DNA of 58,221 bases from a virus. Taxonomy: Duplodnaviria; Caudoviricetes. Position 1 is the first letter of the stretch. Each line of letters begins with the position of its first letter. The stretch lies in IMG/VR virus record IMGVR_UViG_3300048591_001185, positions 1-58,221 of that record; one strand, written 5' to 3'. Both the position numbers and the translations under genes were made by a program. The notes under the pieces are model-generated. The model did no database searches, was not told the DNA's origin, and saw only the letters and a list, made by a program, of their open reading frames with translations. Positions 1 to 58,221 of the stretch are shown here, piece by piece.

Positions 1-4
1 TAGA

Positions 5-916
5 GTGCTTAAACAAGAAAATAAGGGCATTGAAGGATTAGATTTTTCTTTAATTAAGACTTGTACAAATAAATTATTAGATATTTGTAACATTCCTAAA
101 ATATCTGTTGGAATAATAGTTTACAACGGTAGTGATTATATTGAGCAGGTTATTAGGTCAATTTATGAAGTGGTGAATCAGGTGATAATAGTTGATGGTG
201 CAGTGAAAGGATATGGTGCTGTAAAACCATATAGCACAGATGGTACTATTGAAAAAATTAAAAAATTAAAAAATGAAATCGATATTTTAGACAAAATTGA
301 GCTTGTTGAGAATGGTGAAAAGTTTTATAAAGATAAAATTGACATGCAAAATGAAATAGCTAAAAGAGTTACTGGGGAATATTATGTTAAAATGGATGCT
401 GATGAGATATGGAAAAAGGAAACATTGTTGGATGCTATTACATATATGAAAGTAAATAATGTTGATGTATTGAGAATGCCATTTTATCATTTTTGGCTAA
501 GTTTTAAGAACATTGCTGTTGATAGTAATGGTAAATGGAGCACTAAACATCCAAGAATATGGAAATGGAATGAAAAATTTAGTCACAAAAATAGTTTCAA
601 TTATTTCCAAGATAAAAATGGTGCCAAAGTATCAGCACCAAATTATAATGAACAAGAATTTAATGGTGACAAAATATATCATTTTGGCTATGTTAGAAAG
701 TTAGAAATATTGAAACAAAAATTAGAATATTATAGAACAAGGGGTATTGAAAAATATTTCACAGATACTGTAACAAAATGGAAGGAATTAAATGATCCAA
801 CTCAACCAACTCAAAAATCTGATTCATGTGCTAAAAAATTTACAGGTGTCTTACCTGATGTTTTAAATGAACATCAATATTTGAATGTTAATGATATAAG
901 AGAATATAATGACTAA
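5..916 (+). CDS. GT2-like (GT-A fold) glycosyltransferase, probably 5'-truncated by the window edge
   Basis: ISVGIIVYN..IIVDG..STDGT, DxD motif MDADE, IYHFGY; the frame is open to the window start. Confidence 0.8.
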   Translation: MLKQENKGIEGLDFSLIKTCTNKLLDICNIPKISVGIIVYNGSDYIEQVIRSIYEVVNQVIIVDGAVKGYGAVKPYSTDGTIEKIKKLKNEIDILDKIELVENGEKFYKDKIDMQNEIAKRVTGEYYVKMDADEIWKKETLLDAITYMKVNNVDVLRMPFYHFWLSFKNIAVDSNGKWSTKHPRIWKWNEKFSHKNSFNYFQDKNGAKVSAPNYNEQEFNGDKIYHFGYVRKLEILKQKLEYYRTRGIEKYFTDTVTKWKELNDPTQPTQKSDSCAKKFTGVLPDVLNEHQYLNVNDIREYND

Positions 917-2093
917 ACAAATAATGAATATGGTAAATAACACAACTAAGAAAATAATGAACACAATGGAAGTATCTTCAGAAAAAATATTAAATGAAGT
1001 ATCTTCAGAAAAAATATTAAATGAAGTATCTTCAGAAAAAATATTAAATGAGGCAGGGTTAGAGATGATAAAAAGAAATAAAATAAAAAAATTGCCACCT
1101 ATATTAGATGTTGATTTGGAACATCTTGAATTAACATATAATTTTCAACTTAGTAAAAATTATCACAATAATAATGATTTAATTAAAATATGTTTCTATT
1201 CTCATTGCTTAAAAGATTGGAGAACATATATGAATTGGGGTGATTATTGGGTATTAAGGCAGCTACAATTTTATATAACTGAATTATATGGTGATAAAGT
1301 AAAGGTAGTGCCTGAAATTGTAGATGCTGATGTAGTGATATATTTATTTGGTTCAAATTATGATAATATTGATAAAAATAAATTTAATATAATTTGGCAT
1401 TATAGTCACCCTGAAAAAGTGAGCCCTGAAGAAATCAAAAAATATGATTATATGTTTTGTGCCTCAAGTAAATTTATTGATAAAGTGAAAAAATGGAATA
1501 TTGATAAATGTGTATTAGATACAGAACCATTATATGCCTGTACTGATTTTAAGTATAAGTCAAAAGTAAAATATGATATTGATGTTTTGTTTATAGGGAA
1601 TGCAAGAAGTAATTTACAGTATGGTAGAAAATCTATATATGATTTGAACTCAATAGCTAAAGATGAATGGAAGGTTGAATTGTATGGTGCTAAGTGGGAA
1701 TTACCCAGATATATTTATTCTCATAAATGGTATAAGGGCAAATACATACCTTATGATAAGTTGCCTGAAATGTATGCTGGTGCAAAAGTTAATTTAATTG
1801 ATGGACATGAAGAGATGCAAGATGCAGGATTTGTTTCAGCCAAAATATTTGATACAGCAGCAGCTGGTGGAAATATAGTAATGAAATACAATTCAGGAAT
1901 AAAGGAATTGTTTGGTGATAAAATAAAAATGTATCATAATTCCAAAGAGATGTGGCAACTGATTGATGGTGAAATTAAAAAACCAACTTTGAAAAAAGAT
2001 TTGAAAGAGCTGTCAAGAATTGCTAAAAAACACTCATATAAAAAAGTTGTCAAAAGAATATTTGGTGTGATTGAAAGGTATCATAATGGATAA
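909..2093 (+). CDS. CgeB-like (GT-B) glycosyltransferase
   Basis: WGDYW, DVLFIGN, ELYGAKW, YAGAKVNL, KIFDTAAAGG, HSY near the C-terminus, as in CgeB/Glyco_trans_1_2 proteins. Confidence 0.75.
   Translation: MTKQIMNMVNNTTKKIMNTMEVSSEKILNEVSSEKILNEVSSEKILNEAGLEMIKRNKIKKLPPILDVDLEHLELTYNFQLSKNYHNNNDLIKICFYSHCLKDWRTYMNWGDYWVLRQLQFYITELYGDKVKVVPEIVDADVVIYLFGSNYDNIDKNKFNIIWHYSHPEKVSPEEIKKYDYMFCASSKFIDKVKKWNIDKCVLDTEPLYACTDFKYKSKVKYDIDVLFIGNARSNLQYGRKSIYDLNSIAKDEWKVELYGAKWELPRYIYSHKWYKGKYIPYDKLPEMYAGAKVNLIDGHEEMQDAGFVSAKIFDTAAAGGNIVMKYNSGIKELFGDKIKMYHNSKEMWQLIDGEIKKPTLKKDLKELSRIAKKHSYKKVVKRIFGVIERYHNG
969..1049 (+). repeat. Perfect in-frame 27-bp tandem repeat x3 (EVSSEKILN)
   Basis: GAAGTATCTTCAGAAAAAATATTAAAT at 969, 996 and 1023. 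Confidence 0.95.
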
Positions 2094-2661
2094 GAAATAT
2101 GACAAAAATCCAAATACAGTTGAGTCATTGAATTGGCTATATTCCAAAAGATGGTCACCAGCATCTGAAAGAGAAAATGATTGGATGTATCCGTACATTG
2201 ATAAGCTATTGAAGGAAAATAATTTTGAAAAGATTTTAGAAGTTGGGTGTGGATTTGGTAAAACACTTTCATATATACAAAAGAAAATTCAAAACAAAGC
2301 TATATTAAAAGGCACTGACATTAATAAAATAGCAATGGAAAAAGGTGCTGAATATTATGATGGAATTATTTTTGAACAAGCCAATTATGAAACTGTAAAG
2401 GAAAATGAAGTTTGGGATTTCATTATTTGTTCTCAAACTCTTGAACATGTTGACAATCCTGTATTAATGATTAACAATATGAAAAGTGCTTTGAAGGAAA
2501 AAGGAACATTGTTGATAACAGTGCCCTGGCCAAAATCTAATTTAGACAATGGAGTGAAAGCACATTATTGGAGATTTTATGATTCAGATTTTAAGAAATT
2601 ATTGCCTGGATGTAAGGTGGAAAAATCAACAACAAGGATGGTAGTCATATGGACAAAATAA
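2071..2661 (+). CDS. Class I SAM-dependent methyltransferase
   Basis: ILEVGCGFG motif I, GTDIN, WDFIICSQTLEHV, LLITVP. Confidence 0.85.
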   Translation: MKGIIMDKKYDKNPNTVESLNWLYSKRWSPASERENDWMYPYIDKLLKENNFEKILEVGCGFGKTLSYIQKKIQNKAILKGTDINKIAMEKGAEYYDGIIFEQANYETVKENEVWDFIICSQTLEHVDNPVLMINNMKSALKEKGTLLITVPWPKSNLDNGVKAHYWRFYDSDFKKLLPGCKVEKSTTRMVVIWTK

Positions 2662-3446
2662 ATTATTATGATACAGATTTGGTGAATAAGATAATTGCCA
2701 ATTGGAAGTATAAAAAAATTGATGTATGTATATCAACTTACAATAGAAAATCATATTTGGAAAAAGTGGTGAACAGTTTATTGGCTTCAAGTCAATACAT
2801 AGGAAATATAATTGTTGCTGATGATGGCAGTGATGATGGCAGTTTAGAGCTATTGGAAAGCATGTTGAAAAGGGGCAAGATACAAAAGTTGATTAAGTGT
2901 AATAGAATTGGAACAGCTAATGTGCTCAATGCAGCAATAAATAATAGTGAATCTGAAATCATATTAATAAGCAATGATGATATGTATTTCCATAGACATT
3001 GGCAATATGCTGTAATGTATGCCTTTGAAAATTTAGAAGAATGTGGAATGGTTACAATATATGATTATGCCAAAGCATCAATGAGAGAAGATGGATTTAT
3101 AAAGGTTGATGATAATTTTGACTTAATAAAAAGAAGTGGAATGGGGTGTACAGCAATTAAGAAAGAAATGTTTGATATGGTTTGTGGATTTAATTTGCCT
3201 GCTAAAAATAAGATGGGATTTTTTGCCAGTACATTTTGTGAAAAAATAAAAAAATTGGAATGTAAAAATAAACTTCATTATATAACAAGACCAAATTTTG
3301 CAACTCATATTGACCACCCAAAAAATAGTTTATGTGATAGGGATATATTGGAGCAGTACAATCAATTTAGGTCAGAGAATAAAAAAGGAAAATCAACAAA
3401 AAATTATCTCAATCAATATAATATAAAGGAAACAGGCAATGAGTGA
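2649..3446 (+). CDS. GT2 family glycosyltransferase
   Basis: ISTYNR, IIVADDGSDDGS, SNDDMYF. Confidence 0.85.
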   Translation: MDKINYYDTDLVNKIIANWKYKKIDVCISTYNRKSYLEKVVNSLLASSQYIGNIIVADDGSDDGSLELLESMLKRGKIQKLIKCNRIGTANVLNAAINNSESEIILISNDDMYFHRHWQYAVMYAFENLEECGMVTIYDYAKASMREDGFIKVDDNFDLIKRSGMGCTAIKKEMFDMVCGFNLPAKNKMGFFASTFCEKIKKLECKNKLHYITRPNFATHIDHPKNSLCDRDILEQYNQFRSENKKGKSTKNYLNQYNIKETGNE

Positions 3447-3966
3447 AATTATTAAACTAAATATTGGAGCAGGTGGAACAAAGAAAGATGGATTTGTTTC
3501 AGTTGATGCTTTTAATAAAAAGGCAGACATACTTGCACCAGCAAATGATACTGGATTTAGTGATGATTCAATTGATGAAATTTTTAGTTCACATATGATA
3601 GAACATATTGACAGAGCCCAACTGCCTGATGTTTTATCACATTGGTACAACATTTTAAAAAAGGGTGGTAAGGTTCATATATTAGTACCCAATGCTCAAT
3701 TGTATTTGAAAGAATGGTTGGCTGCTGTTGAAAGAAAGGATTGGGAACATTTAGAAGGTTGGGGCACCAGATGGATAATGGGATTTGAAGGCAAAGGAAC
3801 TGGAATGTATCATGTAAATTTATTCCACCCAGAAACATTAAAAAGAGCACTTGAGAAAATAGGATTCAAAGTTGAATCTTGTGGTGCAGTACCAACCAGA
3901 GTCAAATCAATGACTCATTTTGAGTACAGAAACAATGGAGACATAGAATGCATAGCAATAAAATAA
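3439..3966 (+). CDS. Methyltransferase type 11-like protein
   Basis: LNIGAG, DEIFSSHMIEHI, LKKGGKVHILVPN. Confidence 0.8.
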   Translation: MSEIIKLNIGAGGTKKDGFVSVDAFNKKADILAPANDTGFSDDSIDEIFSSHMIEHIDRAQLPDVLSHWYNILKKGGKVHILVPNAQLYLKEWLAAVERKDWEHLEGWGTRWIMGFEGKGTGMYHVNLFHPETLKRALEKIGFKVESCGAVPTRVKSMTHFEYRNNGDIECIAIK

Positions 3967-4931
3967 ATATAATGTATTTGGGTGCTTTTGGAAAACATTG
4001 TTCAGATTCTTACAGGTTGAAAGGAATAAAAGAAAGTGGAATGTACAATTTGGTATGTTGGTTAGATTATAGAGAATTGCACAAACAACATGGTGATAAT
4101 TTTGTTTACAAGATTAATGAAATGATTGGTGATAATGAGCCTGATGTTTTATTGATAAACAAAGGTGAGCTAATAACTGGTGACCATATAAAATATTGGA
4201 AAGAAAATTTTGAAAATTTGGTTGTTGCTTATTGGTATGGTGATATGAGAGATGGAATATCAGAATATGTGCTTGATAAAATTTCAGGAATTGATTTATT
4301 CCTTACCAATTGTGATGAAGATTGGTATGTTGATGAGATAAGTAAATTGGGTATTGATAAGCATAGAATATTTTTCAGTCATACAGCAACTGACTGTGAT
4401 ACATTTAAGCAACAAAATGTAGAAAAGCAATATGATATAATATTTTTTGGTGGCAATTATAAGAATAAATTTGACCACAGTGAAATAAGAACTAATTACA
4501 TACAAAGACTTATTAATTCAGGCAAGTATAGTATAAAAATATTTGGGTTGAATTGGAATACATTAGGTGCTGCTGAAAGACCAGTGTATGGTGATACATT
4601 TTCTAAGCAGGCCAGCAAAGCAAAAATAATACTTGGGTTCAGTTCATATCTTGATAGAAATCATTACACCAGCAATAGAATTTGGAACAGTATGGCTTGT
4701 GGATTTCATTTGACTCATTATTTTAAGGGCATTGAAGATTATTTTGAGAATGGAAAAGATTTAGTTTGGTTTGATACTTATGAAGAGATGGACAAACAAA
4801 TTGATTATTATTTGAAAAATAAAAAAGAAAGAAATGAAATATTTTTAAAGGGCAGGGAAAACATATGTAACAATCATACATATAAAAATAGGGCAATTGA
4901 AATGTATAAAATTTTCAAAAAATTTTTATAG
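3948..4931 (+). CDS. CgeB-like glycosyltransferase
   Basis: YWYGD, YDIIFFGG, IFGLNW, SNRIWNSMACG, HTYKNRA. Confidence 0.8.
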   Translation: MHSNKINIMYLGAFGKHCSDSYRLKGIKESGMYNLVCWLDYRELHKQHGDNFVYKINEMIGDNEPDVLLINKGELITGDHIKYWKENFENLVVAYWYGDMRDGISEYVLDKISGIDLFLTNCDEDWYVDEISKLGIDKHRIFFSHTATDCDTFKQQNVEKQYDIIFFGGNYKNKFDHSEIRTNYIQRLINSGKYSIKIFGLNWNTLGAAERPVYGDTFSKQASKAKIILGFSSYLDRNHYTSNRIWNSMACGFHLTHYFKGIEDYFENGKDLVWFDTYEEMDKQIDYYLKNKKERNEIFLKGRENICNNHTYKNRAIEMYKIFKKFL

Positions 4932-4940
4932 GATAATGAC

Positions 4941-5465
4941 ATGCTGAGACTGAAATATTTATATAAAGATAACTGTTCATGGCAAAATCTTGAATTTCTA
5001 AGGAATACAAGAAGTCACCCAAATATCATTGAAAATGTATTTCATAGCAAAAAAATTACAAGAATAGAACAAGAAGAATGGTATGAAAAAGATTATTCAG
5101 CTGACCCAAATTATATGATATGGATTGTTTATGATGATGATAAACAATCCCCAATAGCTTATATACAATATCACTTGGAAAGCCTGATACACAGAAGATG
5201 TAATGTTGGATATGTTATTTCACCTGAATATTCATGTGTTTCAAATAATTATGATAAAAAAGTAATAAAAGAAATGATTAAAAATGTTAAAGGTTGGAAG
5301 GATGAAATACATAGACTTGAAACTAAAATTTTTACAACAGATAAAATTAGAATTGAGAAATTAACTGATTGTGGGTTTGAAATTGATGGAATTATTAGAG
5401 ATTACATTTTTAAAGATAGTGAATATAGAGATGTTTATTTGCTGTCATATTTATTAGGTTCTTAA
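4941..5465 (+). CDS. GNAT acetyltransferase (RimJ/RimL/PseH-like)
   Basis: ITRIEQEEWY, VGYVISPEY, CGFEIDGIIRD..YRDVYLLS. Confidence 0.7.
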   Translation: MLRLKYLYKDNCSWQNLEFLRNTRSHPNIIENVFHSKKITRIEQEEWYEKDYSADPNYMIWIVYDDDKQSPIAYIQYHLESLIHRRCNVGYVISPEYSCVSNNYDKKVIKEMIKNVKGWKDEIHRLETKIFTTDKIRIEKLTDCGFEIDGIIRDYIFKDSEYRDVYLLSYLLGS

Positions 5466-5553
5466 ATAGTATGTTAATATTGCTGTTTTAAGGTTCATAG
5501 GGTATTTTTAGGTTATATTTATTTCAGTTATTAAAAAAGGAAAATTAGATAAA

Positions 5554-6186
5554 ATGTCATTTTATAGTGATAAAACAAAGGCAGTTAATTTAGCTGGTGT
5601 TAGTGCTGATGTTATAATTGATGAGATGCAAGAAATGATTGACTCATGGATTGATACTACCATTAAGTGGGATGGATTTGGTAGTTCAGTATCTATTACT
5701 GAATATTATAATATTGATAAAATGTTACAATCTGAAATAATTTTGAAACATTTTCCTGTGGTATCTATTTCAGAAATTATTGATAATGCTCAAAGTGATG
5801 CACCAAGAATAATTTCTTTAGGTTCATATACATTTGATTCAGAAAGTGGAATTGTGCAATTAAAAAATTATGTAGATGAATATGATGATGGTACATATGC
5901 TGTGCATTATTTTACAAAAGGTAAATCAGCTGTAAAAATTACTTATGTATATGGTTTTACTACAGTGCCTGATGTTATTACAAAATTAGCAACATTCTTA
6001 TTAGCAAAATGGGCAAAGATAAAAGGCATACAGGCATCAGCAGATATTGAAAATTTAAAGTCAATAAGAATTGGTGATTATTCTGAAAGTTATGATTTAG
6101 GATTTATGAATGTTAAAAGTGAATTTGATAGTATAATTGAACCAATGATTAAAAGAGTACAGGCATATTATTCTGATGGAGTGTAA
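5554..6186 (+). CDS. Head-tail connector/adaptor protein
   Basis: FPVVSISEI, ITYVYGFTTVPDVI, SIRIGDYSESY motifs; position before the head closure gene. Confidence 0.7.
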   Translation: MSFYSDKTKAVNLAGVSADVIIDEMQEMIDSWIDTTIKWDGFGSSVSITEYYNIDKMLQSEIILKHFPVVSISEIIDNAQSDAPRIISLGSYTFDSESGIVQLKNYVDEYDDGTYAVHYFTKGKSAVKITYVYGFTTVPDVITKLATFLLAKWAKIKGIQASADIENLKSIRIGDYSESYDLGFMNVKSEFDSIIEPMIKRVQAYYSDGV

Positions 6187-6190
6187 TTGA

Positions 6191-6580
6191 ATGAAAACAA
6201 TACCAAATAGATTATTGAATAAAAGTGTAACAATAACAAAGTTTATTCAAACAGTGAATAATACAGGTGATGTTAGCAATACAAGAACTGTTGTATCAAC
6301 TGGTGTTAAGATGAGAATAAACTTAAATAAAACTAATAATTCAGAATATGGCAATAATGAGTCAGGTAAATTTGCCACCAGTACTCACAAGGCATTCAGC
6401 AATATAGGCATTGATATTAACATAGGATATTTTATTGAAGATGGTAATAAGACTTATAGTGTTGATGCTATTGACTTTGAACCTGGTGGTGAAATTAGTC
6501 ATCATTATGAAATAGGAATAACATTAATTCAGCCAGAACAAACTGGAATTGTAGAATCACCTTTATATATTGGAGAATAA
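6191..6580 (+). CDS. Head closure (SPP1 gp16-like) protein
   Basis: Size, synteny, HHYEI near the C-terminus. Confidence 0.6.
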   Translation: MKTIPNRLLNKSVTITKFIQTVNNTGDVSNTRTVVSTGVKMRINLNKTNNSEYGNNESGKFATSTHKAFSNIGIDINIGYFIEDGNKTYSVDAIDFEPGGEISHHYEIGITLIQPEQTGIVESPLYIGE

Positions 6581-6581
6581 T

Positions 6582-7055
6582 ATGCCAAGTGTACTTTCTG
6601 GATTCAAAGGTACAGCTGGTGGAAAATTTGGTTTCACTGTAAGTGGTGGTCAATCAGCAATTAAAAAATTAGAAAATTATGCCAATACAAGCAGAACAAA
6701 ATTATTGGTTGCTGTTAAAAAATCATTAATAACAGTTGAAGCTGAAGCAATTAGATTAGTCACTGGTGGGACATATTGGAAAAATCCTATTGATACCAGA
6801 AGGATGATTGGTTCAATAACAAATCAACTTGTAACATTTAGTGCTGTAAAGATTGAAGGTAAAGTTGGAACTAATGTTGAATATGCTATTTATGTACATG
6901 AAGGAACTGAGATGATGGCAAAAGGTGCTAAAAATAGAAGCAAAGGTACTGATGATAAAGGCAAAAGACCATTTTTAACAGATGCACTTGAAAATAAAAA
7001 ATTAGAGATAACAGCAATGATTATTGAAGCATATAAATTAGACATATACAAATGA
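6582..7055 (+). CDS. HK97 gp10-like neck/tail completion protein
   Basis: PIDTRRMIGSI, VGTNVEYAIYVHEGT, RPFL; GGAG SD before ATG 6582. Confidence 0.75.
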   Translation: MPSVLSGFKGTAGGKFGFTVSGGQSAIKKLENYANTSRTKLLVAVKKSLITVEAEAIRLVTGGTYWKNPIDTRRMIGSITNQLVTFSAVKIEGKVGTNVEYAIYVHEGTEMMAKGAKNRSKGTDDKGKRPFLTDALENKKLEITAMIIEAYKLDIYK

Positions 7056-7528
7056 ATGAATTAGAAAGTAAATCAGAAATATTATATTCATCAATTTACA
7101 GCATATTAAAAAATGATGATACGAACACAGGTAAAACTGTTAGAGAAATAAATTTTTATGTAGCAGACAGGATTGTTAGAAAATATTTAAGACACAATTT
7201 TGGCAATCCTAAAATATTGATGGAAATAACTGAACAAGTTTCAAATTTAGGTTTACCAACAGCAAAATATTTATTAGAATTAACAGCTGTTGTTGATGAA
7301 ACTGAAAACTATGCTTTAACAATCATAGATAGAATATGTTCAAGGATTGAATTTTTATTTAATAAAAAACAAACATCAATAAATCTTGTTTATCCAAGCA
7401 AAAATTTAAGATGTAGAACAATAAATAAAATGTCTGCAATACCATCATATGATGGTTTAGAAAAAGTACATAAGAAAAACATCATATTTGATATTATAGT
7501 TGATGATGAAAATTTAGAATGTAATTAA
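7052..7528 (+). CDS. Putative tail terminator protein
   Basis: Synteny between the gp10-like gene and tail tube; size. Confidence 0.5.
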   Translation: MNELESKSEILYSSIYSILKNDDTNTGKTVREINFYVADRIVRKYLRHNFGNPKILMEITEQVSNLGLPTAKYLLELTAVVDETENYALTIIDRICSRIEFLFNKKQTSINLVYPSKNLRCRTINKMSAIPSYDGLEKVHKKNIIFDIIVDDENLECN

Positions 7529-7560
7529 TAAAAAAATACTAATAAAATGGAGAAAATAAA

Positions 7561-8010
7561 ATGATTCAATTTGGTATGGCAACAATGCTTTTTGGTGGTG
7601 AAGAAATAGGATGCTTACAAGGTGTGAGCTTAGATTTTTCTTTTAACACTGCTGAATTATACTGTGGTAATGGAATATTTCCACAAGATGTAAGGGTACA
7701 CTCAGGTACAATCACTGGTAATGCTGAGTTTGCAGATTTAACAGCAACAGCTTTTGAAAAAATTCTTGGTGGTACAAGAGTTAATGATACAATATCATTA
7801 ACTGAATCCACTAAACCATCAACTTTTGCTATGGTAACTACATTGGTAACTGATGGTGTTAGTTTTGTTGTAACATTCCCTGCAGTTAGGTCAACAAAAC
7901 TTTCTTTGGCTTTTGTTAGAGATGGGCATTTAATTCCTAATTTTGATTTTTCAATTGAGGCTGATGCTAATGGAAGTGTAGCAACTATTGATGTTGGTGA
8001 TGTATCTTAA
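7561..8010 (+). CDS. Major tail (tube) protein
   Basis: Beta-rich composition, GGAG SD, position before chaperone and tape measure genes. Confidence 0.65.
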   Translation: MIQFGMATMLFGGEEIGCLQGVSLDFSFNTAELYCGNGIFPQDVRVHSGTITGNAEFADLTATAFEKILGGTRVNDTISLTESTKPSTFAMVTTLVTDGVSFVVTFPAVRSTKLSLAFVRDGHLIPNFDFSIEADANGSVATIDVGDVS

Positions 8011-8020
8011 AAATGCTGTA

Positions 8021-8110
8021 AGACAGGCAGGTTGTTATAGAAGTGTTTTTGCCTGGACACTGAAATAGCAGCTTGTTCTGTCTAATTATTTTATCAGGCA
8101 ATCAGGCAAA
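8021..8110 (+). other. Long intergenic hairpin with possible loop-tail pseudoknot
   Basis: AGACAGGCAGGTTGTTAT..AGTGT pairs with ACACT..ATAGCAGCTTGTTCTGTCT; apical TTGCCTG is complementary to two downstream CAGGCAA copies. Confidence 0.55.
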
Positions 8111-8126
8111 TTAAGGAAATAAAAAA

Positions 8127-8537
8127 ATGAGTACAGAAAAAGAAGTAAATGAAATTTTAGGGTTTGGTGAAGAATTAGAAGTGTTGGTTGGTGTTGATAA
8201 AGACACAAAAGAAAAATTAACCAAAAAATATCACTTTTCACCAGTTCCATTAAAGAAAATTCCAGCATTAATGAATTTATTGAATGCATTCTTTTTAGCA
8301 TCAGAAAAAAATGATTGGAATGAAGATATAATCAAAAAATGTTCAAAGATGTTAAAGATGTCATTAGAAAAAATGCACCCAGATATAAGTGATGAAGAAA
8401 TTGAAAACAATTTCAGTCTTGGTGCCTTAGCTAAAGGCATAAGCATTGTTATGGATATCAATGATTTTTTATCACAAATGCAGAAGATGAATCAAAAAAT
8501 GGTAGTCAACAATCCACTGACATCAAACAAGGCATAA
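8127..8537 (+). CDS. Tail assembly chaperone (G)
   Basis: Position between tail tube and tape measure; overlapping open -1 frame. Confidence 0.7.
   Translation: MSTEKEVNEILGFGEELEVLVGVDKDTKEKLTKKYHFSPVPLKKIPALMNLLNAFFLASEKNDWNEDIIKKCSKMLKMSLEKMHPDISDEEIENNFSLGALAKGISIVMDINDFLSQMQKMNQKMVVNNPLTSNKA
8465..8471 (+). other. Programmed -1 ribosomal frameshift slippery site T TTT TTA
   Basis: X XXY YYZ heptamer in the chaperone frame (D-F-L); the -1 frame is open from 8465 to 8890. Confidence 0.75.
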
Positions 8538-8890
8538 GTCTAAAAAGTCTTGTTCATCTATTTGCAGAGAAATATGGCTGGTCAATAGAATATGTGATGA
8601 ATTTAACAAGAAAACAGATTAAATTATTGAGTGAAGGAAGTAATGAAATTGCTGATTTAACTGAAGAAATAAAAGATGAGAAGATGAATGAATATAAAAA
8701 CAAAAGCAATAAAATTGGTGATGCCAAAAGTTTTTTCAATAGGAAAAAACCAATGTCAAAATACAATGCTGATAAAAAATCATCAGAATCATTTTATCAA
8801 TTATTTTCAATACCAGGTATAAAAATGACAAAAAAAGCAAGAAAAAAATTTATAGACAGTAAAAAAAGGGCTGATAATGCCAATAGATAG
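8465..8890 (+). CDS. Tail assembly chaperone T segment (G-T frameshift product)
   Basis: The -1 frame reads ..LFAEKYGWSIEYVMNLTRKQI.., a typical gpT-like motif lying mostly upstream of the tracked GTG at 8594. Confidence 0.7.
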   Translation, partial: FFITNAEDESKNGSQQSTDIKQGISLKSLVHLFAEKYGWSIEYVMNLTRKQIKLLSEGSNEIADLTEEIKDEKMNEYKNKSNKIGDAKSFFNRKKPMSKYNADKKSSESFYQLFSIPGIKMTKKARKKFIDSKKRADNANR

Positions 8891-11800
8891 TGGTGGTGGT
8901 GGTAAATATCTTGAGACACTTTGGATAGGAATAAAGGCTGACTATACATCTTTACAAGCTGGCCTGAAAATGTCACAGAATCAAATTCAAAGTTTTGTTG
9001 GTCATATAGCTACATCATCAGCACAATTAAAGAAATTTGGTACAACAACAACCATGGTTTCAGCAGCAGTGGCTGCAATGGGTGTAATGGTAAATCAGGT
9101 GTTTGCTAAATTTGAACAAAGTATGGCTAATACATTATCTGTATTAGGTGGCACAGAAAAGGAAATGGAACAATTAGATGCCACTGCAAGAAAAATGGGT
9201 GAAACAACTATATTCTCAGCATCTCAAGCAGCTGATGCTATGTACTATTTGGCTTCAGCAGGATATAATGTGAATCAAGTAATGGGTGCTTTGAAAGGCA
9301 CTCTTGATTTAGCAGCAGCAACTCAATATGACCTTGCAGAAACAACCAGAATTGTAGTATCATCATTAAATGCTTATGGACTTGAAGCAAGTGAAGCAGG
9401 TAGAGTTAGCAATCTTTATTCAGCTATAATTTCAGCATCTCAGGCAACAATGGAAAGACTTGGTGACTCAATGAAATATGTAGCACCAATAGCAGCTCAA
9501 TTAGGAATATCAATTGAACAAACTTCAGCAGCACTTGGATTGATGTATAATGCAGGACTTGAAGCAAGTCAAGCAGGTACTTATTTAAGAGCAGGTTTGA
9601 TAAGACTTCAATCACCAACTAAAGGGGCAATGCAAGCTATAAAAGAACTTGGATTAAGCTATGATGATATAAATCCACAAATGCATAATCTTGTTGAGAT
9701 AATGGATGCTTTTGAAAAAGCTGGTGCTGGAATGATAGATAAGGGTGATGAATTATCAGAGATATTTGATACCAGAGCAGTTGGTGGATGGCAGATTCTT
9801 ATAAATTCTGGTGCTGAAGCATTGACTAAACTTGAAGAAAAAATTACAGGTACTAATAAATCTGCTGAGATGGCAGCAACCCAAATAAATACTTTTTCAG
9901 GTTCAATGAAATTATTAAAATCTGTAATGCAAGAAGCTGCTATTCAAATTGGTAAAACTCTACAACCTATATTAAGAGGTTTAGTGGATTGGCTGAAAGA
10001 TGCTTTTGCCTTGTTTAACATCATGCCTAAAGGAATAAAAACTGTTACAGTAACTATTATTGCATTAGCTGCAGGATTGGGGCTTATAGTTGGCCCAGTG
10101 GCCATATTATTAGCACAATTGCCAACACTAATTGCAATGTTTTCTACACTTGGTGTATCGATGAGTGTGGCTTTAGGATGGGTTGGTGCAATAAGCATAG
10201 CAATTATTGCATTAACAGCAGCCATAGGTGGTTATGTTAGAAGTCAAACAGAGTTAAACACTGCTGTAAAACAAGTTACTGACCAAACTAAAAAAGAACA
10301 AATTGAATTTGACTTGCTTGCTCGAAGGTATCTTGAATTAAAAGGTATTGTAAATAAAACAACAACTGAAAAAGAATTATACCTAAAGACCATAAAAGAT
10401 TTGATTGAAAAATATCCAAATTATTTCAAGAATATGGATTTGGAAAAAATAAAATTTGAAGATGCAAAAATTGCAATTGATGGTGCAAGTGCATCATTAA
10501 GAGAATATTTGAATCTAAAAATAGCTCAATCAATTCTTGAAGAAGAAAATGCCAAATATATTGAAACTGGCAAGAAGATGGCTAATATTCAAGAACAATT
10601 GACTGATGCAACACTTAAATTAAAAGATGCACAAAAACAATGGAATGATGAAACAGCTGATACAGTTGACCTTGGTAATGATATTAAGTTAATGTTACCA
10701 ACTTTGGAAGGTTTTTGGAATGAACTTTCAGGCAATGGTGCAGGAAAGATTGTCGGTGAAGCAGGTGTGCAAGTTGAAAATTTAACATCAAAATTAAAAG
10801 CACTTGAAGCAGAACAAAATGCAATTTATGAAAACATAAAGAAAAAACAAGAAAATGTACAGAAGCAAATGGGTATCACTACATCACCTGTAACAGCTAA
10901 AGAAAATGGTACTGTTATTGATACAGAATGTCCAGATGGTTATCATTGGGATACTGGTAAGAAAATGTGTGTGCCTGATGATAATAAAAAGAAAGTTAGT
11001 GATGAAGAAAAGTCAAGAGTAAACCAACTTGAACAAGAAATAATAAGTATTAAGAAAAGAAGCTTGCAGGCTCAGTTGGATTTATTGGCTGAAAATAAAG
11101 ACAAATCTTTGGAACAAGCTGGATTATATCTATCAGCAAAGCATATACTTGAAAAAGAAGAATTAAAAAATTGGTATGAATTAGAAAAGAAAAAACTTGT
11201 TGATTTGAAAGCCAACAATGAACAAATGAAGATGCTTGATAAATCATATATTGATGAAGTTGACAAATTAGAAAAAAAGCAAATTGAAGAAAGTAAAAAT
11301 GAGACCAAAAAATGGGATGATAATAAAAAAGGTATTTTAGAAAATAGACTGAACTATGAAGCTGACCATTATTCAGATGGACTTGTTAATTTAAAAAAAT
11401 ATTTAGGTGAAAGATTGGCCACTTTGGTTAGTGAAGGTAAAAAGTGGAATGATGAATATTTAAATATATTGAACCAAATGGATGCTGTTGATAAAGAAAT
11501 GGACAGACCAAAAGAAAATAAAATGAAGTATGACCTTGATAACACCAAAAGAAAAGACATACGATCAGGTGGTACAGGATACAGTAAGGAATATGGCATT
11601 CAACTTGAAGCATATCAAAAATTTTTATTAGATAAATTAACAGCATATGAAGTTTTTAGTACTGAATACACCACTATAATGAATGATTTGAATACCACTC
11701 AAGAAGAAATGTATAGAAACCAATTGGAACAAGCCAGATTTTTATTCTTTTCTATACAAAATGCAGCTGATATAGCAACAGCAAGTATAGGTGGTGCATT

Positions 11801-12422
11801 TGACCAGATGTGGAATCAATATATAATGCCCAAATCCAGAGCAGCAAAAAATGAATTAGATGCTATTTGGATGGCATTGAAAGGTAGTTTTATTTCTGTT
11901 ATTGGGGATATGGTAAAAGAATGGATATCAAAAGCAGTGCAACAATTAATTTTTAGTCAAACTATGCAAGCTGCTCAAACTACAGCAGCTATTGCAACAG
12001 GTGCAGCTATGGCTGCAGCTTATGCCCCTGCTGCAATGTTAGCATCAGTAATGTCCTTTGGTGGAGCAGCAGCAGCTGGTGCAGCAGCATTGAGTGCTGC
12101 AATGGTAACAGCTCAAGGATTAGCACAACTACCAAATATTGGTGTACCTGGTGCTGCAACTGGAGCAGTTGTTAAAAAATCAGGCACAATAAAAGTGCAC
12201 CCTGATGAAGTCATTGTACCTGCTAACATTGTAAGAGCTAATAAAAAACAGTATCAAAATGCTGCAGGTCAAGGTAATGGAATGAATGGCTCAAGAAATA
12301 TAAATAATAATGTAAGTTTAGTTCTAAATAATCCTGTGGTTGATGATAATAGATATTGGGATACAGTATTTGAAGAACACATCAATCCAGCAATTGATAG
12401 AATAAAGAAAAGAATGTCATAA
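8877..12422 (+). CDS. Tail tape measure protein (TP901-like core)
   Basis: FEQSMAN..TIFSASQAADAM..LASAG..GDSMKYVAP..AGTYLR; Ala-rich and coiled-coil segments; 1181 aa. Confidence 0.92.
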   Translation: MPIDSGGGGKYLETLWIGIKADYTSLQAGLKMSQNQIQSFVGHIATSSAQLKKFGTTTTMVSAAVAAMGVMVNQVFAKFEQSMANTLSVLGGTEKEMEQLDATARKMGETTIFSASQAADAMYYLASAGYNVNQVMGALKGTLDLAAATQYDLAETTRIVVSSLNAYGLEASEAGRVSNLYSAIISASQATMERLGDSMKYVAPIAAQLGISIEQTSAALGLMYNAGLEASQAGTYLRAGLIRLQSPTKGAMQAIKELGLSYDDINPQMHNLVEIMDAFEKAGAGMIDKGDELSEIFDTRAVGGWQILINSGAEALTKLEEKITGTNKSAEMAATQINTFSGSMKLLKSVMQEAAIQIGKTLQPILRGLVDWLKDAFALFNIMPKGIKTVTVTIIALAAGLGLIVGPVAILLAQLPTLIAMFSTLGVSMSVALGWVGAISIAIIALTAAIGGYVRSQTELNTAVKQVTDQTKKEQIEFDLLARRYLELKGIVNKTTTEKELYLKTIKDLIEKYPNYFKNMDLEKIKFEDAKIAIDGASASLREYLNLKIAQSILEEENAKYIETGKKMANIQEQLTDATLKLKDAQKQWNDETADTVDLGNDIKLMLPTLEGFWNELSGNGAGKIVGEAGVQVENLTSKLKALEAEQNAIYENIKKKQENVQKQMGITTSPVTAKENGTVIDTECPDGYHWDTGKKMCVPDDNKKKVSDEEKSRVNQLEQEIISIKKRSLQAQLDLLAENKDKSLEQAGLYLSAKHILEKEELKNWYELEKKKLVDLKANNEQMKMLDKSYIDEVDKLEKKQIEESKNETKKWDDNKKGILENRLNYEADHYSDGLVNLKKYLGERLATLVSEGKKWNDEYLNILNQMDAVDKEMDRPKENKMKYDLDNTKRKDIRSGGTGYSKEYGIQLEAYQKFLLDKLTAYEVFSTEYTTIMNDLNTTQEEMYRNQLEQARFLFFSIQNAADIATASIGGAFDQMWNQYIMPKSRAAKNELDAIWMALKGSFISVIGDMVKEWISKAVQQLIFSQTMQAAQTTAAIATGAAMAAAYAPAAMLASVMSFGGAAAAGAAALSAAMVTAQGLAQLPNIGVPGAATGAVVKKSGTIKVHPDEVIVPANIVRANKKQYQNAAGQGNGMNGSRNINNNVSLVLNNPVVDDNRYWDTVFEEHINPAIDRIKKRMS

Positions 12423-15400
12423 ATGAAAACAATTAATGCAACATCTCAAGCTATACAAAAATCATCATCAATAAGTTTTATTGATAAAATAATTCTATAT
12501 AAACAATTTGAAGGAATAATAACAGATATTATTTCAGTAACTTCTGTAAAGGTAAATGGAGATGCTACAAGTTTTTTTAGTAATGGTGATAATACTCTGT
12601 GTCCATTGAAAGATTTTGGGACAGAATTGACCATTAATGCTGCACCAACTTATTCAGCCCTTAAGACAACTTTATCATTTAGTTCAAGTTCATTTACTGC
12701 AGATGATTTGGGGAAAACTATATCATTAAAAATTGATATAAGTGGTAAGATGGTAAGGGATGGAATTGATGAAATAAAAAAGGGCATTGAAGGTGGTGAC
12801 TTAACTGAATTTGATAGTGGATATTGTGATGTAACTGTTGATAATTCTGACAAATATTTTTTAGGTGCTGATGGTAATGGATTATTTGATGAAAATTATG
12901 TTTTTTGGTTCAAATATAATACAAGATTCAGAGATAGTTCTGATACAGAATTAATTTATTTTGGTGGATTGGTGGATTTGTCTGATTTTAGTCCAGATTT
13001 TTTTAATAAGACAATAACTATTAGAGCATATGGTCATTCTTATGAATTAAAAAGATATCCAGCTTATAATGTTATAAATGAGAATGAGAAAAATTTATCA
13101 AAAATTAGTGGAATGAATATTATTTCTTTCACTGAATCAGCTGATAGTGAACCTGGTATTAAAAAGATTTATTACAAACCATTTAATAAAACAAAATTAG
13201 ATGGTGTAGAAGTATTAAGAGTGTCTGAAGACACTGATGCTGGTATAAAGGTGCTTGAATTTAGATATCCATATTATTTTAAGTGGAATAATGGAGGGTG
13301 GTATAAGGTTGCTGTTATTGCTGACACTGATGGTAGTAGTGGTGAATTAAAAATGTATGGAATTGGTGGAAGTGGGGATAATGGTTATGCTGTTGTAAAA
13401 TTTGGTGATAGTAATGGGTTGAATGAATATCCTGATGGTGATGCCCAATTATGGGTGGCAATAAAAGTGCAAGCATATATTGGCACCACAGAATTAGGTA
13501 AAGAAGTTTCAAATCAAGGTACACCAACAGTTAGATTTGATGATGGTTTAGAACAATATATTGGTTTACATGTTCAAAGAGTTTTGAAGTATATTAATAC
13601 AACCACTACATATTCAGACATTTCAGATAGTACAAATTCACCTGAAACAGATTTTAGTGATGTTGATATACTTGAAGCTAATAATGATGAAATTATTTTA
13701 GTTAATAATGAAAGATTTTGGGGATTTGAAGTAATATTATCAGATGTTTTTACAGCAAGTGATATTGATATTTATTATAGCACAGGTGGATTGACATGGA
13801 GTGCTGCAATGAATCTTGCTAATAATGGATTGGTGGATAACACAAATGGATTTAAGGTAAGTGAAAAGGTAATATGGACTGAATTGAGTGGTTGGGCTGT
13901 AAATGATATTATAGTTGGAACAACTATTGATTACAAAGGTTACATGATTAAAATTGTAAGGAATACAGCAACAGGAACTTGTTCAACTGGTGAAATAAAA
14001 AAAACAACGAGATTAATAGGACAAAATAATGATTTTCTTGAAGTAAATTTTGACCAGTCTTTATTGCAAATTGAAGATTTGGATGATGAAATTATAATAA
14101 AATATGATGCTGGTAATTGGTCATTTGGGATTTGGTATGATAATTTATCATTACAATATTTATTAGAACAATCCCTTGACCAGTCTCATTATGGTAGTGG
14201 TAAAAGAATATTGAATGATATGAAAATAAATAAAGCTGATTATTCTATTAATATTTGGGGTAAACCACCTAAATATAATTATTTAAAAAATCCAACCACA
14301 TTTGATATAGATTGGACAAATAGCATAGTTTATGTAGGTATTGGGCTGGAAGTTTGGAGTTGTACATTTCAGGGACTTTGGACATATTTAGGAACAGCAG
14401 AATTTTGGGCATCAGCATTACCAGAAGCATCTTATGAAATTAAAAAATTATGGATAACAGCAACTTATATATATGTTTATATAATAAGAGAATACAATCA
14501 GCAAGTACATACTGGAGTGTTAGGGAGATTTAATAAATCAACTGGAGTATTTGAAAGTTTAGTTGGTGCTAATGGTGTATATGGTTGTAGGATATGCCAA
14601 AGAGATGGCACAAGATATTTTGAATCATCAAATTATTATAGGCAATTTGGTCAATTTGGAACATCATTCACTGGTAATACAGGTGAAAATGTTTGCATAC
14701 CTTATAAACAAGATATTTGGGTGTTTGATAATCCAAGTGGTTATGCATTATATCCTGCACCAAATTTAGATGATACTGCTGGTGGTTTTCCTGAATGGTA
14801 TTTTGACAATTATTATGCTGGTGGATTAGATGATAACAGTGGCCCAAAATATAAAAGTAACATGGGCTTTTTTGCATTACATAGTAATTCAGGTTCTGTA
14901 TCAGCAGCAGACAAATCAAAAATTGGATTCAATTGGTCATTTGGTCAACAAGGGTGTGAGATAGTTGATAAAACTAATAACAAACTTTTCTTATTCAAGT
15001 ATAAAGAAGATAGTGATAGTGTAGCAAGAGCTGTGTTAAGTGACCTTGAAACTGATGCATCAGCAAGGGCAATGTATTATAAAGAACCAGACCTACCAAA
15101 TTGTCATTGCTGGGATAGAAGTGGTGATATTTTTTATTTTGGTTTTACATTATGGCATGATGAAGGTGATAATACTGATAGCTATTCTTATATTTCAAGA
15201 TATGAAAAAACAGGTAATAGAGTTGTTAGTGTAAATAAACTAATACATTATAATAATACAGGCACAGTTTACACTGATATCACAGCAGCAGCTAATGCTG
15301 ATGGCAGCATGGCTGCTTACACAGTAACTGAAACAGATGATATGTTTTATATAGGTCATACTGAAAAGTTTAGAAATGTTGGATTTGCTTTTAATGGTAA

Positions 15401-16679
15401 AACTAATAATTATGCTTTTGAATATTGGAATGGTAGTTCTTGGACAGCATTGAGTTTCACCAATGAAACAGATGTGCCTGATGGAATATTAACATTTCAT
15501 ATGCCTTATGATTGGGGCAAAACAACAGTAAATGGTTCAGCAAGTCTTTGGTATATTAGAGTCAGGTGTACAACTTTTAATTCAAGTGATTATCTAAATA
15601 GCATGGGATTGTATGAAGAAGTAATTTGGGACAGTGAGCTGGACAACAGTGGTACATATTCAAGATATATGCCTATATGGATGTGCCTTGATACAACTGA
15701 TAATGTTATACATGGAACTATGTTTAACCGTGACCCATTGGGTGCCAATAATCCTTTTCAATGGGTGTACTTTGTTTATGATTTGAATAATCAGGTTTGT
15801 TATTTTCAGAATGTAGGTAGTAATTATACATTTGATGGTACATATTTAATGAAAGATTTTGTTTATGATGAATTCAATAGCTGTGTACATTTTATGACTG
15901 AAAATATTAGGTATCAAGACAAGGCTGGTTATATGGTAAAAGGGGAATATAACACAGTAACACATGCTATAATATTAACTAAAGAAATAACACCAAGAGA
16001 AACAGAGTGGGGCAGTGAGTCAAATTTAGTTTGTAATTCAGTCAATGGTAATATATTTGGTTTAACAAAAGGTACTGATAAGATTCTTTGGGAATATAGC
16101 AAGTCATTTTACCCAAGAATTGAATTAGCAAGATTTAATGAGTCAGATTCAGTTTATGAAATTCTGAAATATATATCACAAATTATGAATTGCTATTACA
16201 TTATACATTCTGAAAGAAATATTAGATTTTTATTAAGAGAATCATACAATGGAACAATTAATCTTGTTTGGAATACAAACATGATTAATAGCAGATTAAA
16301 ACCAGGATATTGGAAACATAAATATGATTCAATATCAGTTGATTATGCAAATCCATTCAATGATGAATATTCAGGAACAAAGAAAAAAGGATATGCTGGA
16401 TGGAATAGGACACAATTGAAAATAAGCAATCCATTAATACAGAATGCACCATTGGCTGAATATATTTCCGAAGATATGTATGAATTTTTTAATCAATTAA
16501 GAATTGAAATTGATAAGATTGGGGTGGTGCCCTTGATACAGCTTGAATTATTAGACAGGGTAAATGTATTAATTCCTGTTAAGATATTAGAAATTGATTC
16601 AAGTAAATATTTCATTGTATCCAACATTATATTAGATTCAAATAAAAATATGAATATAAAATTGCTGGAAATTAAGTAA
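12423..16679 (+). CDS. Large tail tip/baseplate hub protein
   Basis: 1418 aa, rich in beta strands and aromatics, directly after the tape measure; C-terminal NPLIQN..LELLDRV. Confidence 0.55.
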   Translation: MKTINATSQAIQKSSSISFIDKIILYKQFEGIITDIISVTSVKVNGDATSFFSNGDNTLCPLKDFGTELTINAAPTYSALKTTLSFSSSSFTADDLGKTISLKIDISGKMVRDGIDEIKKGIEGGDLTEFDSGYCDVTVDNSDKYFLGADGNGLFDENYVFWFKYNTRFRDSSDTELIYFGGLVDLSDFSPDFFNKTITIRAYGHSYELKRYPAYNVINENEKNLSKISGMNIISFTESADSEPGIKKIYYKPFNKTKLDGVEVLRVSEDTDAGIKVLEFRYPYYFKWNNGGWYKVAVIADTDGSSGELKMYGIGGSGDNGYAVVKFGDSNGLNEYPDGDAQLWVAIKVQAYIGTTELGKEVSNQGTPTVRFDDGLEQYIGLHVQRVLKYINTTTTYSDISDSTNSPETDFSDVDILEANNDEIILVNNERFWGFEVILSDVFTASDIDIYYSTGGLTWSAAMNLANNGLVDNTNGFKVSEKVIWTELSGWAVNDIIVGTTIDYKGYMIKIVRNTATGTCSTGEIKKTTRLIGQNNDFLEVNFDQSLLQIEDLDDEIIIKYDAGNWSFGIWYDNLSLQYLLEQSLDQSHYGSGKRILNDMKINKADYSINIWGKPPKYNYLKNPTTFDIDWTNSIVYVGIGLEVWSCTFQGLWTYLGTAEFWASALPEASYEIKKLWITATYIYVYIIREYNQQVHTGVLGRFNKSTGVFESLVGANGVYGCRICQRDGTRYFESSNYYRQFGQFGTSFTGNTGENVCIPYKQDIWVFDNPSGYALYPAPNLDDTAGGFPEWYFDNYYAGGLDDNSGPKYKSNMGFFALHSNSGSVSAADKSKIGFNWSFGQQGCEIVDKTNNKLFLFKYKEDSDSVARAVLSDLETDASARAMYYKEPDLPNCHCWDRSGDIFYFGFTLWHDEGDNTDSYSYISRYEKTGNRVVSVNKLIHYNNTGTVYTDITAAANADGSMAAYTVTETDDMFYIGHTEKFRNVGFAFNGKTNNYAFEYWNGSSWTALSFTNETDVPDGILTFHMPYDWGKTTVNGSASLWYIRVRCTTFNSSDYLNSMGLYEEVIWDSELDNSGTYSRYMPIWMCLDTTDNVIHGTMFNRDPLGANNPFQWVYFVYDLNNQVCYFQNVGSNYTFDGTYLMKDFVYDEFNSCVHFMTENIRYQDKAGYMVKGEYNTVTHAIILTKEITPRETEWGSESNLVCNSVNGNIFGLTKGTDKILWEYSKSFYPRIELARFNESDSVYEILKYISQIMNCYYIIHSERNIRFLLRESYNGTINLVWNTNMINSRLKPGYWKHKYDSISVDYANPFNDEYSGTKKKGYAGWNRTQLKISNPLIQNAPLAEYISEDMYEFFNQLRIEIDKIGVVPLIQLELLDRVNVLIPVKILEIDSSKYFIVSNIILDSNKNMNIKLLEIK

Positions 16680-16691
16680 AGGGGAAATTAG

Positions 16692-17600
16692 ATGGCTCAT
16701 GATTGGGATGGATTAGTATTAGGCGGACTTGATAGACCAAGATTATTGCTGTGCAATGAAAACTGGAATGGTAATCCATTTTTTAATGATGGAACAGTTG
16801 GTGATTGGTATTCAACAGGTGTTAATGGAACACTTGAGGCAATTGCTGATGATGATGCATATGGTACCAATGTATTACATTATTATGATTTAACATTAGG
16901 TGCAGTTGGTGATTCAGCAAGACTTATTTACAACACTTTATCAATATCAGGAAATAATAATTATGGTAAAAGTTTTTTGTTTTCAGCAAGAATAAAAACA
17001 GATGTAACTTTTTTGATTAGATTAAGGGGTTCAGCAACTTTATTAGATACCTATATTTCACCAACAGATGGTGAGTATAAAAGATTTTTTATATTTTTGC
17101 CATCAACTACAGATACAGCAGACACAATTACTACATTTTTGTATCCTGGTGACCAGCCAGATGGATTTGATATAAAAATTGATAATATATTTTTCACAGA
17201 AGTGACTCAAGATTTAATTTTCAGACAACCAAATGATAGCAAATTAGTATTTGAAGAAAATTTAATTGGCAGTAATGAGCTATGGTCAGGAAAGGTGCAA
17301 AGATTTGACAGAAAATTTAGACCAATATTCATGGCTGAATGGGAATACATTGGAGCTGGTTGGGAATATTACAGGCAATTAGCTTATCAATCATCATTAA
17401 TATTCTGCATACCACATAAAGAAGTCAATTGGGGTTTTTTAGGAATAATGAATGGAGATTTTGAAAGGCAATATTCCTTTAAAAGATTTTTTGGACACAA
17501 AGGTGGTGTTGAAATAATGGGCACAGAATTTTTATATGAATTACCATACAACCAGAGTGGTGGTGGATTATACATTGATGATGAAGAAATATTAGTTTAA
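16692..17600 (+). CDS. Minor tail protein with a possible carbohydrate-binding insert
   Basis: Tail module position; NPFFNDG..IKIDNIFF resembles CBM ends. Confidence 0.45.
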   Translation: MAHDWDGLVLGGLDRPRLLLCNENWNGNPFFNDGTVGDWYSTGVNGTLEAIADDDAYGTNVLHYYDLTLGAVGDSARLIYNTLSISGNNNYGKSFLFSARIKTDVTFLIRLRGSATLLDTYISPTDGEYKRFFIFLPSTTDTADTITTFLYPGDQPDGFDIKIDNIFFTEVTQDLIFRQPNDSKLVFEENLIGSNELWSGKVQRFDRKFRPIFMAEWEYIGAGWEYYRQLAYQSSLIFCIPHKEVNWGFLGIMNGDFERQYSFKRFFGHKGGVEIMGTEFLYELPYNQSGGGLYIDDEEILV

Positions 17601-17621
17601 TTTTTAAAAAAGGAATAAATT

Positions 17622-20600
17622 ATGGCAACCAGTAAATTTATAAAAATATTAAGAGATATTAATGGTGTCATTCACAGTGGTGCAAAGCTATATGTAGTGC
17701 CACAAGCCAACACCTATCCAACAGGTGCATTGATATTAACTGAATCAGCCAGCAAACCAGGTTACTACAGCAGAGATGCCCTTGCTGATGGTGAATATAA
17801 AATTTATTTGGATAGTGAAGGCACTGGTGTACTTGATGATACTGTGTTGTATGAAGAACATGTTTGGCACGGTGAATTAAGACAAACAACCATTGCAAAT
17901 AGATTTAATAGTTCAGCTGAATTACAAACAGCAGGAATAGCAGATAATGCTGTAACTACAAATAAGATAGTTAATAATAGTATTTCAGATGTTAAAATTA
18001 TTAATGATTCAATAGGAACATTGAAACTTGTTAATGCTGCAGTTACACCAGTTAAAATGGCAGCCCAAACAGCAACAGTAACAAGTTTAACATCACCAGC
18101 ACCAAGTTACATAGGGCAAAAAGGAAGAAGTGCTGGTGGTTTAATGTACACAGCTATTGCCTTAACTGGCACTTGTTGGGAATTAGATTTGGGTGGTGCT
18201 ACACCATTATCAGTAAAAAGTGTTACAGACCATTTTGATAGTGGTGATAGTTATAAGTTAAAGAGCAGTGGAATAAAAGGTGCTGCAATAATAAATTCAA
18301 AACTATTTAGCCAAGCAGTAACTATTGATAAAATATCGTTTGTAAAATATAGCAAAAATCTTTTCAATAAAAGTGATATAACAAGTGGCTATTATGTAAG
18401 TAATGTCAATGGAACAAATACAGCAAACAAATCATATTCAGCTGCCAATACATATATTCCAGTATCTCCAAGTACAGATTATTTTGCTAATAAATTGACA
18501 AGAATGGCTTTTTATGACATTGACCAAGTTTATATTTCTGGATTATACATATCAGCAAGCACTGGTGGGCTAATGGCAACACCAGCCAACTGTTATTATA
18601 TAAGGGTTTCACTATTAACTGTGGATATAGATGATTATCAAGTTGAGGTTGGAGGCTCTGCAACATCTTATGTTGATTATTCTGCAACATTAAATTATGT
18701 TGATTTAACAGATGCACAGCTAAATGCAAAGATTATTGAGGGTTCTTTGCACCCAGTATTTCAAATTGATTTATATGGTGCATCAACCATAAATATGTTT
18801 GATGTTGATAGTATCACAACTGGCTATTATGTTGATTGGACTGATGGTGTGTTAGATGCAAATGTAGGTTTTGATGCGTCTGATTTTATGACAGTAAAGC
18901 CATCAATGGACTATAAGAGCAATTTCACAATAAGACATTATGCTTTTTATGATTTGAATAAAGTATTTATTAGTGGTGCATCATCAAGTGTTACTGATTT
19001 AACAACACCATCAAATGCCTATTATTTAAGGGTGTCCTTTACACCAACATCATCACCAGTTCATTCATTAAAGCAAATAGAAGAAGGCACAACTGTGTCA
19101 ACATTTGAAAAATATGTTAAATCAAGTGTGTTACACGAGAAACAAGTTTTAATAAGACATTTGAACGATGTTTTATATGGGAACACATCTAATAACCTAT
19201 TCAATTATGCAGCCATCACAGAGGGTCATTTTGTTGATTCTGTTCATGGTGATTTAGATGTTAATGCTACTTATGATGCTTCTGACTATGTTAAAGTAAC
19301 ACCTTCAACAGATTATGTTAGTAATTTTTCTATTGTCCATCATGCTTTTTATGATAATGATAAAAAATATATTTCTGGTGCAAATGGGATTGTTACAAAT
19401 ATTACAACACCAGCCAACTGTTATTATATAAGATTTTCAATATTTGCTTCTGAATCACATACTGGAAAACAATATGAATTGGGAACATCAGCAACTATAT
19501 TTGAGAGTTATACAGAAGGGTTTAAATTATCTGATAGACAAGTGAAAAAAAAACATTTAGATTTGTCAATTGCTGCTGACCCAGTTGCTCCAAGAATAAT
19601 TATGCCAGATGAATATGTGGCAGTTGTTGGCACAAAACTGCAAATATTTTACAGAGGTATAATTGAAGCCAAAAATCCAATGAACTATTTTATTCAGATA
19701 GATTGTGCAAAAGGCAAAGATTTTATTAGATACTTTGAATACACTCCAGTGATTGGGGATGTTGGGGATGTTAGTTTCAAGGTTTCATTATTTAATGATA
19801 GTGCTGTTGAAGTAGCTACCAAAACAATAAATATTAAGGTTGTTAGTCAAGTTGGTGATCCAGCATCAACAACAAATATTTTAACAGTTGGTGATAGTTT
19901 TAATAATGGTGCATTAGATTGGGGTTCAGTTTTGGCAAAGCAAGTCTATTCTGGGACTAATTTAATGACCGGACTAACAGCAATATCAAATATTGAATTT
20001 GTGGGTGAACTTGGAACTTCACCAGAACAATATACTGGTTATGGTGGTTGGGAATTTGAAGAGTACAATTCAGAGCCAGATGCAACAACATCTAATGTTT
20101 GGGTTTATTGCACACATGATAAAGATGCAAGTGACCAAGAAAGTATTTGGATAGATTCTAATTCAAAAACATGGCAATTAGAAACCATTGAAACAAATAG
20201 ATTGGAATTTAAGCATTATGGCACAAATGTTTCAGAAGTAATGCCAGCAAGTGGAATACTTACACATTCAAGTGCTGCAACTCATACAACAGATATTACA
20301 TATACATCAACACAAGTAGCAGATTCTAATCCATTTTGGGATTCAGTTGGTGGTGATGTTGATTTTCATAATTGGTTTGCAACAAAATATCCAACAAAAG
20401 AAAGTGGTGGTGAAGTAATAGATGCTTGTTTTATTATGTTGGGATGGAATGGCTTAGTTATGAATGCACCATTAGCAGCAGACCAAGAAACATTCATAGT
20501 CAAAGCAAGAACATTTCTTGATAATTTACACACAGATTACCCAAGTTGTAAAGTTTATATTATGGGTGTGCAAGTGCCATCTGTAAATGGTGGATTAGGT

Positions 20601-20906
20601 ACAAGCTACGGTGCTTCTGCTGATTATTATTCTGATTATTACACACTATTGCGTTCTGTAATGGGGTTAAATTTAGCATACCAAGATTTGTGCAATGAGG
20701 CTGCTTATTCTGGCTTCACAGAATTTATAAATATATCTGGGCAATTTGATAGTGATTACAATATGCAAGATACAGTTACTGCTGTGAATACCAGAAATTC
20801 CACAACAGAACTAATTGGCACTAATGGAATACATCCAGCAGATGAAGGATATTTACAAATAGCTGATGCAGCATTAAGATGGTTGATTAAGGATTTTTGT
20901 CAATGA
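17622..20906 (+). CDS. Receptor-binding/tail fibre protein with three internal repeats and a C-terminal SGNH hydrolase
   Basis: Three NLF..IT.GYYV..AFYD..YISG..TP.N.YY.R.S repeats; SGNH blocks VGDSF, GYGGW, LGWNG, GIHP. Confidence 0.75.
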   Translation: MATSKFIKILRDINGVIHSGAKLYVVPQANTYPTGALILTESASKPGYYSRDALADGEYKIYLDSEGTGVLDDTVLYEEHVWHGELRQTTIANRFNSSAELQTAGIADNAVTTNKIVNNSISDVKIINDSIGTLKLVNAAVTPVKMAAQTATVTSLTSPAPSYIGQKGRSAGGLMYTAIALTGTCWELDLGGATPLSVKSVTDHFDSGDSYKLKSSGIKGAAIINSKLFSQAVTIDKISFVKYSKNLFNKSDITSGYYVSNVNGTNTANKSYSAANTYIPVSPSTDYFANKLTRMAFYDIDQVYISGLYISASTGGLMATPANCYYIRVSLLTVDIDDYQVEVGGSATSYVDYSATLNYVDLTDAQLNAKIIEGSLHPVFQIDLYGASTINMFDVDSITTGYYVDWTDGVLDANVGFDASDFMTVKPSMDYKSNFTIRHYAFYDLNKVFISGASSSVTDLTTPSNAYYLRVSFTPTSSPVHSLKQIEEGTTVSTFEKYVKSSVLHEKQVLIRHLNDVLYGNTSNNLFNYAAITEGHFVDSVHGDLDVNATYDASDYVKVTPSTDYVSNFSIVHHAFYDNDKKYISGANGIVTNITTPANCYYIRFSIFASESHTGKQYELGTSATIFESYTEGFKLSDRQVKKKHLDLSIAADPVAPRIIMPDEYVAVVGTKLQIFYRGIIEAKNPMNYFIQIDCAKGKDFIRYFEYTPVIGDVGDVSFKVSLFNDSAVEVATKTINIKVVSQVGDPASTTNILTVGDSFNNGALDWGSVLAKQVYSGTNLMTGLTAISNIEFVGELGTSPEQYTGYGGWEFEEYNSEPDATTSNVWVYCTHDKDASDQESIWIDSNSKTWQLETIETNRLEFKHYGTNVSEVMPASGILTHSSAATHTTDITYTSTQVADSNPFWDSVGGDVDFHNWFATKYPTKESGGEVIDACFIMLGWNGLVMNAPLAADQETFIVKARTFLDNLHTDYPSCKVYIMGVQVPSVNGGLGTSYGASADYYSDYYTLLRSVMGLNLAYQDLCNEAAYSGFTEFINISGQFDSDYNMQDTVTAVNTRNSTTELIGTNGIHPADEGYLQIADAALRWLIKDFCQ

Positions 20907-21002
20907 CAGACAACAACCAAAATATTGAAATAGCAAGAGAATTAATGAACAAATTTGTATATTAAATATATTTCCACTCATTAAATTAAAGGAACAAGTA
21001 TC

Positions 21003-21428
21003 ATGGAAGAAAATATTGTTGAAAAAATTAAAAGGATTTTATTGACTGACCCAGAAGTAAAAGTAAAATGGGATGACTTGACTCACATCACTTCAATAGC
21101 TGATGCCCTTAATTCATTCAAACTTTTATTTTTCTTCATCAAAAAACTTGTCTATGTAATAGAAATAGTACAAGCTGAATTTGGTGGAATGGAAAAAGAA
21201 GAAAGAATTGACTATGCTGCTCAAGTATTAGATGATTTGATATCATTTAGTGGTTGGGCATTTTGGTTGGAAGCAGTTGATTATATGTTTTTCAAATTTG
21301 CCATAAGTCAAGTTGTTGCTGCTTTGGATGATAGATATGGTACAGGTAGCTGGTTTACAAATTATGATGCTATAAAAAATATTGATAAAGATGAATTGTA
21401 TATTAAAGCAACAAGAAAAGAATTTTAA
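21003..21428 (+). CDS. Hypothetical protein (hydrophobic, end of the tail module)
   Basis: ORF with AAGGA SD, followed by a terminator. Confidence 0.55.
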   Translation: MEENIVEKIKRILLTDPEVKVKWDDLTHITSIADALNSFKLLFFFIKKLVYVIEIVQAEFGGMEKEERIDYAAQVLDDLISFSGWAFWLEAVDYMFFKFAISQVVAALDDRYGTGSWFTNYDAIKNIDKDELYIKATRKEF

Positions 21429-21473
21429 TAAACATATTCCTTATGTATGTGTTATCTGAACTGTAACACTCTG

Positions 21474-21506
21474 AAATGCCTGGTTTTTTTCAGCCAGGCA
21501 TTTTTT
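21474..21506 (+). terminator. Rho-independent terminator
   Basis: AAATGCCTGGTT/AGCCAGGCATTT stem followed by a T tract. Confidence 0.8.
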
Positions 21507-21563
21507 ATATCCACCTGAAGTCAAACCAATTCATGTATATTACTATAAAAATGGAACATTTCA

Positions 21564-23342
21564 ATGAGCACTATCATTCAATTACAAAACTTTCAAGACA
21601 ATTCTATTATGATAAGAATAAAAGGTGAAAAATTTTACAGCATTTTAGAAATTATAAAAGATTTACCTGTTAGAAATTACATCAAACAAGAAAAAGTTTG
21701 GACAATTCCATTTAGTGACCTTGCATTATTTGTTACAAAAATGAAAAATTCTGATAATACTGTTATAATTAAGATTGAACAGAATGTTAAAGACAAATAT
21801 TTTCAGTTTAGGGAATGGAAAAAAAGACAATTATTCATAAAAGCTGACAAGAAGTATGAATTAATTGAAGAAATAAAAAAGGAAATGGTGGTTGATGAAA
21901 GAATGTATCCATTTCAACTGATTGGAGCATACTTTTTATACAAATCAGGTGATGCTTTGCTGTGTGATATGGTTGGATTGGGCAAAACTGTACAAAGTCT
22001 ATGTGCTAATGAGACACATTTTTATGATAAGTCAATAAATTTCACCATAATAATCTGCCCAAGTACATTAAAAAAGAATTGGGAAGATGAAATAAATCTA
22101 TGGACAAAGGAAAAAACATCAATAATAATTGGTGGTACAAAGGCACAAAGAAAAAAGCAATATAAATCAGCTTATAAATGTGATTATATGATAATAAATT
22201 ATGACTTACTCAACCATGACATGGATATCATTGATGAATTTATAATACAAAAAGGATTTGTATATTCAGTTATCATTGATGAAATTCAGTATATAAAAAA
22301 CCATCAAGCCAAAAGAAGCAAACATACCAAAAATATTTCAGCCTTTGCAAAATACTCTATTGGTTTATCAGCCACAGCAATAGAAAATAGTTTATTGGAC
22401 TTGTGGTCAATCTTTCAAGGTATAAATGAGACTGTATTTGGTGGGGCAGGATTATTGTGGCATTTTAAAGATAAGTATTTAGTGATGGATTTTTTTGGCA
22501 ATGCTATTGATTATAAAAATGAAGCTATTGTTAAGAATAGAATGTCACCATATTTGATTAGAAGAATGAAGGATGAGGTGTTGGATGAATTACCTGATAA
22601 GATTGAAAACAATTATTGGGTTGAGTTATCCCCAGAGCAAAGAAAATTTTATGATGAAGTAAAAAATAAAATTGTCACTGAAATAGGAAACCAAGAAAAA
22701 GCAGAAAAAATAAAGTCAGCTGAAATATTACCAATGATTGTATATTTAAGACAGTGTGTGCTATCTGCACAACTTATAGGGCACACAGAAAATATTTCAA
22801 CCAAGACAACTCAACTTATGGAGTTTGTTGAAAGTTTAGACAAAGATAGTAAGGTGGTTGTGTTCACTCACTTTGTTGAGATGGTGGAAATATTAAAAAG
22901 AGAATTAGACTTGAAAGGTTATAAAAATATTTGTATCCATGGAAATAGAAAATCAGCTTTGTATTGTCCTGCTGATGATAGGGTGAGTGTGATTAAAAAA
23001 TTTAATGCAGATAAGAAAATAAAAATATTAGTCACCAGTGACATCTTGACTGAAGGTGTAAATATAACAAGTGCAAATTATTTAGTCAATTTTGATATTT
23101 TATTCAATCCTGCTAAAATGGAACAAAGAATTGGCAGGATTGATAGAATTGGCAATAAACACAAGGTGATAAATATTGTGAATATCATAGCATTGAATAC
23201 CATTGAACAAGATGTTTATGAAAAGGTTTGGAAAAAAAGAAACATGAGTATCGATATCATGGATAATAACAAAGTGGAAAATAGGTTGACTATTAAAAAC
23301 ATAAAAAGTTTATTGGAAGTAAAAAATAGAAAATTAATTTGA
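21564..23342 (+). CDS. SNF2-family helicase/ATPase
   Basis: DMVGLGKT, ICPSTLKKNW, IIDEIQ, LSAT, IRRMKDEV, EGVNI, QRIGRIDRIG. Confidence 0.9.
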   Translation: MSTIIQLQNFQDNSIMIRIKGEKFYSILEIIKDLPVRNYIKQEKVWTIPFSDLALFVTKMKNSDNTVIIKIEQNVKDKYFQFREWKKRQLFIKADKKYELIEEIKKEMVVDERMYPFQLIGAYFLYKSGDALLCDMVGLGKTVQSLCANETHFYDKSINFTIIICPSTLKKNWEDEINLWTKEKTSIIIGGTKAQRKKQYKSAYKCDYMIINYDLLNHDMDIIDEFIIQKGFVYSVIIDEIQYIKNHQAKRSKHTKNISAFAKYSIGLSATAIENSLLDLWSIFQGINETVFGGAGLLWHFKDKYLVMDFFGNAIDYKNEAIVKNRMSPYLIRRMKDEVLDELPDKIENNYWVELSPEQRKFYDEVKNKIVTEIGNQEKAEKIKSAEILPMIVYLRQCVLSAQLIGHTENISTKTTQLMEFVESLDKDSKVVVFTHFVEMVEILKRELDLKGYKNICIHGNRKSALYCPADDRVSVIKKFNADKKIKILVTSDILTEGVNITSANYLVNFDILFNPAKMEQRIGRIDRIGNKHKVINIVNIIALNTIEQDVYEKVWKKRNMSIDIMDNNKVENRLTIKNIKSLLEVKNRKLI

Positions 23343-23376
23343 GTGTTGAATAAGCCATCTTTTTTAAGGGGGTCAT

Positions 23377-23442
23377 ATATTTTATCAAATAAAAGATTTG
23401 AATCGAAATTTCAGCACTCTATGGAATTATTTCAGCACTCTA
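23377..23442. promoter_or_regulatory. Bipartite intergenic element copy 1 plus 14-bp direct repeat
   Basis: TATCAAA-N22-CAGCACT; ATTTCAGCACTCTA at 23408 and 23429. Confidence 0.5.
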
Positions 23443-23498
23443 AACTTTTATTTTGAACCAATATTTTTAGTATTTAGAAAAAAAACAATCAGGTACAG

Positions 23499-24440
23499 GT
23501 GATGGATAATAAATTTTTCAAGCAGGTAATTTTTAATAAAGGTAACAAGTCAGTTAGAATAATTTCAGTTGACTTGAATGGAATGGTGAATGAAATGAAA
23601 AAAGGTAAGGGTGATGAAGGTGAAATTAAATTTACATTTGATGTAGGTGATGAATATGATTTCAAATTTGATGAAGATATTGAAACAGGTCAAAGATGCT
23701 TAACCATCTCATTAATTTCCGTAAGGAAATTTAAAAATAAAAATAATAATAAAAATTATATTAATTCCAAAAAAGAGAATAAGAAAATAGAAAGAAAGAA
23801 GTACCAAGAAAGAAAGAACAAAGAAACAGAGAAAAAAGTCAGCAACTATCCACCACCTACTACCACCTACCAAAAATTACATTCTACCAATGGAAAACCA
23901 GAAATAAAGAATAGCAACCCAAATCCAAAGCAGTTGAGAACTGATTTAAGCAATGATAAATCAAAATTTTATTATGAAGGTGATGAGTTTGTTCAAAGTA
24001 AAGAAGCAACCAAGGTTGCTGTTAAAATTAGCAAGTTGAAAGATTGGGAATGTGTGGTGGTTGATAAATGGTCAAGCAGTCAGTTTTTGCAATACATGGG
24101 TCATAAATTTAATCAAGTATATGGTTTCAGCAGTCTTGAATTTTCAGTGGTTGATGGTAAAAGGTATCAATCAAGTGCCAAAGGAATACTGTATGTAAAA
24201 ATAAAATCAAAATTGGTAAGTGTGTTTGCTGAAATAAATTTGGGTAAGGCTGACTTGAAAAATTATATTGACTGGATGTATGATATCAAGTCAAGTGAAT
24301 TAGATTTTCCAATTACTTTGAATTTCTTGTGTAGCAAAGCTATGATAACAGAATGGTTACAAAAGAAAATTAAGAAAGGTAAAAATAATATCAACAAAAA
24401 TATTGGTGTAAACAAAAAAATTCATAAACCAAAAATGTAA
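23499..24440 (+). CDS. Hypothetical protein, possible replication initiator
   Basis: Upstream of loader-like, DnaB and primase genes; basic low-complexity linker. Confidence 0.4.
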   Translation: MMDNKFFKQVIFNKGNKSVRIISVDLNGMVNEMKKGKGDEGEIKFTFDVGDEYDFKFDEDIETGQRCLTISLISVRKFKNKNNNKNYINSKKENKKIERKKYQERKNKETEKKVSNYPPPTTTYQKLHSTNGKPEIKNSNPNPKQLRTDLSNDKSKFYYEGDEFVQSKEATKVAVKISKLKDWECVVVDKWSSSQFLQYMGHKFNQVYGFSSLEFSVVDGKRYQSSAKGILYVKIKSKLVSVFAEINLGKADLKNYIDWMYDIKSSELDFPITLNFLCSKAMITEWLQKKIKKGKNNINKNIGVNKKIHKPKM

Positions 24441-24442
24441 AA

Positions 24443-24452
24443 TTGTATATTA
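24443..24452 (+). promoter_or_regulatory. TTGTATATTA putative phage promoter motif (representative copy)
   Basis: Same 10-mer at 20955, 21396, 33503, 35567, 45757, 54736 and a variant at 21533, mostly 20-40 nt upstream of start codons. Confidence 0.6.
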
Positions 24453-24473
24453 TTAAAAAAATGGATTTAGTGT

Positions 24474-25055
24474 ATGGATGTAAATAAAATTCCAACAGAT
24501 ATTGTTGAAAAAGTAAATAGGAAATATGGTCATAAAAACTTGAGAAAATTTCTGAATTATTATCATTCAGGCTTGCCTGAAAAATATTGGAATAGTGCTG
24601 AATGTAAATATTTAGCTGATATGGAAGCAATGGCTAACACATCTAATGTTACTGTGTTATCTGAAAGTGTTAATAAATCTGATGACATAGTTTATAATTT
24701 TTTAAAAAGTCAAATTGACAAAAAGGTAAATTGCATATCAGTTGATTTTGTTACTCTTAATTCAACAATCATAGATAAATTCAGTCAAATAAATTTAGAT
24801 GTGTTAAAGGAATTTGAGAAATTTGAAATTGTAGGTATTGTTGGTTTGAAAAGATATGGAAAAATTTATGATAGATTTTATCCAGCAATTACCAGCATAC
24901 TCAACACTTTAATACATAATTCATCATTTCAAAAAAGGATTTTATTAAGCATTGAAACAAAGGATGATGATTTGGAAAAAATAGGTGATATGTTTGGTGA
25001 AGAATTTATGAATATGATTATAAGTGATTTTGAAATTTTCAGTATAATAAAATAA
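24474..25055 (+). CDS. Hypothetical protein, possibly a degenerate DnaC/IstB-like loader
   Basis: SGLPEKYW N-terminal motif and position before DnaB; no intact Walker A. Confidence 0.35.
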   Translation: MDVNKIPTDIVEKVNRKYGHKNLRKFLNYYHSGLPEKYWNSAECKYLADMEAMANTSNVTVLSESVNKSDDIVYNFLKSQIDKKVNCISVDFVTLNSTIIDKFSQINLDVLKEFEKFEIVGIVGLKRYGKIYDRFYPAITSILNTLIHNSSFQKRILLSIETKDDDLEKIGDMFGEEFMNMIISDFEIFSIIK

Positions 25056-25064
25056 AGGAAAGTT

Positions 25065-25286
25065 ATGAATCATTTTGTTGAAAGCACAGTAAGAACAACC
25101 AAGTTGTGGTGCAGTAAGTGCAGAGCCAAAATACATAGAGAAGATGATGTGATTTTTGAATTGAATGATAGAGGTAAGATGGAGAATGTTTATGGTGAAA
25201 GATGTGGCTGTAGAAAGGATTTTGAAATGGAAGCATATGAAGAAACAGTTCACCAATTTAGCAGTGAAGGTCTTGGGCAGGATTGA
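25065..25286 (+). CDS. Small Cys-containing hypothetical protein
   Basis: AAGGA SD; CSKC..CGC. Confidence 0.55.
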   Translation: MNHFVESTVRTTKLWCSKCRAKIHREDDVIFELNDRGKMENVYGERCGCRKDFEMEAYEETVHQFSSEGLGQD

Positions 25287-25546
25287 TGGTTGATGATGAA
25301 TTAACATACAAAGATTTCAAGACAGGCTTGACCTTCAAAGAAGTTAGGCAGATACTTCAAATTGAAGCTGATAGTAAATATGAAAAAGGTGAATACATGT
25401 TTATCACCAGAGCAACAGTGTTGGGTAGGTGGTTTCAAATTAAAAAACAGATGTATGATATGTATTTACAGAATGTTGCATATTTTCAGATGGCTGAAGA
25501 TAGCAAAAGAAAAAACACGCCTGATTTTATTCATAAGGAATATTAA
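25286..25546 (+). CDS. Hypothetical protein
   Basis: Translationally coupled (TGATG, TAATG overlaps). Confidence 0.55.
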   Translation: MVDDELTYKDFKTGLTFKEVRQILQIEADSKYEKGEYMFITRATVLGRWFQIKKQMYDMYLQNVAYFQMAEDSKRKNTPDFIHKEY

Positions 25547-26982
25547 TGAAGTTGAATAATGTTAATGTTGAAAGAAATGTATTAAGATGTTTGATAAATT
25601 TAAGTGATTATGCTGCATCAATATTTATGTATGGAAATATTGTTGAAGAACATTTTGCTGATTTATTCCACAGAGATACATTTAAAGCTGTACAAAATTT
25701 TTATAAAAGATTTAGCACACCACCCACATCTGAAAAATTAAAACACCATATATTAAATTTCATAACCTATGACAATAGGTTCAAGACTAAAGAAAACCAA
25801 CGTAAAATATGGGTTCAAAATGTTGATAAGTTTTTTAAACCATTGACCAAAGAATTAATAGCAGGTAAGGATTCAGACTTAGCATTACTTGAAGATTTTA
25901 GAAAAGGTAGATTATTACAGAAGTTTTTAATATCATCTGAAGATAGTTTTTCATCAGGGAAATATGGTGAAATAATTGATACAATGGGTGAGGTTGTTAA
26001 TAGCACCAGGGCTGTTGATAATATAATTATGGAAGGCAATATTGTTGAAGATTTTGGTCAGCATGTTCAACTTATAAAAATGAAAAAATCAGGATTAATA
26101 AAGCCAGTAAACACTGGAATTACTGGAGCAATGGAAAATATAGAAACTGGTGATTTCAAAATAGTTGAATTAGATACATTTTTAGATGGTGGATTGTATC
26201 CTGGTGAGATGACATTGGTTATTGGTGAAAATAGTGTTGGTAAGTCATTTTTATTGATGGAAATACCTGTTAATGCTGCAATGGTAAATAAGCAAAATAC
26301 CATATTATTCACAATAGAAATGAACAAAATACAAGAACAAATGAGAATTTATAGCAGAATAACAAGCATACCATTTTATAAATTTAGAACAGGTGAAATT
26401 AAGAAAAGTGAATTGATAAAAGTAAAAGAAAAATTAGAGTGGTGGAAAGAAAATTGTGGAATATTGCATGTGGTAAGTTTTGACAAAGGTGCTACATCTT
26501 TGGATATAGAAAATAAATTGAAGGCTGCTGAAGACAAGTATGGAAAAGAATTTCACATTGCCAGCATTGATTATTTAAATGATATGAAACCATTAGGAAA
26601 ATTTCAGAACAATAAAAGTTGGGATGCAATGGGCGAGATAAGTTGGGACTTGGCACAATTGAGTAAGAAACACAATAACAGAAAGGGCATACCTATAATA
26701 ACTGCTAACCAAAAGAAAACAACCAGGGCAGGTAGTGAAACAACTTCATGGTCAGATGCAGCATTTTCACCATTACCATCTCAGCATTCAACCATCGGTA
26801 TAGGAATCAGTCAATCAGAAAATGATAGAGAATTAGGCAGGATAAGATATGACATTTTCAAAGATAGGTATGGTAAGAAGTCAGTAAGTTTTTATACATT
26901 CCCTGATTTTTCAATAAGCAAAATAAGCAGTTTGAAAAAATTACATGAATTTTATGACATTGAAGGTGGTGGAATAAAATAA
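25546..26982 (+). CDS. dnaB: DnaB-like replicative helicase
   Basis: Walker A GENSVGKS, FTIEM, IDYLND, ITANQ, KDRYG. Confidence 0.85.
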   Translation: MKLNNVNVERNVLRCLINLSDYAASIFMYGNIVEEHFADLFHRDTFKAVQNFYKRFSTPPTSEKLKHHILNFITYDNRFKTKENQRKIWVQNVDKFFKPLTKELIAGKDSDLALLEDFRKGRLLQKFLISSEDSFSSGKYGEIIDTMGEVVNSTRAVDNIIMEGNIVEDFGQHVQLIKMKKSGLIKPVNTGITGAMENIETGDFKIVELDTFLDGGLYPGEMTLVIGENSVGKSFLLMEIPVNAAMVNKQNTILFTIEMNKIQEQMRIYSRITSIPFYKFRTGEIKKSELIKVKEKLEWWKENCGILHVVSFDKGATSLDIENKLKAAEDKYGKEFHIASIDYLNDMKPLGKFQNNKSWDAMGEISWDLAQLSKKHNNRKGIPIITANQKKTTRAGSETTSWSDAAFSPLPSQHSTIGIGISQSENDRELGRIRYDIFKDRYGKKSVSFYTFPDFSISKISSLKKLHEFYDIEGGGIK

Positions 26983-28001
26983 TGGCAAGAAGTTTAAAAG
27001 ATATTGTTAAGAGTGATTATGGTTTGGGTTCATTTCCTTTTGTTGATGTTGAAGAATTTATTGAAAGTCAAGGCATTGAATTTACCAAGTCAGGTGATTG
27101 GTTGAAGATGAGATGCATACTACCATTTGGGCACAAAGACCATTCACCTTCAATGTTTATACACTCTAAACATGGGGCATATAATTGTTTTGTTTGTGGA
27201 ACAGGGAATTGGAATCAACTTTGTGAACACATGGAATGGAATGTTGAGATTGAGAGTATTACTATTGATGGAGTGCCTGATGTAGTTTGGAAAGATACTC
27301 AAGAAAAAATAAAAAATATTGATAAGAATAAAACCAAAGAACACTCAAAGTCAATACCTAAAGGATTCAAAAAAATAACAATAACTGATAAACATTGTAT
27401 CAAACATCATAAATATATGGTTGATAGAAATATTGAAAATTTAATAGATATGTTTAATGTTGGATATGTGCCAAAAGGTGATAGTAAATATGGAATGAAT
27501 TTTGTAAATAGAATAATCATACCATGCCATGATAATAGTGGAAATTATATGTGGTGTGAAGGTAGGGCAATAGTTCACACTAAGGTTGATAGAAAGTATT
27601 ACAGACCTTTTGGGATAAATAAAACTAAGTATTTATTCAATTATCATAGGGTTATTAGAGCCAACTATGATTGGGTGATAGTGGTTGAAGGTATTATTGA
27701 TGCTATGATATTGTGGAGTTGGAGACTGCCTGGGGTGTGTTGTTTTGGTGCAAGTATATCTGATGAACAGATAAGTTTGTTATCCAAATTTAATAAGGTG
27801 TTTGTTTGTTTAGATAATGATCCAGCAGGAATAAAAGGTTGGATTGGAGATAGAGAAAAGAATAAAAATGGTGTGAAACAAAAATTGATTGGTATAGGAA
27901 TTTCTGTAAATAGAATAATGATGCCTAAAGGCAAAGATGTAAATAATTTGACTGAAATACACTTCAAAAAACTTCTTAAAAAATCCAAAAAAATAGTATA
28001 A
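26982..28001 (+). CDS. dnaG: DNA primase (zinc finger + TOPRIM)
   Basis: C..P..HKDHSPS..YNCFVCG, RIIIP, VVEGIIDA, LDNDPAG, KDVN. Confidence 0.88.
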   Translation: MARSLKDIVKSDYGLGSFPFVDVEEFIESQGIEFTKSGDWLKMRCILPFGHKDHSPSMFIHSKHGAYNCFVCGTGNWNQLCEHMEWNVEIESITIDGVPDVVWKDTQEKIKNIDKNKTKEHSKSIPKGFKKITITDKHCIKHHKYMVDRNIENLIDMFNVGYVPKGDSKYGMNFVNRIIIPCHDNSGNYMWCEGRAIVHTKVDRKYYRPFGINKTKYLFNYHRVIRANYDWVIVVEGIIDAMILWSWRLPGVCCFGASISDEQISLLSKFNKVFVCLDNDPAGIKGWIGDREKNKNGVKQKLIGIGISVNRIMMPKGKDVNNLTEIHFKKLLKKSKKIV

Positions 28002-28554
28002 AAAAATCTATAAAAATAGTCTAAAAAATAGATAAAATTTATAATTAATTTTGTTTATTTTCTCATCAAATATAAGTAGTAATTTACTTATTTTTTTAGT
28101 TTTTCTATACCTATTTTCAATTTCATAGTAAAAAATTCTGTTTTTTAGAGTGGAAAAGTGAAAAAAAGTTAATTTATTTTATTGGAATTTAGCTTATAAA
28201 CACAGTTTTCCAAAAAAAATAGAAAAATATTTGGTTTTACAATAGGAAATATGGAATTTTTTACTATATTAAGGCAGGTGAAAAAAAGTTCTTTGATAAA
28301 TTGATTGATTGGATTTGAAGTGAAAGTAAAAATATATGAGTAATTTCAAATTGTTAAGCCACTTCTAACCACTGTTCTACAATACACTAACTAAGATATA
28401 ATTTCAAATAGGTAATAAAGACAAAAACCACAGACCATCAATTTCACATAATGGAATGTGTATAGACACTAATTTTTAATATCATCCAAGTTGGTAGCAG
28501 TGAATTGACTTAGAAAATAAGTCAGGCTTCAAAAAGTTAGGAAAAATCCTTTGG
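28002..28554. other. Longest non-coding region of the window (AT-rich, several hairpins); likely early-region control region
   Basis: No ORF; hairpin TGACTTA-GAAAA-TAAGTCA near 28507-28525; precedes the first hammerhead. Confidence 0.5.
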
Positions 28555-28607
28555 TTAATGTCCTTGGATGTGTATCCAAGTTGAAAAAGCAAAAGCAGAA
28601 ACATTAA
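28555..28607 (+). ncRNA. Type III hammerhead ribozyme, U3-A8 core variant
   Basis: Stem III UUAAUGU/ACAUUAA, GUC cleavage triplet (C28562), stem I CUUGGAU-gugu-AUCCAAG, core UUGAAAA, stem II aGC-aaaa-GCa, GAAA. Confidence 0.7.
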
Positions 28608-28628
28608 ACATTAATAAGGAATAAGGAA

Positions 28629-29141
28629 ATGAAAAAATCAGATGCATTAATTTTTCAAAATGACCATACTTTTGTCACTCCAAAAGGTAATGAATATCAT
28701 TTAGATTCATATGAAAAGGTGGGTGGCAAAACTTATTACAGTTATATTTGGTCAAATTGCCCTGAAATAGTAAAATTGGTCACCACAAATGGAATAAGAG
28801 TTGACAAAGAAGTTGATGCAACTTTTATTGACAAATGGATTGAAGATTTAATGAAAATAGTGGAAAAAGAAAGTGGAGAAATAAAAAATGACAGGATGAA
28901 ATTGACCTATGAAGATTGTGAACAATATTTGAATAAAAAAATAAATGTGGAAATTATATATTATTATGACAAAAGAAGTTCTGTTGCAGAAGAACATAAG
29001 ACCAGAAAAATTAAATTCAAAACAAAAGATGATTTTATTCAATGGGCAAATAAAAATGTTTATTCAAAGCCAAAAAGTTTGTACTCAGCATCTTTTTTAA
29101 TAGCAAATAGATTTGGAATTTTATTCATATATGAAAGATGA
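28629..29141 (+). CDS. Hypothetical early protein
   Basis: Doubled TAAGGAA SD. Confidence 0.65.
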   Translation: MKKSDALIFQNDHTFVTPKGNEYHLDSYEKVGGKTYYSYIWSNCPEIVKLVTTNGIRVDKEVDATFIDKWIEDLMKIVEKESGEIKNDRMKLTYEDCEQYLNKKINVEIIYYYDKRSSVAEEHKTRKIKFKTKDDFIQWANKNVYSKPKSLYSASFLIANRFGILFIYER

Positions 29142-29175
29142 GTAGCATCAAAAACAAATAATTTATTTTAACAAG

Positions 29176-29583
29176 CATAAGGAATTGACAAAATGGAAAC
29201 AGTTCAAATTAAAAAATTATTAAAAGTTGGAAAAAAATATCAAGCTGATTCTGAGTCACCAATAGATTCTTTAAAATTAGAAAAAATTGATTTTGAAGTT
29301 CTGGCAAAAAAGGGCGATGATATTTTTGTTTTTGCATATGGACAAAGTCATAATTTGGAAACAAAAATCATAGAAATATTAAGAGAAAAGAAATATACTG
29401 CAAGAGAATTGGCTGAAGGGATACATCTTGAAGTTTTTGATAATGACCCAAATGATATAGCAGAGTTCATAGATGATTCCATTTCTGTTTTAACAATTGA
29501 AGATAATAAGCTGAAAACTTGTGTAGGATATGAAATAAAAAATATTGTAGAAAACAACATAAGGAATTGACAAAATGGAAACA
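29176..29583 (+). repeat. 26-bp direct repeat of a translation-initiation region
   Basis: CATAAGGAATTGACAAAATGGAAACA at 29176-29201 and 29558-29583. Confidence 0.9.
29193..29570 (+). CDS. Hypothetical early protein
   Basis: TAAGGA SD; flanked by the 26-bp repeat. Confidence 0.65.
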   Translation: METVQIKKLLKVGKKYQADSESPIDSLKLEKIDFEVLAKKGDDIFVFAYGQSHNLETKIIEILREKKYTARELAEGIHLEVFDNDPNDIAEFIDDSISVLTIEDNKLKTCVGYEIKNIVENNIRN

Positions 29584-29616
29584 AATCTATTTTTAACTTT
29601 GATAGTCAATAAATAA
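29575..29616 (+). CDS. 13-aa mini-ORF (METNLFLTLIVNK) or gene remnant
   Basis: Same SD/ATG context as 29193; the stop abuts the hammerhead. Confidence 0.35.
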   Translation: METNLFLTLIVNK

Positions 29617-29686
29617 TTGATATCTGTAACTGATGAAGCATAATAAGCAGAAAATGCCCACTTTGGTGGGCATTCTTACAGTTCAA
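29617..29686 (+). ncRNA. Type I hammerhead ribozyme
   Basis: Stem I CUGUAA/UUACAG (extension UUGA/UCAA), CUGAUGA, stem II aGC-auaauaa-GCa, GAAA, stem III AUGCCCAC-uuug-GUGGGCAU, UUC site (C29675). Confidence 0.85.
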
Positions 29687-29720
29687 ATAAATAATATCAA
29701 TAAACATAAGGAATACCAAA

Positions 29721-31085
29721 ATGAATTATGACACAAATAACCAAAAATTATTTTTAACAGCAAAAGTTTTATCATTGAAACTTGTTGAAGATAAACATTC
29801 ACCAACTGGCAAACATGATTTATTTGCTAAAGCAAAACTCAAAATAGGCAATGGTGAATTGTATTATGATGCTTTGATTAGTAAAGTATCAAAATCAATT
29901 TTTCTTTATAATAGTGTTCCTGAATTTCAAAATGAACAAGAATATATTGATTCAGAAAAGAAAAAAGTAATTGAAAATATTTTTAATTCAAAAAACACTT
30001 TTGTAATTGACCCTGAAACAGTTATGGAAGATATTGAAGAAAAATTTAATCATCAACTTGGTCAAATTAATGGAATGGTAAAATATTTGATGGTTGAATC
30101 AATTGAATTATTCACTCTTATTAAAAATAATGAAGAATTAGGAATAAAGACAGTTATTGATTTTACTGAATTAAAAGAATTATTTCTTGCTGCTTCAAAA
30201 GAAAATAGTGAGAAAAAAAGAGAATTAAAAATTGAAGCCAGAAAAAAATATTATGAAGCTGATGAGTTGGTTATTAATTTGGAAAAGATTAAAGCAGGAT
30301 TGGTCAAAGGAATAACAGCTGAATTGAATTATGATAATTCTGCTGAATATGCTTCTGCTAAAGGTACTGATGATATAATTATAACATTCCATTTTGAATA
30401 TGAAAAAGATGATACTACAATTGAATCAGATTCAATTGTAGCTAAAGTTGAACCTATTTATAACAGAAGTGCTTGGTCAAATAGACAGATAGGGACTGCT
30501 ATTAAATTAAGAGAAGGTTATGACCATGTGGCTAACTATAAAAAAATAGATAGCTTGGTCAAAAAAGTAAATGAAAAATATGAAATATTTATGGCAAAAG
30601 CTGAAATGGAAATAAGCAAAAAAAGTAAAGAAATAAGTGAAGAAAGATGGTTTGAAGAAAATTTTGATTACCCTGTAATTATCAAGAAAGAAACAAAATA
30701 TAATGTTTATGGTGGTTCAAGAAGTAGAAATAACAATAAATATGAAGTAAAATCATATTCACTTATACATAGTGTTGGAACAGAAACCACCACTGCATTT
30801 GGTAATGTATATGAATTAGGTTATGGAATCAAATTTCATTTTGATACTGAAAAATTAACTGATAAATCAAAATTTATTATATCTGAATTTACAGCTGAGT
30901 TTAGTGGAAAATTAGAAAGTGAAAAAGTATTTATTCAGTTTCTATATTCAACTGGTGAATACTATAAATCTGGAATGAATTTATCCAGTTTTAAATTTAC
31001 AAAAAATCAGTTTATGGATGCAATGAAAAAATTTATTGAATATTTCAACCCTTGTGCATTAGATGGTGTTTATTCATCTAAATAA
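29721..31085 (+). CDS. Hypothetical early protein (454 aa)
   Basis: Long ORF with AAACATAAGGAATACCAAAATG leader. Confidence 0.7.
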   Translation: MNYDTNNQKLFLTAKVLSLKLVEDKHSPTGKHDLFAKAKLKIGNGELYYDALISKVSKSIFLYNSVPEFQNEQEYIDSEKKKVIENIFNSKNTFVIDPETVMEDIEEKFNHQLGQINGMVKYLMVESIELFTLIKNNEELGIKTVIDFTELKELFLAASKENSEKKRELKIEARKKYYEADELVINLEKIKAGLVKGITAELNYDNSAEYASAKGTDDIIITFHFEYEKDDTTIESDSIVAKVEPIYNRSAWSNRQIGTAIKLREGYDHVANYKKIDSLVKKVNEKYEIFMAKAEMEISKKSKEISEERWFEENFDYPVIIKKETKYNVYGGSRSRNNNKYEVKSYSLIHSVGTETTTAFGNVYELGYGIKFHFDTEKLTDKSKFIISEFTAEFSGKLESEKVFIQFLYSTGEYYKSGMNLSSFKFTKNQFMDAMKKFIEYFNPCALDGVYSSK

Positions 31086-31115
31086 TTTTTATACAAAAAA
31101 ATAAGGAATACTAAA

Positions 31116-31343
31116 ATGATGACTTTTAAAATAACAGATTATTTTGACCCATATGGTGATGGTAAATCAGTGAAGAAAAAATATTCTTCAAAATATTTTC
31201 ACTCTGAAACATTGAGTGAAGAACAGGTCAAAAATAGAATCCATAACTATAATGATAGAATGGATTATTATGGTAAGGTTGATGTGAAATTTTCCAATTA
31301 TAAAATAATAGGAAAACTTTTTGATAGAAGTTATATAAAATAA
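31116..31343 (+). CDS. Hypothetical protein
   Basis: TAAGGAATACTAAAATG leader. Confidence 0.6.
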   Translation: MMTFKITDYFDPYGDGKSVKKKYSSKYFHSETLSEEQVKNRIHNYNDRMDYYGKVDVKFSNYKIIGKLFDRSYIK

Positions 31344-31371
31344 TTTTAAAAAAAACATAAGGAATACCAAA

Positions 31372-32427
31372 ATGAAAAAGTTAAATTTAAACCAAATTGA
31401 AGATGCATCTGTAATAGAAATAGTAGAAGATATTACACCAAAAGAACTGAACAAACAGTTAGTTGAATTAGGATTATGGAAGCCAGGCTGCCAATTTCTT
31501 TCTAAAGATGATAAACTGAAACTGATGACTTCTTCAAAGTCAACTCAAAATAGGATTTATGTAAAAGTAAAAAATACAATTGAAAGAATTAGAAAAAATG
31601 CTGGTGATAGGGAATATAAATATTCATTTTCTGAAAAGTCTGTCACCAATGGTGTTAATGTAGTGGGAGATGTTGACCAATTGAAAAATTTTATGACACC
31701 TGTTTATGAGGACAAGGTTTATTTTAGCAATGGAACTGATATGGTTGAAGCACCAAAGCACAAAGCAATAGTGACTAAAGATGGCAAGATTGTAAGTGTG
31801 ATGAACCAAGGATATAAACTTATAAGGAATGAAGATGTTGTTATGCCATTGTTGGAAAAATTGGACAAATTGGACAGTAAGTGGTACATTGATGGAAGTC
31901 ATTCATTTTTAACCAATACTAAGATGAGAATGCAGGTGACTTTCCCTGAATTAAGATTTAATGATGGTAAGTCTGATATAGCTATGAGTTTGTATTTGAC
32001 CAATAGTTATGATGGTAGTAGTTCAGTAAATGTTAAGTGGGGAGCAATTAGGTCAATATGTAGTAATGGAATGGTTTTTGGGAATATGTTTAATGATTTT
32101 TATCACAGACATTCTTCTTTCTTTGTAGCAGATAGCTTGCTTGAGCAGCTTGAAGACACTTTCAAACTGATTCCAGCTATTAATGAAAAAGTGAAATTGT
32201 TGGATGCTTCTAAATTTAGGGTAAGTGATTATGTGATGGAAGAAATTTCAGACACAATAGGTAAAAAAGCACTTGCTTATGTTGAGCAAGAAAATGGTGA
32301 AAATAAAGACCAAATAAAAACACAGTGGGATTTGCTTAATGTTCTTACATACTATGTTTCTCATTATGTAAATTATAAGACAAGAGCCCATTATCAGCAA
32401 AGAATAAGTAATATGTTTGAAATGTAA
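31372..32427 (+). CDS. DUF932/DUF945-family protein with an extra N-terminal domain
   Basis: YKLIRNEDV, LTNSYDGSSS..GAIRSICSNGMV, TQWDLLNVLT. Confidence 0.75.
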   Translation: MKKLNLNQIEDASVIEIVEDITPKELNKQLVELGLWKPGCQFLSKDDKLKLMTSSKSTQNRIYVKVKNTIERIRKNAGDREYKYSFSEKSVTNGVNVVGDVDQLKNFMTPVYEDKVYFSNGTDMVEAPKHKAIVTKDGKIVSVMNQGYKLIRNEDVVMPLLEKLDKLDSKWYIDGSHSFLTNTKMRMQVTFPELRFNDGKSDIAMSLYLTNSYDGSSSVNVKWGAIRSICSNGMVFGNMFNDFYHRHSSFFVADSLLEQLEDTFKLIPAINEKVKLLDASKFRVSDYVMEEISDTIGKKALAYVEQENGENKDQIKTQWDLLNVLTYYVSHYVNYKTRAHYQQRISNMFEM

Positions 32428-32431
32428 TTTT

Positions 32432-32454
32432 AAGGCACAGAGATGTGCCTTTTT
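32432..32454 (+). terminator. Rho-independent terminator
   Basis: AAGGCACA-gaga-TGTGCCTT followed by T. Confidence 0.75.
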
Positions 32455-32465
32455 ATTTCACTCAC

Positions 32466-32509
32466 AGATTATATCAAAAAAGTAATTCAAAGCCAAAATT
32501 CAGCACTTA
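32466..32509. promoter_or_regulatory. Bipartite intergenic element copy 2
   Basis: 37/44 identical to 34509-34552. Confidence 0.6.
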
Positions 32510-32550
32510 GCTGTGAAAATAAACTAAAAATAATAATAAGGAATAGTAAG

Positions 32551-32718
32551 ATGGATGCAATAAGAATATTGAATGGAGAAAGAAAATGGAGTTATTCAAT
32601 TATTGCCAGCAGGGCTGGTATATCAAAACCTAAATTGAAAAAATATATTAATGGTGAATTAGGTGGTGTTGAGAAATCACAAGTGACAAGAAAATTAAAT
32701 TCATTAATTAAAAATTGA
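32551..32718 (+). CDS. Small HTH (Cro/XRE-like) protein
   Basis: SYSIIASRAGISKPKLKKYING; TAAGGA SD before ATG 32551. Confidence 0.6.
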   Translation: MDAIRILNGERKWSYSIIASRAGISKPKLKKYINGELGGVEKSQVTRKLNSLIKN

Positions 32719-32782
32719 TATCTGTAACTGATGAAGCTAATAAGCAGAAAGTGCTCACCCAGTGAGCATTCTTACAGTTCAA
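32715..32782 (+). ncRNA. Type I hammerhead ribozyme (paralog of 29617-29686)
   Basis: CUGUAA/UUACAG, CUGAUGA, aGCU-aaua-AGCa, GAAA, GUGCUCAC-cca-GUGAGCAU, UUC site (C32771); stem III differences from the first copy preserve pairing. Confidence 0.85.
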
Positions 32783-32815
32783 AAATAACATTAACAAACA
32801 TAAGGAACAAAACAG

Positions 32816-32941
32816 ATGAAAAATCAATTCAAACTTGCTTCAGTATTTTATTTTAGGGTTTCTGAAGATAGAAGGAAAGTGAAAAATATTTTCCTGCACA
32901 TAGCATCACTTTTTAGAATAGTAAAAGGTGGTGTGATATGA
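32816..32941 (+). CDS. 41-aa small protein coupled to the sigma factor gene
   Basis: ACATAAGGAA SD; ATGA overlap with 32938; below the ORF-track cutoff. Confidence 0.5.
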   Translation: MKNQFKLASVFYFRVSEDRRKVKNIFLHIASLFRIVKGGVI

Positions 32942-33480
32942 TAGATTATGAAATGGTTGATGAAGCCAAAACTGACCCAGCAAAATTATTAAAGATTTAT
33001 AATCAGGTATTTTATGATGGTAAAAAACCAAAATTAAGGATGTGGCTAATTAAAAAAGGAATATCATATTATGAGTTAGATGATGTTGAGACTGAGATGA
33101 AGTTATCTTTTTTAGCAGGTGTTAAAAAGTATGAACATGATAAGATAGAATTTGAAAAATATATTTGGACAAGATTTTCTCATACACTTTTAAATTATTA
33201 TCAAAGCAAAAAATTAAAGAAAAATTCAATCATTCCATTTGGGGATATAAGTGAAGAAGTTGTATTCAATATAGGTTGTTTACCAGAGAAAAGATGTCAA
33301 GATGATTTTGAATATCTGTTTACTCTTATGACCAGATATGAAGCAACCATATGTAGATTGATATATTACAATGGTTGGGAAAAACAGACAATAATAAATC
33401 ATCTTGAAGTATCATCAAATTTCTATGATAAGTGTTTGGTGAATATAAGAAAAATAATCAGCAAGTACATGACTGATTGA
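32938..33480 (+). CDS. Phage RNA polymerase sigma factor (sigma70/ECF-like)
   Basis: Region 2-like DDVETEMKLSFLAGVKKY..FEKYIWTRFSHTLLNYY; region 4-like TRYEATICRLIYYNGW..HLEVS. Confidence 0.7.
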   Translation: MIDYEMVDEAKTDPAKLLKIYNQVFYDGKKPKLRMWLIKKGISYYELDDVETEMKLSFLAGVKKYEHDKIEFEKYIWTRFSHTLLNYYQSKKLKKNSIIPFGDISEEVVFNIGCLPEKRCQDDFEYLFTLMTRYEATICRLIYYNGWEKQTIINHLEVSSNFYDKCLVNIRKIISKYMTD

Positions 33481-33531
33481 TTGGATAGATAAATTACATA
33501 TATTGTATATTAAAAGCAAATGGAATAAGAT

Positions 33532-34401
33532 ATGGAAATAGGAATAAGAAAAGTTAACCAAAATTATGTTTTTATTTTTTTGGATGCAAAGAAAAAAGAA
33601 GTAAATGAATTTGCTTCAGAACTAAGAAATATTGATGGATTTTATTATAATGGTTTTTTTATTGATAAAAGAAATGAGTATGAGATAGGTTTTAAAATTG
33701 TAAATGAAGGTTATTTACATATAATGGATGAATTATCAAATAATAAAATAATAATAAACAAAAAAGAAATGGAGTGTATCATGGCAACAAAACAGGCACC
33801 ATACAAGTTATGGACATTGAAAGCATTAAAAAATGAACTCAAGCAAAGAGAAATTGATTTTACTGAACTTGAAGATTCAAATGACAAAGCAGCATTGGTT
33901 GCATTATTGCAAGCTGATGATAATGAACCAAATAAAGTAATACCAACTGATGATGAAATTGAAGATTTAGAATCTGAAGATGAATTGGATGATGAAGAAT
34001 CTGAAGATGAAGAACTTGAAGATGAATTGGATGATGAAGAATCTGATGATTTAGAATCTGATGATTTAGAATCTGATGATGAAGCAAAAGCACCAGCTAA
34101 AAAAGCACCAGCTAAAAAAGCACCACCAAAGAAAGATGAGCCTGCAAAACTTAAAAAGAAAGCAGCAAGTAAGAAGGATAAAGGAACTTCATCAATTGAA
34201 TTGAATACCATGCTTAGAGAAAAAAATCTATGGAGACCAGGCTGTCAGTTTTTAAGTAAGGTTGAGAAGCAGGAATTGTTGGATGTTAACAAAAATGAAA
34301 GACAAAAAATATATGACATGCTTGATAAGAAATTTACCAAACTAAAAAAGAAAATATCAGAAACGAATAAAGAAACAAATAAAGCTAAAAAAGAAGCATA
34401 A
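33532..34401 (+). CDS. Modular acidic/basic protein (SAP/HeH-like domain, D/E tract, PAKKA repeats); possible internal start at 33781
   Basis: WTLKALKNELKQREI..KAALVALL; EDELDDEES repeats; KAPAKKAPAKKAP; GGAG SD before ATG 33781. Confidence 0.6.
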   Translation: MEIGIRKVNQNYVFIFLDAKKKEVNEFASELRNIDGFYYNGFFIDKRNEYEIGFKIVNEGYLHIMDELSNNKIIINKKEMECIMATKQAPYKLWTLKALKNELKQREIDFTELEDSNDKAALVALLQADDNEPNKVIPTDDEIEDLESEDELDDEESEDEELEDELDDEESDDLESDDLESDDEAKAPAKKAPAKKAPPKKDEPAKLKKKAASKKDKGTSSIELNTMLREKNLWRPGCQFLSKVEKQELLDVNKNERQKIYDMLDKKFTKLKKKISETNKETNKAKKEA

Positions 34402-34410
34402 TATGATATT

Positions 34411-34441
34411 TGCCCTTGGTGAAAATCAAGGGCATTTTTTT
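34411..34441 (+). terminator. Rho-independent terminator
   Basis: TGCCCTTGGT-gaaa-ATCAAGGGCA followed by a T tract. Confidence 0.85.
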
Positions 34442-34508
34442 GTGCACTTTTTTCAAGTTAAATTAAGCCAATTTAAGCAATTTTAAGCCAGTTTATAATT
34501 TTAGGGAT

Positions 34509-34552
34509 AGATTATATCAAAAAAATAATTAAAAACAAATGTACAGCACTTA
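34509..34552. promoter_or_regulatory. Bipartite intergenic element copy 3
   Basis: AGATTATATCAAAAAA..CAGCACTTA; preceded by three 10-bp-phased TTAAGC repeats (34461-34490). Confidence 0.6.
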
Positions 34553-34588
34553 AAATTAAAAATTAACATAAGGAATAAAGGTATTTGA

Positions 34589-35581
34589 ATGAAAATAGCT
34601 ATTTTTGGTGGTGGTATATCAGGAATGACTGCTGCCCTTGTACTAAAAAATAAATTAAAAAATGCTGATGTATCCATTTATACCAAAGATTTGGGTGGCA
34701 ATTTTGGAGCTGGTGGATTAAAATATTTGAAGTATTCAGAGTATTCAGAATATTTTATGGATAAGTGTTTGCCTGAAATAAGCTATGGAATTGTTAATCC
34801 AATTGGGGCAATTTATCATGAAAATGAAATTTATAATTTTCCATTATATCTTTATAATATTTTTGGTGGAAGTGATATACAAAAAAAATATTGGGTAAAA
34901 ACAGGCAGGGATATTAATAAATTTGATAGTAGATGTATGAATGATGCTTTTAATTTTAGAACAGAGCTGAGTATAGATTTATTAGAGAAAAGTTTGAATT
35001 ATTTTATTGATTCAATGGTTAGTAAGATTCAAAAAACAACAAAAATAATTAATGTAAATTTTAATTTGGAATTATTTGATGATGTAGTAAATGAAAATGA
35101 TATTGTTATTTATACATTGCCACTTTCATTGTTGTCTGATAGAATAGGAAAAAAATTGAAGGCAGAGTTTATTGCATCAAATCTTAATATTCATAAATAT
35201 GGATTGGATGAATGTGTACTAAATAAAATTTGGTTTGATTATTTATATGTTCCTGATAATGATTATAAATTCCACAGAATATCAATTGATGAAAGCACCA
35301 TGTCATTGCATGCTGAAGTGAATAGTGATGATAATATTGATAAAGATGTTGAAAAGTTTTTGAATGAAAATTTTGGTTCAAGTTATATTGGTAAAATTGG
35401 CAATTCTAATATTAAAGGTCAAATAACAACTGATATTGATATTGAAGAAGTTGAGAAAGTTTTGCCTGATAATGTTGTGCTGTTGGGCAGGTTTGCTGAA
35501 TGGAACAAAAGAATTGTTTGGAGTGATGTGGTTGAAAAAATAGTTTTAAGTGATAAATTATCAAAATTGTATATTAAGTAA
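34589..35581 (+). CDS. FAD-dependent oxidoreductase, UDP-galactopyranose mutase/HemY-like
   Basis: N-terminal IAIFGGGISGMTAA, IVIYTLPL, C-terminal LLGRFAEW. Confidence 0.7.
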   Translation: MKIAIFGGGISGMTAALVLKNKLKNADVSIYTKDLGGNFGAGGLKYLKYSEYSEYFMDKCLPEISYGIVNPIGAIYHENEIYNFPLYLYNIFGGSDIQKKYWVKTGRDINKFDSRCMNDAFNFRTELSIDLLEKSLNYFIDSMVSKIQKTTKIINVNFNLELFDDVVNENDIVIYTLPLSLLSDRIGKKLKAEFIASNLNIHKYGLDECVLNKIWFDYLYVPDNDYKFHRISIDESTMSLHAEVNSDDNIDKDVEKFLNENFGSSYIGKIGNSNIKGQITTDIDIEEVEKVLPDNVVLLGRFAEWNKRIVWSDVVEKIVLSDKLSKLYIK

Positions 35582-35596
35582 AAATTGGTATTTATT

Positions 35597-35956
35597 ATGA
35601 AGAAAAATTATACATTGTGTTTTTATGAATATCCTGGTGCATTAATGGAAATTAAGCAGTGGGAAAATTTGAAATTTGATTCTATAATTCACAAAGAAAT
35701 TTGGGATGATAAAACAAGACTTTATGAAATAAAATTAGACAAAGATAAGTGTGATGGATTTGAAGTGGAAATTTTATTTTGTATAGCAATGGATAATATT
35801 GGTTTTGTTAGTAATGCATTTTCATCAGTGATGAATACTGTTTTCAATCTTAAATTAGTATATTACAAAACAATAATATTTGGCAAGGTTGATATTAAAT
35901 GGATAAATAAAATACAAAAAATAGTTACAGGGTTGGAAAAAGAAAATGGAAAATAA
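35597..35956 (+). CDS. Hypothetical protein
   Basis: ORF within the operon, preceded by TTGTATATTA. Confidence 0.5.
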   Translation: MKKNYTLCFYEYPGALMEIKQWENLKFDSIIHKEIWDDKTRLYEIKLDKDKCDGFEVEILFCIAMDNIGFVSNAFSSVMNTVFNLKLVYYKTIIFGKVDIKWINKIQKIVTGLEKENGK

Positions 35957-36902
35957 AGATTTGCTTGAAAGGATATTTGAAATTCAAAGTGGTCATAATA
36001 ACATGTGGCAAGACAAAGTAAAGTTCAATACTGATAATAATTACAGATTAATGGTGATGAAAGATTTTGTACTTGGTATAAGTAAGCAGAATGTATCCTT
36101 GCTTGAATCTTTCAATTGGTCAGACCACATACTTGAAAGAATTGAAGATTCACACAATAGTAAAGTTCAGCTAATTGATATAACCAAATATGTGATTGGA
36201 CTTTTCATTTTGTTAGGTGGAAAAGAAAAGGATTTTTTTGAAATGTTTGAAAATAAGTCTAAAGAACTTGACAACAGGTGGAGCCAATTATTTTCAAATA
36301 TGACTGAGAATACATCAGTTGTTATATTTGATATTGATGGGGTTATTGCTGATTATAGTACTCATTATCAAAATTTTTTAGAAGATGTTTGTGGGTTGAA
36401 AAAAGTCAATGTTAAAAGAAAGTCATATTCATTCTATGAAACATATGGTATAACAAGACAAGAAGAAGAACAATTCAACAATAATTTTGTGCAAGTTGGT
36501 GGTTTCAAGGACATTCCTGTTTTTGATGGGGTGGTTGATACAATAAAAAAATTGAAATCATTTGGCTATAAAATCATATTAGTCACAGCCAGACCAAATT
36601 GGATATTCAAAAGAATAGCAGCAGATACCCAACATTGGCTTAAGAAAAATGATGTACCATATGATTTGTTGTTTTGGAATAAAGACAAGTCAGATGTTAT
36701 TATCAATAATATTTTCCCAGCAAATATTAAATGTATGGTTGAAGATAGAGATAAACATGCCCTTGAAGTATCTCATATTGGGGTTGATGTATTGTTGCTT
36801 GACAAAAGTTATAACAAAGGGATAAGTGACACTGACAGAATAAAAAGAATATATGGATATTCAGAAATTTTAGATTTTATAAAAAATAAGGAAAAAAAAT
36901 AA
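35946..36902 (+). CDS. Fusion of an all-alpha dUTPase/NTP-PPase-like domain and a HAD 5'-nucleotidase-like domain
   Basis: HAD motifs FDIDGVIAD, LVTARP, K, VEDR; helical N-terminus with LLESFNWSDH..LIDI. Confidence 0.7.
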   Translation: MENKDLLERIFEIQSGHNNMWQDKVKFNTDNNYRLMVMKDFVLGISKQNVSLLESFNWSDHILERIEDSHNSKVQLIDITKYVIGLFILLGGKEKDFFEMFENKSKELDNRWSQLFSNMTENTSVVIFDIDGVIADYSTHYQNFLEDVCGLKKVNVKRKSYSFYETYGITRQEEEQFNNNFVQVGGFKDIPVFDGVVDTIKKLKSFGYKIILVTARPNWIFKRIAADTQHWLKKNDVPYDLLFWNKDKSDVIINNIFPANIKCMVEDRDKHALEVSHIGVDVLLLDKSYNKGISDTDRIKRIYGYSEILDFIKNKEKK

Positions 36903-37652
36903 ATGAATAAAGTTGTTATAATAACTGGTGCTTCAAATGGTATTGGATTATCATTAGCAGAAACACTTGCTGAAAATGGTTATATAGTATTCAACCTTGA
37001 CATTGTATATCCAAATAAAATAGGTGGTGGTATATTCATTAAATGTGACATTAGGGATTATAAACAGATTGAATCAGCAAAAAGGGAAATGGAAAAAATT
37101 GCTTGTGATATTAATCCTGATTATAAATTAATTTCACTTGTTAACAATGCTGGTGTTAATTATTTAGATTGGTTTGATAAAATATCTCAACTTGATTTTA
37201 ATAGAGTAATAGACACAAATGTCAAGGGAACATTTTTTACAACTCAAGTTTTTTTACCAATGCTTGCTAAACATAAATCATCAGTTATTAATGTTGTTAG
37301 CAATGCTGCTGATAAGCCAATGACTTGTTCAAGTGTTTATAATGCAAGTAAGGGTGCTGTTAAAATATTGACAAGAGAAATGGCCAGAGAATTAACACCA
37401 AAGTTTGGTATAACAGTATTTGGCATTTCTCCAAATAAAATATTGGATACAATGATGAGTGAGTATGTGGATGAAGTTGTACCTGATATTAGGGGATGGA
37501 CTAAAGAACATGCTCAAGAATATGAAATAAATGGCATACCTTGTAGAGAAAATACACCACTGAAAGTTTTTACAGACCATTTAGCATATTTAGTAATGCT
37601 TGAAGATGATAATAAATATATGTCTGGGAATATAATTGAATATGGAGTTTAG
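36903..37652 (+). CDS. Short-chain dehydrogenase/reductase
   Basis: TGASNGIG, NNAG, YNASK. Confidence 0.9.
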   Translation: MNKVVIITGASNGIGLSLAETLAENGYIVFNLDIVYPNKIGGGIFIKCDIRDYKQIESAKREMEKIACDINPDYKLISLVNNAGVNYLDWFDKISQLDFNRVIDTNVKGTFFTTQVFLPMLAKHKSSVINVVSNAADKPMTCSSVYNASKGAVKILTREMARELTPKFGITVFGISPNKILDTMMSEYVDEVVPDIRGWTKEHAQEYEINGIPCRENTPLKVFTDHLAYLVMLEDDNKYMSGNIIEYGV

Positions 37653-37654
37653 AA

Positions 37655-38044
37655 ATGAATATTTTTGAAAGAGATAGGAAAAATGTTATATCAAATGCTG
37701 ATGCAAGATTGACTGAAGCTGAAAAAACTGGTATGAAAACACAACATGAATTTGAATTGATATTAAATGAAGCAGCAAATTTGAGAATGGAAAAAGTTTT
37801 ACAATATGGTGAAGAAAGGTATGATGAAAAAGATATTGATGTACAGCTATGGATGTTATATTGTGATATTTGGCGCAAGTTTAGTAGATTAAGGAAATTG
37901 ATAAAAAATATTATAAAAAATGAAGATTTGAAAAGTGTTGAAAAATTAAGAGATGACTGTTTGGATTTGCTTAATTATGGTGCCATGGGGGCTCAAATAA
38001 TAGACAGACTTGATTTGATAAATAAGTTTAATAAGAAACAATGA
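37655..38044 (+). CDS. Nucleotide modification associated domain 1 (DUF1599-like) protein
   Basis: K..QYG..KFSRL..DDCLDLLNYGAM pattern. Confidence 0.6.
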   Translation: MNIFERDRKNVISNADARLTEAEKTGMKTQHEFELILNEAANLRMEKVLQYGEERYDEKDIDVQLWMLYCDIWRKFSRLRKLIKNIIKNEDLKSVEKLRDDCLDLLNYGAMGAQIIDRLDLINKFNKKQ

Positions 38045-38742
38045 TAAAAATTTATAAAATTGAAAATATAGAAAGTGGAAAAATATATGTTGGTCAAACA
38101 TCAAAAAAAGGTAGAATGTGGAAAAATTATTATGGTAGTGGTGTTCATATAAAAAAGGCAATTAAAAAATATGGTAGGAATATTTTCAAAAAGAAAGTTT
38201 TGTGTTATTGTGGAACACAAAAATTAGTTGATGAAAAGGAAATATTTTACATAAAAAAGTATGATAGTCTGAACAATGGATATAATGAATGTCCTGGTGG
38301 AAGTGGTGTTGGAAGTGGTGAAGGAACACCATGGTATGGAAAGCATCATTCAGATGAAACAAAAAAGAAAATTGGCAAATTTAATAAGGGAAAAAAATTT
38401 TCAGATGAAATTAAGAAAAAGATGTCTGAATCAGCAAGGAAAGTTTGGGAAAATATGGAAGCTGAAAAAAGACAAAAGATGGAAGCAAGATTAAAAAATA
38501 CTGGTTACAGAAATATGGGTGATGAAGAAAAGAATGAATTGAAAAAGAAGCATAGCAAAAGGATGAAAGAATATTGGAAAAATCTTACACCAGAACAAAA
38601 GAAAAATAAATTGAAAAATATGGTTTCAAAAATTACACCAGAACAAAGAACTGAATTTGCTAAAAATGCAAATAGTCACAAAAAAGTCGATCAACATCAA
38701 AAAAAGGAACAAAACAATGGAAAAGAAAAAGACACCATTTAA
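38041..38742 (+). CDS. Free-standing GIY-YIG homing endonuclease with NUMOD3 repeats
   Basis: IYKIEN..IYVGQT, YYGSG, GYN..GG, GKHHSDETKKKI. Confidence 0.85.
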   Translation: MIKIYKIENIESGKIYVGQTSKKGRMWKNYYGSGVHIKKAIKKYGRNIFKKKVLCYCGTQKLVDEKEIFYIKKYDSLNNGYNECPGGSGVGSGEGTPWYGKHHSDETKKKIGKFNKGKKFSDEIKKKMSESARKVWENMEAEKRQKMEARLKNTGYRNMGDEEKNELKKKHSKRMKEYWKNLTPEQKKNKLKNMVSKITPEQRTEFAKNANSHKKVDQHQKKEQNNGKEKDTI

Positions 38743-39544
38743 CACTCTTGATAAAATGAAAACAGATGAAAAGATAGCAAATGCAATATCACCATTGAAT
38801 CTTGGACAGATTAATGAAGGTGTAAAAAATATTAAGGTCAAGATATTAGATTGGCCAGATGAAAAAAGAATGAAGGTGCTGCTTAGTAAAATGGTACAAG
38901 CAACCATTGGTGGAAATATTGAAGAAGAAATTAATGAAGAATTAGGTGAAGAACTTTTCAAAGGTGGATTACAGACTGGATTGGAAGCATTTAATGTTAG
39001 TTTTGAAATAAGTGGAGTAAGTAGGGCATTCACTCACCAATTTGTTAGAACAAGAAAAGCAGCATATCATCAACAATCAAGCAGATATACTTATATGGGT
39101 GATATGTTTAATGTAAGGATGCCCCAAACTATTGCTGACAACCCTGAAGCTAAAGCAATCTTTGAAAATTTTGTAAAGGTTTCAAGAGAAACATATGCAA
39201 AATTATGTGAGTTAGGTACACCTTTTCAAGATGCAAGGTTCACCTGCCCTGTTGGATTGGAAACATATATAATTGGTGAATTTCCATTAAAGGTTTTTAT
39301 GGACACATATCAATATCGTGGATGCATAATGTTCCAGTGGGAAATTACTCATGTATTTCTAGAGATGAGAAAACAACTAATTGAAAAATTACCATTCCTT
39401 GAACCATATATAAAAATCAGTTGTGAAAAGAATCACAAGTGTACATTTCAGGGCTGGGAAAATGTTGAAGAATATTGTGACTTGCCATGGGCTGGTGATA
39501 GAGTTTTCAAAAGTGAACATTTCACAAGTAATAATAAAAAATGA
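38717..39544 (+). CDS. thyX: FAD-dependent thymidylate synthase (ThyX) homolog with a variant signature
   Basis: FEISGVSRAFTHQFVRTR..QQSSRY, QDARF, QWEI; AAGGA SD before ATG 38717. Confidence 0.8.
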   Translation: MEKKKTPFNTLDKMKTDEKIANAISPLNLGQINEGVKNIKVKILDWPDEKRMKVLLSKMVQATIGGNIEEEINEELGEELFKGGLQTGLEAFNVSFEISGVSRAFTHQFVRTRKAAYHQQSSRYTYMGDMFNVRMPQTIADNPEAKAIFENFVKVSRETYAKLCELGTPFQDARFTCPVGLETYIIGEFPLKVFMDTYQYRGCIMFQWEITHVFLEMRKQLIEKLPFLEPYIKISCEKNHKCTFQGWENVEEYCDLPWAGDRVFKSEHFTSNNKK

Positions 39545-40206
39545 ATAAAACAATAAAAAAATGTCTGTGTGGCTGTGGGTCAACTGTTAATAATAAATGG
39601 AAAGTTGGTCATTGGATTAAGATGAACAACCCAACTAATTCATTACATGTTAGAAAATTAATATCTGATAGAATGAAGGCAGACAATCCATATTTTGATA
39701 ATTCAGAATTGAAGGAAAAGAAATCAAAAGAAATTAAGGAATGGTGGGCAAATAATCCAAAAGCTAAAATCAGCAAAGACAATTTGATAAAAGGAAATAT
39801 TAAAAGAAATAAAACTAAAAAACATAGGGAAATAGTATCAGACAATTTAAAAAGGAAATGGAAAACTAAAGAATATCAAGATATGATGCAAAAAAAATTA
39901 CACATCAAACCAAATATCAGTGAATTAAAATTATTAACAATATTAAGCAAATATGGATATAAATATTCAGGGGATTTCACTTTTTTTATAGATGGTAAAA
40001 ATCCAGATTTCATTCATTTGGAAGATAAAAGCATTGTTGAGCTATTTGGTGAATGGGTTCACCCAATTACTGATGAAATGGAAAGAACAAAATTTTTTAA
40101 TGATAGGGGATGGAAAGTGCTGATAATTTGGTACAATGAATTGAGAGATATGGATGCTGTTATTGATAAAATAAAAAAATATACATCAAATAATGAAAAG
40201 AAATAA
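39541..40206 (+). CDS. Free-standing PD-(D/E)xK (DUF559/Vsr-like) homing endonuclease
   Basis: CLCGCG N-terminus; NPDF..VELFGEWVH..GWKVLIIWYNEL. Confidence 0.7.
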   Translation: MNKTIKKCLCGCGSTVNNKWKVGHWIKMNNPTNSLHVRKLISDRMKADNPYFDNSELKEKKSKEIKEWWANNPKAKISKDNLIKGNIKRNKTKKHREIVSDNLKRKWKTKEYQDMMQKKLHIKPNISELKLLTILSKYGYKYSGDFTFFIDGKNPDFIHLEDKSIVELFGEWVHPITDEMERTKFFNDRGWKVLIIWYNELRDMDAVIDKIKKYTSNNEKK

Positions 40207-40208
40207 TA

Positions 40209-43200
40209 ATGTCAAAAATAGAATCAGTTGATTTTATACACCTTCACTGTCATTCAGAATATTCAGCACTTGATGCACTGCCTAAAGTTGAAGAATATGT
40301 AATAAAAGCTGCAGAGCTGGGCATGAAAGGATTAGCACTTAGTGAGCATGGAAACATGCGTAGTGTTGTTCAATTATTCATAAAATCAAAAGGCAAATTC
40401 ACTTTTAATGGTGAAAAATATGACCTGGCACCCATCAAACCAATTTCTGGAATTGAATTTTACATGTCTCCAATAAATCATCTTATCAAAGGAATTGATG
40501 AAGGTGAAAAGGCAGCCTTGAAAAATAAATGTTCAAATACAGCAGAGTATAAAGAAAAATTAAAAGAACTTGAATCCCAAAAGCAGGTAAGAAAAAGATA
40601 TCATTTACTTGCTTTTGCTAAAAATAATATTGGTTATAAAAATTTATTAATGCTGAATTATTTGTCTTGGAAAGATGGTTTTTATTATAGACCCAGAATT
40701 GATTTAGAATTATTGAAACAATATTCTGAAGGTTTGGCTGTAACAACAGCATGTATAGGTGGATTTGCACCAAGTTTATGGATTGATAAGAAACAAGATG
40801 AATCCTATATTTGGCTGAAAGAAATGAAAAAACTTTTTAAGGATGATTTATATGTTGAAATTCAGCCACACAACATTGAAGAACAAAGAATTGCTAATAT
40901 AGGAATGATACAACTTGCTGATGAATTAAAAATAAAGATTGTTGCCACCAATGATTGTCATTACTTGAATAAGGATGATTACAAGGCTCACAATGTTTTA
41001 TTAGCAATTCAATCTCATAAGCCATTGCAATCTGCTGATGCATGGAGATTTGATGACAATGCATTTTATATGAAAGACAAATGTGAAATGTTGGAATCAT
41101 TTTCAATAAATCACCCAACACTTAATAAACAGTTAGTTGTCAATGCCCTTGAAAATACAATGGAGATATATGAGAAATGTAATGTTGAATTATCAATTGA
41201 TAAAAAGCAAGGTATATTGCCTAAAGTTACAATACCAAAAGAATATAAATCACCAAAAAGTTATTTGATAAAATTATGTAAGGATGGTTGGGTTTGGAGA
41301 AATATTAAAGTAAGGGCAGAAAATTATTCTAAAAAAAATAATATAACTGAAATTAAAAGTTATAAAATGTATAAAGACAGGCTAAAACATGAACTGGATA
41401 GAATTGTAAGGTTGAGATTTGAAAAATATTTTTTAATAATACATGAATTGATATGGTGGGCAAGAAACAATGATATAATGGTCGGGCCAGGTCGTGGAAG
41501 TAGTTCAGGTAGCTTAGTGTGTTATCTGATAGGTATTACATCAGTTGACCCAATAGAATATGACTTGCTGTTTGATAGATTTTTAAATGAAAGTAGGATT
41601 GATTATCCAGATGTTGATATGGACTTTGAAGATACCAGAAGGAAAGAAATTTTCAAACATTTGTTTGATAAATATGGTTATGATTATGTTTCTTTGGTTG
41701 GAACTTTTGGAAAATTAAAGGGTAAACAAGCCCTGCAAGATGTTAGTAGAGTGCATAGCATAGATTATAGAGAAGTATCAGCAGTTACAAAACATATCAT
41801 AATAAGGTCAGGTGGTGATGCAAGAGCCAACCAATCAGTTGAAGATAGTTTCAAAGAGTTTGATGTGTGTAAGCAGTTTGATAAAAAATATCCAATGGTA
41901 TTGCCTTTTGTTAAAAAGTTGGAAGGGAAAATCAGGCAAGTTGGTATTCATGCCTGTGGGATACAATTATCACCAACTGTGATGGAAAGGTTCATACCAG
42001 TTGAATTCAGAGAAATAAAAGGTGAAGATGAAATAAAACTTTGGGGCACTAATAGATTAAAAGTGTCTGGAATTGACTGGCGTGATAGTCAGGATTTAGG
42101 ATTGGTTAAGATAGATGTGCTTGGATTGAAAACATTATCTGTTATAAAAGAAGCATTGAATGCTATTAATAAAAGGTATGATAAAAAGATTGATTTGGAA
42201 AAAATTAGTTTGGAAGACAAAAATGTATTAGGTGGTTTTACAAAAGGTGATTTTGTAGGAATATTCCAATTTGATAGTATTGGTATGACAAAGACTTGTG
42301 AGAAATTAAAGTTCACTGAATTTGAAGATATAATAACAATGAATGCTTTGTATAGACCTGGTGGCATGAGATGTATAAGTGGTGATACTAAGATAATGCA
42401 AAATTGGTGGGATGATAAAAAAAGAAATAATACCAAAAGATTTGTTTATTTAACAATTAAAGAAATGTATGAAAAATGGATTGATAATAAAATAAATCCT
42501 ATCAGAACTATTTTGTCATATGATAAAAACACTGGTAAGGTGGTCAGGAATGAAATAATAAAAATTGAAAAATCTGGTATTAAAAAAGTTTATAGTTTGG
42601 ATGTTAGATTATTTCAAAAGAAAAGTAAGTGTAATAACAATCCAAATAGAACCAGGAACTTAAAAACATCATCAGAGCATATAATAATGACTTTGGATGG
42701 TTGGAAAAAAATGGGTGATATTGAGATAGGAGATTATGCTCTTGTTAAATATAGTAACACAGTTGGTAAGTCAAAAAGAAAATATGGTATGCATCATATA
42801 TCAGAACATAATAAAAGAATGCACACCTTACAAGATAGAGCAAAATTTTTCTATAAAGATAAATGTTTTATTTGTGGATATGATGTTTTTACTGATGTTT
42901 GTCACATTGATAAAAATAGGAATAATAATAGCATTGATAATTATTTAATTCTTTGCCCAAATCATCATAGAGAATTTGATGGGGGTGTTTTAAAATTAAG
43001 TGATAATAAAATCACAAAACTGAAATCAGAAAATTGGCTTGGGAATAGCTATGATGATGATTTTGTTTTCTCTAAAGTAATGAGAAAGAATTATGAGGGT
43101 GAAGTAGAAACATATGATATTGAATGTAAATCACCATTAAATAATTATATTGCTGGTGAAGTTGTTGTTCATAATTCAGGTCTGACACAACATTTTGTGA

Positions 43201-45746
43201 ATAGAAAAATAGGAAAAGAAAAAGTTGAAAAGTTGCACCCAATTTATGATGAGATAACAAAAAGCACTTTGGGAATATTAGTATATCAAGAACAACTGAT
43301 AAAATGTTTTGTTAATCTTGCTGGCTATCACCCAGGCACAGCAGATGAAATTAGAAAAGCTGTGGCAAAAAGTTTTGGTGTTGAGTTTATTAATAAACAA
43401 AAGGAAATATTTGTTGAAGGTGCTGTTAAGAATGGTATGGATGTTAAGAAAGCTAATGAGCTATTTGAAAATATTTCATTCTTTGGGTGTCTTACTGGTG
43501 ATACATTGGTACATAGGATTAGTGCCAACCAATATCAGAAAGAACAAATATCATTGAGTGATTTATATGAGTATCAAAATAAACCTTATAATAATTTGCT
43601 GTATAAGAAATTAAAATTGAAATGTTTGATTGAAGATGAAGCTGTGGTAAAATATAATGACATGATTAAGGTTGTGAAAACTGGTGTTAAGAAAGTTTAT
43701 TTGGTTGAGACTGAATCTGGTAAGTTTTCAAAATCAACAATGGAACATGGTTATAAATTAAAAGATGGATGGAAGAAATTAAAATCAATAAATATAGGTG
43801 ATGAAATATGTGTCACTGATTTTGAAAAGCCAAAAAATAATTTAGGCATTGGCAAGGGCGGCAGGTCAAAGGGCAAGACATATAAAAATCATGGATTGCA
43901 AAAAGGTGAAAAAAATATAAATTATGTGAATGGTGTAACTGGTAAGGATGTTGAGTCAAGAAAAGCAATGGTTGAAGAACATGGTGAAAAGTGTATGGAA
44001 TGTGGTTCAACAAAATTTATAGAACAGCATCATAAAGATTTTAATCACAGTAATAACAAAAAAAATAATTTAATACTGCTTTGTAGGAAATGTCATAGAA
44101 ATAAACATAGTCATCAACTTAAAAGATATACAAAAGGATATTCAGTAAGGTATGAAAAGGTTATTACTATAAAATATTTGGGTGAAGAAGAATGTTATGA
44201 TGTGATGATGGAAAATCCAAATAATAATTTTGTTATAAATGATGGAATAATTGTTCATAATAGCTATGCATTTAACAAAGCTCATGCTGCAGCTTATTCA
44301 GTGATAGCTTATTGGGGGATGTATTTGAAAGTTTATTATCCAACAGAATTTTATTATGCTTTGATGAATAAAGAAAATGATATGGCTGAAATTCTAAGGT
44401 ATGTCATTGTTTCAAGAAAAGCTGGAGTTGATGTACAGATTGCTGATATCAATTTTGCTGACATTAATTTCAAAATAAAAGATGATAAAACAATTATTAG
44501 TGGGTTGGCAGATATCAAAGGATGTGGTATAAAAGCAAGTAATGAAATAGTTACCAACCAACCATACTCATCATTAAGAAATATGGTTGATAAAGTAAAT
44601 AGAAGGCAAGTACATAAAGGTGTAATTACATCACTTGTAAAAGCTGGTGCATTAAGGTCAATGTATCCAAATATTGGGGCATTACTTGAAGAAGTGAATT
44701 ATGATAATAGGAAAGAAAGAAACACAGGGGAACTTATCATCAAACCTGTTTGGGAATGGATGCTGATGTTAAGTGAAGAGGATGGAAATTTGTTATATAA
44801 GAATTGGGAAAACAAACTGGGAAATATGGATGAAGAACAACAGGTGAAGATAATGTCACAAGTTTGTCCAATACCACCTTATAAACATAAAATTGAATAT
44901 TATGATGGAACAATTAGAAAAATAATGAAAGATAGAAAAAATCTTGAGTTATATATACAACCAGATGAAAATTATGATAATGAATTAGAATTTAGTGAAT
45001 CAGGTTTGCATAGAAATAAAGGAATATTTATTGGTACATTGGTTGATATCAAATATAATAATGTTGGTGATTTTCATAAAGAAGAACCAGACAGTCAGGA
45101 AAAGAAAAGAATTGGTTGGGGTAAAAGATATTCAAATTTGAATATAGAGAATGTTTTGGGTATTAAAAGAGTGAATGTGGATATTTATACTTTTCCAACT
45201 TATAGACAAGTGATTGACAAAGGTTTACAAACACCAGTGTTAATCATAGGTTCTGTGTTAAAATGGAGTGAAGTGATATATGCTGATATTATTATTGATT
45301 TAGACCATTTTAGAGAAATTATGGAAATGAAATTGCCTATTAAACAAAGATATAATGAATTATTACCACAAGAAAAATATTTGTTGAAGCACCCAACAAC
45401 TTTCCATAATAAAGAAATGAAATCAAACTTAAAAAATATAAAATTTGACATCACTAAAGGTACAAGGCAAGTGATAGTTCTTGTTACAAGAGTAAAAAAT
45501 CATTGGACTAAAAAAGGTAAAAAAATGATGTTTATTGAGTTGGAAGATGAAACATCATATTTGTCAGTGATTGCTTGGCCAGAATGTGTTGTAAGGAATA
45601 GTAATAAAATGAAAACAGGTATGGTTGTTAAATTGTATATCAAAAAAAATAAAGATGGATATTTTATAGATGAACAAAGAAAGATTGAAATGATTAAAAA
45701 ATATTGGGAACAGGTTGGTACATCTGCTGGGGATATTTATAATTAA
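40209..45746 (+). CDS. dnaE: DNA polymerase III alpha subunit (family C) with two inteins
   Basis: PHP HLHCHSEYS, ATNDCHY, GPGRGS, PDVDMDF, KIDVLGL, YQEQ, YAFNKAH; C-terminal OB fold. Confidence 0.95.
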   Translation: MSKIESVDFIHLHCHSEYSALDALPKVEEYVIKAAELGMKGLALSEHGNMRSVVQLFIKSKGKFTFNGEKYDLAPIKPISGIEFYMSPINHLIKGIDEGEKAALKNKCSNTAEYKEKLKELESQKQVRKRYHLLAFAKNNIGYKNLLMLNYLSWKDGFYYRPRIDLELLKQYSEGLAVTTACIGGFAPSLWIDKKQDESYIWLKEMKKLFKDDLYVEIQPHNIEEQRIANIGMIQLADELKIKIVATNDCHYLNKDDYKAHNVLLAIQSHKPLQSADAWRFDDNAFYMKDKCEMLESFSINHPTLNKQLVVNALENTMEIYEKCNVELSIDKKQGILPKVTIPKEYKSPKSYLIKLCKDGWVWRNIKVRAENYSKKNNITEIKSYKMYKDRLKHELDRIVRLRFEKYFLIIHELIWWARNNDIMVGPGRGSSSGSLVCYLIGITSVDPIEYDLLFDRFLNESRIDYPDVDMDFEDTRRKEIFKHLFDKYGYDYVSLVGTFGKLKGKQALQDVSRVHSIDYREVSAVTKHIIIRSGGDARANQSVEDSFKEFDVCKQFDKKYPMVLPFVKKLEGKIRQVGIHACGIQLSPTVMERFIPVEFREIKGEDEIKLWGTNRLKVSGIDWRDSQDLGLVKIDVLGLKTLSVIKEALNAINKRYDKKIDLEKISLEDKNVLGGFTKGDFVGIFQFDSIGMTKTCEKLKFTEFEDIITMNALYRPGGMRCISGDTKIMQNWWDDKKRNNTKRFVYLTIKEMYEKWIDNKINPIRTILSYDKNTGKVVRNEIIKIEKSGIKKVYSLDVRLFQKKSKCNNNPNRTRNLKTSSEHIIMTLDGWKKMGDIEIGDYALVKYSNTVGKSKRKYGMHHISEHNKRMHTLQDRAKFFYKDKCFICGYDVFTDVCHIDKNRNNNSIDNYLILCPNHHREFDGGVLKLSDNKITKLKSENWLGNSYDDDFVFSKVMRKNYEGEVETYDIECKSPLNNYIAGEVVVHNSGLTQHFVNRKIGKEKVEKLHPIYDEITKSTLGILVYQEQLIKCFVNLAGYHPGTADEIRKAVAKSFGVEFINKQKEIFVEGAVKNGMDVKKANELFENISFFGCLTGDTLVHRISANQYQKEQISLSDLYEYQNKPYNNLLYKKLKLKCLIEDEAVVKYNDMIKVVKTGVKKVYLVETESGKFSKSTMEHGYKLKDGWKKLKSINIGDEICVTDFEKPKNNLGIGKGGRSKGKTYKNHGLQKGEKNINYVNGVTGKDVESRKAMVEEHGEKCMECGSTKFIEQHHKDFNHSNNKKNNLILLCRKCHRNKHSHQLKRYTKGYSVRYEKVITIKYLGEEECYDVMMENPNNNFVINDGIIVHNSYAFNKAHAAAYSVIAYWGMYLKVYYPTEFYYALMNKENDMAEILRYVIVSRKAGVDVQIADINFADINFKIKDDKTIISGLADIKGCGIKASNEIVTNQPYSSLRNMVDKVNRRQVHKGVITSLVKAGALRSMYPNIGALLEEVNYDNRKERNTGELIIKPVWEWMLMLSEEDGNLLYKNWENKLGNMDEEQQVKIMSQVCPIPPYKHKIEYYDGTIRKIMKDRKNLELYIQPDENYDNELEFSESGLHRNKGIFIGTLVDIKYNNVGDFHKEEPDSQEKKRIGWGKRYSNLNIENVLGIKRVNVDIYTFPTYRQVIDKGLQTPVLIIGSVLKWSEVIYADIIIDLDHFREIMEMKLPIKQRYNELLPQEKYLLKHPTTFHNKEMKSNLKNIKFDITKGTRQVIVLVTRVKNHWTKKGKKMMFIELEDETSYLSVIAWPECVVRNSNKMKTGMVVKLYIKKNKDGYFIDEQRKIEMIKKYWEQVGTSAGDIYN
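42372..43175 (+). mobile_element. Intein 1 in DnaE (268 aa) with HNH endonuclease
   Basis: LYRPGGMR|CISGDT ... TYDI..NNYIAGEVVVHN|S; CFICG..HIDKNRNNNSIDNYLILCPNHH. Confidence 0.92.
43488..44261 (+). mobile_element. Intein 2 in DnaE (258 aa) with HNH endonuclease
   Basis: FFG|CLTGDT ... CYDV..NNFVINDGIIVHN|SYAFNK; CMECG..HHKDFNHSNN..NLILLCRKCH. Confidence 0.92.
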
Positions 45747-45786
45747 TGAATATTTTTTGTATATTAAGTAAAATAAGGAATATAAT

Positions 45787-46407
45787 ATGGCAAGTCTGAA
45801 AAATGTAAAAGTAGAAAAAAAATCAGGTGGTACTGATTTAAGCACATTAATAAATGATAAAATTCAAGAAGCAATTGACATGCTTGATGTTACTTTGGAT
45901 AGTGATGACCCAGCACTGATTGAACAAATAACATTGGGTGATAATTGGGATGACCCATTTGCCCTTACAAAAGCAATGGACACTCAACCACTCTATTATT
46001 CAAGATGGGCAACTTTATTAAGAAAGTTGAAAAAATTTAAACAAGAACACCAGCAGAAATTTGATGTTTGGGCAAGTATTATAAAGGAAAATTTGGCAGA
46101 AGAAATATTTGATGAGAATGTTGAGTCAGGTATGACTGCTAATAATGCAAAGCCAACTAATCAGGCTGTTGAAAATAGATTTAACAAATATTATGTGAGT
46201 GCTGATGGTGATGAAAAAATGCATCATGAATATTTGGAAATGAGAAAAGAACTTGAGAAAGTTGATAACCAAATAGACACAGTTGAGATTGTAGTAAAAG
46301 CATTTGAACAAAGAAAAGATATGCTGGTTTCACTTGGTTCATTGGTTAGAAGTATGGTTGATAATCAGTTGATGATTTATAGAGATAAGAAAAAAATAAG
46401 AAAATAA
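45787..46407 (+). CDS. UvsY-like recombination mediator (putative)
   Basis: Helical; C-terminal KAFEQRKDML; near SSB and RecA. Confidence 0.45.
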   Translation: MASLKNVKVEKKSGGTDLSTLINDKIQEAIDMLDVTLDSDDPALIEQITLGDNWDDPFALTKAMDTQPLYYSRWATLLRKLKKFKQEHQQKFDVWASIIKENLAEEIFDENVESGMTANNAKPTNQAVENRFNKYYVSADGDEKMHHEYLEMRKELEKVDNQIDTVEIVVKAFEQRKDMLVSLGSLVRSMVDNQLMIYRDKKKIRK

Positions 46408-46435
46408 TTAACTAATAAAAAATGGAGTAAAGAAA

Positions 46436-46642
46436 ATGGGAAATAGTAAAGAACCAACATTGGCTGAAAATTTTAATCAGCTAAAACAATTGCTTATTGA
46501 TTCAGAAGGTGACATAATGAAAAATTTTGAAAAAGGAAATTATTCAGCAGGTCAAAGATTCAGAAAGACAATAAAAGAAGTAAAAACACTTTTATCAACA
46601 ATGAGAAAACAAACACTTGAGTTAAAAAAAGAAGTAAAATAA
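46436..46642 (+). CDS. Histone H1-like Hc1-family small protein
   Basis: KGNYSAGQRFRK resembles the Hc1 KGNxAAGxRxRK motif. Confidence 0.65.
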   Translation: MGNSKEPTLAENFNQLKQLLIDSEGDIMKNFEKGNYSAGQRFRKTIKEVKTLLSTMRKQTLELKKEVK

Positions 46643-46678
46643 AAAAAATTATATTAATAAATTTGGAGCAGATTCAAA

Positions 46679-47641
46679 ATGGCAAAAAAAGACATCAATC
46701 AAAAATATCAGGATGCTGCTGAAAGGGCAGATTCAGGTGATATCAATAAAGTCATACTGGAAAAAGGTGAAAACATAATAAGGATTGTTGACCTTAATTT
46801 TGAAGAAAACTATGTTGCTTATGTGGAAGACACTGAAGGCAATACAAGAAAAATTAGTATGACTGTTGACCAAAAAGAAAATAAAAAGAAATATGCTGCA
46901 TTATATGAATCAATATCTGACTTAAAAGCAAGTCATAGATATTATTTCAAAGCTATACAAGGAAAGAAAGTTGAAACAAAAACTGGTGTCAAAACAGTAT
47001 TTGACCCACAGGTTAAATTATTTGAAATTGGCCCAAGTATATTCAAACAAATTGCTGCTATACAGATGGATGGTGAATTTCCAGATGTAACTGAAATTAA
47101 TCTTAAAATAACCAGAAAAGGTGAAAAATTAAAAACTGAATATACAGTGATGCCAAATCCAAAACCATCACCAATGCCTGAGTTGGAAGGTGAATTGGAT
47201 TTATTAGCATTTGTTGAATCAACTGACATGAAAACTGTATATGATATAATTGGAACTGAAGCTGGTGAAGATTATGGTGAAAACACTGATGATGATGATG
47301 AAACATCTGATATACCTGAAGATGATGATATAGTTGAAGATAAAAAGCCTGCTGTGACTAAAGATAAAAAAACATCAAAGAAAAAACCAGAGCCAGAGCC
47401 AGAAGATGATGAAGAAGAAAATGAAGAAAATGAAGAAGTTGTAGCAGGTGATGAATTTGATGATATGGATAGAACAGAATTAAAGAAATATATTAAAGCC
47501 AATGGACTTGAAATAAGTGTTGTCAAATCTTGGAGTGATGATGTCATAAGAGAAAAAATCAGAGAACAAACAGCAACTGATGAAGATACTGTTGAAGATG
47601 ATGATGACTTGAGTGATCTTGATGATTTGGATGAAGATTAA
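46679..47641 (+). CDS. Single-stranded DNA-binding protein (gp32-like) with an acidic tail
   Basis: GENIIRIV, KITRKGEKLKTEYTVMP, long D/E-rich C-terminus. Confidence 0.65.
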   Translation: MAKKDINQKYQDAAERADSGDINKVILEKGENIIRIVDLNFEENYVAYVEDTEGNTRKISMTVDQKENKKKYAALYESISDLKASHRYYFKAIQGKKVETKTGVKTVFDPQVKLFEIGPSIFKQIAAIQMDGEFPDVTEINLKITRKGEKLKTEYTVMPNPKPSPMPELEGELDLLAFVESTDMKTVYDIIGTEAGEDYGENTDDDDETSDIPEDDDIVEDKKPAVTKDKKTSKKKPEPEPEDDEEENEENEEVVAGDEFDDMDRTELKKYIKANGLEISVVKSWSDDVIREKIREQTATDEDTVEDDDDLSDLDDLDED

Positions 47642-47661
47642 AATTTATTAATTAATTTAGG

Positions 47662-47693
47662 AAAGGGGGTACTATCAATGTACCCTTTTTTTT
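47662..47693 (+). terminator. Rho-independent terminator
   Basis: GGGTAC/GTACCC stem followed by T8. Confidence 0.75.
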
Positions 47694-47697
47694 ATAT

Positions 47698-47991
47698 ATG
47701 GCAGTTTACATATTACATTTTGAAAAAAAATTTTATCACACCCAACATTATATAGGTTGGACAAAAGGCAATTCAATAGAAGCTGTGCAAAAAAGATTGA
47801 AGACACATTTGGCTGGTAAAGGTAGCAAGATAGTAAGAAGTGTTGTTGCTTCAGGTATAAAGGTTGAAGTGGCAACAATTTTTATTAATGGTGATAGAAA
47901 GTTGGAAAGAAAATTGAAAGATAAAAAGAATGCTAAACAATTTTGTAGTATTTGCAATGATTTTTTAATAGACTATGGAGCAGAAACGTGA
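47698..47991 (+). CDS. Small GIY-YIG nuclease
   Basis: [28 protein letters not shown]. Confidence 0.7.
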
Positions 47992-48968
47992 AAGAAATAT
48001 CAACCAAAAGCAAGTTGGCAGCAGCAATATCTCAAATTGAAAAATTATATGGTAAGGGTTCATTGATTGAATATGGCAAGGGTACAAGTCTTGATATAAA
48101 AGGAATATCAACTGGTTCATTCCTTATCAATGATATAAGTGGTATTGGTGGCATACCTATGGGTAGAATCACTGAAATATATGGCCCAGAATCAAGTGGC
48201 AAGACAACAATGTGTTTACATATTATAGCTGAAGCACAGAAGATGGGAATGAGAGCTGCATTTATAGATGCTGAGCATGCTCTTGACCCAGTTTATGCCA
48301 GGAATATAGGTGTGAATATGGATACATTACTTTTAAGTCAGCCAGATTATGGTGAGCAAGCACTTGACATAGCAAGCAAATTAACTGAGACAGGTGAAGT
48401 TGGTTTAATAATAATTGATTCAGTTGCAGCATTAGTCCCAAAAGCAGAAATTGAAGGTGAGATTGGTGATGCACATATGGCATTGCAGGCAAGAATGATG
48501 AGTCAATCATTAAGAATGATGAATGGTGATATAAAAAAGACCAACACAGCAGTTGTTTTCATTAATCAATTGAGAAGTAAGATAGGTGTGATGTTTGGAA
48601 ATCCTGAGACAACAACAGGTGGCAATGCTTTAAAGTTTTATGCAAGTATGAGAATAGATATCAGAAGGATTGGTGCAATAAAAGAAGGTGAAGAAGTGGT
48701 TGGTAATATAACTAAAGTTAAGATTGCCAAAAGTAAAGTATCATCACCATTTAGAACATGTGAAATTGATATAAGGTATGCTGAAGGTATTGATTGTTAT
48801 TCAGAGTTGATTGAACTTGGTGTGAAGCATAATGTGCTGGAAAAAAGTGGTGCTTGGTATATAATCAATGATAAACATAAGTATCAAGGCAAAGAAAAAA
48901 TTAGACAGGCACTCAAGTCAAATGAAAAATTGTATATTTATTTGAGAAAAAAAATATTTGGTGAATAG
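47988..48968 (+). CDS. recA: RecA recombinase
   Basis: [49 protein letters not shown]. Confidence 0.97.
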
Positions 48969-49190
48969 ATGTTAGTAAAAAATAAATTCAAGATAACTAA
49001 GACATTTGAAGCCAGTTTGTCAATAATGGCTGACAATAGTTTTGATGATAAGGATAAAAAGAATAATGAGTGGAATGTTAAATTTGTTGATAGTGTTAAG
49101 AATCTTGACTATACTCAATTATCAAGTAAGCAAAAAGTAATTCTTACTAATATATGCCAATTATTAAGGAAGCAAGGATATATAAGATGA
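48969..49190 (+). CDS. Hypothetical protein
   Basis: Coupled to recA; LSSKQK motif. Confidence 0.5.
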   Translation: MLVKNKFKITKTFEASLSIMADNSFDDKDKKNNEWNVKFVDSVKNLDYTQLSSKQKVILTNICQLLRKQGYIR

Positions 49191-49621
49191 AGAAAAATTA
49201 TAGAAGTATAGGTGGTTTGCCTATTTTTCAAAAAGCAAATATGGAATGTAAATATTTTTGTGATTTTTCAAGAGAAGAAAAATTTGATGAATGCACTTGT
49301 CCAATAGCAAGAGTGTACTTGCAAAAGAATAATTATGGTTCAATAATAAACTGCCCAACAGGTAAAGATGAATGCCCAATAATGAAAAGTCAAAATGAAA
49401 AGGACATAGAATTTATTGAAAAATATATTAACAAATTTTATGAAGGTGGCTGGGTTCATGTAAGTAAAAAGCATGTTAAATTAATATTGGAAAAGAAGTT
49501 GGCATTGAATAGTAAAAAATATTTATTATTGCTTTTTAATTATTTTGGTTTTCGTGATGTAAAGGATGACAATTTGGTGGATGGAATAGTGTTTAATAAT
49601 CTTAAGATAAAGGTTGATTGA
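49187..49621 (+). CDS. Cys-rich hypothetical protein
   Basis: ATGA overlap; several Cys residues. Confidence 0.5.
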   Translation: MKKNYRSIGGLPIFQKANMECKYFCDFSREEKFDECTCPIARVYLQKNNYGSIINCPTGKDECPIMKSQNEKDIEFIEKYINKFYEGGWVHVSKKHVKLILEKKLALNSKKYLLLLFNYFGFRDVKDDNLVDGIVFNNLKIKVD

Positions 49622-50744
49622 TATGGTTGGTTTTATACATACTGCTGATATACATTTATATGATAATCATAAATACAGCATAGATGGCTCAAGATTAAAA
49701 GCTATTTATAAAAATTTGCTCAGAATGATTAAATATATAAGTAAAAAAACTTGTGATGTTAAAATTATAATAATTGCTGGTGATATTTTTCATACTTACA
49801 ATCCACCAGAGAATCTTATCAAATTATTTAGCAAGTTTATAAAGATTGCTGCTAAACATGGGGTGTTAGTAAGAGTGATAACAGGCAACCATGATACCAA
49901 TGGAATAAATTATGCCTTTGAAAGTTTAGCTAATATAAATGACTTGACAGGGCAGAGTAATATGTTGAAAGTTTTTCCAATTAAAGATGGTCAGGCAATA
50001 TATGCTGAAATTATAGAGAATATTAATTTTGTATATGTACCTTGGCAAGAAAATTTAAGCAAAATATTAAGAGAAGCAACAAAGTTAAGAATAAAAGATA
50101 AATTTAATATTTTAACTACACATTGTGCTGTTGATGGGGCATTGACTAACAGTGATTATGAAATGAAAAATACAAAGATAACAAAATCATTGTTGTCAGG
50201 CTGGGATTATGTTGCTCTTGGTGATTTTCATACTTACCAAAGAATTGATGAAAATATTTATTATAGTGGTAATATAAGTAAAACTGTTTGGGATGAAAGA
50301 CATGCTGATAAGGCATTTAACTATGTAGAAATTGATTCATTAACAGGGGTGAATATAAATAAAGTAAAATTGCCTGATAGTGAGTTCATTGAGTTGAAGA
50401 TTGATTACAAACAGATTAAGGAATATCTTGAAGATGATGTAACTGAAATTAATGGTAAGGCAATCAAAGGTTCATTCATAAAATTATTTGTACACAATCA
50501 ATTAGGATATGGTGAAAAGGTTATTGAATTAAAGAAACATTTTATTAAGTGTGGAGCAATGGATGTTTATTTTAAGATAATAAAAAGTGTTGAAGGACAT
50601 TCTGTAAAGAGTAATGATGATGGTGAATTAAATATTAATTTAGACTTAAGGTCTGTGTGTGATTTATTTTTGGAAAGGAATGGAATTAAAAATGTTAATT
50701 ATAAAAAATATTTAGAAAATAAAATAATGGAAAACATGTTGTAA
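49614..50744 (+). CDS. sbcD: SbcD/Mre11-like metallophosphoesterase nuclease
   Basis: HTADIH, AGDIFH, GNHD, ALGDFH, YYSG. Confidence 0.9.
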   Translation: MIDMVGFIHTADIHLYDNHKYSIDGSRLKAIYKNLLRMIKYISKKTCDVKIIIIAGDIFHTYNPPENLIKLFSKFIKIAAKHGVLVRVITGNHDTNGINYAFESLANINDLTGQSNMLKVFPIKDGQAIYAEIIENINFVYVPWQENLSKILREATKLRIKDKFNILTTHCAVDGALTNSDYEMKNTKITKSLLSGWDYVALGDFHTYQRIDENIYYSGNISKTVWDERHADKAFNYVEIDSLTGVNINKVKLPDSEFIELKIDYKQIKEYLEDDVTEINGKAIKGSFIKLFVHNQLGYGEKVIELKKHFIKCGAMDVYFKIIKSVEGHSVKSNDDGELNINLDLRSVCDLFLERNGIKNVNYKKYLENKIMENML

Positions 50745-51073
50745 TGTATAAACTATGGGATATATTAAAACCACTGGAAAATTTTATTGATTTCAAAGTA
50801 TTGGAGCAAAAAATATTAACACTCCAAGAAATGGTAAATCAAGGGTTGGCAAATGATAAGGTAATTGATGCTATGAAGAATAATGATATCTGTATTTCAG
50901 CAGTTTTCAATAGTAAAGAAAAGATGCATAAATTATTTATAAAGGGTATAAAGATAGATAATGTTAAAAAAGATTTATTAACAGGATTGAGTGATATTGA
51001 TGTGAAAGATGTAATGATTGATAATGTTAGTTTTATTGAAAATAAAGATAAATTGTTGGGTATAATTTTATGA
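50744..51073 (+). CDS. Hypothetical protein between sbcD and sbcC
   Basis: Coupled ORF. Confidence 0.55.
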   Translation: MYKLWDILKPLENFIDFKVLEQKILTLQEMVNQGLANDKVIDAMKNNDICISAVFNSKEKMHKLFIKGIKIDNVKKDLLTGLSDIDVKDVMIDNVSFIENKDKLLGIIL

Positions 51074-53124
51074 AATTAAAGACACTAAAATTCAAAAATT
51101 TGTTTTCATATGAAAGGGGTGAAATAAATTTAGGTGAACTTGATTTGACTTTATTTAAAGGAATAAATGGAGCAGGAAAATCAAGCACATTTGATGTATT
51201 GTGTTGGGTGTTATATGGCACTACAGCAAGAAAGAAATATAAAAACATATTAAGAAATTCACCAGATAAACCTAAAAATGGTTATGCTGTTATTGATTTT
51301 ACAGTTGATGATGGTACTGTTTATAAAATAGAAAGGGGCATTGGTGTTAAAAAATTTTTCAGATTGTATAAGGATGATTTAGTACAAAAGTTTAGAACAT
51401 CAACTATGATACAAGATGAGATTGTAAAAATAATTGGTGTTGATTATAAGACATTTTTAAATATAGCTTATTTCAGTCAAGGGGATGTTGGTAAATTTTT
51501 AACATCTGAATCTGGTGAAAGAATAAATATCATAACAGATATGTTATCAGAGTTGGGTGATATTGATAAACTGAAAAAAAGTATTGACTATGATGCCAAG
51601 AAAATATCATATGAAACAGAGAATTTGAAAGGGCAATTATTAGCACACAAGGAAATAATATCAGGTGTTGATATATTGAAACTGAAAAAAGAAATTAAGA
51701 TGAAAGAATCATCAATCAGTAAATATACTGAACAATTAGTTGAATTTTCTCAAGTTCTTTCAATGTTTAATGAGAAAAAAGAATTTACTGAACAATTGGA
51801 AAAATTACAAAATGAAAAGGGTGAATATGTTGAAGATGTTAAGACTGAACTTGAGCAAATAAATAAAAGTATAAAAGGTTTGGAAGGTAAGAAAGGCAGT
51901 GAAGTAGAATTAAATAAAAAATATAATTCAATAATTGCAGAGCTGAATAAATTAGGTAATATTAAGAGTGATTATGAGTTGAATAAAAAAGAAATTTCTA
52001 TACTTGAAGAAAAAAATATTGAGTATAAAACTTCAATTGAATATAATGTGAAGGAAATTTCTGCCCTTGAAAAAGTAATGAAAATGAAAAATTCAACTTG
52101 TCCAACTTGTAAGAGTATCATAGATGATGAAAATATTAAACATTTAAGCACTCTATCAGGCTCAAGGCAGAATGAAAATAAAGTATTCAATAAAAGTATT
52201 GCTGAAAATTTAAAGTTGCTTAAAAACCATTATAGTACAAGGGAAAAATTAGAAAATAAGATTGGGGATATCAATAAACTTAATTCAAAAAAAACAGATA
52301 TTAAGAATGAGCTACAAAACTTGAAAAATTTATCTGATGATATTAATCAATTGAAAGTACATTATAGGAATAAGAAAAGCAAGTCAAAGGAAAAAATTGA
52401 AAATTATAAACTGAAAATAAAGCAAACAAAAGATGATTTGAGTTATTTGGTAAAATATAATTTAGATGATTATGATAGTGTTAAGTCAAGTTATCATAAA
52501 TATGATATATTGATGCAAGAAATGGAAGATGCCATTAAAAAGGAAAAAATAACAGCTGATAATTATTATAGGTCAGTGAAAAAAATAACAGAAATAGAAA
52601 AAGAATTGAATGAGTATAATGATGATGAAAAGGTGATAAGTTTTTGGAGTGTTGCCTTACCTAAAATAAAGGTTGACATGATTGCTGGTATTATTCCATT
52701 TCTTGAATCTGAGAGTAATAAATATTTGAGTCAAATACTGCCAGGTAAAATGGTGAAGTTCATTGCTGATTCAGGTAAAGCTAATAATAAATTGGATGTT
52801 ATGATTTATGATATTGAAAATAATGTTGAAAGGATATATGAAGGTTGGAGTGGTGGTGAAAAAAGTAAGATGTCTATCAGTGTTTATTTAGCACTCAATA
52901 AATTAGCATCACTGAGAAGTGGTAAGACAATTGATTTTCTTATATTAGATGAGAAGTTTTCAGAAATAGATTATGAAAGCAGGATGACATTGATGGAAAT
53001 GCTGAAGAATGAATACAAAGGCAGAAAAATTTGGGCAATAAGTCATGTTGAAAATTTAGATAGTGAGTTCAATCAGATAGTAAAAGCACAAAAGATTAAT
53101 GGTATATCAAAATTGGTGGTGTAA
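51070..53124 (+). CDS. sbcC: SbcC/Rad50-like SMC ATPase
   Basis: GINGAGKS, FSQG, CPTC zinc hook, WSGGE, ILDE, ISH. Confidence 0.92.
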   Translation: MKLKTLKFKNLFSYERGEINLGELDLTLFKGINGAGKSSTFDVLCWVLYGTTARKKYKNILRNSPDKPKNGYAVIDFTVDDGTVYKIERGIGVKKFFRLYKDDLVQKFRTSTMIQDEIVKIIGVDYKTFLNIAYFSQGDVGKFLTSESGERINIITDMLSELGDIDKLKKSIDYDAKKISYETENLKGQLLAHKEIISGVDILKLKKEIKMKESSISKYTEQLVEFSQVLSMFNEKKEFTEQLEKLQNEKGEYVEDVKTELEQINKSIKGLEGKKGSEVELNKKYNSIIAELNKLGNIKSDYELNKKEISILEEKNIEYKTSIEYNVKEISALEKVMKMKNSTCPTCKSIIDDENIKHLSTLSGSRQNENKVFNKSIAENLKLLKNHYSTREKLENKIGDINKLNSKKTDIKNELQNLKNLSDDINQLKVHYRNKKSKSKEKIENYKLKIKQTKDDLSYLVKYNLDDYDSVKSSYHKYDILMQEMEDAIKKEKITADNYYRSVKKITEIEKELNEYNDDEKVISFWSVALPKIKVDMIAGIIPFLESESNKYLSQILPGKMVKFIADSGKANNKLDVMIYDIENNVERIYEGWSGGEKSKMSISVYLALNKLASLRSGKTIDFLILDEKFSEIDYESRMTLMEMLKNEYKGRKIWAISHVENLDSEFNQIVKAQKINGISKLVV

Positions 53125-53594
53125 TGAAATTCAATATTTTAAAGGATGTAGGTGGTGAAGATTTATTTGGGAAAATGTTAAGAGTAATAATACTTGAAAA
53201 AAAATTAAAACAAAAACAGCTTGCTATCATGATAGGAAAATGTGAACAGCAAATACAAAGATATGAGTCATTAGATGATAGTCCAAATAAGCAAATGCCA
53301 CCATTAAATGTTTTTAAAGATTTGTGTATTGCTCTACAAGTATCACCTGAAAGATTATTGGGCTTAGAATTTGTTGTATCAGATAAGCCATTGAAATCAG
53401 GAATTGGAATTATATATGAATGGAAGTTAGTTAAGGATAAATTATATTGGACTTGTCCTGAGTGTAACAGGAAAAATATAATATATAATGATTTTAGTAA
53501 AAATAAAAAAATTTTGAAGGAACAAGAATTTTTGTGTGAATATGATGACTGTGGTAAATTTTTTAATAAATTAAGTGAAATTAAAAATGGATAA
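53124..53594 (+). CDS. XRE-family HTH protein with a C-terminal zinc ribbon
   Basis: KQKQLAIMIGKCEQQIQRYE; CPEC..CEYDDC. Confidence 0.75.
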   Translation: MKFNILKDVGGEDLFGKMLRVIILEKKLKQKQLAIMIGKCEQQIQRYESLDDSPNKQMPPLNVFKDLCIALQVSPERLLGLEFVVSDKPLKSGIGIIYEWKLVKDKLYWTCPECNRKNIIYNDFSKNKKILKEQEFLCEYDDCGKFFNKLSEIKNG

Positions 53595-54141
53595 ATATTT
53601 ATTTTGTATTGATGCTGGTTTTGTTAGCACTGGTTTGTCAATATTTTTAGTTGAAAATGGTAAATTAATTTTCAATAATTGTCTGACAATACAAACTAAA
53701 AAATCTGAAAAAAAGAAATCAGTAAGAGTTGCTGATGATGATTCTGAAAGAATAAAAAATATAATAATAGGAATAAATGAATTTATTGACCCTTATTTGA
53801 ATCATAGTTTAATGGCTGCAGTTGAATTACCAACTGGTGGAGCACAGGGTGCCAGAGCTAATAGAACAATGGGAATGATAACAGGTTCAATAGTTACTTA
53901 TTTAGAAATTATGGGATGGCCAACAGAATATGTTAGTCCAAATGATGTTAAAATTGCTGTGACAGGCAGTAGAAAAGCAAGCAAAGATGAAATAATGGAA
54001 AAAATAAAAAAAGAGTTTATTAATTTTGAATATTTGTTCCCAAAGACAAAAAGTAAATTTGAGCATATAGCTGACAGCATTGGTTGTGCAGTTCATATAA
54101 AAAGACATAGTGAGATGTTTAAAATGTTTTCAAAAAAATAA
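53587..54141 (+). CDS. ruvC: RuvC-like Holliday junction resolvase
   Basis: CIDAG..TG, AVELP, SPNDVKIAVTG..ASKDEI, HIADS. Confidence 0.85.
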   Translation: MDKYLFCIDAGFVSTGLSIFLVENGKLIFNNCLTIQTKKSEKKKSVRVADDDSERIKNIIIGINEFIDPYLNHSLMAAVELPTGGAQGARANRTMGMITGSIVTYLEIMGWPTEYVSPNDVKIAVTGSRKASKDEIMEKIKKEFINFEYLFPKTKSKFEHIADSIGCAVHIKRHSEMFKMFSKK

Positions 54142-54158
54142 ACAAGGAATGTAAAAAA

Positions 54159-54401
54159 ATGAAAAGATTTTTGATTTTAGAAATAAAGGGTTCAAAAGAT
54201 GAAATAAAATTCATATATGAACTTGATTATTATACTGAAGAAAGAATAAAAGATGAAATTTTTCTTACAGCACACGTAAAAAATAATAGCAGTGTAAAAA
54301 GTATATTAGTAGGTGAAAACATATCAGAAATGAAAAATGAACAATTGAATTTATTCAATGAAGAAAATAAGGGAAATAAAGATGACCAGATATTTGAGTG
54401 A
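54159..54401 (+). CDS. Hypothetical protein
   Basis: AAGGA SD. Confidence 0.5.
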   Translation: MKRFLILEIKGSKDEIKFIYELDYYTEERIKDEIFLTAHVKNNSSVKSILVGENISEMKNEQLNLFNEENKGNKDDQIFE

Positions 54402-54729
54402 AGACAGAGCACCACTTGAGTTTACTAAACCAAGTAAAAAACAAAAGGTGGTTGGCTGTCCATATTGTAAAAAAGGTAGAAATGTTTCTATTAATTGGGT
54501 GGCAGGAATATGTTCTGGATGTAATTCTTATTTTAGTATTGATATGGCTATTGATGAAAAAGATTGTGATAATTTTTTGAATCAGAATGTTCCTATTAAT
54601 AAAGAGTACACAAATATGAAAACCAAGATGGAAAAAGAAGCATATGAATATAAAGAGAAGGTGCTTGATAAAAAAAGTCAAGGTAAGCTGAGAAAACATG
54701 AACCAGGTGGGGATGATGGTTATTGGTAG
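54382..54729 (+). CDS. Zinc-ribbon hypothetical protein
   Basis: CPYC..CSGC. Confidence 0.55.
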   Translation: MTRYLSEDRAPLEFTKPSKKQKVVGCPYCKKGRNVSINWVAGICSGCNSYFSIDMAIDEKDCDNFLNQNVPINKEYTNMKTKMEKEAYEYKEKVLDKKSQGKLRKHEPGGDDGYW

Positions 54730-54772
54730 TTTGATTTGTATATTAAATAGAAACAGTAAAGGAATAGAAAAA

Positions 54773-55018
54773 ATGTTAAAAGTGACAAACAGTGAACCAA
54801 AAGAAATGTTGAATTTTTGTGATGTTGGGTGTAGATTTAAAGGTGAAATTCATTCAACTCAATTTGGCGGTATATTTAGTACGTGTTTGAAGATGGGAGG
54901 TGATATTTTTATAAGACCAATAAAAAAGGAAAATAATATCATTATTGGGGAATTTGTTGCTATTGAAGGATGTGGTGAAAAAACAGAAGTTTTTGAAGCA
55001 TTGAAATTTATTGACTAA
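54773..55018 (+). CDS. Hypothetical protein
   Basis: AAGGA SD and upstream TTGTATATTA. Confidence 0.5.
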   Translation: MLKVTNSEPKEMLNFCDVGCRFKGEIHSTQFGGIFSTCLKMGGDIFIRPIKKENNIIIGEFVAIEGCGEKTEVFEALKFID

Positions 55019-55582
55019 ATGAATAAGGATATTAAAGTGGAAACAAAAAAATTACAAAAAGAAATTTATCAATGGAAGCTGAACAATTTTGGTAATAAGG
55101 CTGGTAATGGTCATCAGAATTTATTAGGTGTGATTGAAGAAATTGGTGAGTTGGCTCATGCTGTATTAAAAAAAGAACAGGGGATAAGAAATAATGAAGA
55201 ACATAATGATTTGATGAAAGATGCTATTGGTGATATATTTATATTTTTGATGAATTATTTAAGTGATATGGGAATTGAATTTGATATGCCATTTGTATTT
55301 TATGATATTTCTGTTTGTGATGTTAGGGATGAAGTCAATGTAATGAATATTTATTCAACAGCTAATGACCTTGTAAGTTTTCACTCAACCATGGAAACAT
55401 TCAATATGAATTTTAGTTGTCCACCAACAAAAATATCAGTTTATTCTAAAATGTTGGTGAAAGAACTGATGTTTTTTTGCTGTTGTAAGAGTTGGGATTT
55501 TGAAAAAATAGTTATTGAGACTTGGGAGCAAGTAAAGAAAAGAAATTGGAAAGAAAATAAAATAAATGGAGTAAATAAATAA
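55019..55582 (+). CDS. MazG-like nucleotide pyrophosphohydrolase
   Basis: EEIGELAHA..DAIGDI..VKKRNW. Confidence 0.75.
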   Translation: MNKDIKVETKKLQKEIYQWKLNNFGNKAGNGHQNLLGVIEEIGELAHAVLKKEQGIRNNEEHNDLMKDAIGDIFIFLMNYLSDMGIEFDMPFVFYDISVCDVRDEVNVMNIYSTANDLVSFHSTMETFNMNFSCPPTKISVYSKMLVKELMFFCCCKSWDFEKIVIETWEQVKKRNWKENKINGVNK

Positions 55583-56199
55583 TGCCCAATAGAACACCTG
55601 AAGCAAGAAAGATGATTGACTCATTGCCTATAAAAGAGCCTGATACAATGTGCCGAGCAAGAACTGCTTCAGGCTATTGCAAAATGCCAGCAGGATTCAG
55701 AACTGACCATGTTGGTAATGGAAGGTGTTATTTACACGGTGGTAGGGCAGGGAAACCAATATCACATGGATTGTATTCAAAGAAGTTGAAATCAACATTA
55801 AAAGATGAATATGATAAGATGGTAAATGACCCAGCATTGGTTGACCTTTATGCTGAATTTGCTCTTACAAAATCTTTGATGATGAATTTTATAGATAGCA
55901 TACAAGAGAACATTGATAACAGTGTAAACATCTGGGTTAGTTCTAATAGATTTGGTGAAGATGTTCTGTCACCACAAGCAAAAGCATTAATTTCAATGTT
56001 AGAGACAATAAGTAGAATATTTACCAGAATAACTGATGCTGAAACAAAAACTAAAAATACATTAAACATGAAGCAGGTATATGCCATTGTCACTCAAATT
56101 AAAAATGCTTTGAATGATACTTGTGGTGAATGCCCTGTTAGACATTCATTGGGTGATAGATTGAAAAGTTTGAAAGCACCTAATATGGATGAACAATAG
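55582..56199 (+). CDS. HGGxSTG-like domain protein (terminase small subunit-like)
   Basis: CRART..CKMPAG..GRCYLHGG..HGLYS. Confidence 0.55.
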   Translation: MPNRTPEARKMIDSLPIKEPDTMCRARTASGYCKMPAGFRTDHVGNGRCYLHGGRAGKPISHGLYSKKLKSTLKDEYDKMVNDPALVDLYAEFALTKSLMMNFIDSIQENIDNSVNIWVSSNRFGEDVLSPQAKALISMLETISRIFTRITDAETKTKNTLNMKQVYAIVTQIKNALNDTCGECPVRHSLGDRLKSLKAPNMDEQ

Positions 56200-56236
56200 A
56201 AAAATAATCAATAAACTAATAAACAATGGAGTAAAT

Positions 56237-56527
56237 ATGTCATTTAGACAAAAAATGAAAGAAAATCTTAAACCAGGCAGTCAAGTAACATTAATTAAAG
56301 GTGGACTTGAATATGTAGGCAAAGTTATTTCAATTGATTTTATGAATCCTGCAGATTCAAATGTAGTTATTATAAATGAAGATAAACAATTGATTACAAT
56401 GTCATTGGGACAAGATGTTGTAATAATTAATGATGCAGCATCAAAGGAAGCTGATAAAGATGATGATGAAACTGAAGATGAAATTGAACAACCTGTTAAA
56501 AATAAAACAGTAAAGAAAAGAAAATGA
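56237..56527 (+). CDS. Hypothetical protein
   Basis: GGAG SD before ATG 56237. Confidence 0.55.
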   Translation: MSFRQKMKENLKPGSQVTLIKGGLEYVGKVISIDFMNPADSNVVIINEDKQLITMSLGQDVVIINDAASKEADKDDDETEDEIEQPVKNKTVKKRK

Positions 56528-57000
56528 GTGATGCAGATAAAAAAGCAATTATCATAATTTCAATTATTAAGACAATTGCAGAAGTAACTGGTGTAACTGG
56601 TGATAAACAAAATGAAACTGTTGATATTACAAACAAAGTGCTTGATAGTTATTCAGGCACTTTGAATCAACATGATTTAAACAAAATAGAATATATACTT
56701 ACAGAAATATTCAAAGAGCTTATTAAACAAAATTTTATTATCAATGCTGATGTGCTTTATTCAGTTATGATTTTCTTTTCAGAAAAATATCTTCAATTTA
56801 TAAAGTTTGAACCAAAGAAAAAAATATGGAATGAACTTTATGAATTTGCTAATGACAAAATATCCAAAAAATTTGATGACCCATTATTGATTGATAAGGC
56901 TGATGAAGTTGTTGATTGGATAAGTGATAGGCTGAAAGGGAATTTGGATGATGGATATAATAAACATTATAAAAAGAATAGGTATAGAAAAAATAAATGA
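56524..57000 (+). CDS. Hypothetical protein
   Basis: Coupled ORF. Confidence 0.55.
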   Translation: MSDADKKAIIIISIIKTIAEVTGVTGDKQNETVDITNKVLDSYSGTLNQHDLNKIEYILTEIFKELIKQNFIINADVLYSVMIFFSEKYLQFIKFEPKKKIWNELYEFANDKISKKFDDPLLIDKADEVVDWISDRLKGNLDDGYNKHYKKNRYRKNK

Positions 57001-57455
57001 AAAAATACAACAGATTAATAAAAATAATATCAGGTGGTCAAACTGGTGTGGATATAGCAGGGTTAGAATTTGCTAAAGAAATAGGGCTTGAAACAGGTGG
57101 ATTTGCACCAAATGATTTTGTAACAGAAAAGGGTAAAAATTTTGATTTAGAAAAGATATATGGTCTGAAAGATTCTGGTAAAGGGTATGCAGAAAGAACT
57201 AAAATGAATGTGAATGATTCAGATGGTACTTTATTGTTTATAGAAAAAACTTCACCTGGTTCAGTGTTGACTTTGAATGCTTGTAGAAAATTAAGAAAAC
57301 CATGTTTGGTTTCTTTTGATACAGAAAAAATAGTCAAATTTCTGAATGAAAACAATATAAAAATTATCAACATAGCTGGTAATAGAGAAAGTGTATCACC
57401 AGGAATATGTGAAAGGGTGAAACAAAAATTAAGAAGTGTGATAACTAATGAATAA
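56997..57455 (+). CDS. YpsA/SLOG-family ('putative molybdenum carrier') protein
   Basis: IISGGQTGVD, TGGFAP, RTKMNVNDSDGTL, NIAGNRES. Confidence 0.8.
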   Translation: MKKYNRLIKIISGGQTGVDIAGLEFAKEIGLETGGFAPNDFVTEKGKNFDLEKIYGLKDSGKGYAERTKMNVNDSDGTLLFIEKTSPGSVLTLNACRKLRKPCLVSFDTEKIVKFLNENNIKIINIAGNRESVSPGICERVKQKLRSVITNE

Positions 57456-57468
57456 AAAAAGATAAAAT

Positions 57469-58221
57469 ATGCCAAGTCTGAATGGAATAAATAAAACATT
57501 TAATAATATTGTAATATTGATTGATGGTATGAACATGTTTCATCGTCAATATTATGCATTTAATCAATATGAGTTTGGAACTGCTTATGGTTTTTTGAAT
57601 GCATTGATGAAATTTTCAAAAGACTTAGGTGTTAATAAATTTATTGTTTGTTGGGATGGTGATAAAAATTGGAGAGCTGATTCCAATAGCACATATAAGG
57701 AAACAAGAAAAATACAAAGAAAACAATATACTGAAGAAGAAAAAATCCAATTTAATAAGGCATTAAAAACAACTAAAGAATTATTGACAAATTTAGGTGT
57801 TGTACAAATGTTGGATGAAAAGTATGAAGCTGATGACTTGATAGCATACTTTGTTAATATGTATAAAACTGATGTGACAATAGTAAGCAATGATAAAGAT
57901 TTTTTGCAATTGGTGGATGATGAGAAAAATATAAAGGTATTGAAACCAATTGGTAAAGGTGAATATAAGTTATTGGATGAGAAAAATGTAAAAATAGAAT
58001 TTGGTGTTGAACCAAAGGATATAACAAAATTCTTAGCAATAGCTGGTGATACATCAGATAATGTAAAAGGTGTATATAAAATGGGCAGGATAAAAGCAAT
58101 TAAATTAATAAATGAAGGTAAAATTGTTAAAAGTAAATTAAAAGAAATATTCAACAAAGAACAATTACATCAGTTCATTGAAAGTTATAAGTTGGTTAAG
58201 TTGGGTGATGATAGGATACAT
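57469..58221 (+). CDS. 5'-3' exonuclease/flap endonuclease (PolA N-terminal-like), 3'-truncated
   Basis: Manual translation: LIDGMNMFHR, CWDG, YKETR, EADDLIA, SNDKDFLQL, GDTSDNVKGV; absent from the ORF track because it runs off the window. Confidence 0.9.
   Translation, partial: MPSLNGINKTFNNIVILIDGMNMFHRQYYAFNQYEFGTAYGFLNALMKFSKDLGVNKFIVCWDGDKNWRADSNSTYKETRKIQRKQYTEEEKIQFNKALKTTKELLTNLGVVQMLDEKYEADDLIAYFVNMYKTDVTIVSNDKDFLQLVDDEKNIKVLKPIGKGEYKLLDEKNVKIEFGVEPKDITKFLAIAGDTSDNVKGVYKMGRIKAIKLINEGKIVKSKLKEIFNKEQLHQFIESYKLVKLGDDRIH

Follow-up and report, generated by a model that had tools for sequence, protein, structure and literature searches.

Suppression of the CpG dinucleotide by methylation and deamination is known from vertebrate genomes, whose CpG stands at roughly 0.2 of expectation, and from CpG-poor Mollicutes with CG-specific methyltransferases such as M.MpeI and M.SssI. 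To our knowledge such enzymes have been described only in Mollicutes, and we know of neither a restriction enzyme with bare-CG specificity nor a prokaryotic nuclease recognising plain CG; a titles-level literature search likewise returned no report of such a nuclease. PMC11282364, the one broad study of CpG bias in bacteria that our searches turned up, describes a CpG methyltransferase together with strong CpG under-representation in Mycoplasma penetrans, assigns CpG sensors of the ZAP and TLR9 type to vertebrates only, and puts forward a DNA bendability hypothesis for CpG depletion in thermophilic bacteria. In the same study, the reasons for CpG bias in bacteria and phages are called unknown, and a specific bacterial defence is deemed an unlikely cause of phage CpG (PMC11282364). 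Within the limited collection of literature searched, no phage almost devoid of CpG had been described before.

Our analysis concerns such a phage. The window, by which we mean the whole stretch of 58,221 bases, is a metagenome-derived record open at both ends, and represents about 60% of a phage of roughly 90 kb (CheckV completeness 60%). It is a tailed phage with a tape-measure protein and head-tail adaptors; it has its own replication and repair genes (DnaE, DnaB, primase, RecA and SbcCD) and also encodes a MazG-like protein, and no tRNA genes were found in the window.

Extent and target of the CG deficit

The window contains 45 CG dinucleotides where base composition predicts 1146.8, so that ~96% of those expected are gone and rho, the ratio of observed to expected from base composition, is 0.04; the Poisson probability of this count is too small to compute and was returned as 0. 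These exact figures bear out a preliminary description of the DNA, which had estimated some 45-50 CG against roughly a thousand. The control dinucleotide GpC is normal (rho 1.29), and CpG rho is 0.67 in a Clostridium perfringens phage with a GC content of 31%, used for comparison. The loss is spread evenly along the 58 kb, and the remaining sites are distributed as follows.

127, 280, 2192, 7122, 10159, 10323, 10754, 11562, 14008, 15729, 16469, 16724; unstranded; remaining CG, first part
17870, 18337, 18877, 19136, 19166, 19970, 20609, 20652, 23252, 23404, 23720; unstranded; remaining CG, second part
25518, 25801, 26634, 26796, 29315, 34364, 37874, 38688, 39317, 40359, 41483; unstranded; remaining CG, third part
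41493, 42081, 43859, 47987, 49553, 54275, 54868, 54882, 55654, 55737, 57544; unstranded; remaining CG, fourth part
29316..34363; unstranded; longest CG-free stretch, about 5 kb
17622..20906; + strand; tail protein gene, which keeps more CpG (8) than any other gene and has SGNH/GDSL-hydrolase tail protein homologues

The 8 CpG of the tail protein gene compare with 3.6 expected if all genes kept CpG at the same rate (P=0.03 before correction), an excess that is not significant after correction across about 65 genes.

An assembly or sequencing-chemistry artefact might be suspected in a metagenome-derived record with two open ends, but we consider it highly improbable. The depletion is even along the sequence, the reading frames are intact, and arginine codons have shifted to AGA/AGG instead of being disrupted (558 of 571 Arg codons, in agreement with the earlier claim that these two codons dominate). 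Furthermore, independent contigs from other records are also depleted, and near-identical pieces of the phage occur in freshwater, activated-sludge and wastewater runs, including short contigs of 349, 231 and 205 bases, identical throughout, in the runs of three studies.

The deficit is present in every codon phase, with 13 CG against 228 expected at phase 1-2, 11 against 384 at phase 2-3 and 20 against 380 at phase 3-1 (~18- to 35-fold losses), and it is ~40-fold in non-coding sequence (1 against 40.7). The preliminary description had allowed that CpG might prove normal once codon usage was modelled; this is not what we find. Shuffling of synonymous codons with proteins and codon usage kept (200 replicates) gives 423.5±16.5 coding CpG, and 44 are observed; at codon junctions the corresponding values are 399.5±16.5 (minimum 352 in 200) and 20, a loss of about 20-fold. 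Of 3128 synonymous C/T-ending codons that stand before a codon starting in G, 20 (0.6%) end in C; before a codon starting in A, 883 of 3193 do (27.7%; Fisher 4e-226). The junction, third-position and non-coding deficits thus show that codon-usage bias alone does not account for the loss.

Depletion extends to each of the 16 NCGN contexts (0-6 found where 12-185 are expected), while the palindromic members of this set lie at 0.68-1.21 of what the Markov model predicts (ACGT 4 against 5.3, TCGA 6 against 5.0), apart from two with expectations below 1 (GCGC 1 against 0.4, CGCG 0 against 0). Since the palindromes are not below the Markov model and every context is reduced, the target is CG itself and not a set of 4-base sites. 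The loss of CG is therefore a DNA-level process aimed at CG itself, and is not a product of codon usage, of overall composition or of the sum of ordinary restriction sites.

Two tetranucleotides are also rare, and the approximate counts of about 6 GATC and about 1 CTAG given earlier proved exact. GATC occurs 6 times against 140 from base composition (0.04) and 127 from the Markov model (ratio 0.05; Poisson 4e-46), and CTAG once against 140 and 50 respectively (Markov ratio 0.02; Poisson 7e-21).

794, 11563, 19857, 27819, 38689, 47615; unstranded; GATC sites
39359..39362; unstranded; sole CTAG of the window

TGCA, AGCT, CATG and GTAC are common, as had been stated (198, 149, 105 and 95), with TGCA (0.64), CATG (0.52) and AGCT (0.74) somewhat low against Markov expectation. 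GATC is present 38 times against 59 expected in one CpG-poor relative (G001) and is not rare, at 125, in a CpG-normal sister phage (G709), whereas CTAG is absent from both of these and from an unrelated CpG-poor phage (G002). Because the rarity of GATC is confined to the window and that of CTAG is shared with the CpG-normal sister, both are separate from the CG loss; they are ordinary avoidance effects, the first of this phage only and the second of the whole family. Palindromes that fall below Markov expectation and vary between relatives characterise type II site avoidance, a pattern displayed by GATC and CTAG and not by CpG.

Related phages, the CpG-normal sister and the host

No close relative was found among 50,697 phage records (the megablast search was empty), in which the best protein matches reach <=33% for DnaE and <=60% for RecA and a 1418-aa protein is unmatched; viral scans with the tail protein, a terminase-small-like protein and the G002 portal added nothing new. 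More distant CpG-poor relatives (G001, L172, L173 and L188) have rho values of 0.05–0.12. G002 has a rho of 0.07, with only 3 of the 68 window proteins common to it. The sister phage G709, by contrast with the window, is a complete and syntenic genome with a CpG rho of 0.50; it has no match to the tail protein at 17622..20906. The two genomes differ greatly only in CG (0.04 against 0.50) and in TG/CA (1.40 against 1.20), and their delta* over the other 13 dinucleotides, with CG, TG and CA left out, is 0.035. Two syntenic genomes thus differ 14-fold in CpG level, and the CpG-poor trait is patchy among related phages. In the polymerase alignment of four relatives, 23 columns contain CpG in at least one sequence, 3 are shared by two and 0 by three. 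The remaining CpGs are not conserved between relatives, and the depletion is specific to one lineage within the family.

The abundance of TG and CA noted at the outset is real (rho 1.46 and 1.47). It recurs in all 7 CpG-poor contigs (TG/CA rho* 1.23-1.51), compared with 0.89-1.14 in all 14 other low-GC viral contigs carrying RecA, and the surplus in the window is about twice its CpG deficit. In NCN fourfold boxes the lost G is replaced by A (A 0.59 in the window against 0.47 in G709; T 0.34 against 0.43), which is the direction expected for a transition. At fourfold sites before G the share of T is 0.63, where a proportional model gives 0.36, an all-C-to-T model 0.42, and GTR models in which the C-to-T rate is increased 20- to 200-fold at most 0.42. 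As a test of deamination this excess is uninformative, since G709 already stands at 0.60, and with that baseline the C lost before G at fourfold sites has not specifically become T. The TG/CA excess therefore argues for deamination only weakly.

For the host, 702 bacterial genomes from two phyla (401 and 301) were compared, and not one approaches the depletion of the phage; the lowest ratios of CG-triplet patterns to reversed controls are 0.083 and 0.047, against 0/161 in the window. The sample lies outside the key low-GC groups Bacilli and Mollicutes, Patescibacteria, Campylobacterota and Fusobacteriota. A RecA scan of genome contigs gave matches of 55-63% across many phyla, mostly Acidobacteriota, and SDR homologues in the Atlas came from mixed taxa; neither carries a host signal. 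The named homologues of the tail protein are SGNH hydrolases from Niallia and Staphylococcus, matched only in part and at 30-37% identity, and it also matches a Clostridium perfringens phage at 33.6%; taken together, these similarities point only faintly to a Gram-positive host. The phage uses TGA as a stop codon, which excludes as hosts those Mycoplasma and Spiroplasma in which TGA encodes Trp.

The phage could have drifted along with a host that is nearly CpG-free through something other than methylation, for example DNA mechanics or a bias of repair. Such a host may lie in the low-GC groups outside our genome sample, and phage CpG tends to track that of the host, while bacterial CpG varies widely with a strong phylogenetic signal (PMC11282364). 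That signal also tells against passive mirroring, as a 14-fold difference would not be expected between related hosts. Apart from CG, TG and CA, the signature of G709 is the same, and yet its rho is 0.50; none of the genomes from two phyla comes close, and for replication the phage has a DnaE, DnaB, primase and RecA of its own. We regard such mirroring as unlikely.

Methylation, defence and base modification as causes

Our preferred reading, held tentatively, is that CpG methylation, with deamination and/or methyl-dependent restriction, purged CpG from this lineage; both the methylation and its enzyme are what we infer from the pattern of loss. The phage DNA would be cytosine-methylated at CpG inside the host by a methyltransferase specific for CG, like those of some Mollicutes, which may be encoded by the host or in the roughly 40% of the phage genome outside the window. 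Methylated CpG would then be lost by two routes, deamination to TpG/CpA and selection against sites that restriction enzymes cut when methylated, the relative weight of mutation and selection being presumptive. Loss that is specific to CG in all contexts and phases, together with the gain of TG/CA, speaks for methylation, and the patchiness among relatives resembles, by analogy, that of mobile methylase or defence genes.

Searches with PF00145 (C5), PF01555 (N4/N6) and PF02086 (Dam-type) gave no match in the window, G001 or G002 (CheckV completeness 60%, 24% and 67%), PF00145 had none in the complete G709, and no Pfam methyltransferase family was found in the 10 L173 ORFs scanned of 18 of at least 150 aa. 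The idea of methylation and deamination in the preliminary description thus keeps its TG/CA excess and lacks a CpG methyltransferase in the window, in the available parts of G001 and G002 and in the complete G709. Moreover, a CpG-methylating host should itself be CpG-poor, so that the 702 genomes count against methylation. Mollicute phages were rejected as a model, since MAV1 (rho 1.07) and Acholeplasma phage L2 (rho 0.59) are not depleted.

The genes that bear on these questions are the following.

5..5465; + strand; glycan-type cluster: GT2, GT1-like, class-I SAM methyltransferase, GT2, class-I SAM methyltransferase, GT1-like, GNAT
34589..39544; + strand; nucleotide-metabolism block upstream of the polymerase, with the five genes below
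34589-35581; + strand; FAD/NAD-binding protein
35946-36902; + strand; protein with HAD/NT5C 5'-nucleotidase domain
36903-37652; + strand; SDR
38041-38742; + strand; GIY-YIG endonuclease
38657-39544; + strand; divergent ThyX-like protein
40209..45746; + strand; DnaE-type DNA polymerase III alpha with intein, the marker for finding relatives

The two class-I SAM methyltransferases match small-molecule methyltransferase families and no tested DNA methyltransferase family.

The nucleotide-metabolism block raises the alternative that the phage replaces or modifies its own pyrimidines, and that the modified base is unstable in CG or a target of modification-dependent restriction there, so that CpG was selected out. 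The NT5C protein has homologues in CpG-poor L172 (50%), L173 (44%) and L188 (29%), the last also matching dUTPase_2 at its N-terminus, and the complete CpG-normal G709 has neither a homologue nor a PF06941 match. Only L173 also has the FAD/NAD-binding neighbour. The ThyX-like protein of the CpG-poor members is divergent (E 5e-9 to a solved ThyX), with a partial profile match and RTR in place of the RHR motif, where the ThyX match of G709 is full-length (profile 1-190); beside this gene L173 has a class-III aminotransferase and a spermidine-synthase-like gene, and G002 has a ThyA-like protein with Ser aligned to the catalytic Cys. The suggestion made earlier of a modification by the phage itself therefore gains some support, from a nucleotide-pool enzyme of CpG-poor relatives that is absent from G709. 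However, the sample is very small (4 carriers, not independent, against 1 non-carrier), nucleotidase, MazG-like and ThyX-like proteins are present in the window but no hallmark base-modification enzyme or proven modifier was recognised among its genes, and G002 is without ThyX and NT5C in the available 67% of its genome. Genome-wide base replacement alone does not explain an effect limited to CG. The 5-hydroxycytosine pathway involves ThyA homologues and has no bearing on the ThyX-like gene of the window (PMC13326640). On this evidence a modification by the phage itself seems rather improbable.

No better a prospect is a defence nuclease or sensor in the host population that reads unmodified CG or very short CG-words and is escaped by low-CpG variants. 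Such a defence would fit the equally strong purge of GATC in the same genome, which is specific to this phage, a depletion far beyond any sampled bacterial genome, the parallel loss in unrelated G002, and a patchiness among relatives like that of defence systems; but an enzyme cutting any CG would still cut at the 45 remaining sites, and among NCGN words the palindromes show no depletion over and above that of CG.

We thus rank methylation first, a CG-reading defence and a pyrimidine modification equal behind it, and mirroring after these. The three causes offered in the preliminary description share a core that stands, a DNA-level process directed at CG, and were not separable as causes. Across them, it is conceivable, though on balance doubtful, that environmental bacteria carry an undescribed immune or modification activity that reads bare CG, directly or on modified cytosine, and that this drove at least two unrelated freshwater/wastewater phage lineages to lose ~95% of their CpG and was unmet by the sister. 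If a CG-reading defence or a modification-dependent nuclease with CG context does act, it would represent a novel type of conflict between phage and host. The window and G709 form a clean natural contrast, with the same signature except CG and TG/CA and a short list of gene differences, and the cause of the CpG bias is therefore testable.

Comparison with known systems

Vertebrate viruses that are CpG-suppressed through ZAP or TLR9 resemble the window in a CpG content far below that expected from base composition, but the window belongs to a tailed phage. Thermophilic bacteria are also CpG-depleted; for this phage thermophily is set aside on the habitat labels of the runs with near-identical pieces (freshwater, activated sludge and wastewater). 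Restriction-site avoidance in phages is matched by GATC (6 against 127), where it is strain-specific, and by CTAG (1 against 50), whereas the CpG loss strikes a 2-base word in all 16 contexts. The methylation and deamination systems of vertebrates and Mollicutes differ from the phage in that no DNA methyltransferase was found in the available phage records, in that TGA is a stop codon here and not Trp as in Mycoplasma and Spiroplasma, and in depth, the rho of 0.04 lying several times below the vertebrate value, which counts against methylation; they share with it a deficit specific to CG, a surplus of TG/CA, and independence of flanking bases and codon phase.

The CpG deficit and its target

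The window contains 23,365 A, 17,750 T, 11,080 G and 6,026 C (29.4% GC), a composition from which 1146.8 CG dinucleotides are expected; 45 are present, giving an observed/expected ratio (rho) of 0.04. The control dinucleotide GC stands at 1.29, TG at 1.46 and CA at 1.47. There are 6 GATC, where base composition predicts 140 and a Markov model 127, and a single CTAG (140 and 50 expected, respectively). The approximate counts of CG, GATC and CTAG in the preliminary description prove to be exact, and its remarks that TGCA, AGCT, CATG and GTAC are common (198, 149, 105 and 95 occurrences) and that arginine is almost always encoded by AGA or AGG (558 of 571 codons) are borne out. The four NCG codons sum to 11. 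The single coding strand of the window is strongly purine-loaded, with a GC skew of 0.18-0.38 and an AT skew of 0.05-0.20 per 4-kb window.

Under the standard code, in which TGA acts as a stop, 66 ORFs account for 95% of the window and the long frames all lie on the plus strand. CpG counts by codon phase, taken over 18,598 codons, show a deficit in every phase and in non-coding DNA.

CpG dinucleotides in the window by codon phase (observed; expected)
Codon phase 1-2: 13; 228
Codon phase 2-3: 11; 384
Codon junction (3-1): 20; 380
Non-coding DNA (2,719 bases): 1; 41

A synonymous-codon shuffle that keeps both the proteins and the codon usage predicts 423.5±16.5 CpG, against 44 observed; together with the deficits at codon junctions and in non-coding DNA, this rules out codon usage as the cause of the loss. 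The share of C in synonymous codons ending in C or T is 20/3128 before G versus 883/3193 before A (Fisher 4e-226). All 16 NCGN contexts are depleted and palindromic NCGN words do not fall below the level set by the CG deficit itself; the target is therefore the dinucleotide and not a set of four-base sites.

CpG-poor relatives and an ordinary sister

The virus record, of which the window is the whole, is open at both ends, with a CheckV completeness of 60%. None of 50,697 phage records is closely related to it; short contigs matching it at 0-3 differences come from freshwater, activated-sludge and wastewater runs of three studies. Two of 80 viral contigs found through RecA have a rho below 0.1, and the other 78 span 0.30-1.26. 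The first of the two, G001, carries 28 CpG in 23 kb (rho 0.05) and is syntenic with the window, 17 of whose 68 proteins it matches at 26-71%; the second, G002, is an unrelated 69-kb phage (rho 0.07) matching 3 of the 68. Of 80 metagenome contigs found through the polymerase, L172 comes closest (70% identity, rho 0.075), followed by L173 (58%, 0.118); two contigs at a greater distance, L188 (0.079) and L213 (0.18), belong to phages built like the window. Polymerase relatives at 41-44% identity have a higher GC content (36-65%) and a rho of 0.59-1.51. A further viral contig (L258), with a DnaE 40% identical to that of the window and a ThyX-like match, has a rho of 0.13 but lacks a TG/CA surplus (1.06) and contains 33 CTAG; its CpG poverty is of another kind.

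A second viral scan yielded a sister phage, G709, of 87,945 bases with terminal repeats, rated 100% complete, which is collinear with the window and matches 32 of its 68 proteins at 27-62%. Its 807 CpG (rho 0.50) are evenly distributed, at 0.32-0.69 per 8-kb window, and 208 of its arginine codons are CGN. While the two genomes differ in CG (0.04 in the window vs 0.50) and in TG/CA (1.40 vs 1.20), their signatures over the remaining 13 dinucleotides are almost identical (delta* = 0.035). This contrast identifies the CpG purge as a trait of one lineage within the family, set on a shared background. The depletion is real, extreme, CG-specific and lineage-specific, and we regard an artefact as extremely improbable.

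The rarity of GATC and CTAG is separate from the CpG purge, since G709 has no CTAG at all and 125 GATC, which is not rare. Three viral contigs of 17-22 kb (L017, L065 and L260) have no GATC, at CpG rho values that are ordinary or no more than moderately low (0.37, 1.25 and 0.26); full avoidance of GATC is therefore frequent and not tied to CpG. The unrelated G002 has no GGCC (63 expected) and no CCGG, CGCG or GCGC, with AGCT at 67 of 213 and GATC enriched (336 vs 213).

Gene content and a possible modified pyrimidine

The window encodes head-tail adaptors, a tape-measure protein and tail proteins; an SNF2 helicase, DnaB and a primase; and a nucleotide-metabolism block, DnaE with an intein, RecA, SbcCD, RuvC, a MazG-like protein and a 5'-3' exonuclease.

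Features of the window
5-5465: glycan-type cluster of seven genes directly upstream of the head-tail genes (GT2, GT1-like, methyltransferase, GT2, methyltransferase, GT1-like, GNAT)
35946-36902: protein with an NT5C nucleotidase domain
38041-38742: GIY-YIG endonuclease ORF, overlapping the start of the ThyX-like ORF
39541-40206: DUF559 (Vsr-like fold) protein, between ThyX and DnaE
40209-45746: DnaE with an intein carrying an HNH endonuclease, 1845 aa
56997-57455: circularly permuted YpsA (SLOG) family protein adjoining the 5'-3' exonuclease, weakly conserved in G709

The corresponding DnaE open frame of G001 is 1369 aa, and L213, a distant relative, has its HNH-carrying intein in RecA instead (7280-9124). 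The DUF559 protein is found in neither G001 nor G709 nor any of the other relatives, and for this reason it and the GIY-YIG protein look like free-standing homing endonucleases. The glycan-type cluster has four glycosyltransferases, and both of its methyltransferases are of the small-molecule type; the version in G709 is smaller and lacks these two. Decoration of the virion, the cell surface or DNA is in each case a possible function of the cluster.

The three main DNA methyltransferase families have no match in the window, G001 or G002, the C5 family has none in the complete G709, and none of the families was found among 10 ORFs scanned in L173. By correspondence, the part of the genome outside the window, roughly 33 kb, is equivalent to 17-50 kb of G709.

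Homologues of the NT5C-domain protein are found in the CpG-poor L172, L173 and L188, the L188 homologue also matching dUTPase_2, and are absent from G709. In place of the full-length ThyX match seen in G709, the CpG-poor members have a divergent ThyX-like protein. The gene content that tracks CpG poverty points to a modified pyrimidine, a lead drawn from very few, related genomes. That the CpG loss reflects a cost of pyrimidine modification by the phage itself, one form of the base-modification cost offered in the preliminary description, is unlikely. Just upstream of DnaE in L173 (3726-9643), the ThyX-like gene precedes a class-III aminotransferase gene and a spermidine-synthase-like one, a set suggesting that an aminated or polyamine-bearing nucleotide is made. 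G002 encodes a ThyA-like protein of 351 aa (29075-30130; minus strand of its piece L168, 9075-10130) in which Ser aligns to the catalytic Cys. Another sequence, split by an insertion, stands in place of its RSxD region, while the Asn of FNIASY is retained.

Mutation, selection and comparison with hosts and known phages

In the NCN codon boxes, comparison of the window with G709 shows that the lost G goes to A while T falls, the direction expected of a transition. At fourfold sites before G, with G709 as the baseline, the lost C shows no specific shift to T; at these sites both genomes alike favour T (0.60-0.63) over A (0.28-0.32). In size, the TG/CA surplus is roughly double the CpG deficit. 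The remaining CpGs change between relatives: among 23 polymerase columns where at least one of four relatives has a CpG, two relatives share it in 3 columns and three relatives in none. The GATC purge in the window can only be selective and reaches the same depth as the CpG purge (both 0.04). We tentatively favour CpG methylation with deamination, methyl-dependent restriction, or both, as the cause of the CpG loss. A defence that reads CG directly is an unlikely cause.

Bacterial genomes were screened for three CG within short gaps, with the reversed form (GC) as an internal control, in 401 genomes of the phylum around a Bacteroidales-labelled MAG and 301 of the phylum around a Eubacterium-labelled MAG.

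Matches to the CG pattern and to its reversed control
Window: 0; 161
G001: 0; 54
G002: 0; 175
Lowest of 401 genomes, first phylum: 1966; 23551 (0.083)
Lowest of 301 genomes, second phylum: 221; 4654 (0.047)

At the lowest bacterial ratios, zero matches would arise with a probability of 5e-4 in the window and 5e-7 in G002, and none of the 401 and 301 genomes from these two phyla comes near the phage CpG level. That the phage mirrors a CpG-free host from outside them, for example from other low-GC phyla, is quite doubtful.

Our literature search found no report of a phage with such CpG depletion. Among the known phages checked, rho is 0.67 in a C. perfringens phage, 0.76 in the Chryseobacterium phage that gives the best match to the G002 portal, 1.07 in Mycoplasma phage MAV1 and 0.59 in Acholeplasma phage L2.

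Follow-up and report, generated by a model that had tools for sequence, protein, structure and literature searches.

Three hammerhead-shaped elements, one of type III and two of type I, lie between genes of an uncultured phage, on the coding strand by sequence reading. Four lines of evidence support their identification as hammerheads: their sequence, their fold, the comparison with a relative, and a covariance model built independently of them. Motif, fold, strand, placement, conservation and covariation are all established for these elements, which are real and probably active. We consider it likely that they are genuine hammerheads of a phage subclass, in which stem II opens with A-A (elsewhere U-U) followed by 2 to 3 pairs, and that they form part of polycistronic RNAs transcribed rightward, in which they most likely cleave themselves. 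Re-reading of the window, by which we mean the whole 58,221-nt stretch of DNA that was analysed, bore out where a preliminary description had placed the elements (HH-A, HH-B and HH-C below), as well as its predicted cuts after C28562, C29675 and C32771, the respective distances of 66, 45 and 44 nt from cut to ATG, and the TAAGGA Shine-Dalgarno sites.

HH-A (28555-28607, + strand) was recognised as a type III hammerhead by sequence reading, a descriptor, folding and model R2. Its stem III pairs 28555-28561 with 28601-28607, and C17 (28562), the predicted cleavage position, is followed by a 7-bp stem I hairpin (28563-28569 and 28574-28580, with a GUGU loop), the core UUGAAAA (28581-28587), which is a U3-A8 variant, a stem II of the form A-GC-AAAA-GC-A (28589-28590 with 28595-28596) and the GAA (28598-28600). 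The minimum-energy fold is the three-way hammerhead junction. Model R2, trained on 17 type III hammerheads that come from other viral contigs, with the window and its relatives excluded, scored HH-A at 54.3 bits (E 4.1e-14), and the runner-up in the 58-kb window reached 15.8 with filters off. A search of Rfam with 81 nt around HH-A alone, at E up to 10, returned no hammerhead family.

The type I elements are HH-B (29624-29681, + strand; sequence reading and descriptor) and HH-C (32722-32777, + strand; sequence reading, descriptor and alignment). HH-B is made up of stem I (29624-29629 with 29676-29681), the core CUGAUGA (29630-29636), a stem II of the form A-GC-AUAAUAA-GC-A (29638-29639 with 29647-29648), the GAA (29650-29652), a stem III of nine pairs (29653-29661 with 29666-29674) and C17 (29675). 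The corresponding parts of HH-C are stem I (32722-32727 with 32772-32777), the core (32728-32734), a 3-bp stem II (GCU/AGC, 32736-32738 with 32743-32745), stem III (32750-32758 with 32762-32770) and C17 (32771). The two copies had been said to differ in stem III only in ways that keep pairing; pairing is indeed kept, with two pairs changed between HH-B and HH-C and both still paired, but loop II (by a 1-nt indel) and loop III differ too. The hammerhead is the minimum-energy fold of HH-C, and in HH-B it lies at -18.2 kcal/mol against a minimum of -19.0, a gap of 0.8 kcal/mol. The competing helix, UCUGU with GCAGA, belongs to the predicted minimum-energy fold of both HH-B and a copy in the relative (L130:43-104). 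Model R1 gave HH-B 89.8 bits and HH-C 79.7 bits, both being among its training sequences.

Both type I elements belong to a larger module. Directly 5' of stem I is a TGATAT block (29618-29623, + strand), invariant in 8/8 type I copies in alignment A1, and at HH-C (32716-32721) the helix-turn-helix gene upstream has its stop codon in the TGA of this block. The leader that follows the HH-B cut (29682-29723, + strand) comprises an A/U-rich tract, a TAAGGAAT Shine-Dalgarno site and the ATG at 29721. In this alignment the same leader recurs after HH-C (32778-32818) and after the relative's copies, and blastn gives 75-81% similarity from the hammerhead through to the start codon.

All three elements have the GAA, A15.1-U16.1 and C17, and the invariant hammerhead positions are complete in HH-B and HH-C and, with a swap of C3-G8 to U3-A8, in HH-A. 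The claim that the hammerheads are complete was thereby confirmed, with the qualifications that the HH-A core is UUGAAAA and not CUGAUGA, and that an A-A mismatch opens stem II in all three, leaving it only 2-3 pairs. This A opposite A sits at 10.1-11.1, the most conserved stem pair after 15.1-16.1; because U-U is the best-tolerated mispair there, A-A is expected to lower activity, and the Perreault 2011 screen rejected such matches by default (PMC3088659). The same source describes U3-A8 covariation in natural hammerheads, with such cores active in vitro, and finds a stem II of only two pairs to be common (Perreault 2011, PMC3088659). In viral contigs the U3-A8 form of the subclass is not enriched (2 of 116 pattern matches with stems, 2.6 expected), so HH-A could be a weakened copy. 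It is conceivable, though unlikely, that all three are hammerhead-derived repeats in which cutting has been lost or is negligible, so that they serve as structured intergenic spacers, in which stem III stabilises the 3' end as a hairpin or acts as a weak terminator and the remainder is relic. The A-A mispair, the two-pair stem II and the non-consensus HH-A core would all be expected to lower activity, a competing fold is predicted for HH-B, the U3-A8 form is not enriched in other phages, and many of the matches rejected in 2011 were cryptic mutant hammerheads in repeated elements (Perreault 2011, PMC3088659).

A relative of the phage argues against decay. Contigs L128, L130 and L129 tile this one genome: one join is an exact overlap of 98 nt, the other an overlap of 2671 nt in which 8 positions mismatch. 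Across DnaB/primase, DUF932 and the sigma-like gene, its DNA is about 70-72% identical to the window. About 5 kb of the relative contains six hammerheads, one of type III and five of type I, and every type I is at a gene boundary. Conservation is partial: the type III element is at the same site and type I elements are kept, but the HH-C site is not conserved, and no hammerhead lies 5' of the relative's homologue of the 41-aa ORF. The type III ortholog in L128, at the first gene past the primase intergenic region, scored 45.3 bits by model R2, has the core CUGAUGA, and differs from HH-A in stems I and III, which are fully paired. The 3 core differences of HH-A from this ortholog fall at positions 3 and 8, which compensate each other, and at free position 7, a pattern at odds with a relic. 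All 8 type I copies have the same 5' half as far as GAAA, bar the 1-nt loop II deletion in HH-C, although identity between the flanking genes is only about 70%. Stem III diverges freely, with 7/9 pairs changed on both sides and 100% of cells paired, a result that 0/500 shuffles matched; in the relative, stem III has been rebuilt and remains paired. A plain hairpin would require none of these conserved features.

Stems I and II are invariant within this lineage, and their covariation is therefore seen only among distant phages, some of which entered the set through a scanner with stems as a requirement. Among 19 distinct type I sequences, in an alignment fitted to the model, 6/6 stem I pairs covary. 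The A-GC..GC-A stem II is found in phages with stems I and III in register in 28 of 119 viral-contig matches to the core-plus-stem-II pattern, against 2.4 expected from flank shuffles. With a pattern that fixes 3 stem I pairs only, all nine matches extend stem I by at least 3 more pairs and form at least 6 pairs in stem III. This recurrence of the same mismatch class in unrelated phages, with covarying stems, also speaks against relics and for genuine hammerheads.

The descriptor (core, GAAA, UH and stems), run over the window, returned HH-A, HH-B, HH-C and one weak intragenic match (35345-35389; stems of 4, 3 and 5 pairs). Shuffling the dinucleotides of the window 1000 times gave 846 loose matches in all, of which only 11 had at least 6 pairs in stem I and at least 7 in stem III, versus 3 observed in the window itself. 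The Rfam families Hammerhead_1 (RF00163), Hammerhead_HH9 (RF02275), RAGATH-1-hammerhead (RF03152) and Hammerhead_3 (presumably RF00008) have the same core and three-helix junction as the window elements, whose scores nevertheless fall far under gathering: HH-B, as 96 nt alone, was matched in the correct register by Hammerhead_HH9 at 18.6 bits (gathering score 52), and HH-A by nothing. The whole window gave 0 Rfam matches at the gathering threshold and 0 at E up to 0.5, and 28300-33000 at E up to 10 gave 11 matches, none to hammerhead families. A canonical type I hammerhead in contig L125 scored 30.0 bits in Rfam (gathering score 34), and 27 viral loci have no Rfam hammerhead at gathering, though a number carry descriptor hammerheads, some with G-C at 10.1/11.1. 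In general, the Rfam models set a strict standard for short phage hammerheads.

A sigma-70 consensus (TTGATA, 16 nt, CATAAT) is matched at 10 of 12 positions in the 5' half of HH-B, and stem III of both HH-B and HH-C, read on the minus strand together with the UUUUC after it, has a terminator-like score. The elements might on this basis act at the level of DNA or transcription, as a promoter plus 5' hairpin or as a leftward terminator, their hammerhead likeness being incidental, a reading that we regard as highly improbable. Promoter-like sites number 59 in this A+T-rich stretch against 47 expected by chance, none is at HH-C, and ATGATA replaces TTGATA in 3 of the 5 type I copies of the relative. 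The minus-strand U-run is the complement of the obligatory GAAA, and since genes here are on the + strand only (by a plus-strand scan; the ORF list has short minus-strand ORFs), there is nothing leftward to terminate. Such a role would also leave unexplained why stem I is complementary, why HH-A is circularly permuted and why it matches model R2.

The genes around the elements are all on the + strand. On the 5' side, a DnaB-like helicase and a primase (25546-28001; domain matches) form a conserved flank, and their counterparts on L128 share 79% and 59% identity with them; the term early region, used earlier for this locus, is inferred from these adjoining genes only. Two function-unassigned genes of 170 and 125 aa (28629-29570) lie between HH-A and HH-B, and Pfam and PHROG place neither in a family, with one weak Pfam match to the 125-aa gene (E 0.0057, 17.3 bits, cut-off 33). 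A duplicated gene start is found just 5' of HH-B. The block after HH-B encodes proteins of 454 aa, 75 aa and, as a DUF932 protein, 351 aa (29721-32427), and is closed by a terminator-like hairpin (32432-32451). Directly 5' of HH-C is the gene for a 55-aa protein (32551-32718) with weak helix-turn-helix matches (HTH_26, E 7.5e-4, 20.1 bits, cut-off 22; phrog_12501, E 2.2e-4), all 3 of its Pfam matches being under their cut-offs. On the 3' side of HH-C, a 41-aa ORF overlaps a 180-aa sigma-like gene (32816-33480), and identity to their homologues in the relative is 44-46% and 56%, respectively. The sigma factor named earlier is a weak call, with phrog_1740 at E 4e-4 and Pfam Sigma70_r2 at E 0.038 and 14.2 bits, under the cut-off of 24. 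Among public runs, the stretch is present only in wastewater contigs that are short, of low depth and probably derived from DNA.

The idea that hammerheads on the flanks of phage genes divide long transcripts into mRNAs the length of an operon or a gene was already put forward in 2011 (Perreault 2011, PMC3088659). The phage and prophage sets in that paper likewise have several coding-strand hammerheads around single genes or short blocks, with types I and III mixed, and they share with the window the two-pair stem II and U3-A8 covariation. Three of those arrangements cleaved in vitro, whereas cleavage of the window elements is predicted; stem II opens with A opposite A in the window, where the paper reports U-U (PMC3088659). 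Further differences are the fixed module seen here, with upstream stop codon, conserved leader and Shine-Dalgarno site, and the relative's six ribozymes in about 5 kb. HHphage of haloviruses HF1/HF2 is a variant-core hammerhead just 5' of the first gene of an early polycistronic transcript, whose mapped 5' end is at most 3 nt from the cleavage site (PMC3088659). HH-A, too, is a variant-core hammerhead just upstream of its unit's first gene, but its core holds a compensated U3-A8 where that of HHphage has a two-nucleotide insertion and is high-salt dependent, and it lies 66 nt before a function-unassigned gene, whereas HHphage, which comes from an archaeal virus, is 13 nt from the helicase gene that follows it (PMC3088659).

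The glmS ribozyme is similar in that self-cleavage in a 5' leader, predicted for the window elements, leaves a 5'-OH on the coding RNA, an end that in glmS decides the fate of the RNA; unlike the window elements, which have no evident ligand site, glmS is metabolite-dependent and destabilises its own mRNA via RNase J1 (PMC3328962). The preliminary description took the cut mRNAs to be stabilised on the ground that 5'-OH RNAs are poor substrates for decay by RNase E and RNase J, which is wrong for RNase J: the 5'-OH end of glmS is an RNase J1 substrate and leads to rapid decay (Collins 2007, according to the review PMC3328962), and the direction of any stability effect would therefore depend on the host. 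A reading that we think quite unlikely is that the ribozymes are active but were selected for something other than mRNA stabilisation, either timed destabilisation or translation-coupled control of the downstream gene, or as recombination joints between gene cassettes. The RNase J1 case is consistent with the former, as is the upstream stop codon 3 nt before stem I, within the invariant TGATAT; in one copy in the relative, loop II contains the end of the upstream ORF, and a ribosome terminating there would open the ribozyme fold. Recombination joints would fit the duplicated gene start 5' of HH-B, the stem III sequence common to copies within one genome (alignment A1) and the gene order, which between modules runs HH, 454 aa, 75 aa, DUF932 in the window and HH, DUF932, HH, 451 aa, HH in the relative, but a comparison of two genomes is too small to show recombination at modules.

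The reading of the elements as self-cutting hammerheads in polycistronic RNAs predicts different products at the three sites. HH-A would trim the leader of the first unit, leaving the ribozyme body on the 5' end of the downstream mRNA, with its 5'-OH directly on the 7-bp stem I hairpin. HH-B and HH-C would cut between cistrons, such that the upstream RNA would end in a folded ribozyme with a 2',3'-cyclic phosphate and the downstream RNA would start with a 5'-OH, 44-45 nt upstream of an ATG that has a strong Shine-Dalgarno site. We infer cleavage in vivo, uncoupled fates of neighbouring cistrons and the direction of any change in stability. The coding-strand position of the elements at gene boundaries fits self-processing of polycistronic RNA.

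Three predicted hammerhead ribozymes lie on the + strand, all in gaps between genes, and reading of the sequence bears out the positions assigned to them in the preliminary description, along with its cut-to-ATG distances of 66, 45, and 44 nt and its TAAGGA sites. The first, HH-A (28555-28607), is a type III element made up of a stem III of 7 pairs, C17 at 28562, a stem I of 7 pairs capped by GUGU, the core UUGAAAA, a stem II of the form A-GC-AAAA-GC-A, and GAAA. The other two, HH-B (29624-29681, C17 at 29675) and HH-C (32722-32777, C17 at 32771), are type I elements that share stem I CUGUAA/UUACAG, the core CUGAUGA, an A-GC...GC-A stem II, GAAA, and a 9-pair stem III. The cores of HH-B and HH-C follow the hammerhead consensus C3 U4 G5 A6 N7 G8 A9. 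The core of HH-A fits it with U3 and A8, a compensating pair described as natural and active in Perreault 2011 (PMC3088659). All three elements also contain GAA at positions 12 to 14, an A15.1-U16.1 pair, and C17, with a cleavage-site triplet of GUC in HH-A and UUC in HH-B and HH-C. The A15.1-U16.1 pair is invariant in the 8/8, 19/19, and 19/19 sequences of three alignments, and the three-helix junction is supported by covariation.

The pair at 10.1-11.1 that opens stem II of a hammerhead is usually G-C. No Watson-Crick pair is found there in any of the three elements, nor in any copy from the relative discussed below; instead, A stands opposite A. Perreault 2011 (PMC3088659), in the part available, treats U-U at this position as an active exception and the best-tolerated mispair, with other mispairs rejected by default. 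A 7-bp stem I with a GUGU cap and a loop II of AAAA or GAAA is common to HH-A and 17 other phage type III hammerheads. A tertiary contact between stem I and loop II is needed for fast hammerhead cleavage at cellular Mg2+, and the shared build suggests, at the level of sequence, a conserved loop-loop contact in these type III members. For the type I copies, an alignment of eight revealed no consistent pseudoknot between loop II and the tails. A pairing of loop II with the leader (UAAUAA/UUAUUA) fits the copies of the relative but was dropped because it is absent from those of the window.

The elements are set in a virus record of 58,221 bases in IMG/VR that is ~60% complete and 29% G+C. Genes were taken from a script that scans the + strand only, plus an ORF list, and the plausible genes of the hammerhead region are all on +. 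Genes for a DnaB-like helicase (25546-26982) and a primase (26982-28001) are followed by an intergenic stretch of 627 nt, genes of 170 and 125 aa, genes of 454 and 75 aa, and a gene for a 351-aa DUF932 protein, after which comes a terminator-like hairpin (32432-32451). Beyond the hairpin come a 55-aa protein with weak helix-turn-helix matches, a 41-aa ORF and, overlapping that ORF, a 180-aa gene weakly similar to sigma factors. The 125-aa gene carries at its own 3' end a second copy (repeat D5, 29533-29617, 73% identity) of its ribosome site and first codons (29170-29210), creating a 13-codon ORF (29576-29617) whose stop lies just 5' of the TGATAT of HH-B; this duplication looks like the scar of recombination at a leader sequence. 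Each of the two + strand terminator-like hairpins (32432-32451 and 34411-34434) is immediately followed by a copy of a 75-nt repeat (32450-32524 and 34493-34567, 73% identity); one copy is a candidate promoter of the HTH/sigma-like unit and the other of the unit after it. Runs of acidic, D/E-rich repeats of 15-27 nt are present at 33921-34105, inside a 289-aa gene, and at 47404-47477, inside a second gene. The long intergenic region upstream of HH-A contains GTGAAAAAAAGTT twice (28158-28170 and 28278-28290), and a contig of the relative, L128, has a related A-rich block at a similar distance. A promoter upstream of HH-A was considered and set aside, since motif counts gave no clear answer and the intergenic regions of the two phages align poorly outside the ~45 nt that precede the ribozyme.

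Comparative data come from a related phage. Blastn of 28400-33000 against a GenBank phage collection gave no match, and neither the 454-aa protein nor the sigma-like protein nor the primase led to a relative when used to seed scans of IMG/VR viral contigs. One was recovered only through a DNA-pattern scan of metagenome contigs for stem I, core, and stem II; it is tiled by three contigs, L128, L130, and L129, joined by an exact overlap of 98 nt and one of 2671 nt with 8 mismatches. Its DNA is ~70-72% identical to the window over DnaB/primase, DUF932, and the sigma-like gene, and protein identities are 79% for DnaB, 59% for primase, 68% for DUF932, and 56% for the sigma-like protein. This phage carries one type III and five type I hammerheads. 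Three of the five type I copies start 3 nt after the upstream stop codon, the fourth has its stop 8 nt upstream, and the ORF upstream of the fifth ends inside loop II, while the next ATG is ~35-45 nt downstream in 5/5. Both phages have multiple coding-strand hammerheads bounding phage genes, three in 4.2 kb of the window and six in ~5 kb of the relative.

Across eight type I copies from the two phages, the 36 nt from TGATAT through GAAA are identical, save for a 1-nt deletion in loop II of HH-C, as are UC-UUACAG-UUCAA and the Shine-Dalgarno site. Stem III has been rebuilt: the window has AUGCCCAC/GUGGGCAU and GUGCUCAC/GUGAGCAU, and the relative has GGAAUGNN/NNCAUUCC. At seven of its nine pairs both partners change, and 100% of cells are paired, a result matched in 0/500 shuffles. 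The preliminary description had proposed conservation in related phages as a check, and this relative keeps both the type I core and the pairing of stem III. Its type III element, on L128, occupies the place of HH-A, before the first gene after the primase intergenic region, and has CUGAUGA where HH-A has UUGAAAA; stems I and III are very different yet fully paired. The two cores differ at three positions, namely 3 and 8, which pair with each other, and the free position 7. Such a pattern would be expected under selection for catalysis, not decay.

The genes between the modules are arranged differently in the two phages. Window 29721-32427 reads 454 aa, 75 aa, DUF932, and L130:1766-4362 of the relative reads DUF932, hammerhead, 451 aa, the 451-aa and 454-aa proteins sharing 25% identity. 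Among 12 window proteins compared (25.5-35.6 kb), none matches the products of the relative's 198-, 307-, and 316-aa genes. The DnaB/primase and sigma-like flanks are kept.

It is possible for short motifs of this kind to arise by chance, and this was assessed with a descriptor that asks for either CUGANGA or UUGANAA as core, for GAAA and UH, for 2 or more pairs in stem II (a closing mismatch being allowed), and for 4 or more pairs in each of stems I and III. Applied to the window, it returned HH-A, HH-B, HH-C, and one minimal match inside a gene. Such loose matches are common because the window is A+T-rich, and 1000 dinucleotide shuffles gave 846 of them. Only 11 of the 846 combine 6 or more pairs in stem I with 7 or more in stem III, compared with the 3 observed, two of which are paralogs. 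All three elements are furthermore intergenic, on the coding strand, and share the same odd stem II. The fourth match (35345-35389) has minimal stems and was judged to be chance, as the shuffles yield 0.85 such matches per window.

The preliminary description had called for a search with the Rfam hammerhead models, and this returned 0 families at gathering score; over the whole window, nothing was found at E 0.5. Searched alone, HH-B gave the best hammerhead score, 18.6 bits in the right register against Hammerhead_HH9 (gathering score 52), and HH-A gave no hammerhead match. A minus-strand RAGATH-12 match over HH-B (25.3 bits, gathering 75) covers the stem III hairpin and a short flank and was judged to be chance. 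As a control, 27 viral loci were searched with no Rfam hammerhead match at gathering, although a number of them carry hammerheads by the descriptor, some with the canonical G-C at 10.1/11.1. A textbook type I hammerhead on another contig, L125, scored 30.0 bits against a Hammerhead_1 gathering score of 34. The Rfam negative is weak evidence because these thresholds also miss canonical phage hammerheads.

A type III covariance model built from 17 sequences of other viral contigs, with the window and the relative left out, was run on the window with filters off and found HH-A at 54.3 bits (E 4e-14) as the only clear match, the next being 15.8; the L128 ortholog scored 45.3 bits. A type I model that includes HH-B and HH-C found only these two in the window, with the next match at 11.8 bits. 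In 19 distinct type I sequences, 6/6 stem I pairs covary, and 15/17 pairs covary in the type III class, but both counts lean towards structure, as the former alignment was fitted to the model and the latter sequences were pre-selected by a stem-requiring scanner. A less biased figure comes from a pattern of core and stem II (CTGATGAAGC, 3-10 nt, GCAGAAA), which matched at least 119 viral contigs. Stems I and III fall in hammerhead register in 28/119 among the matches listed, against 2.4 expected from flank shuffles. A pattern fixing only three stem I pairs gave 9 loci, and in 9/9 of them stem I extends by at least 3 more pairs and stem III has 6 or more.

Many of the pattern-matched contigs hold several hammerheads, including canonical ones and ones with U-U at 10.1/11.1, the exception described in Perreault 2011 (PMC3088659). 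The type III members match the HH-A build, and their alignment (n=19) has A-A at 10.1/11.1 in 11, U-U in 7, and G-C in 1, the A-A cases having been chosen by the search pattern. Hammerheads of the same mismatch class were also found in genome assemblies (6/120 among the matches listed), and these indicate no host for the phage. Five unrelated viral contigs (L088, L096, L110, L111, and L118) pack 3-5 hammerheads, of more than one type, into a few kb; many have U-U or A-A at 10.1/11.1, and none reached Rfam gathering where tried. Five others (L007, L028, L059, L062, and L116) have small type I hammerheads whose stem II is A-GC-GAAA-GC-A, and one conserved stretch, GGAGU..CC..AACUG, follows each of them. 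L028 has a tRNA gene ~50 nt downstream, and such a pair may be a ribozyme-tRNA processing unit. Some hammerheads of viral contigs thus neighbour tRNA genes, but a link to tRNA was rejected for the window, which has no tRNA gene.

Three points stand against activity. A-A replaces the most conserved stem II pair in all three elements, and the U3-A8 form of the mismatch subclass is not enriched in other viral contigs, with stems in 2/116 versus 2.6 expected. Third, in HH-B and the folded L130 copy, the minimum-energy fold does not contain stem I; UCUGU of its 5' strand pairs with GCAGA at the 3' end of stem II (29622-29652; L130:43-104). The competing helix is favoured slightly over the ribozyme fold, which in HH-B is only 0.8 kcal/mol above the minimum. 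It is not the best fold in HH-C, though the pairing sequences are identical in 8/8 copies. Four wastewater runs labelled RNA-Seq, probably DNA, gave low-depth pieces of ~150-520 nt, none bearing on the cut sites.

Judged from sequence, the most likely function of the predicted hammerheads is self-processing of polycistronic RNA. Hammerhead cleavage produces 2',3'-cyclic phosphate and 5'-OH ends, and the end chemistry proposed here follows from this. On cutting, the type III HH-A would stay on the downstream RNA, whose 5'-OH would then belong to the opening base of a 7-pair hairpin. The type I HH-B and HH-C would stay on the upstream RNA as a folded junction end with a 2',3'-cyclic phosphate, and the downstream RNA would carry 5'-OH-UUACAG at its start, ahead of an A/U-rich leader and a ribosome site. 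The consequences for RNA decay are inferred. Protection by a 5'-OH holds better for RNase E hosts. The protection against RNase J also claimed in the preliminary description is contradicted by glmS, whose 5'-OH cleavage product is reported to be degraded by RNase J1 (PMC3328962).

Much of this has precedent. Perreault 2011 (PMC3088659), in the part available, describes hundreds of bacterial hammerheads near prophage genes and also single genes or short gene blocks flanked by several hammerheads, with three such arrangements cleaved in vitro. It already includes two-pair stem II, U3-A8 covariation, and U-U at 10.1/11.1, and it proposed that long phage transcripts are cut into gene-length mRNAs. 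As in the window, several coding-strand hammerheads bound phage genes, and the elements described here are therefore further examples. A 2019 review, as far as available, regards the processing of polycistronic transcripts as suggested but in need of more work, with function unsettled (PMC6765202), and a literature search on phage hammerhead function found nothing new. No earlier A10.1-A11.1 hammerhead was found in the literature searched, though variants of this kind may be present in Dataset S1 and Figures S6-S8 of PMC3088659. Within that literature, four features may be new: the A-A mismatch subclass, the fixed module of stop, ribozyme, leader, and Shine-Dalgarno site, the layout with type III first and type I inside, and the orthologous exchange of a C3-G8 for a U3-A8 pair.

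A broader reading joins these features, and in its entirety it is tentative and rather doubtful. The upstream stop codon, ribozyme, fixed leader, and Shine-Dalgarno site would form a portable expression cassette. A type III element at the operon head would give the first mRNA a 5'-OH directly on a hairpin, and type I elements between genes would give upstream cistrons a folded cyclic-phosphate 3' end, making a terminator unneeded. Recombination between identical cassettes could also shuffle the genes that they enclose. The ribozymes would constitute a distinct subclass that current Rfam models miss. Its marks would be A-A or U-U at 10.1/11.1 and 2-3 pairs in stem II, and type III members would add a 7-bp stem I closed by a GUGU loop.

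There is a practical warning here: phage genomes probably hold more ribozymes than have been counted, since Rfam thresholds pass over this mismatch subclass entirely and overlook even short phage hammerheads of canonical type. This lineage provides a clean natural design for testing polycistronic processing, with one ribozyme module at almost every gene boundary, type III at the operon head and type I inside, and two orthologs set apart by a change from C3-G8 to U3-A8.

Follow-up and report, generated by a model that had tools for sequence, protein, structure and literature searches.

The genes between positions 34589 and 39544 are best explained as this phage's form of a nucleotide-modification module that is widely conserved and uncharacterised and is expressed together with DnaE. 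We consider the chances even that the module would be machinery for sugar-derived thymidine hypermodification whose enzymes differ from those of the known 5-hmdU routes. In the window, i.e. the whole stretch of 58,221 nucleotides that was analysed, the following features were defined:

34411-34434, plus strand: terminator-like hairpin (10-bp stem, then a run of T) just upstream of the cluster
34589-35581, plus strand: ORF A, 330 aa, FAD flavoprotein with the fold of UDP-galactopyranose mutase (UGM), from an uncharacterised, mostly phage family
35597-35956, plus strand: ORF B, 119 aa, open from a TTG at 35585
35946-36902, plus strand: ORF C, 318 aa, N-terminal NTP-pyrophosphatase-like domain and NT5C-type HAD phosphatase
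36903-37652, plus strand: ORF D, 249 aa, classical short-chain dehydrogenase/reductase (SDR) of the phage 'FabG-like' subfamily
37655-38044, plus strand: ORF E, 129 aa, small helical protein
38041-38742, plus strand: ORF F, 233 aa, free-standing GIY-YIG/NUMOD3 homing endonuclease between ORF E and ThyX
38657-39544, plus strand: ORF G, 295 aa as the maximal ORF, ThyX-like flavin-dependent thymidylate synthase
39541-40206, plus strand: ORF H, 221 aa, C-terminal DUF559 domain (Vsr-like endonuclease fold), between ThyX and DnaE
40209-45746, plus strand: 1845 aa, replicative polymerase of the DnaE type, conserved as the module's downstream neighbour

The six genes listed earlier for this region, from the flavoenzyme to ThyX, were all found by ORF and gap analysis to be present, co-oriented and packed, but the two endonuclease ORFs F and H had been omitted. 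Intergenic distances, with overlaps given as negative values, are 15 nt (A to B), -11 (B to C), 0 (C to D), 2 (D to E), -4 (E to F), -4 (G to H) and 2 (H to DnaE). Because distances range only from -11 to 15 nt and the hairpin is the sole terminator-like site in the scanned region 34200-46800, with none within the cluster or DnaE, the genes form one unit running on into DnaE. The hairpin is likely to mark the start of this new transcription unit; promoter-like sites were not above chance (102 found versus 84 +/- 10.8). DnaE does follow ThyX in this unit, but the two do not adjoin directly, since ORF H lies between them. Co-orientation as such says little, because nearly all long ORFs of the window are on the plus strand. 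The feature of the cluster that exceeds chance is its conserved synteny in other phages.

The sequence-only reading had named missing co-conservation in relatives as evidence against it, but genes for the flavoprotein, HAD phosphatase, ThyX and DnaE are in fact co-conserved across very distant phages. With a ThyX carrying four extra cysteines (Cys4-ThyX, see below), they recur jointly in 12 IMG/VR contigs, the actinophages Hawkeye, Gibbin, Onyinye and Rooney, and in Wifcevirus, Carpasinavirus and Pbunavirus. In all 12 non-redundant IMG/VR loci, a fusion of the ORF C family is located directly downstream of an ORF A family gene, and ThyX and DnaE follow in nine, the remaining three ending at a contig edge. 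Eight isolates, Onyinye, Rooney, Hawkeye, Gibbin, WFC, XcP1, F8 and 14-1, harbor a gene matching the ORF A family HMM (E values 1.7e-6 to 1.9e-15; annotated as 'oxidoreductase' or 'hypothetical') next to HAD phosphatase, ThyX and DnaE genes; the flavoprotein of Ab28 was detected by tblastn. In total, 362 phage records contain the flavoprotein, 292 of them from Pseudomonas, which equals the Pseudomonas count for ThyX. Among the actinophage HAD matches listed, 32 of 40 adjoin a gene annotated as oxidoreductase or FAD-binding. To our knowledge, modified DNA has not been reported from cluster D mycobacteriophages or from these Gordonia and Streptomyces phages. Around the constant core, tailoring genes vary: nine of the 12 loci carry a class-III aminotransferase and seven a P-loop kinase-like gene, locus L006 has an RmlD-like gene, and Gibbin has a methyltransferase gene. 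The aminotransferase belongs to the omega (aldehyde/amine) class and most resembles acetylornithine, ornithine and putrescine aminotransferases. Variable tailoring on a constant core is also described, in the available text, for known hypermodification clusters (PMC8989533).

The Pbunaviruses offer a connection to modified DNA. According to the available text of a 2025 preprint (PMC12191111), phages F8 and 14-1 contain sugar-derived thymidine hypermodifications; derivatives of 362 and 390 U, described as tetrose sugar-alcohol and cyclic aldopentose, replace about one quarter of T in virion DNA, and the modification occurs in a TG context. No biosynthetic genes are proposed there. Both phages carry the core of the module, flavoprotein, Cys4-ThyX and HAD phosphatase. 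The earlier suggestion of a possibly sugar-bearing pyrimidine thereby gains circumstantial support, the link between genes and product being one of synteny only. Both the TG context and the replacement of about one quarter of T suggest that one step takes place on the DNA itself; none of the module proteins has a DNA-binding or transferase domain that could be recognised.

ORF A has an N-terminal FAD Rossmann motif with a weak NAD_binding_8 match in Pfam and contains the motifs GGGISG, IYTLP and GRFAEWNK; its family comprises 207 representatives at E<=1e-3. In Foldseek searches with the AlphaFold model (pLDDT 93.7), the top ten ranked matches were all UGMs. The best structural match is UGM 4dsg (Z 26.0, 322 residues, rmsd 3.1), followed by E. 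coli UGM 1i8t (Z 21.2), PPOX (about 21) and LAAO (about 18). Eukaryotic UGMs match best, and their NAD(P)H complexes 5vwt and 5vwu are among the matches listed. Alignment to E. coli UGM with hhalign was confined to 39 N-terminal columns, and Pfam GLF was not matched. As modelled, the UGM fold is in keeping with sugar-nucleotide chemistry.

ORF C is composed of an all-alpha NTP-pyrophosphatase-like domain (about residues 1-115) and an NT5C-type HAD domain (about residues 120-300; 1.2e-8, 35.5 bits with a Pfam cut-off of 24.8), and matches phrog_420 and phrog_415 at about 2e-19. The HAD motifs DIDGVIAD, T214, K248 and E266-D267 are kept in the family alignment, by which the phosphatase domain is judged intact. 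The acidic motif EExxE reads KQNVS in the window's copy; accordingly aligned, the N-terminal domain appears degenerate, and it has no Pfam match of its own. The description as a dUTPase-like/HAD fusion thus holds for the HAD part, but the dUTPase-like part has lost EExxE. In most relatives, a domain with EExxE and ExxD precedes the 5'-nucleotidase-like HAD, and the homolog in L006 matches dUTPase_2 at 3.4e-5; the HAD versions of actinophages and phages of Gram-negative bacteria are fused proteins without the pyrophosphatase domain.

For ORF G, the start is likely to be the ATG at 38717 or 38756. It matches Thy1 (1.5e-29, 103.6 bits) and phrog_35637 (4e-62), and scores 75.7 with TIGR02170, below the cut-off of 87.9. 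When aligned to T. maritima ThyX, the dUMP-binding residues Q75, R78, R80, S88, R90, R147 and R174 are all kept, and therefore the protein could be an ordinary dTMP synthase. In contrast to the T. maritima enzyme, its clade lacks His53 and has four extra cysteines, C223, C256, C262 and C274, kept in all 12 aligned members; by this alignment, ORF G is assigned to a phage ThyX clade with four invariant extra cysteines. In the window, with the record only about 60% complete, there was no aminotransferase, no ThyA (PF00303) and no aGPT-Pplase3 match; ThyA was likewise not matched in five isolates, and ThyX is the only thymidylate-synthase-like gene.

ORF D (adh_short, 3.8e-37) shows TGASNGIG at residue 8, NNAG at 81 and YNASK at 146. 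Hawkeye, Gibbin, WFC and XcP1 each have an orthologous SDR within their module. ORF D shares about 38% of its residues with the SDRs of Wifcevirus and Carpasinavirus, and matches Hawkeye gp73 at E 3e-22 and Gibbin gp77 at 5e-29, with a common C-terminal motif. The Pbunaviruses have no SDR gene, although the available preprint text presents the F8 adduct as a sugar alcohol (PMC12191111). ORF B could not be assigned to a family in Pfam, PHROG or Atlas, and its sole relative in the fetched loci (L006:11548-11907) is part of the same kind of cluster. ORF E is possibly a distant Nmad1/DUF1599 relative: it matches phrog_1485 at 6e-6, its Atlas neighbours carry DUF1599 (score 0.94), and five of nine close homologs weakly match DUF1599 (PF07659; best E 0.0089). 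ORF E itself had no Pfam match at E<=0.1, so that its label as Nmad1-like protein serves as a lead only. It appears to be lineage-specific, with no homolog among 2806 ORFs of related loci, which weakens the argument previously built on Nmad1.

ORF F (GIY-YIG, 24.1 bits versus 22.6, plus NUMOD3; phrog_314, 7e-36; TIGR01453, 1e-10) is outside the pathway. ORF H (DUF559, 1.6e-5, 25.2 bits versus 20.6) probably represents a second mobile endonuclease and is likewise not part of it; in L007, the C-type gene is followed by an ORF H homolog. In tblastn comparisons with Rooney and Onyinye DnaE, residues 9-727, 989-1093 and 1347-1406 of the window's DnaE were covered, and two intein-like inserts with HNH motifs were recognised at about 728-988 and 1094-1346. 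The polymerase shares 41-44% identity with its counterparts in the IMG/VR loci.

From gene content, folds and motifs and conserved synteny, we infer a pathway of four steps. The Cys4 ThyX-like enzyme would bind dUMP and FAD and install or activate a one-carbon unit at C5, yielding, in place of dTMP or alongside it, 5-hydroxymethyl-dUMP or an exocyclic-methylene intermediate. A sugar or sugar-nucleotide partner would be handled by the UGM-fold flavoprotein via a flavin-sugar adduct or oxidation, the HAD phosphatase would remove phosphate from a sugar-phosphate or nucleotide intermediate, and the SDR would convert a carbonyl to a polyol. Elsewhere, the SDR may be replaced by the class-III aminotransferase and P-loop kinase, an RmlD-like reductase or a methyltransferase. 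ORFs B and E would be lineage-specific accessories, and ORFs F and H selfish endonucleases.

The main alternative, possible though rather doubtful, is ordinary nucleotide-pool supply for replication, with ORF G as a true dTMP synthase and DNA remaining canonical. The flavoprotein would then work for ThyX, e.g. by donating electrons to a Cys4 metal site or as a reductase driven by NAD(P)H. The HAD protein would balance dUMP and dTMP as a 5'(3')-deoxyribonucleotidase, and the SDR would be a housekeeping reductase, of the pterin/folate type or another. The kept dUMP-binding residues, the location amid the replication genes for helicase, primase, RecA and DnaE, the NT5C deoxyribonucleotidase family of the HAD domain and the eukaryotic UGMs with their NAD(P)H complexes are all consistent with it, and pteridine reductase is one among many SDR model matches of ORF D. 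However, dTMP synthesis by ThyX is not known to require a UGM-fold flavoprotein, phosphatase and SDR, and pool supply has no place for the relatives' omega-type aminotransferase, extra kinase, RmlD-like reductase and methyltransferase. A nucleotidase next to a thymidylate synthase would counteract it, and the lack of His53 and the four extra cysteines of the ThyX clade also argue against this alternative. Consistent with it, EcoRI, HindIII, XbaI, DraI and BsaI all digest F8 DNA, but core-bearing relatives have modified thymidine for which the available preprint text names no other candidate genes (PMC12191111).

Two further explanations leave the base unmodified or DNA unglycosylated. Quite improbable is nucleoside-sugar tailoring or counter-defence, in which an unwanted nucleotide (canonical dNTP or host-made chain terminator) is destroyed or an analogue made: the phosphatase, helped by the NTP-pyrophosphatase domain in proteins that keep it intact, would strip the nucleotide to a nucleoside, the flavoprotein oxidise a sugar hydroxyl to a carbonyl, and the SDR reduce or the aminotransferase aminate it. 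An oxidase followed by an aminotransferase or reductase is the logic of nucleoside-antibiotic pathways, and both the domain order in most relatives' fusions and the omega class of the aminotransferase agree with it. However, the window's copy of the pyrophosphatase domain is degenerate, the fused proteins of actinophages and phages of Gram-negative bacteria lack this domain, the invariably linked ThyX would have no role, and no defence-related family was noticed. Least probable is a supply of unusual NDP-sugars, with the flavoprotein as pyranose-furanose mutase, the SDR and the phosphatase feeding the genes at 5-5465 (two GT2, two Glyco_trans_1_2, two methyltransferase genes and one GNAT) for glycosylation of virion proteins or host glycans. 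This alternative, raised by the sequence-only reading, is in line with these genes and the UGM fold, and a bona fide UGM has a part in the DNA glycosylation of Rhizobium phage RL38J1 according to the available text (PMC13326640). Yet neither GT2 nor Glyco_trans_1_2 is matched in any of the five complete isolate genomes that carry the module, 29 kb of DNA including structural and replication genes separate the two clusters, and the flavoprotein always adjoins HAD, ThyX and DnaE genes. ORF A also lacks the Pfam GLF signature, and with a Z of 26 it falls well short of the score of 50.3 tabulated for the RL38J1 UGM (PMC13326640).

In sugar-derived thymidine hypermodification, the pathway would serve to shield phage DNA from restriction, and the module is the best candidate for making the sugar-decorated thymines of therapeutic Pseudomonas phages.

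The window is an entire IMG/VR virus record (58,221 bases) and belongs to a tailed phage. It is of the linear class, about 60% complete by CheckV estimate, has a G+C content of about 29%, and carries nearly all of its long ORFs on the + strand. The genes of interest and their surroundings are arranged as follows.

5-5465: cluster of glycosyltransferase, methyltransferase and GNAT genes in the leftmost part of the window
between this cluster and the module: a tape-measure gene and large structural genes; after these, genes for an SNF2 helicase, DnaB and primase
34589-35581, + strand: ORF A, flavoprotein of 330 aa with an N-terminal GGGISG Rossmann motif
35597-35956, + strand: ORF B, no family
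35946-36902, + strand: ORF C, N-terminal domain of about 115 residues followed by an NT5C-type HAD domain (residues 124-301; 35.5 bits, cut-off 24.8)
36903-37652, + strand: ORF D, classical SDR (adh_short, E = 3.8e-37)
37655-38044, + strand: ORF E, small protein with phrog_1485 as its sole match
38041-38742, + strand: GIY-YIG/NUMOD3 homing endonuclease between ORF E and the ThyX gene
38657-39544, + strand: ORF G, ThyX-like (Thy1, E = 1.5e-29; phrog_35637, E = 4e-62)
39541-40206: DUF559-type (Vsr-like) ORF between the ThyX gene and DnaE
40209-45746: DnaE
right of DnaE: RecA, a Mre11/Rad50-like pair and RuvC

A sequence-only reading of this DNA had proposed a base-modification pathway encoded by six genes upstream of DnaE. 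Its list of these six genes proved correct; the two endonuclease-type ORFs among them had been overlooked. The genes are packed with intergenic gaps of -11 to 15 nt, except that the maximal ThyX ORF overlaps the endonuclease gene. A terminator-like hairpin is located at 34411-34434 and none follows up to position 46800, so ORF A through DnaE are plausibly transcribed as one unit. Promoter-like matches around the cluster did not exceed the chance level, and at the DNA level the cluster had no match among 50,697 phage records.

Several further features of the region were recorded. DnaE contains two intein-like inserts (around residues 728-988 and 1094-1346), each with a Cys start, an HN|S end and an HNH motif inside, and homology to other phage DnaE proteins omits exactly these two stretches. 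Together with the GIY-YIG/NUMOD3 and DUF559/Vsr-like ORFs, which are of the selfish-endonuclease type and wedged between conserved module genes, this makes four mobile insertions in 8 kb of the window. A homolog of the DUF559 ORF is also found 3' of the phosphatase gene in the related locus L007. Directly upstream of the cluster lies the gene for an Asp/Glu-rich protein with Lys/Ala/Pro repeats (33532-34401). The stretch LW(K/R)PGCQFLSK occurs both here and in the DUF932 protein encoded two genes earlier (31372-32427), and the two proteins match a single ORF in L007; in phage Hawkeye, an 'Asp-rich protein' is encoded three genes upstream of the oxidoreductase. The cluster at 5-5465 adjoins tail genes and consists of two GT2, two Glyco_trans_1_2 and two SAM methyltransferase genes and one GNAT gene. 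It may have a role in virion or host-glycan modification, and in five other phages the module occurs without such a cluster.

Close homologs of ORF A proved to be rare, only four proteins including ORF A itself being obtained from 2033 candidates. Searching 1.84 billion representatives with a profile gave 207 proteins with E<=1e-3, of which 107 reach E<=1e-10 and 36 reach E<=1e-30; most are 300-350 aa in length. Among 152 listed representatives, 90 mostly full-length sequences from the range P0001-P0120 were aligned, excluding fragments and weaker matches. The model based on this alignment (pLDDT 93.7, pTM 0.91) replaced an earlier one from the four-sequence alignment (pLDDT 63.1). With the new model, the ten best-ranked Foldseek hits were all UDP-galactopyranose mutases (UGM; best E = 1.3e-12). 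Structural alignment by VIA-align placed 322 of the 330 residues on UGM of T. cruzi (4dsg_A; Z 26.0, rmsd 3.1), followed by UGM of A. fumigatus (Z 23-25) and E. coli (1i8t; Z 21.2), protoporphyrinogen oxidases (Z about 21) and L-amino-acid oxidases (Z about 18). The predicted structure thus has the same three-domain flavoprotein fold as UGM. In sequence, GxGxxG, IYTxP and GR(L/F)AE(Y/W) motifs are common to ORF A and E. coli Glf; the first corresponds to GGGISG at residues 7-12, of which G7, G9 and G12 are nearly invariant among the 90 sequences.

Membership in the UGM sequence family was not found. Pfam GLF did not match ORF A at E<=0.1, NAD_binding_8 matched weakly (E = 0.0063), and a comparison of the ORF A family profile with E. 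coli Glf by hhalign aligned only 39 N-terminal columns covering the Rossmann motif (probability 75.6%). A sequence search of the PDB yielded nothing useful (E = 0.59). The initial description of ORF A as UGM/HemY-like therefore holds for the fold. ORF A also differs from UGM in length, the matched UGM chains exceeding it by about 40-180 residues, and in having nucleotide enzymes, not glycan-synthesis genes, as genomic partners. E. coli Glf contains R170 and R278 within RIPVR and YTRII, the UDP/diphosphate-binding arginines. The ORF A motif FHRIS, whose R230 is nearly invariant in the family, resembles these motifs by eye; the pairwise alignment kept them apart.

ORF G scores 103.6 bits against Thy1, far above the Pfam gathering threshold of 24.8, and falls below the cut-off of the NCBIfam equivalog TIGR02170 (75.7 versus 87.9 bits). 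The ThyX motif RHRxxSxxxxSxR reads RTRKAAYHQQSSR in the window. ORF G was aligned to T. maritima ThyX (TM0449), whose PDB chains carry a 12-residue tag, native numbers being chain numbers minus 12; residue roles follow the ThyX literature. As in the T. maritima enzyme, the FAD/dUMP-binding residues Q75, R78, R80, S88, R90, R147 and R174 are kept, while His53 is replaced by Leu, His79 by Thr, Ser83 by Ala and Glu86 by Gln. At the His79 position, Thr is found in the window and in isolates and His in the IMG/VR group. No aligned member of the clade has His in the column of His53, the folate-stacking residue. Twelve relatives were aligned (window, Onyinye, Rooney, Hawkeye, Gibbin, WFC, XcP1, Ab28 and four IMG/VR loci), and all twelve have four additional cysteines in common. 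In the 295-aa ORF G these are C223, two residues past the R174 equivalent, and C256, C262 and C274 in a C-terminal extension. The label 'variant ThyX' is thus correct, and the variant constitutes a large phage clade with a likely metal site.

Alignment of 13 family members of ORF C showed DxDGxxAD, T214, K248 and E266-D267 to be invariant or nearly so. HAD motif I reads DIDGVIAD (D129, D131), motifs I-IV are kept as in NT5C 5'(3')-deoxyribonucleotidases, and the domain passes the NT5C threshold; judged by these motifs, the phosphatase half is intact. The N-terminal domain of most relatives resembles the all-alpha NTP pyrophosphatases (MazG, dimeric dUTPase), with EEAxE (EExxE) and EExxD motifs and, in L006, a match to Pfam dUTPase_2 (24.6 versus 22.9 bits). 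In the window, the first acidic motif is KQNVS (QQNTF in the closest relative, L007), KVQLID takes the place of EExxD, and the domain has neither a Pfam match nor a useful PDB sequence hit. Since the acidic motif is replaced, this domain is probably catalytically inactive in the window phage. Neither NT5C nor MazG families show such a domain fusion or a fixed pairing with a UGM-fold flavoprotein.

ORF D is an SDR with 128.1 bits against adh_short (cut-off 26.6) and the motifs TGASNGIG at residue 8, NNAG at 81 and YNASK at 146. It matches Hawkeye gp73 (3e-22) and Gibbin gp77 (5e-29), and the similarity extends beyond the generic SDR core to the C-terminal motif MSxYVDxxVPxxRGWT. Identity to the SDRs found in Wifcevirus, Carpasinavirus, Pantoea and Serratia phages is about 38%. 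ORF E had been called Nmad1-like. The protein itself has no Pfam match at E<=1 and no useful PDB sequence hit; a lead in this direction comes from Atlas, where one of the nearest clusters contains 59% members with PF07659 (DUF1599, 'Nucleotide modification associated domain 1'; score 0.94, structural TM 0.56), and from weak PF07659 matches of five out of nine close homologs (best E = 0.0089). Searched with a profile of ORF E, the 2806 ORFs of related loci gave no homolog, and the protein is not among the conserved components of the module. By eye, three collinear motifs suggested that ORF E might correspond to the C-terminal domain of the HAD protein of Pbunavirus, Wifcevirus and Carpasinavirus; this found no support, as jackhmmer gave no link and hhalign probabilities were 1.6-2.9%. 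ORF B had no Atlas lead (Atlas model pLDDT 0.36), and jackhmmer linked it to L006 only.

IMG/VR was searched with patterns seeded from ORF A alignments, one of them comprising 23 sequences. Fifteen loci were obtained, 12 of which are non-redundant (L008=L013, L010=L018, L015=L016). A gene for the ORF C-type fusion directly follows the ORF A-type gene in all 12. ThyX of the same clade and DnaE, 36-44% identical to window DnaE, are encoded within about 5 kb downstream in nine loci, and the other three (L006, L007, L014) end at the contig edge. A class-III aminotransferase, nearest to acetylornithine, succinylornithine, putrescine and ornithine aminotransferases, occurs in nine of the 12 loci and a P-loop, thymidylate-kinase-like gene in seven. 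The combination suggests an amino-bearing product needing its own kinase. The window-type SDR was detected in none of the 12 loci.

Additional genes were seen in these contigs. The class-III (omega-type) aminotransferase and the Tmk-like kinase lie between the phosphatase fusion and DnaE in L005, L008-L012, L015, L017 and L019, for example at L009:11885-13078 and L009:13072-13656. The same loci contain two paralogous genes (about 290 and 360 aa) some 2 kb upstream of the flavoprotein gene; L014 has a single copy, and one paralog shows a weak Sigma70_r2 match. L006 is divergent (L006:11115-11576 and 12311-13375). There, the flavoprotein-phosphatase pair is accompanied by a trimeric dUTPase/dCTP-deaminase-like gene, an ORF B homolog, a Tmk-like gene and a gene for an extended SDR of the RmlD-like kind, with ribonucleotide reductase adjoining.

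For cultured phages, tblastn with ORF A gave no match at 1e-3 and, for plasmids, only chance-level hits (E>=3); in isolates, relatives came to light solely by way of the family HMM and of the homolog in E. coli phage WFC. With ThyX as query, tblastn yielded 401 phage records, the best being Mycobacterium phage Onyinye (48%), and Streptomyces phages at 34-37%. The gene orders in these genomes are:

Onyinye, Rooney: 'oxidoreductase' - phosphatase - unknown - DnaE - ThyX
Hawkeye: oxidoreductase gp70 - nucleotidase gp71 - gp72 - FabG-like gp73 - DnaE - ThyX
Gibbin: oxidoreductase gp71 - HAD gp72 - methyltransferase gp75 - SDR gp77 - DnaE - MazG-like - ThyX
E. coli phage WFC, Xanthomonas phage XcP1: hypothetical - (WFC: small ORF) - ThyX - 'polynucleotide kinase/phosphorylase' - FabG-like SDR - small ORF - DnaQ - DnaE
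Pbunavirus Ab28, F8, 14-1: flavoprotein - small ORFs - ThyX - HAD_PNKP - DnaQ - DnaE, no SDR

The 'oxidoreductases' of the four actinophages match the ORF A HMM in collinear pieces (E = 1.7e-6 to 4.3e-9), and 32 of the 40 actinophage HAD-domain matches listed adjoin a gene annotated as oxidoreductase or FAD-binding. The 'hypothetical' proteins of WFC and XcP1 (about 320-330 aa) match it with E = 4e-14 and 2e-15, and their 'kinase' is a HAD_PNKP phosphatase with an extra C-terminal domain. The WFC flavoprotein as query retrieved 362 phage records, 292 of them from Pseudomonas, the same Pseudomonas count as for ThyX. From the gene orders in contigs and isolates, the core of the module can be defined as flavoprotein, HAD phosphatase, Cys4 ThyX and DnaE, often joined by the SDR as a fifth component. 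The sequence-only reading had named a lack of co-conservation in relatives among the results that would refute its proposal; these genes turned out to be co-conserved. The ThyA family (PF00303) was absent from all five complete module-bearing isolates (WFC, XcP1, Ab28, Hawkeye, Gibbin), leaving the ThyX-like protein as their only thymidylate-synthase-type enzyme.

Two more conserved families were seen in these phages. One is encoded 3' of the phosphatase gene as Hawkeye gp72 (L020:9627-10136), Gibbin gp74 (L021:9877-10374), Onyinye gp81 (L001:2318-2941) and Rooney gp53 (L002:817-1830) and could not be linked to any window ORF. The other is the pair WFC gp065 and XcP1 gp46, located after the SDR.

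Modified thymidines have been reported for Pbunavirus phages carrying the module core. According to a 2025 END nuclease preprint, nucleoside digests of F8 and 14-1 show additional peaks at 362 and 390 U, thymidine derivatives taking the place of about one quarter of T, and the two phages reportedly bear different adducts (PMC12191111). F8 DNA is described there as cut by EcoRI, HindIII, XbaI, DraI and BsaI and as resistant to five enzymes with TG-containing sites; the preprint puts forward no biosynthetic genes for these modifications and remarks that the known ones are missing from Pbunavirus (PMC12191111). No published link between the module genes and the Pbunavirus modification was found in the literature searched. 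In the replication module of these phages, the HMM of the ORF A family detects F8 gp065 and 14-1 gp66 (E = 3.6e-12). Their ThyX proteins (gp059 in F8) belong to the same Cys4 clade as that of the window, and HAD phosphatase (gp057 in F8) and DnaE follow. This HAD protein is a PNKP-type enzyme whose extra domain is C-terminal, in contrast to the NT5C type with an N-terminal domain in the window, and SDR, ORF B and a separate ORF E are missing. The masses 362 and 390 correspond to 5-hmdU plus tetritol or pentose minus water and equally to dU plus C5H11O4 or C6H11O5, so arithmetic does not separate O-linked from C-linked forms.

The extra domain of the HAD_PNKP proteins comprises about 110 residues, has no assigned family, and is conserved in Pbunavirus, Carpasinavirus and Wifcevirus (L026:5772-6836, which is F8 gp057; L027:5940-6956; L024:11285-12301; L023:5904-6971; L022:7059-7934). 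Between F8 and 14-1 the HAD protein is 80.8% identical, making it the most divergent in a comparison in which flavoprotein and ThyX show 94-97%.

Phages with hypermodified thymidine offer a close comparison. The 5-hmdU-based systems of ViI, M6, PaMx11, PhiW-14 and SP10 are likewise clustered near nucleotide-metabolism genes; a thymidylate-synthase-type enzyme gives the C5 carbon, which is then decorated by a changing set of tailoring enzymes, a flavoprotein and PLP enzymes among them, and the modification serves restriction evasion (PMC8989533). The module differs in having ThyX as the C1 enzyme and a flavoprotein of UGM fold, compared with the MnmC-like fold of PaMx11 gp47. A ThyA-type dUMP hydroxymethylase (PF00303) was not detected in the window record, which is about 60% complete. 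Six-frame searches of the window for aGPT-Pplase3 (PF18746) gave no match, as did the search control, and Pfam scans of 38 window ORFs, all but about 13 smaller ones, showed neither aGPT-Pplase nor 5-HMUDK-like proteins. For RB69 and DLP3, PMC13326640 describes arabinosyl-5-hydroxycytosine, a sugar-bearing pyrimidine, as the product of a thymidylate-synthase homolog with unexpected chemistry and of sugar-phosphate enzymes including a HAD phosphatase, which parallels the arrangement proposed here. There, however, the hydroxylase is of the ThyA family with dCMP as its substrate, and glycosyltransferases dedicated to the pathway, an isomerase, a kinase and a nucleotidyltransferase take part; none of these is present in the module. 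Thymidine hypermodification itself is already known; these components are not described as a pathway in the literature searched, whose coverage mostly excludes subscription journals.

Taking these data together, the best-supported reading, with about even odds, sees the module as the machinery for a thymidine hypermodification derived from a sugar. In this scheme, the ThyX-like enzyme would provide or activate the C5 carbon, the UGM-fold flavoprotein would handle the sugar partner, the HAD protein would take off a phosphate, and the SDR would tailor the adduct, a part that might fall to aminotransferase and kinase in other lineages. Counting against this are the conserved dUMP site of ThyX, the absence of an SDR from Pbunaviruses, the degenerate pyrophosphatase domain in the window, and the reported TG context, which calls for a step at the DNA level without an obvious module protein for it. 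The main rival is plain dTMP supply and pool upkeep; we regard it as rather unlikely, and it leaves the flavoprotein, the phosphatase and the variable tailoring enzymes without explanation. That the genes supply NDP-sugars to the glycosyltransferases at 5-5465, an alternative considered earlier, is very improbable. GT2 and Glyco_trans_1_2 domains were found in none of the five complete isolates (WFC, XcP1, Ab28, Hawkeye, Gibbin), and the module genes stay fixed beside ThyX and DnaE. A role in nucleoside-sugar tailoring or counter-defence is given hardly more credence.

Within the sugar-thymidine reading, a specific chemistry can be envisaged, which we consider improbable as it stands: flavoprotein and Cys4 ThyX-like enzyme might transfer not just a methylene but an entire sugar via a flavin-N5-iminium. 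As in UGM catalysis, the flavin would carry the sugar in its open-chain form and pass it on either to C5 of (d)UMP or to an exocyclic methylene made by ThyX, giving a C- or O-linked polyhydroxyalkyl-uracil nucleotide. HAD would then dephosphorylate and the SDR reduce the adduct; in other lineages, the aminotransferase would aminate it and the dedicated kinase rephosphorylate it, and the co-transcribed DnaE would finally incorporate the modified nucleotide. The F8 mass of 362 equals dU plus 1-deoxypentitol-1-yl and equally 5-hmdU plus tetritol minus water, so the arithmetic allows such a transfer and does not single it out.

Should flavin-sugar transfer be true, it would be a categorically new enzymatic route to hypermodified DNA, common to Pbunavirus, Wifcevirus, many actinophages and the window phage. 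Even with canonical dTMP as the product, the fixed partnership of Cys4 ThyX, UGM-fold flavoprotein and phosphatase would represent unexplained nucleotide metabolism. If the module does make a sugar-derived thymidine, genes would be assigned to the hypermodified thymidine of Pbunavirus, widely used therapy phages for which none has been named so far, and the restriction resistance of Wifcevirus, which lacks any known protection mechanism, would be explained. It would add a base-hypermodification route in which ThyX, not a ThyA homolog, is the starting enzyme and a UGM-fold flavoprotein takes part. The flavoprotein family, annotated as 'hypothetical protein' in hundreds of sequenced phages, would then be a genomic marker predicting modified DNA, useful in phage therapy with respect to restriction and END-nuclease sensitivity, in sequencing and cloning of phage DNA, and in enzyme discovery.
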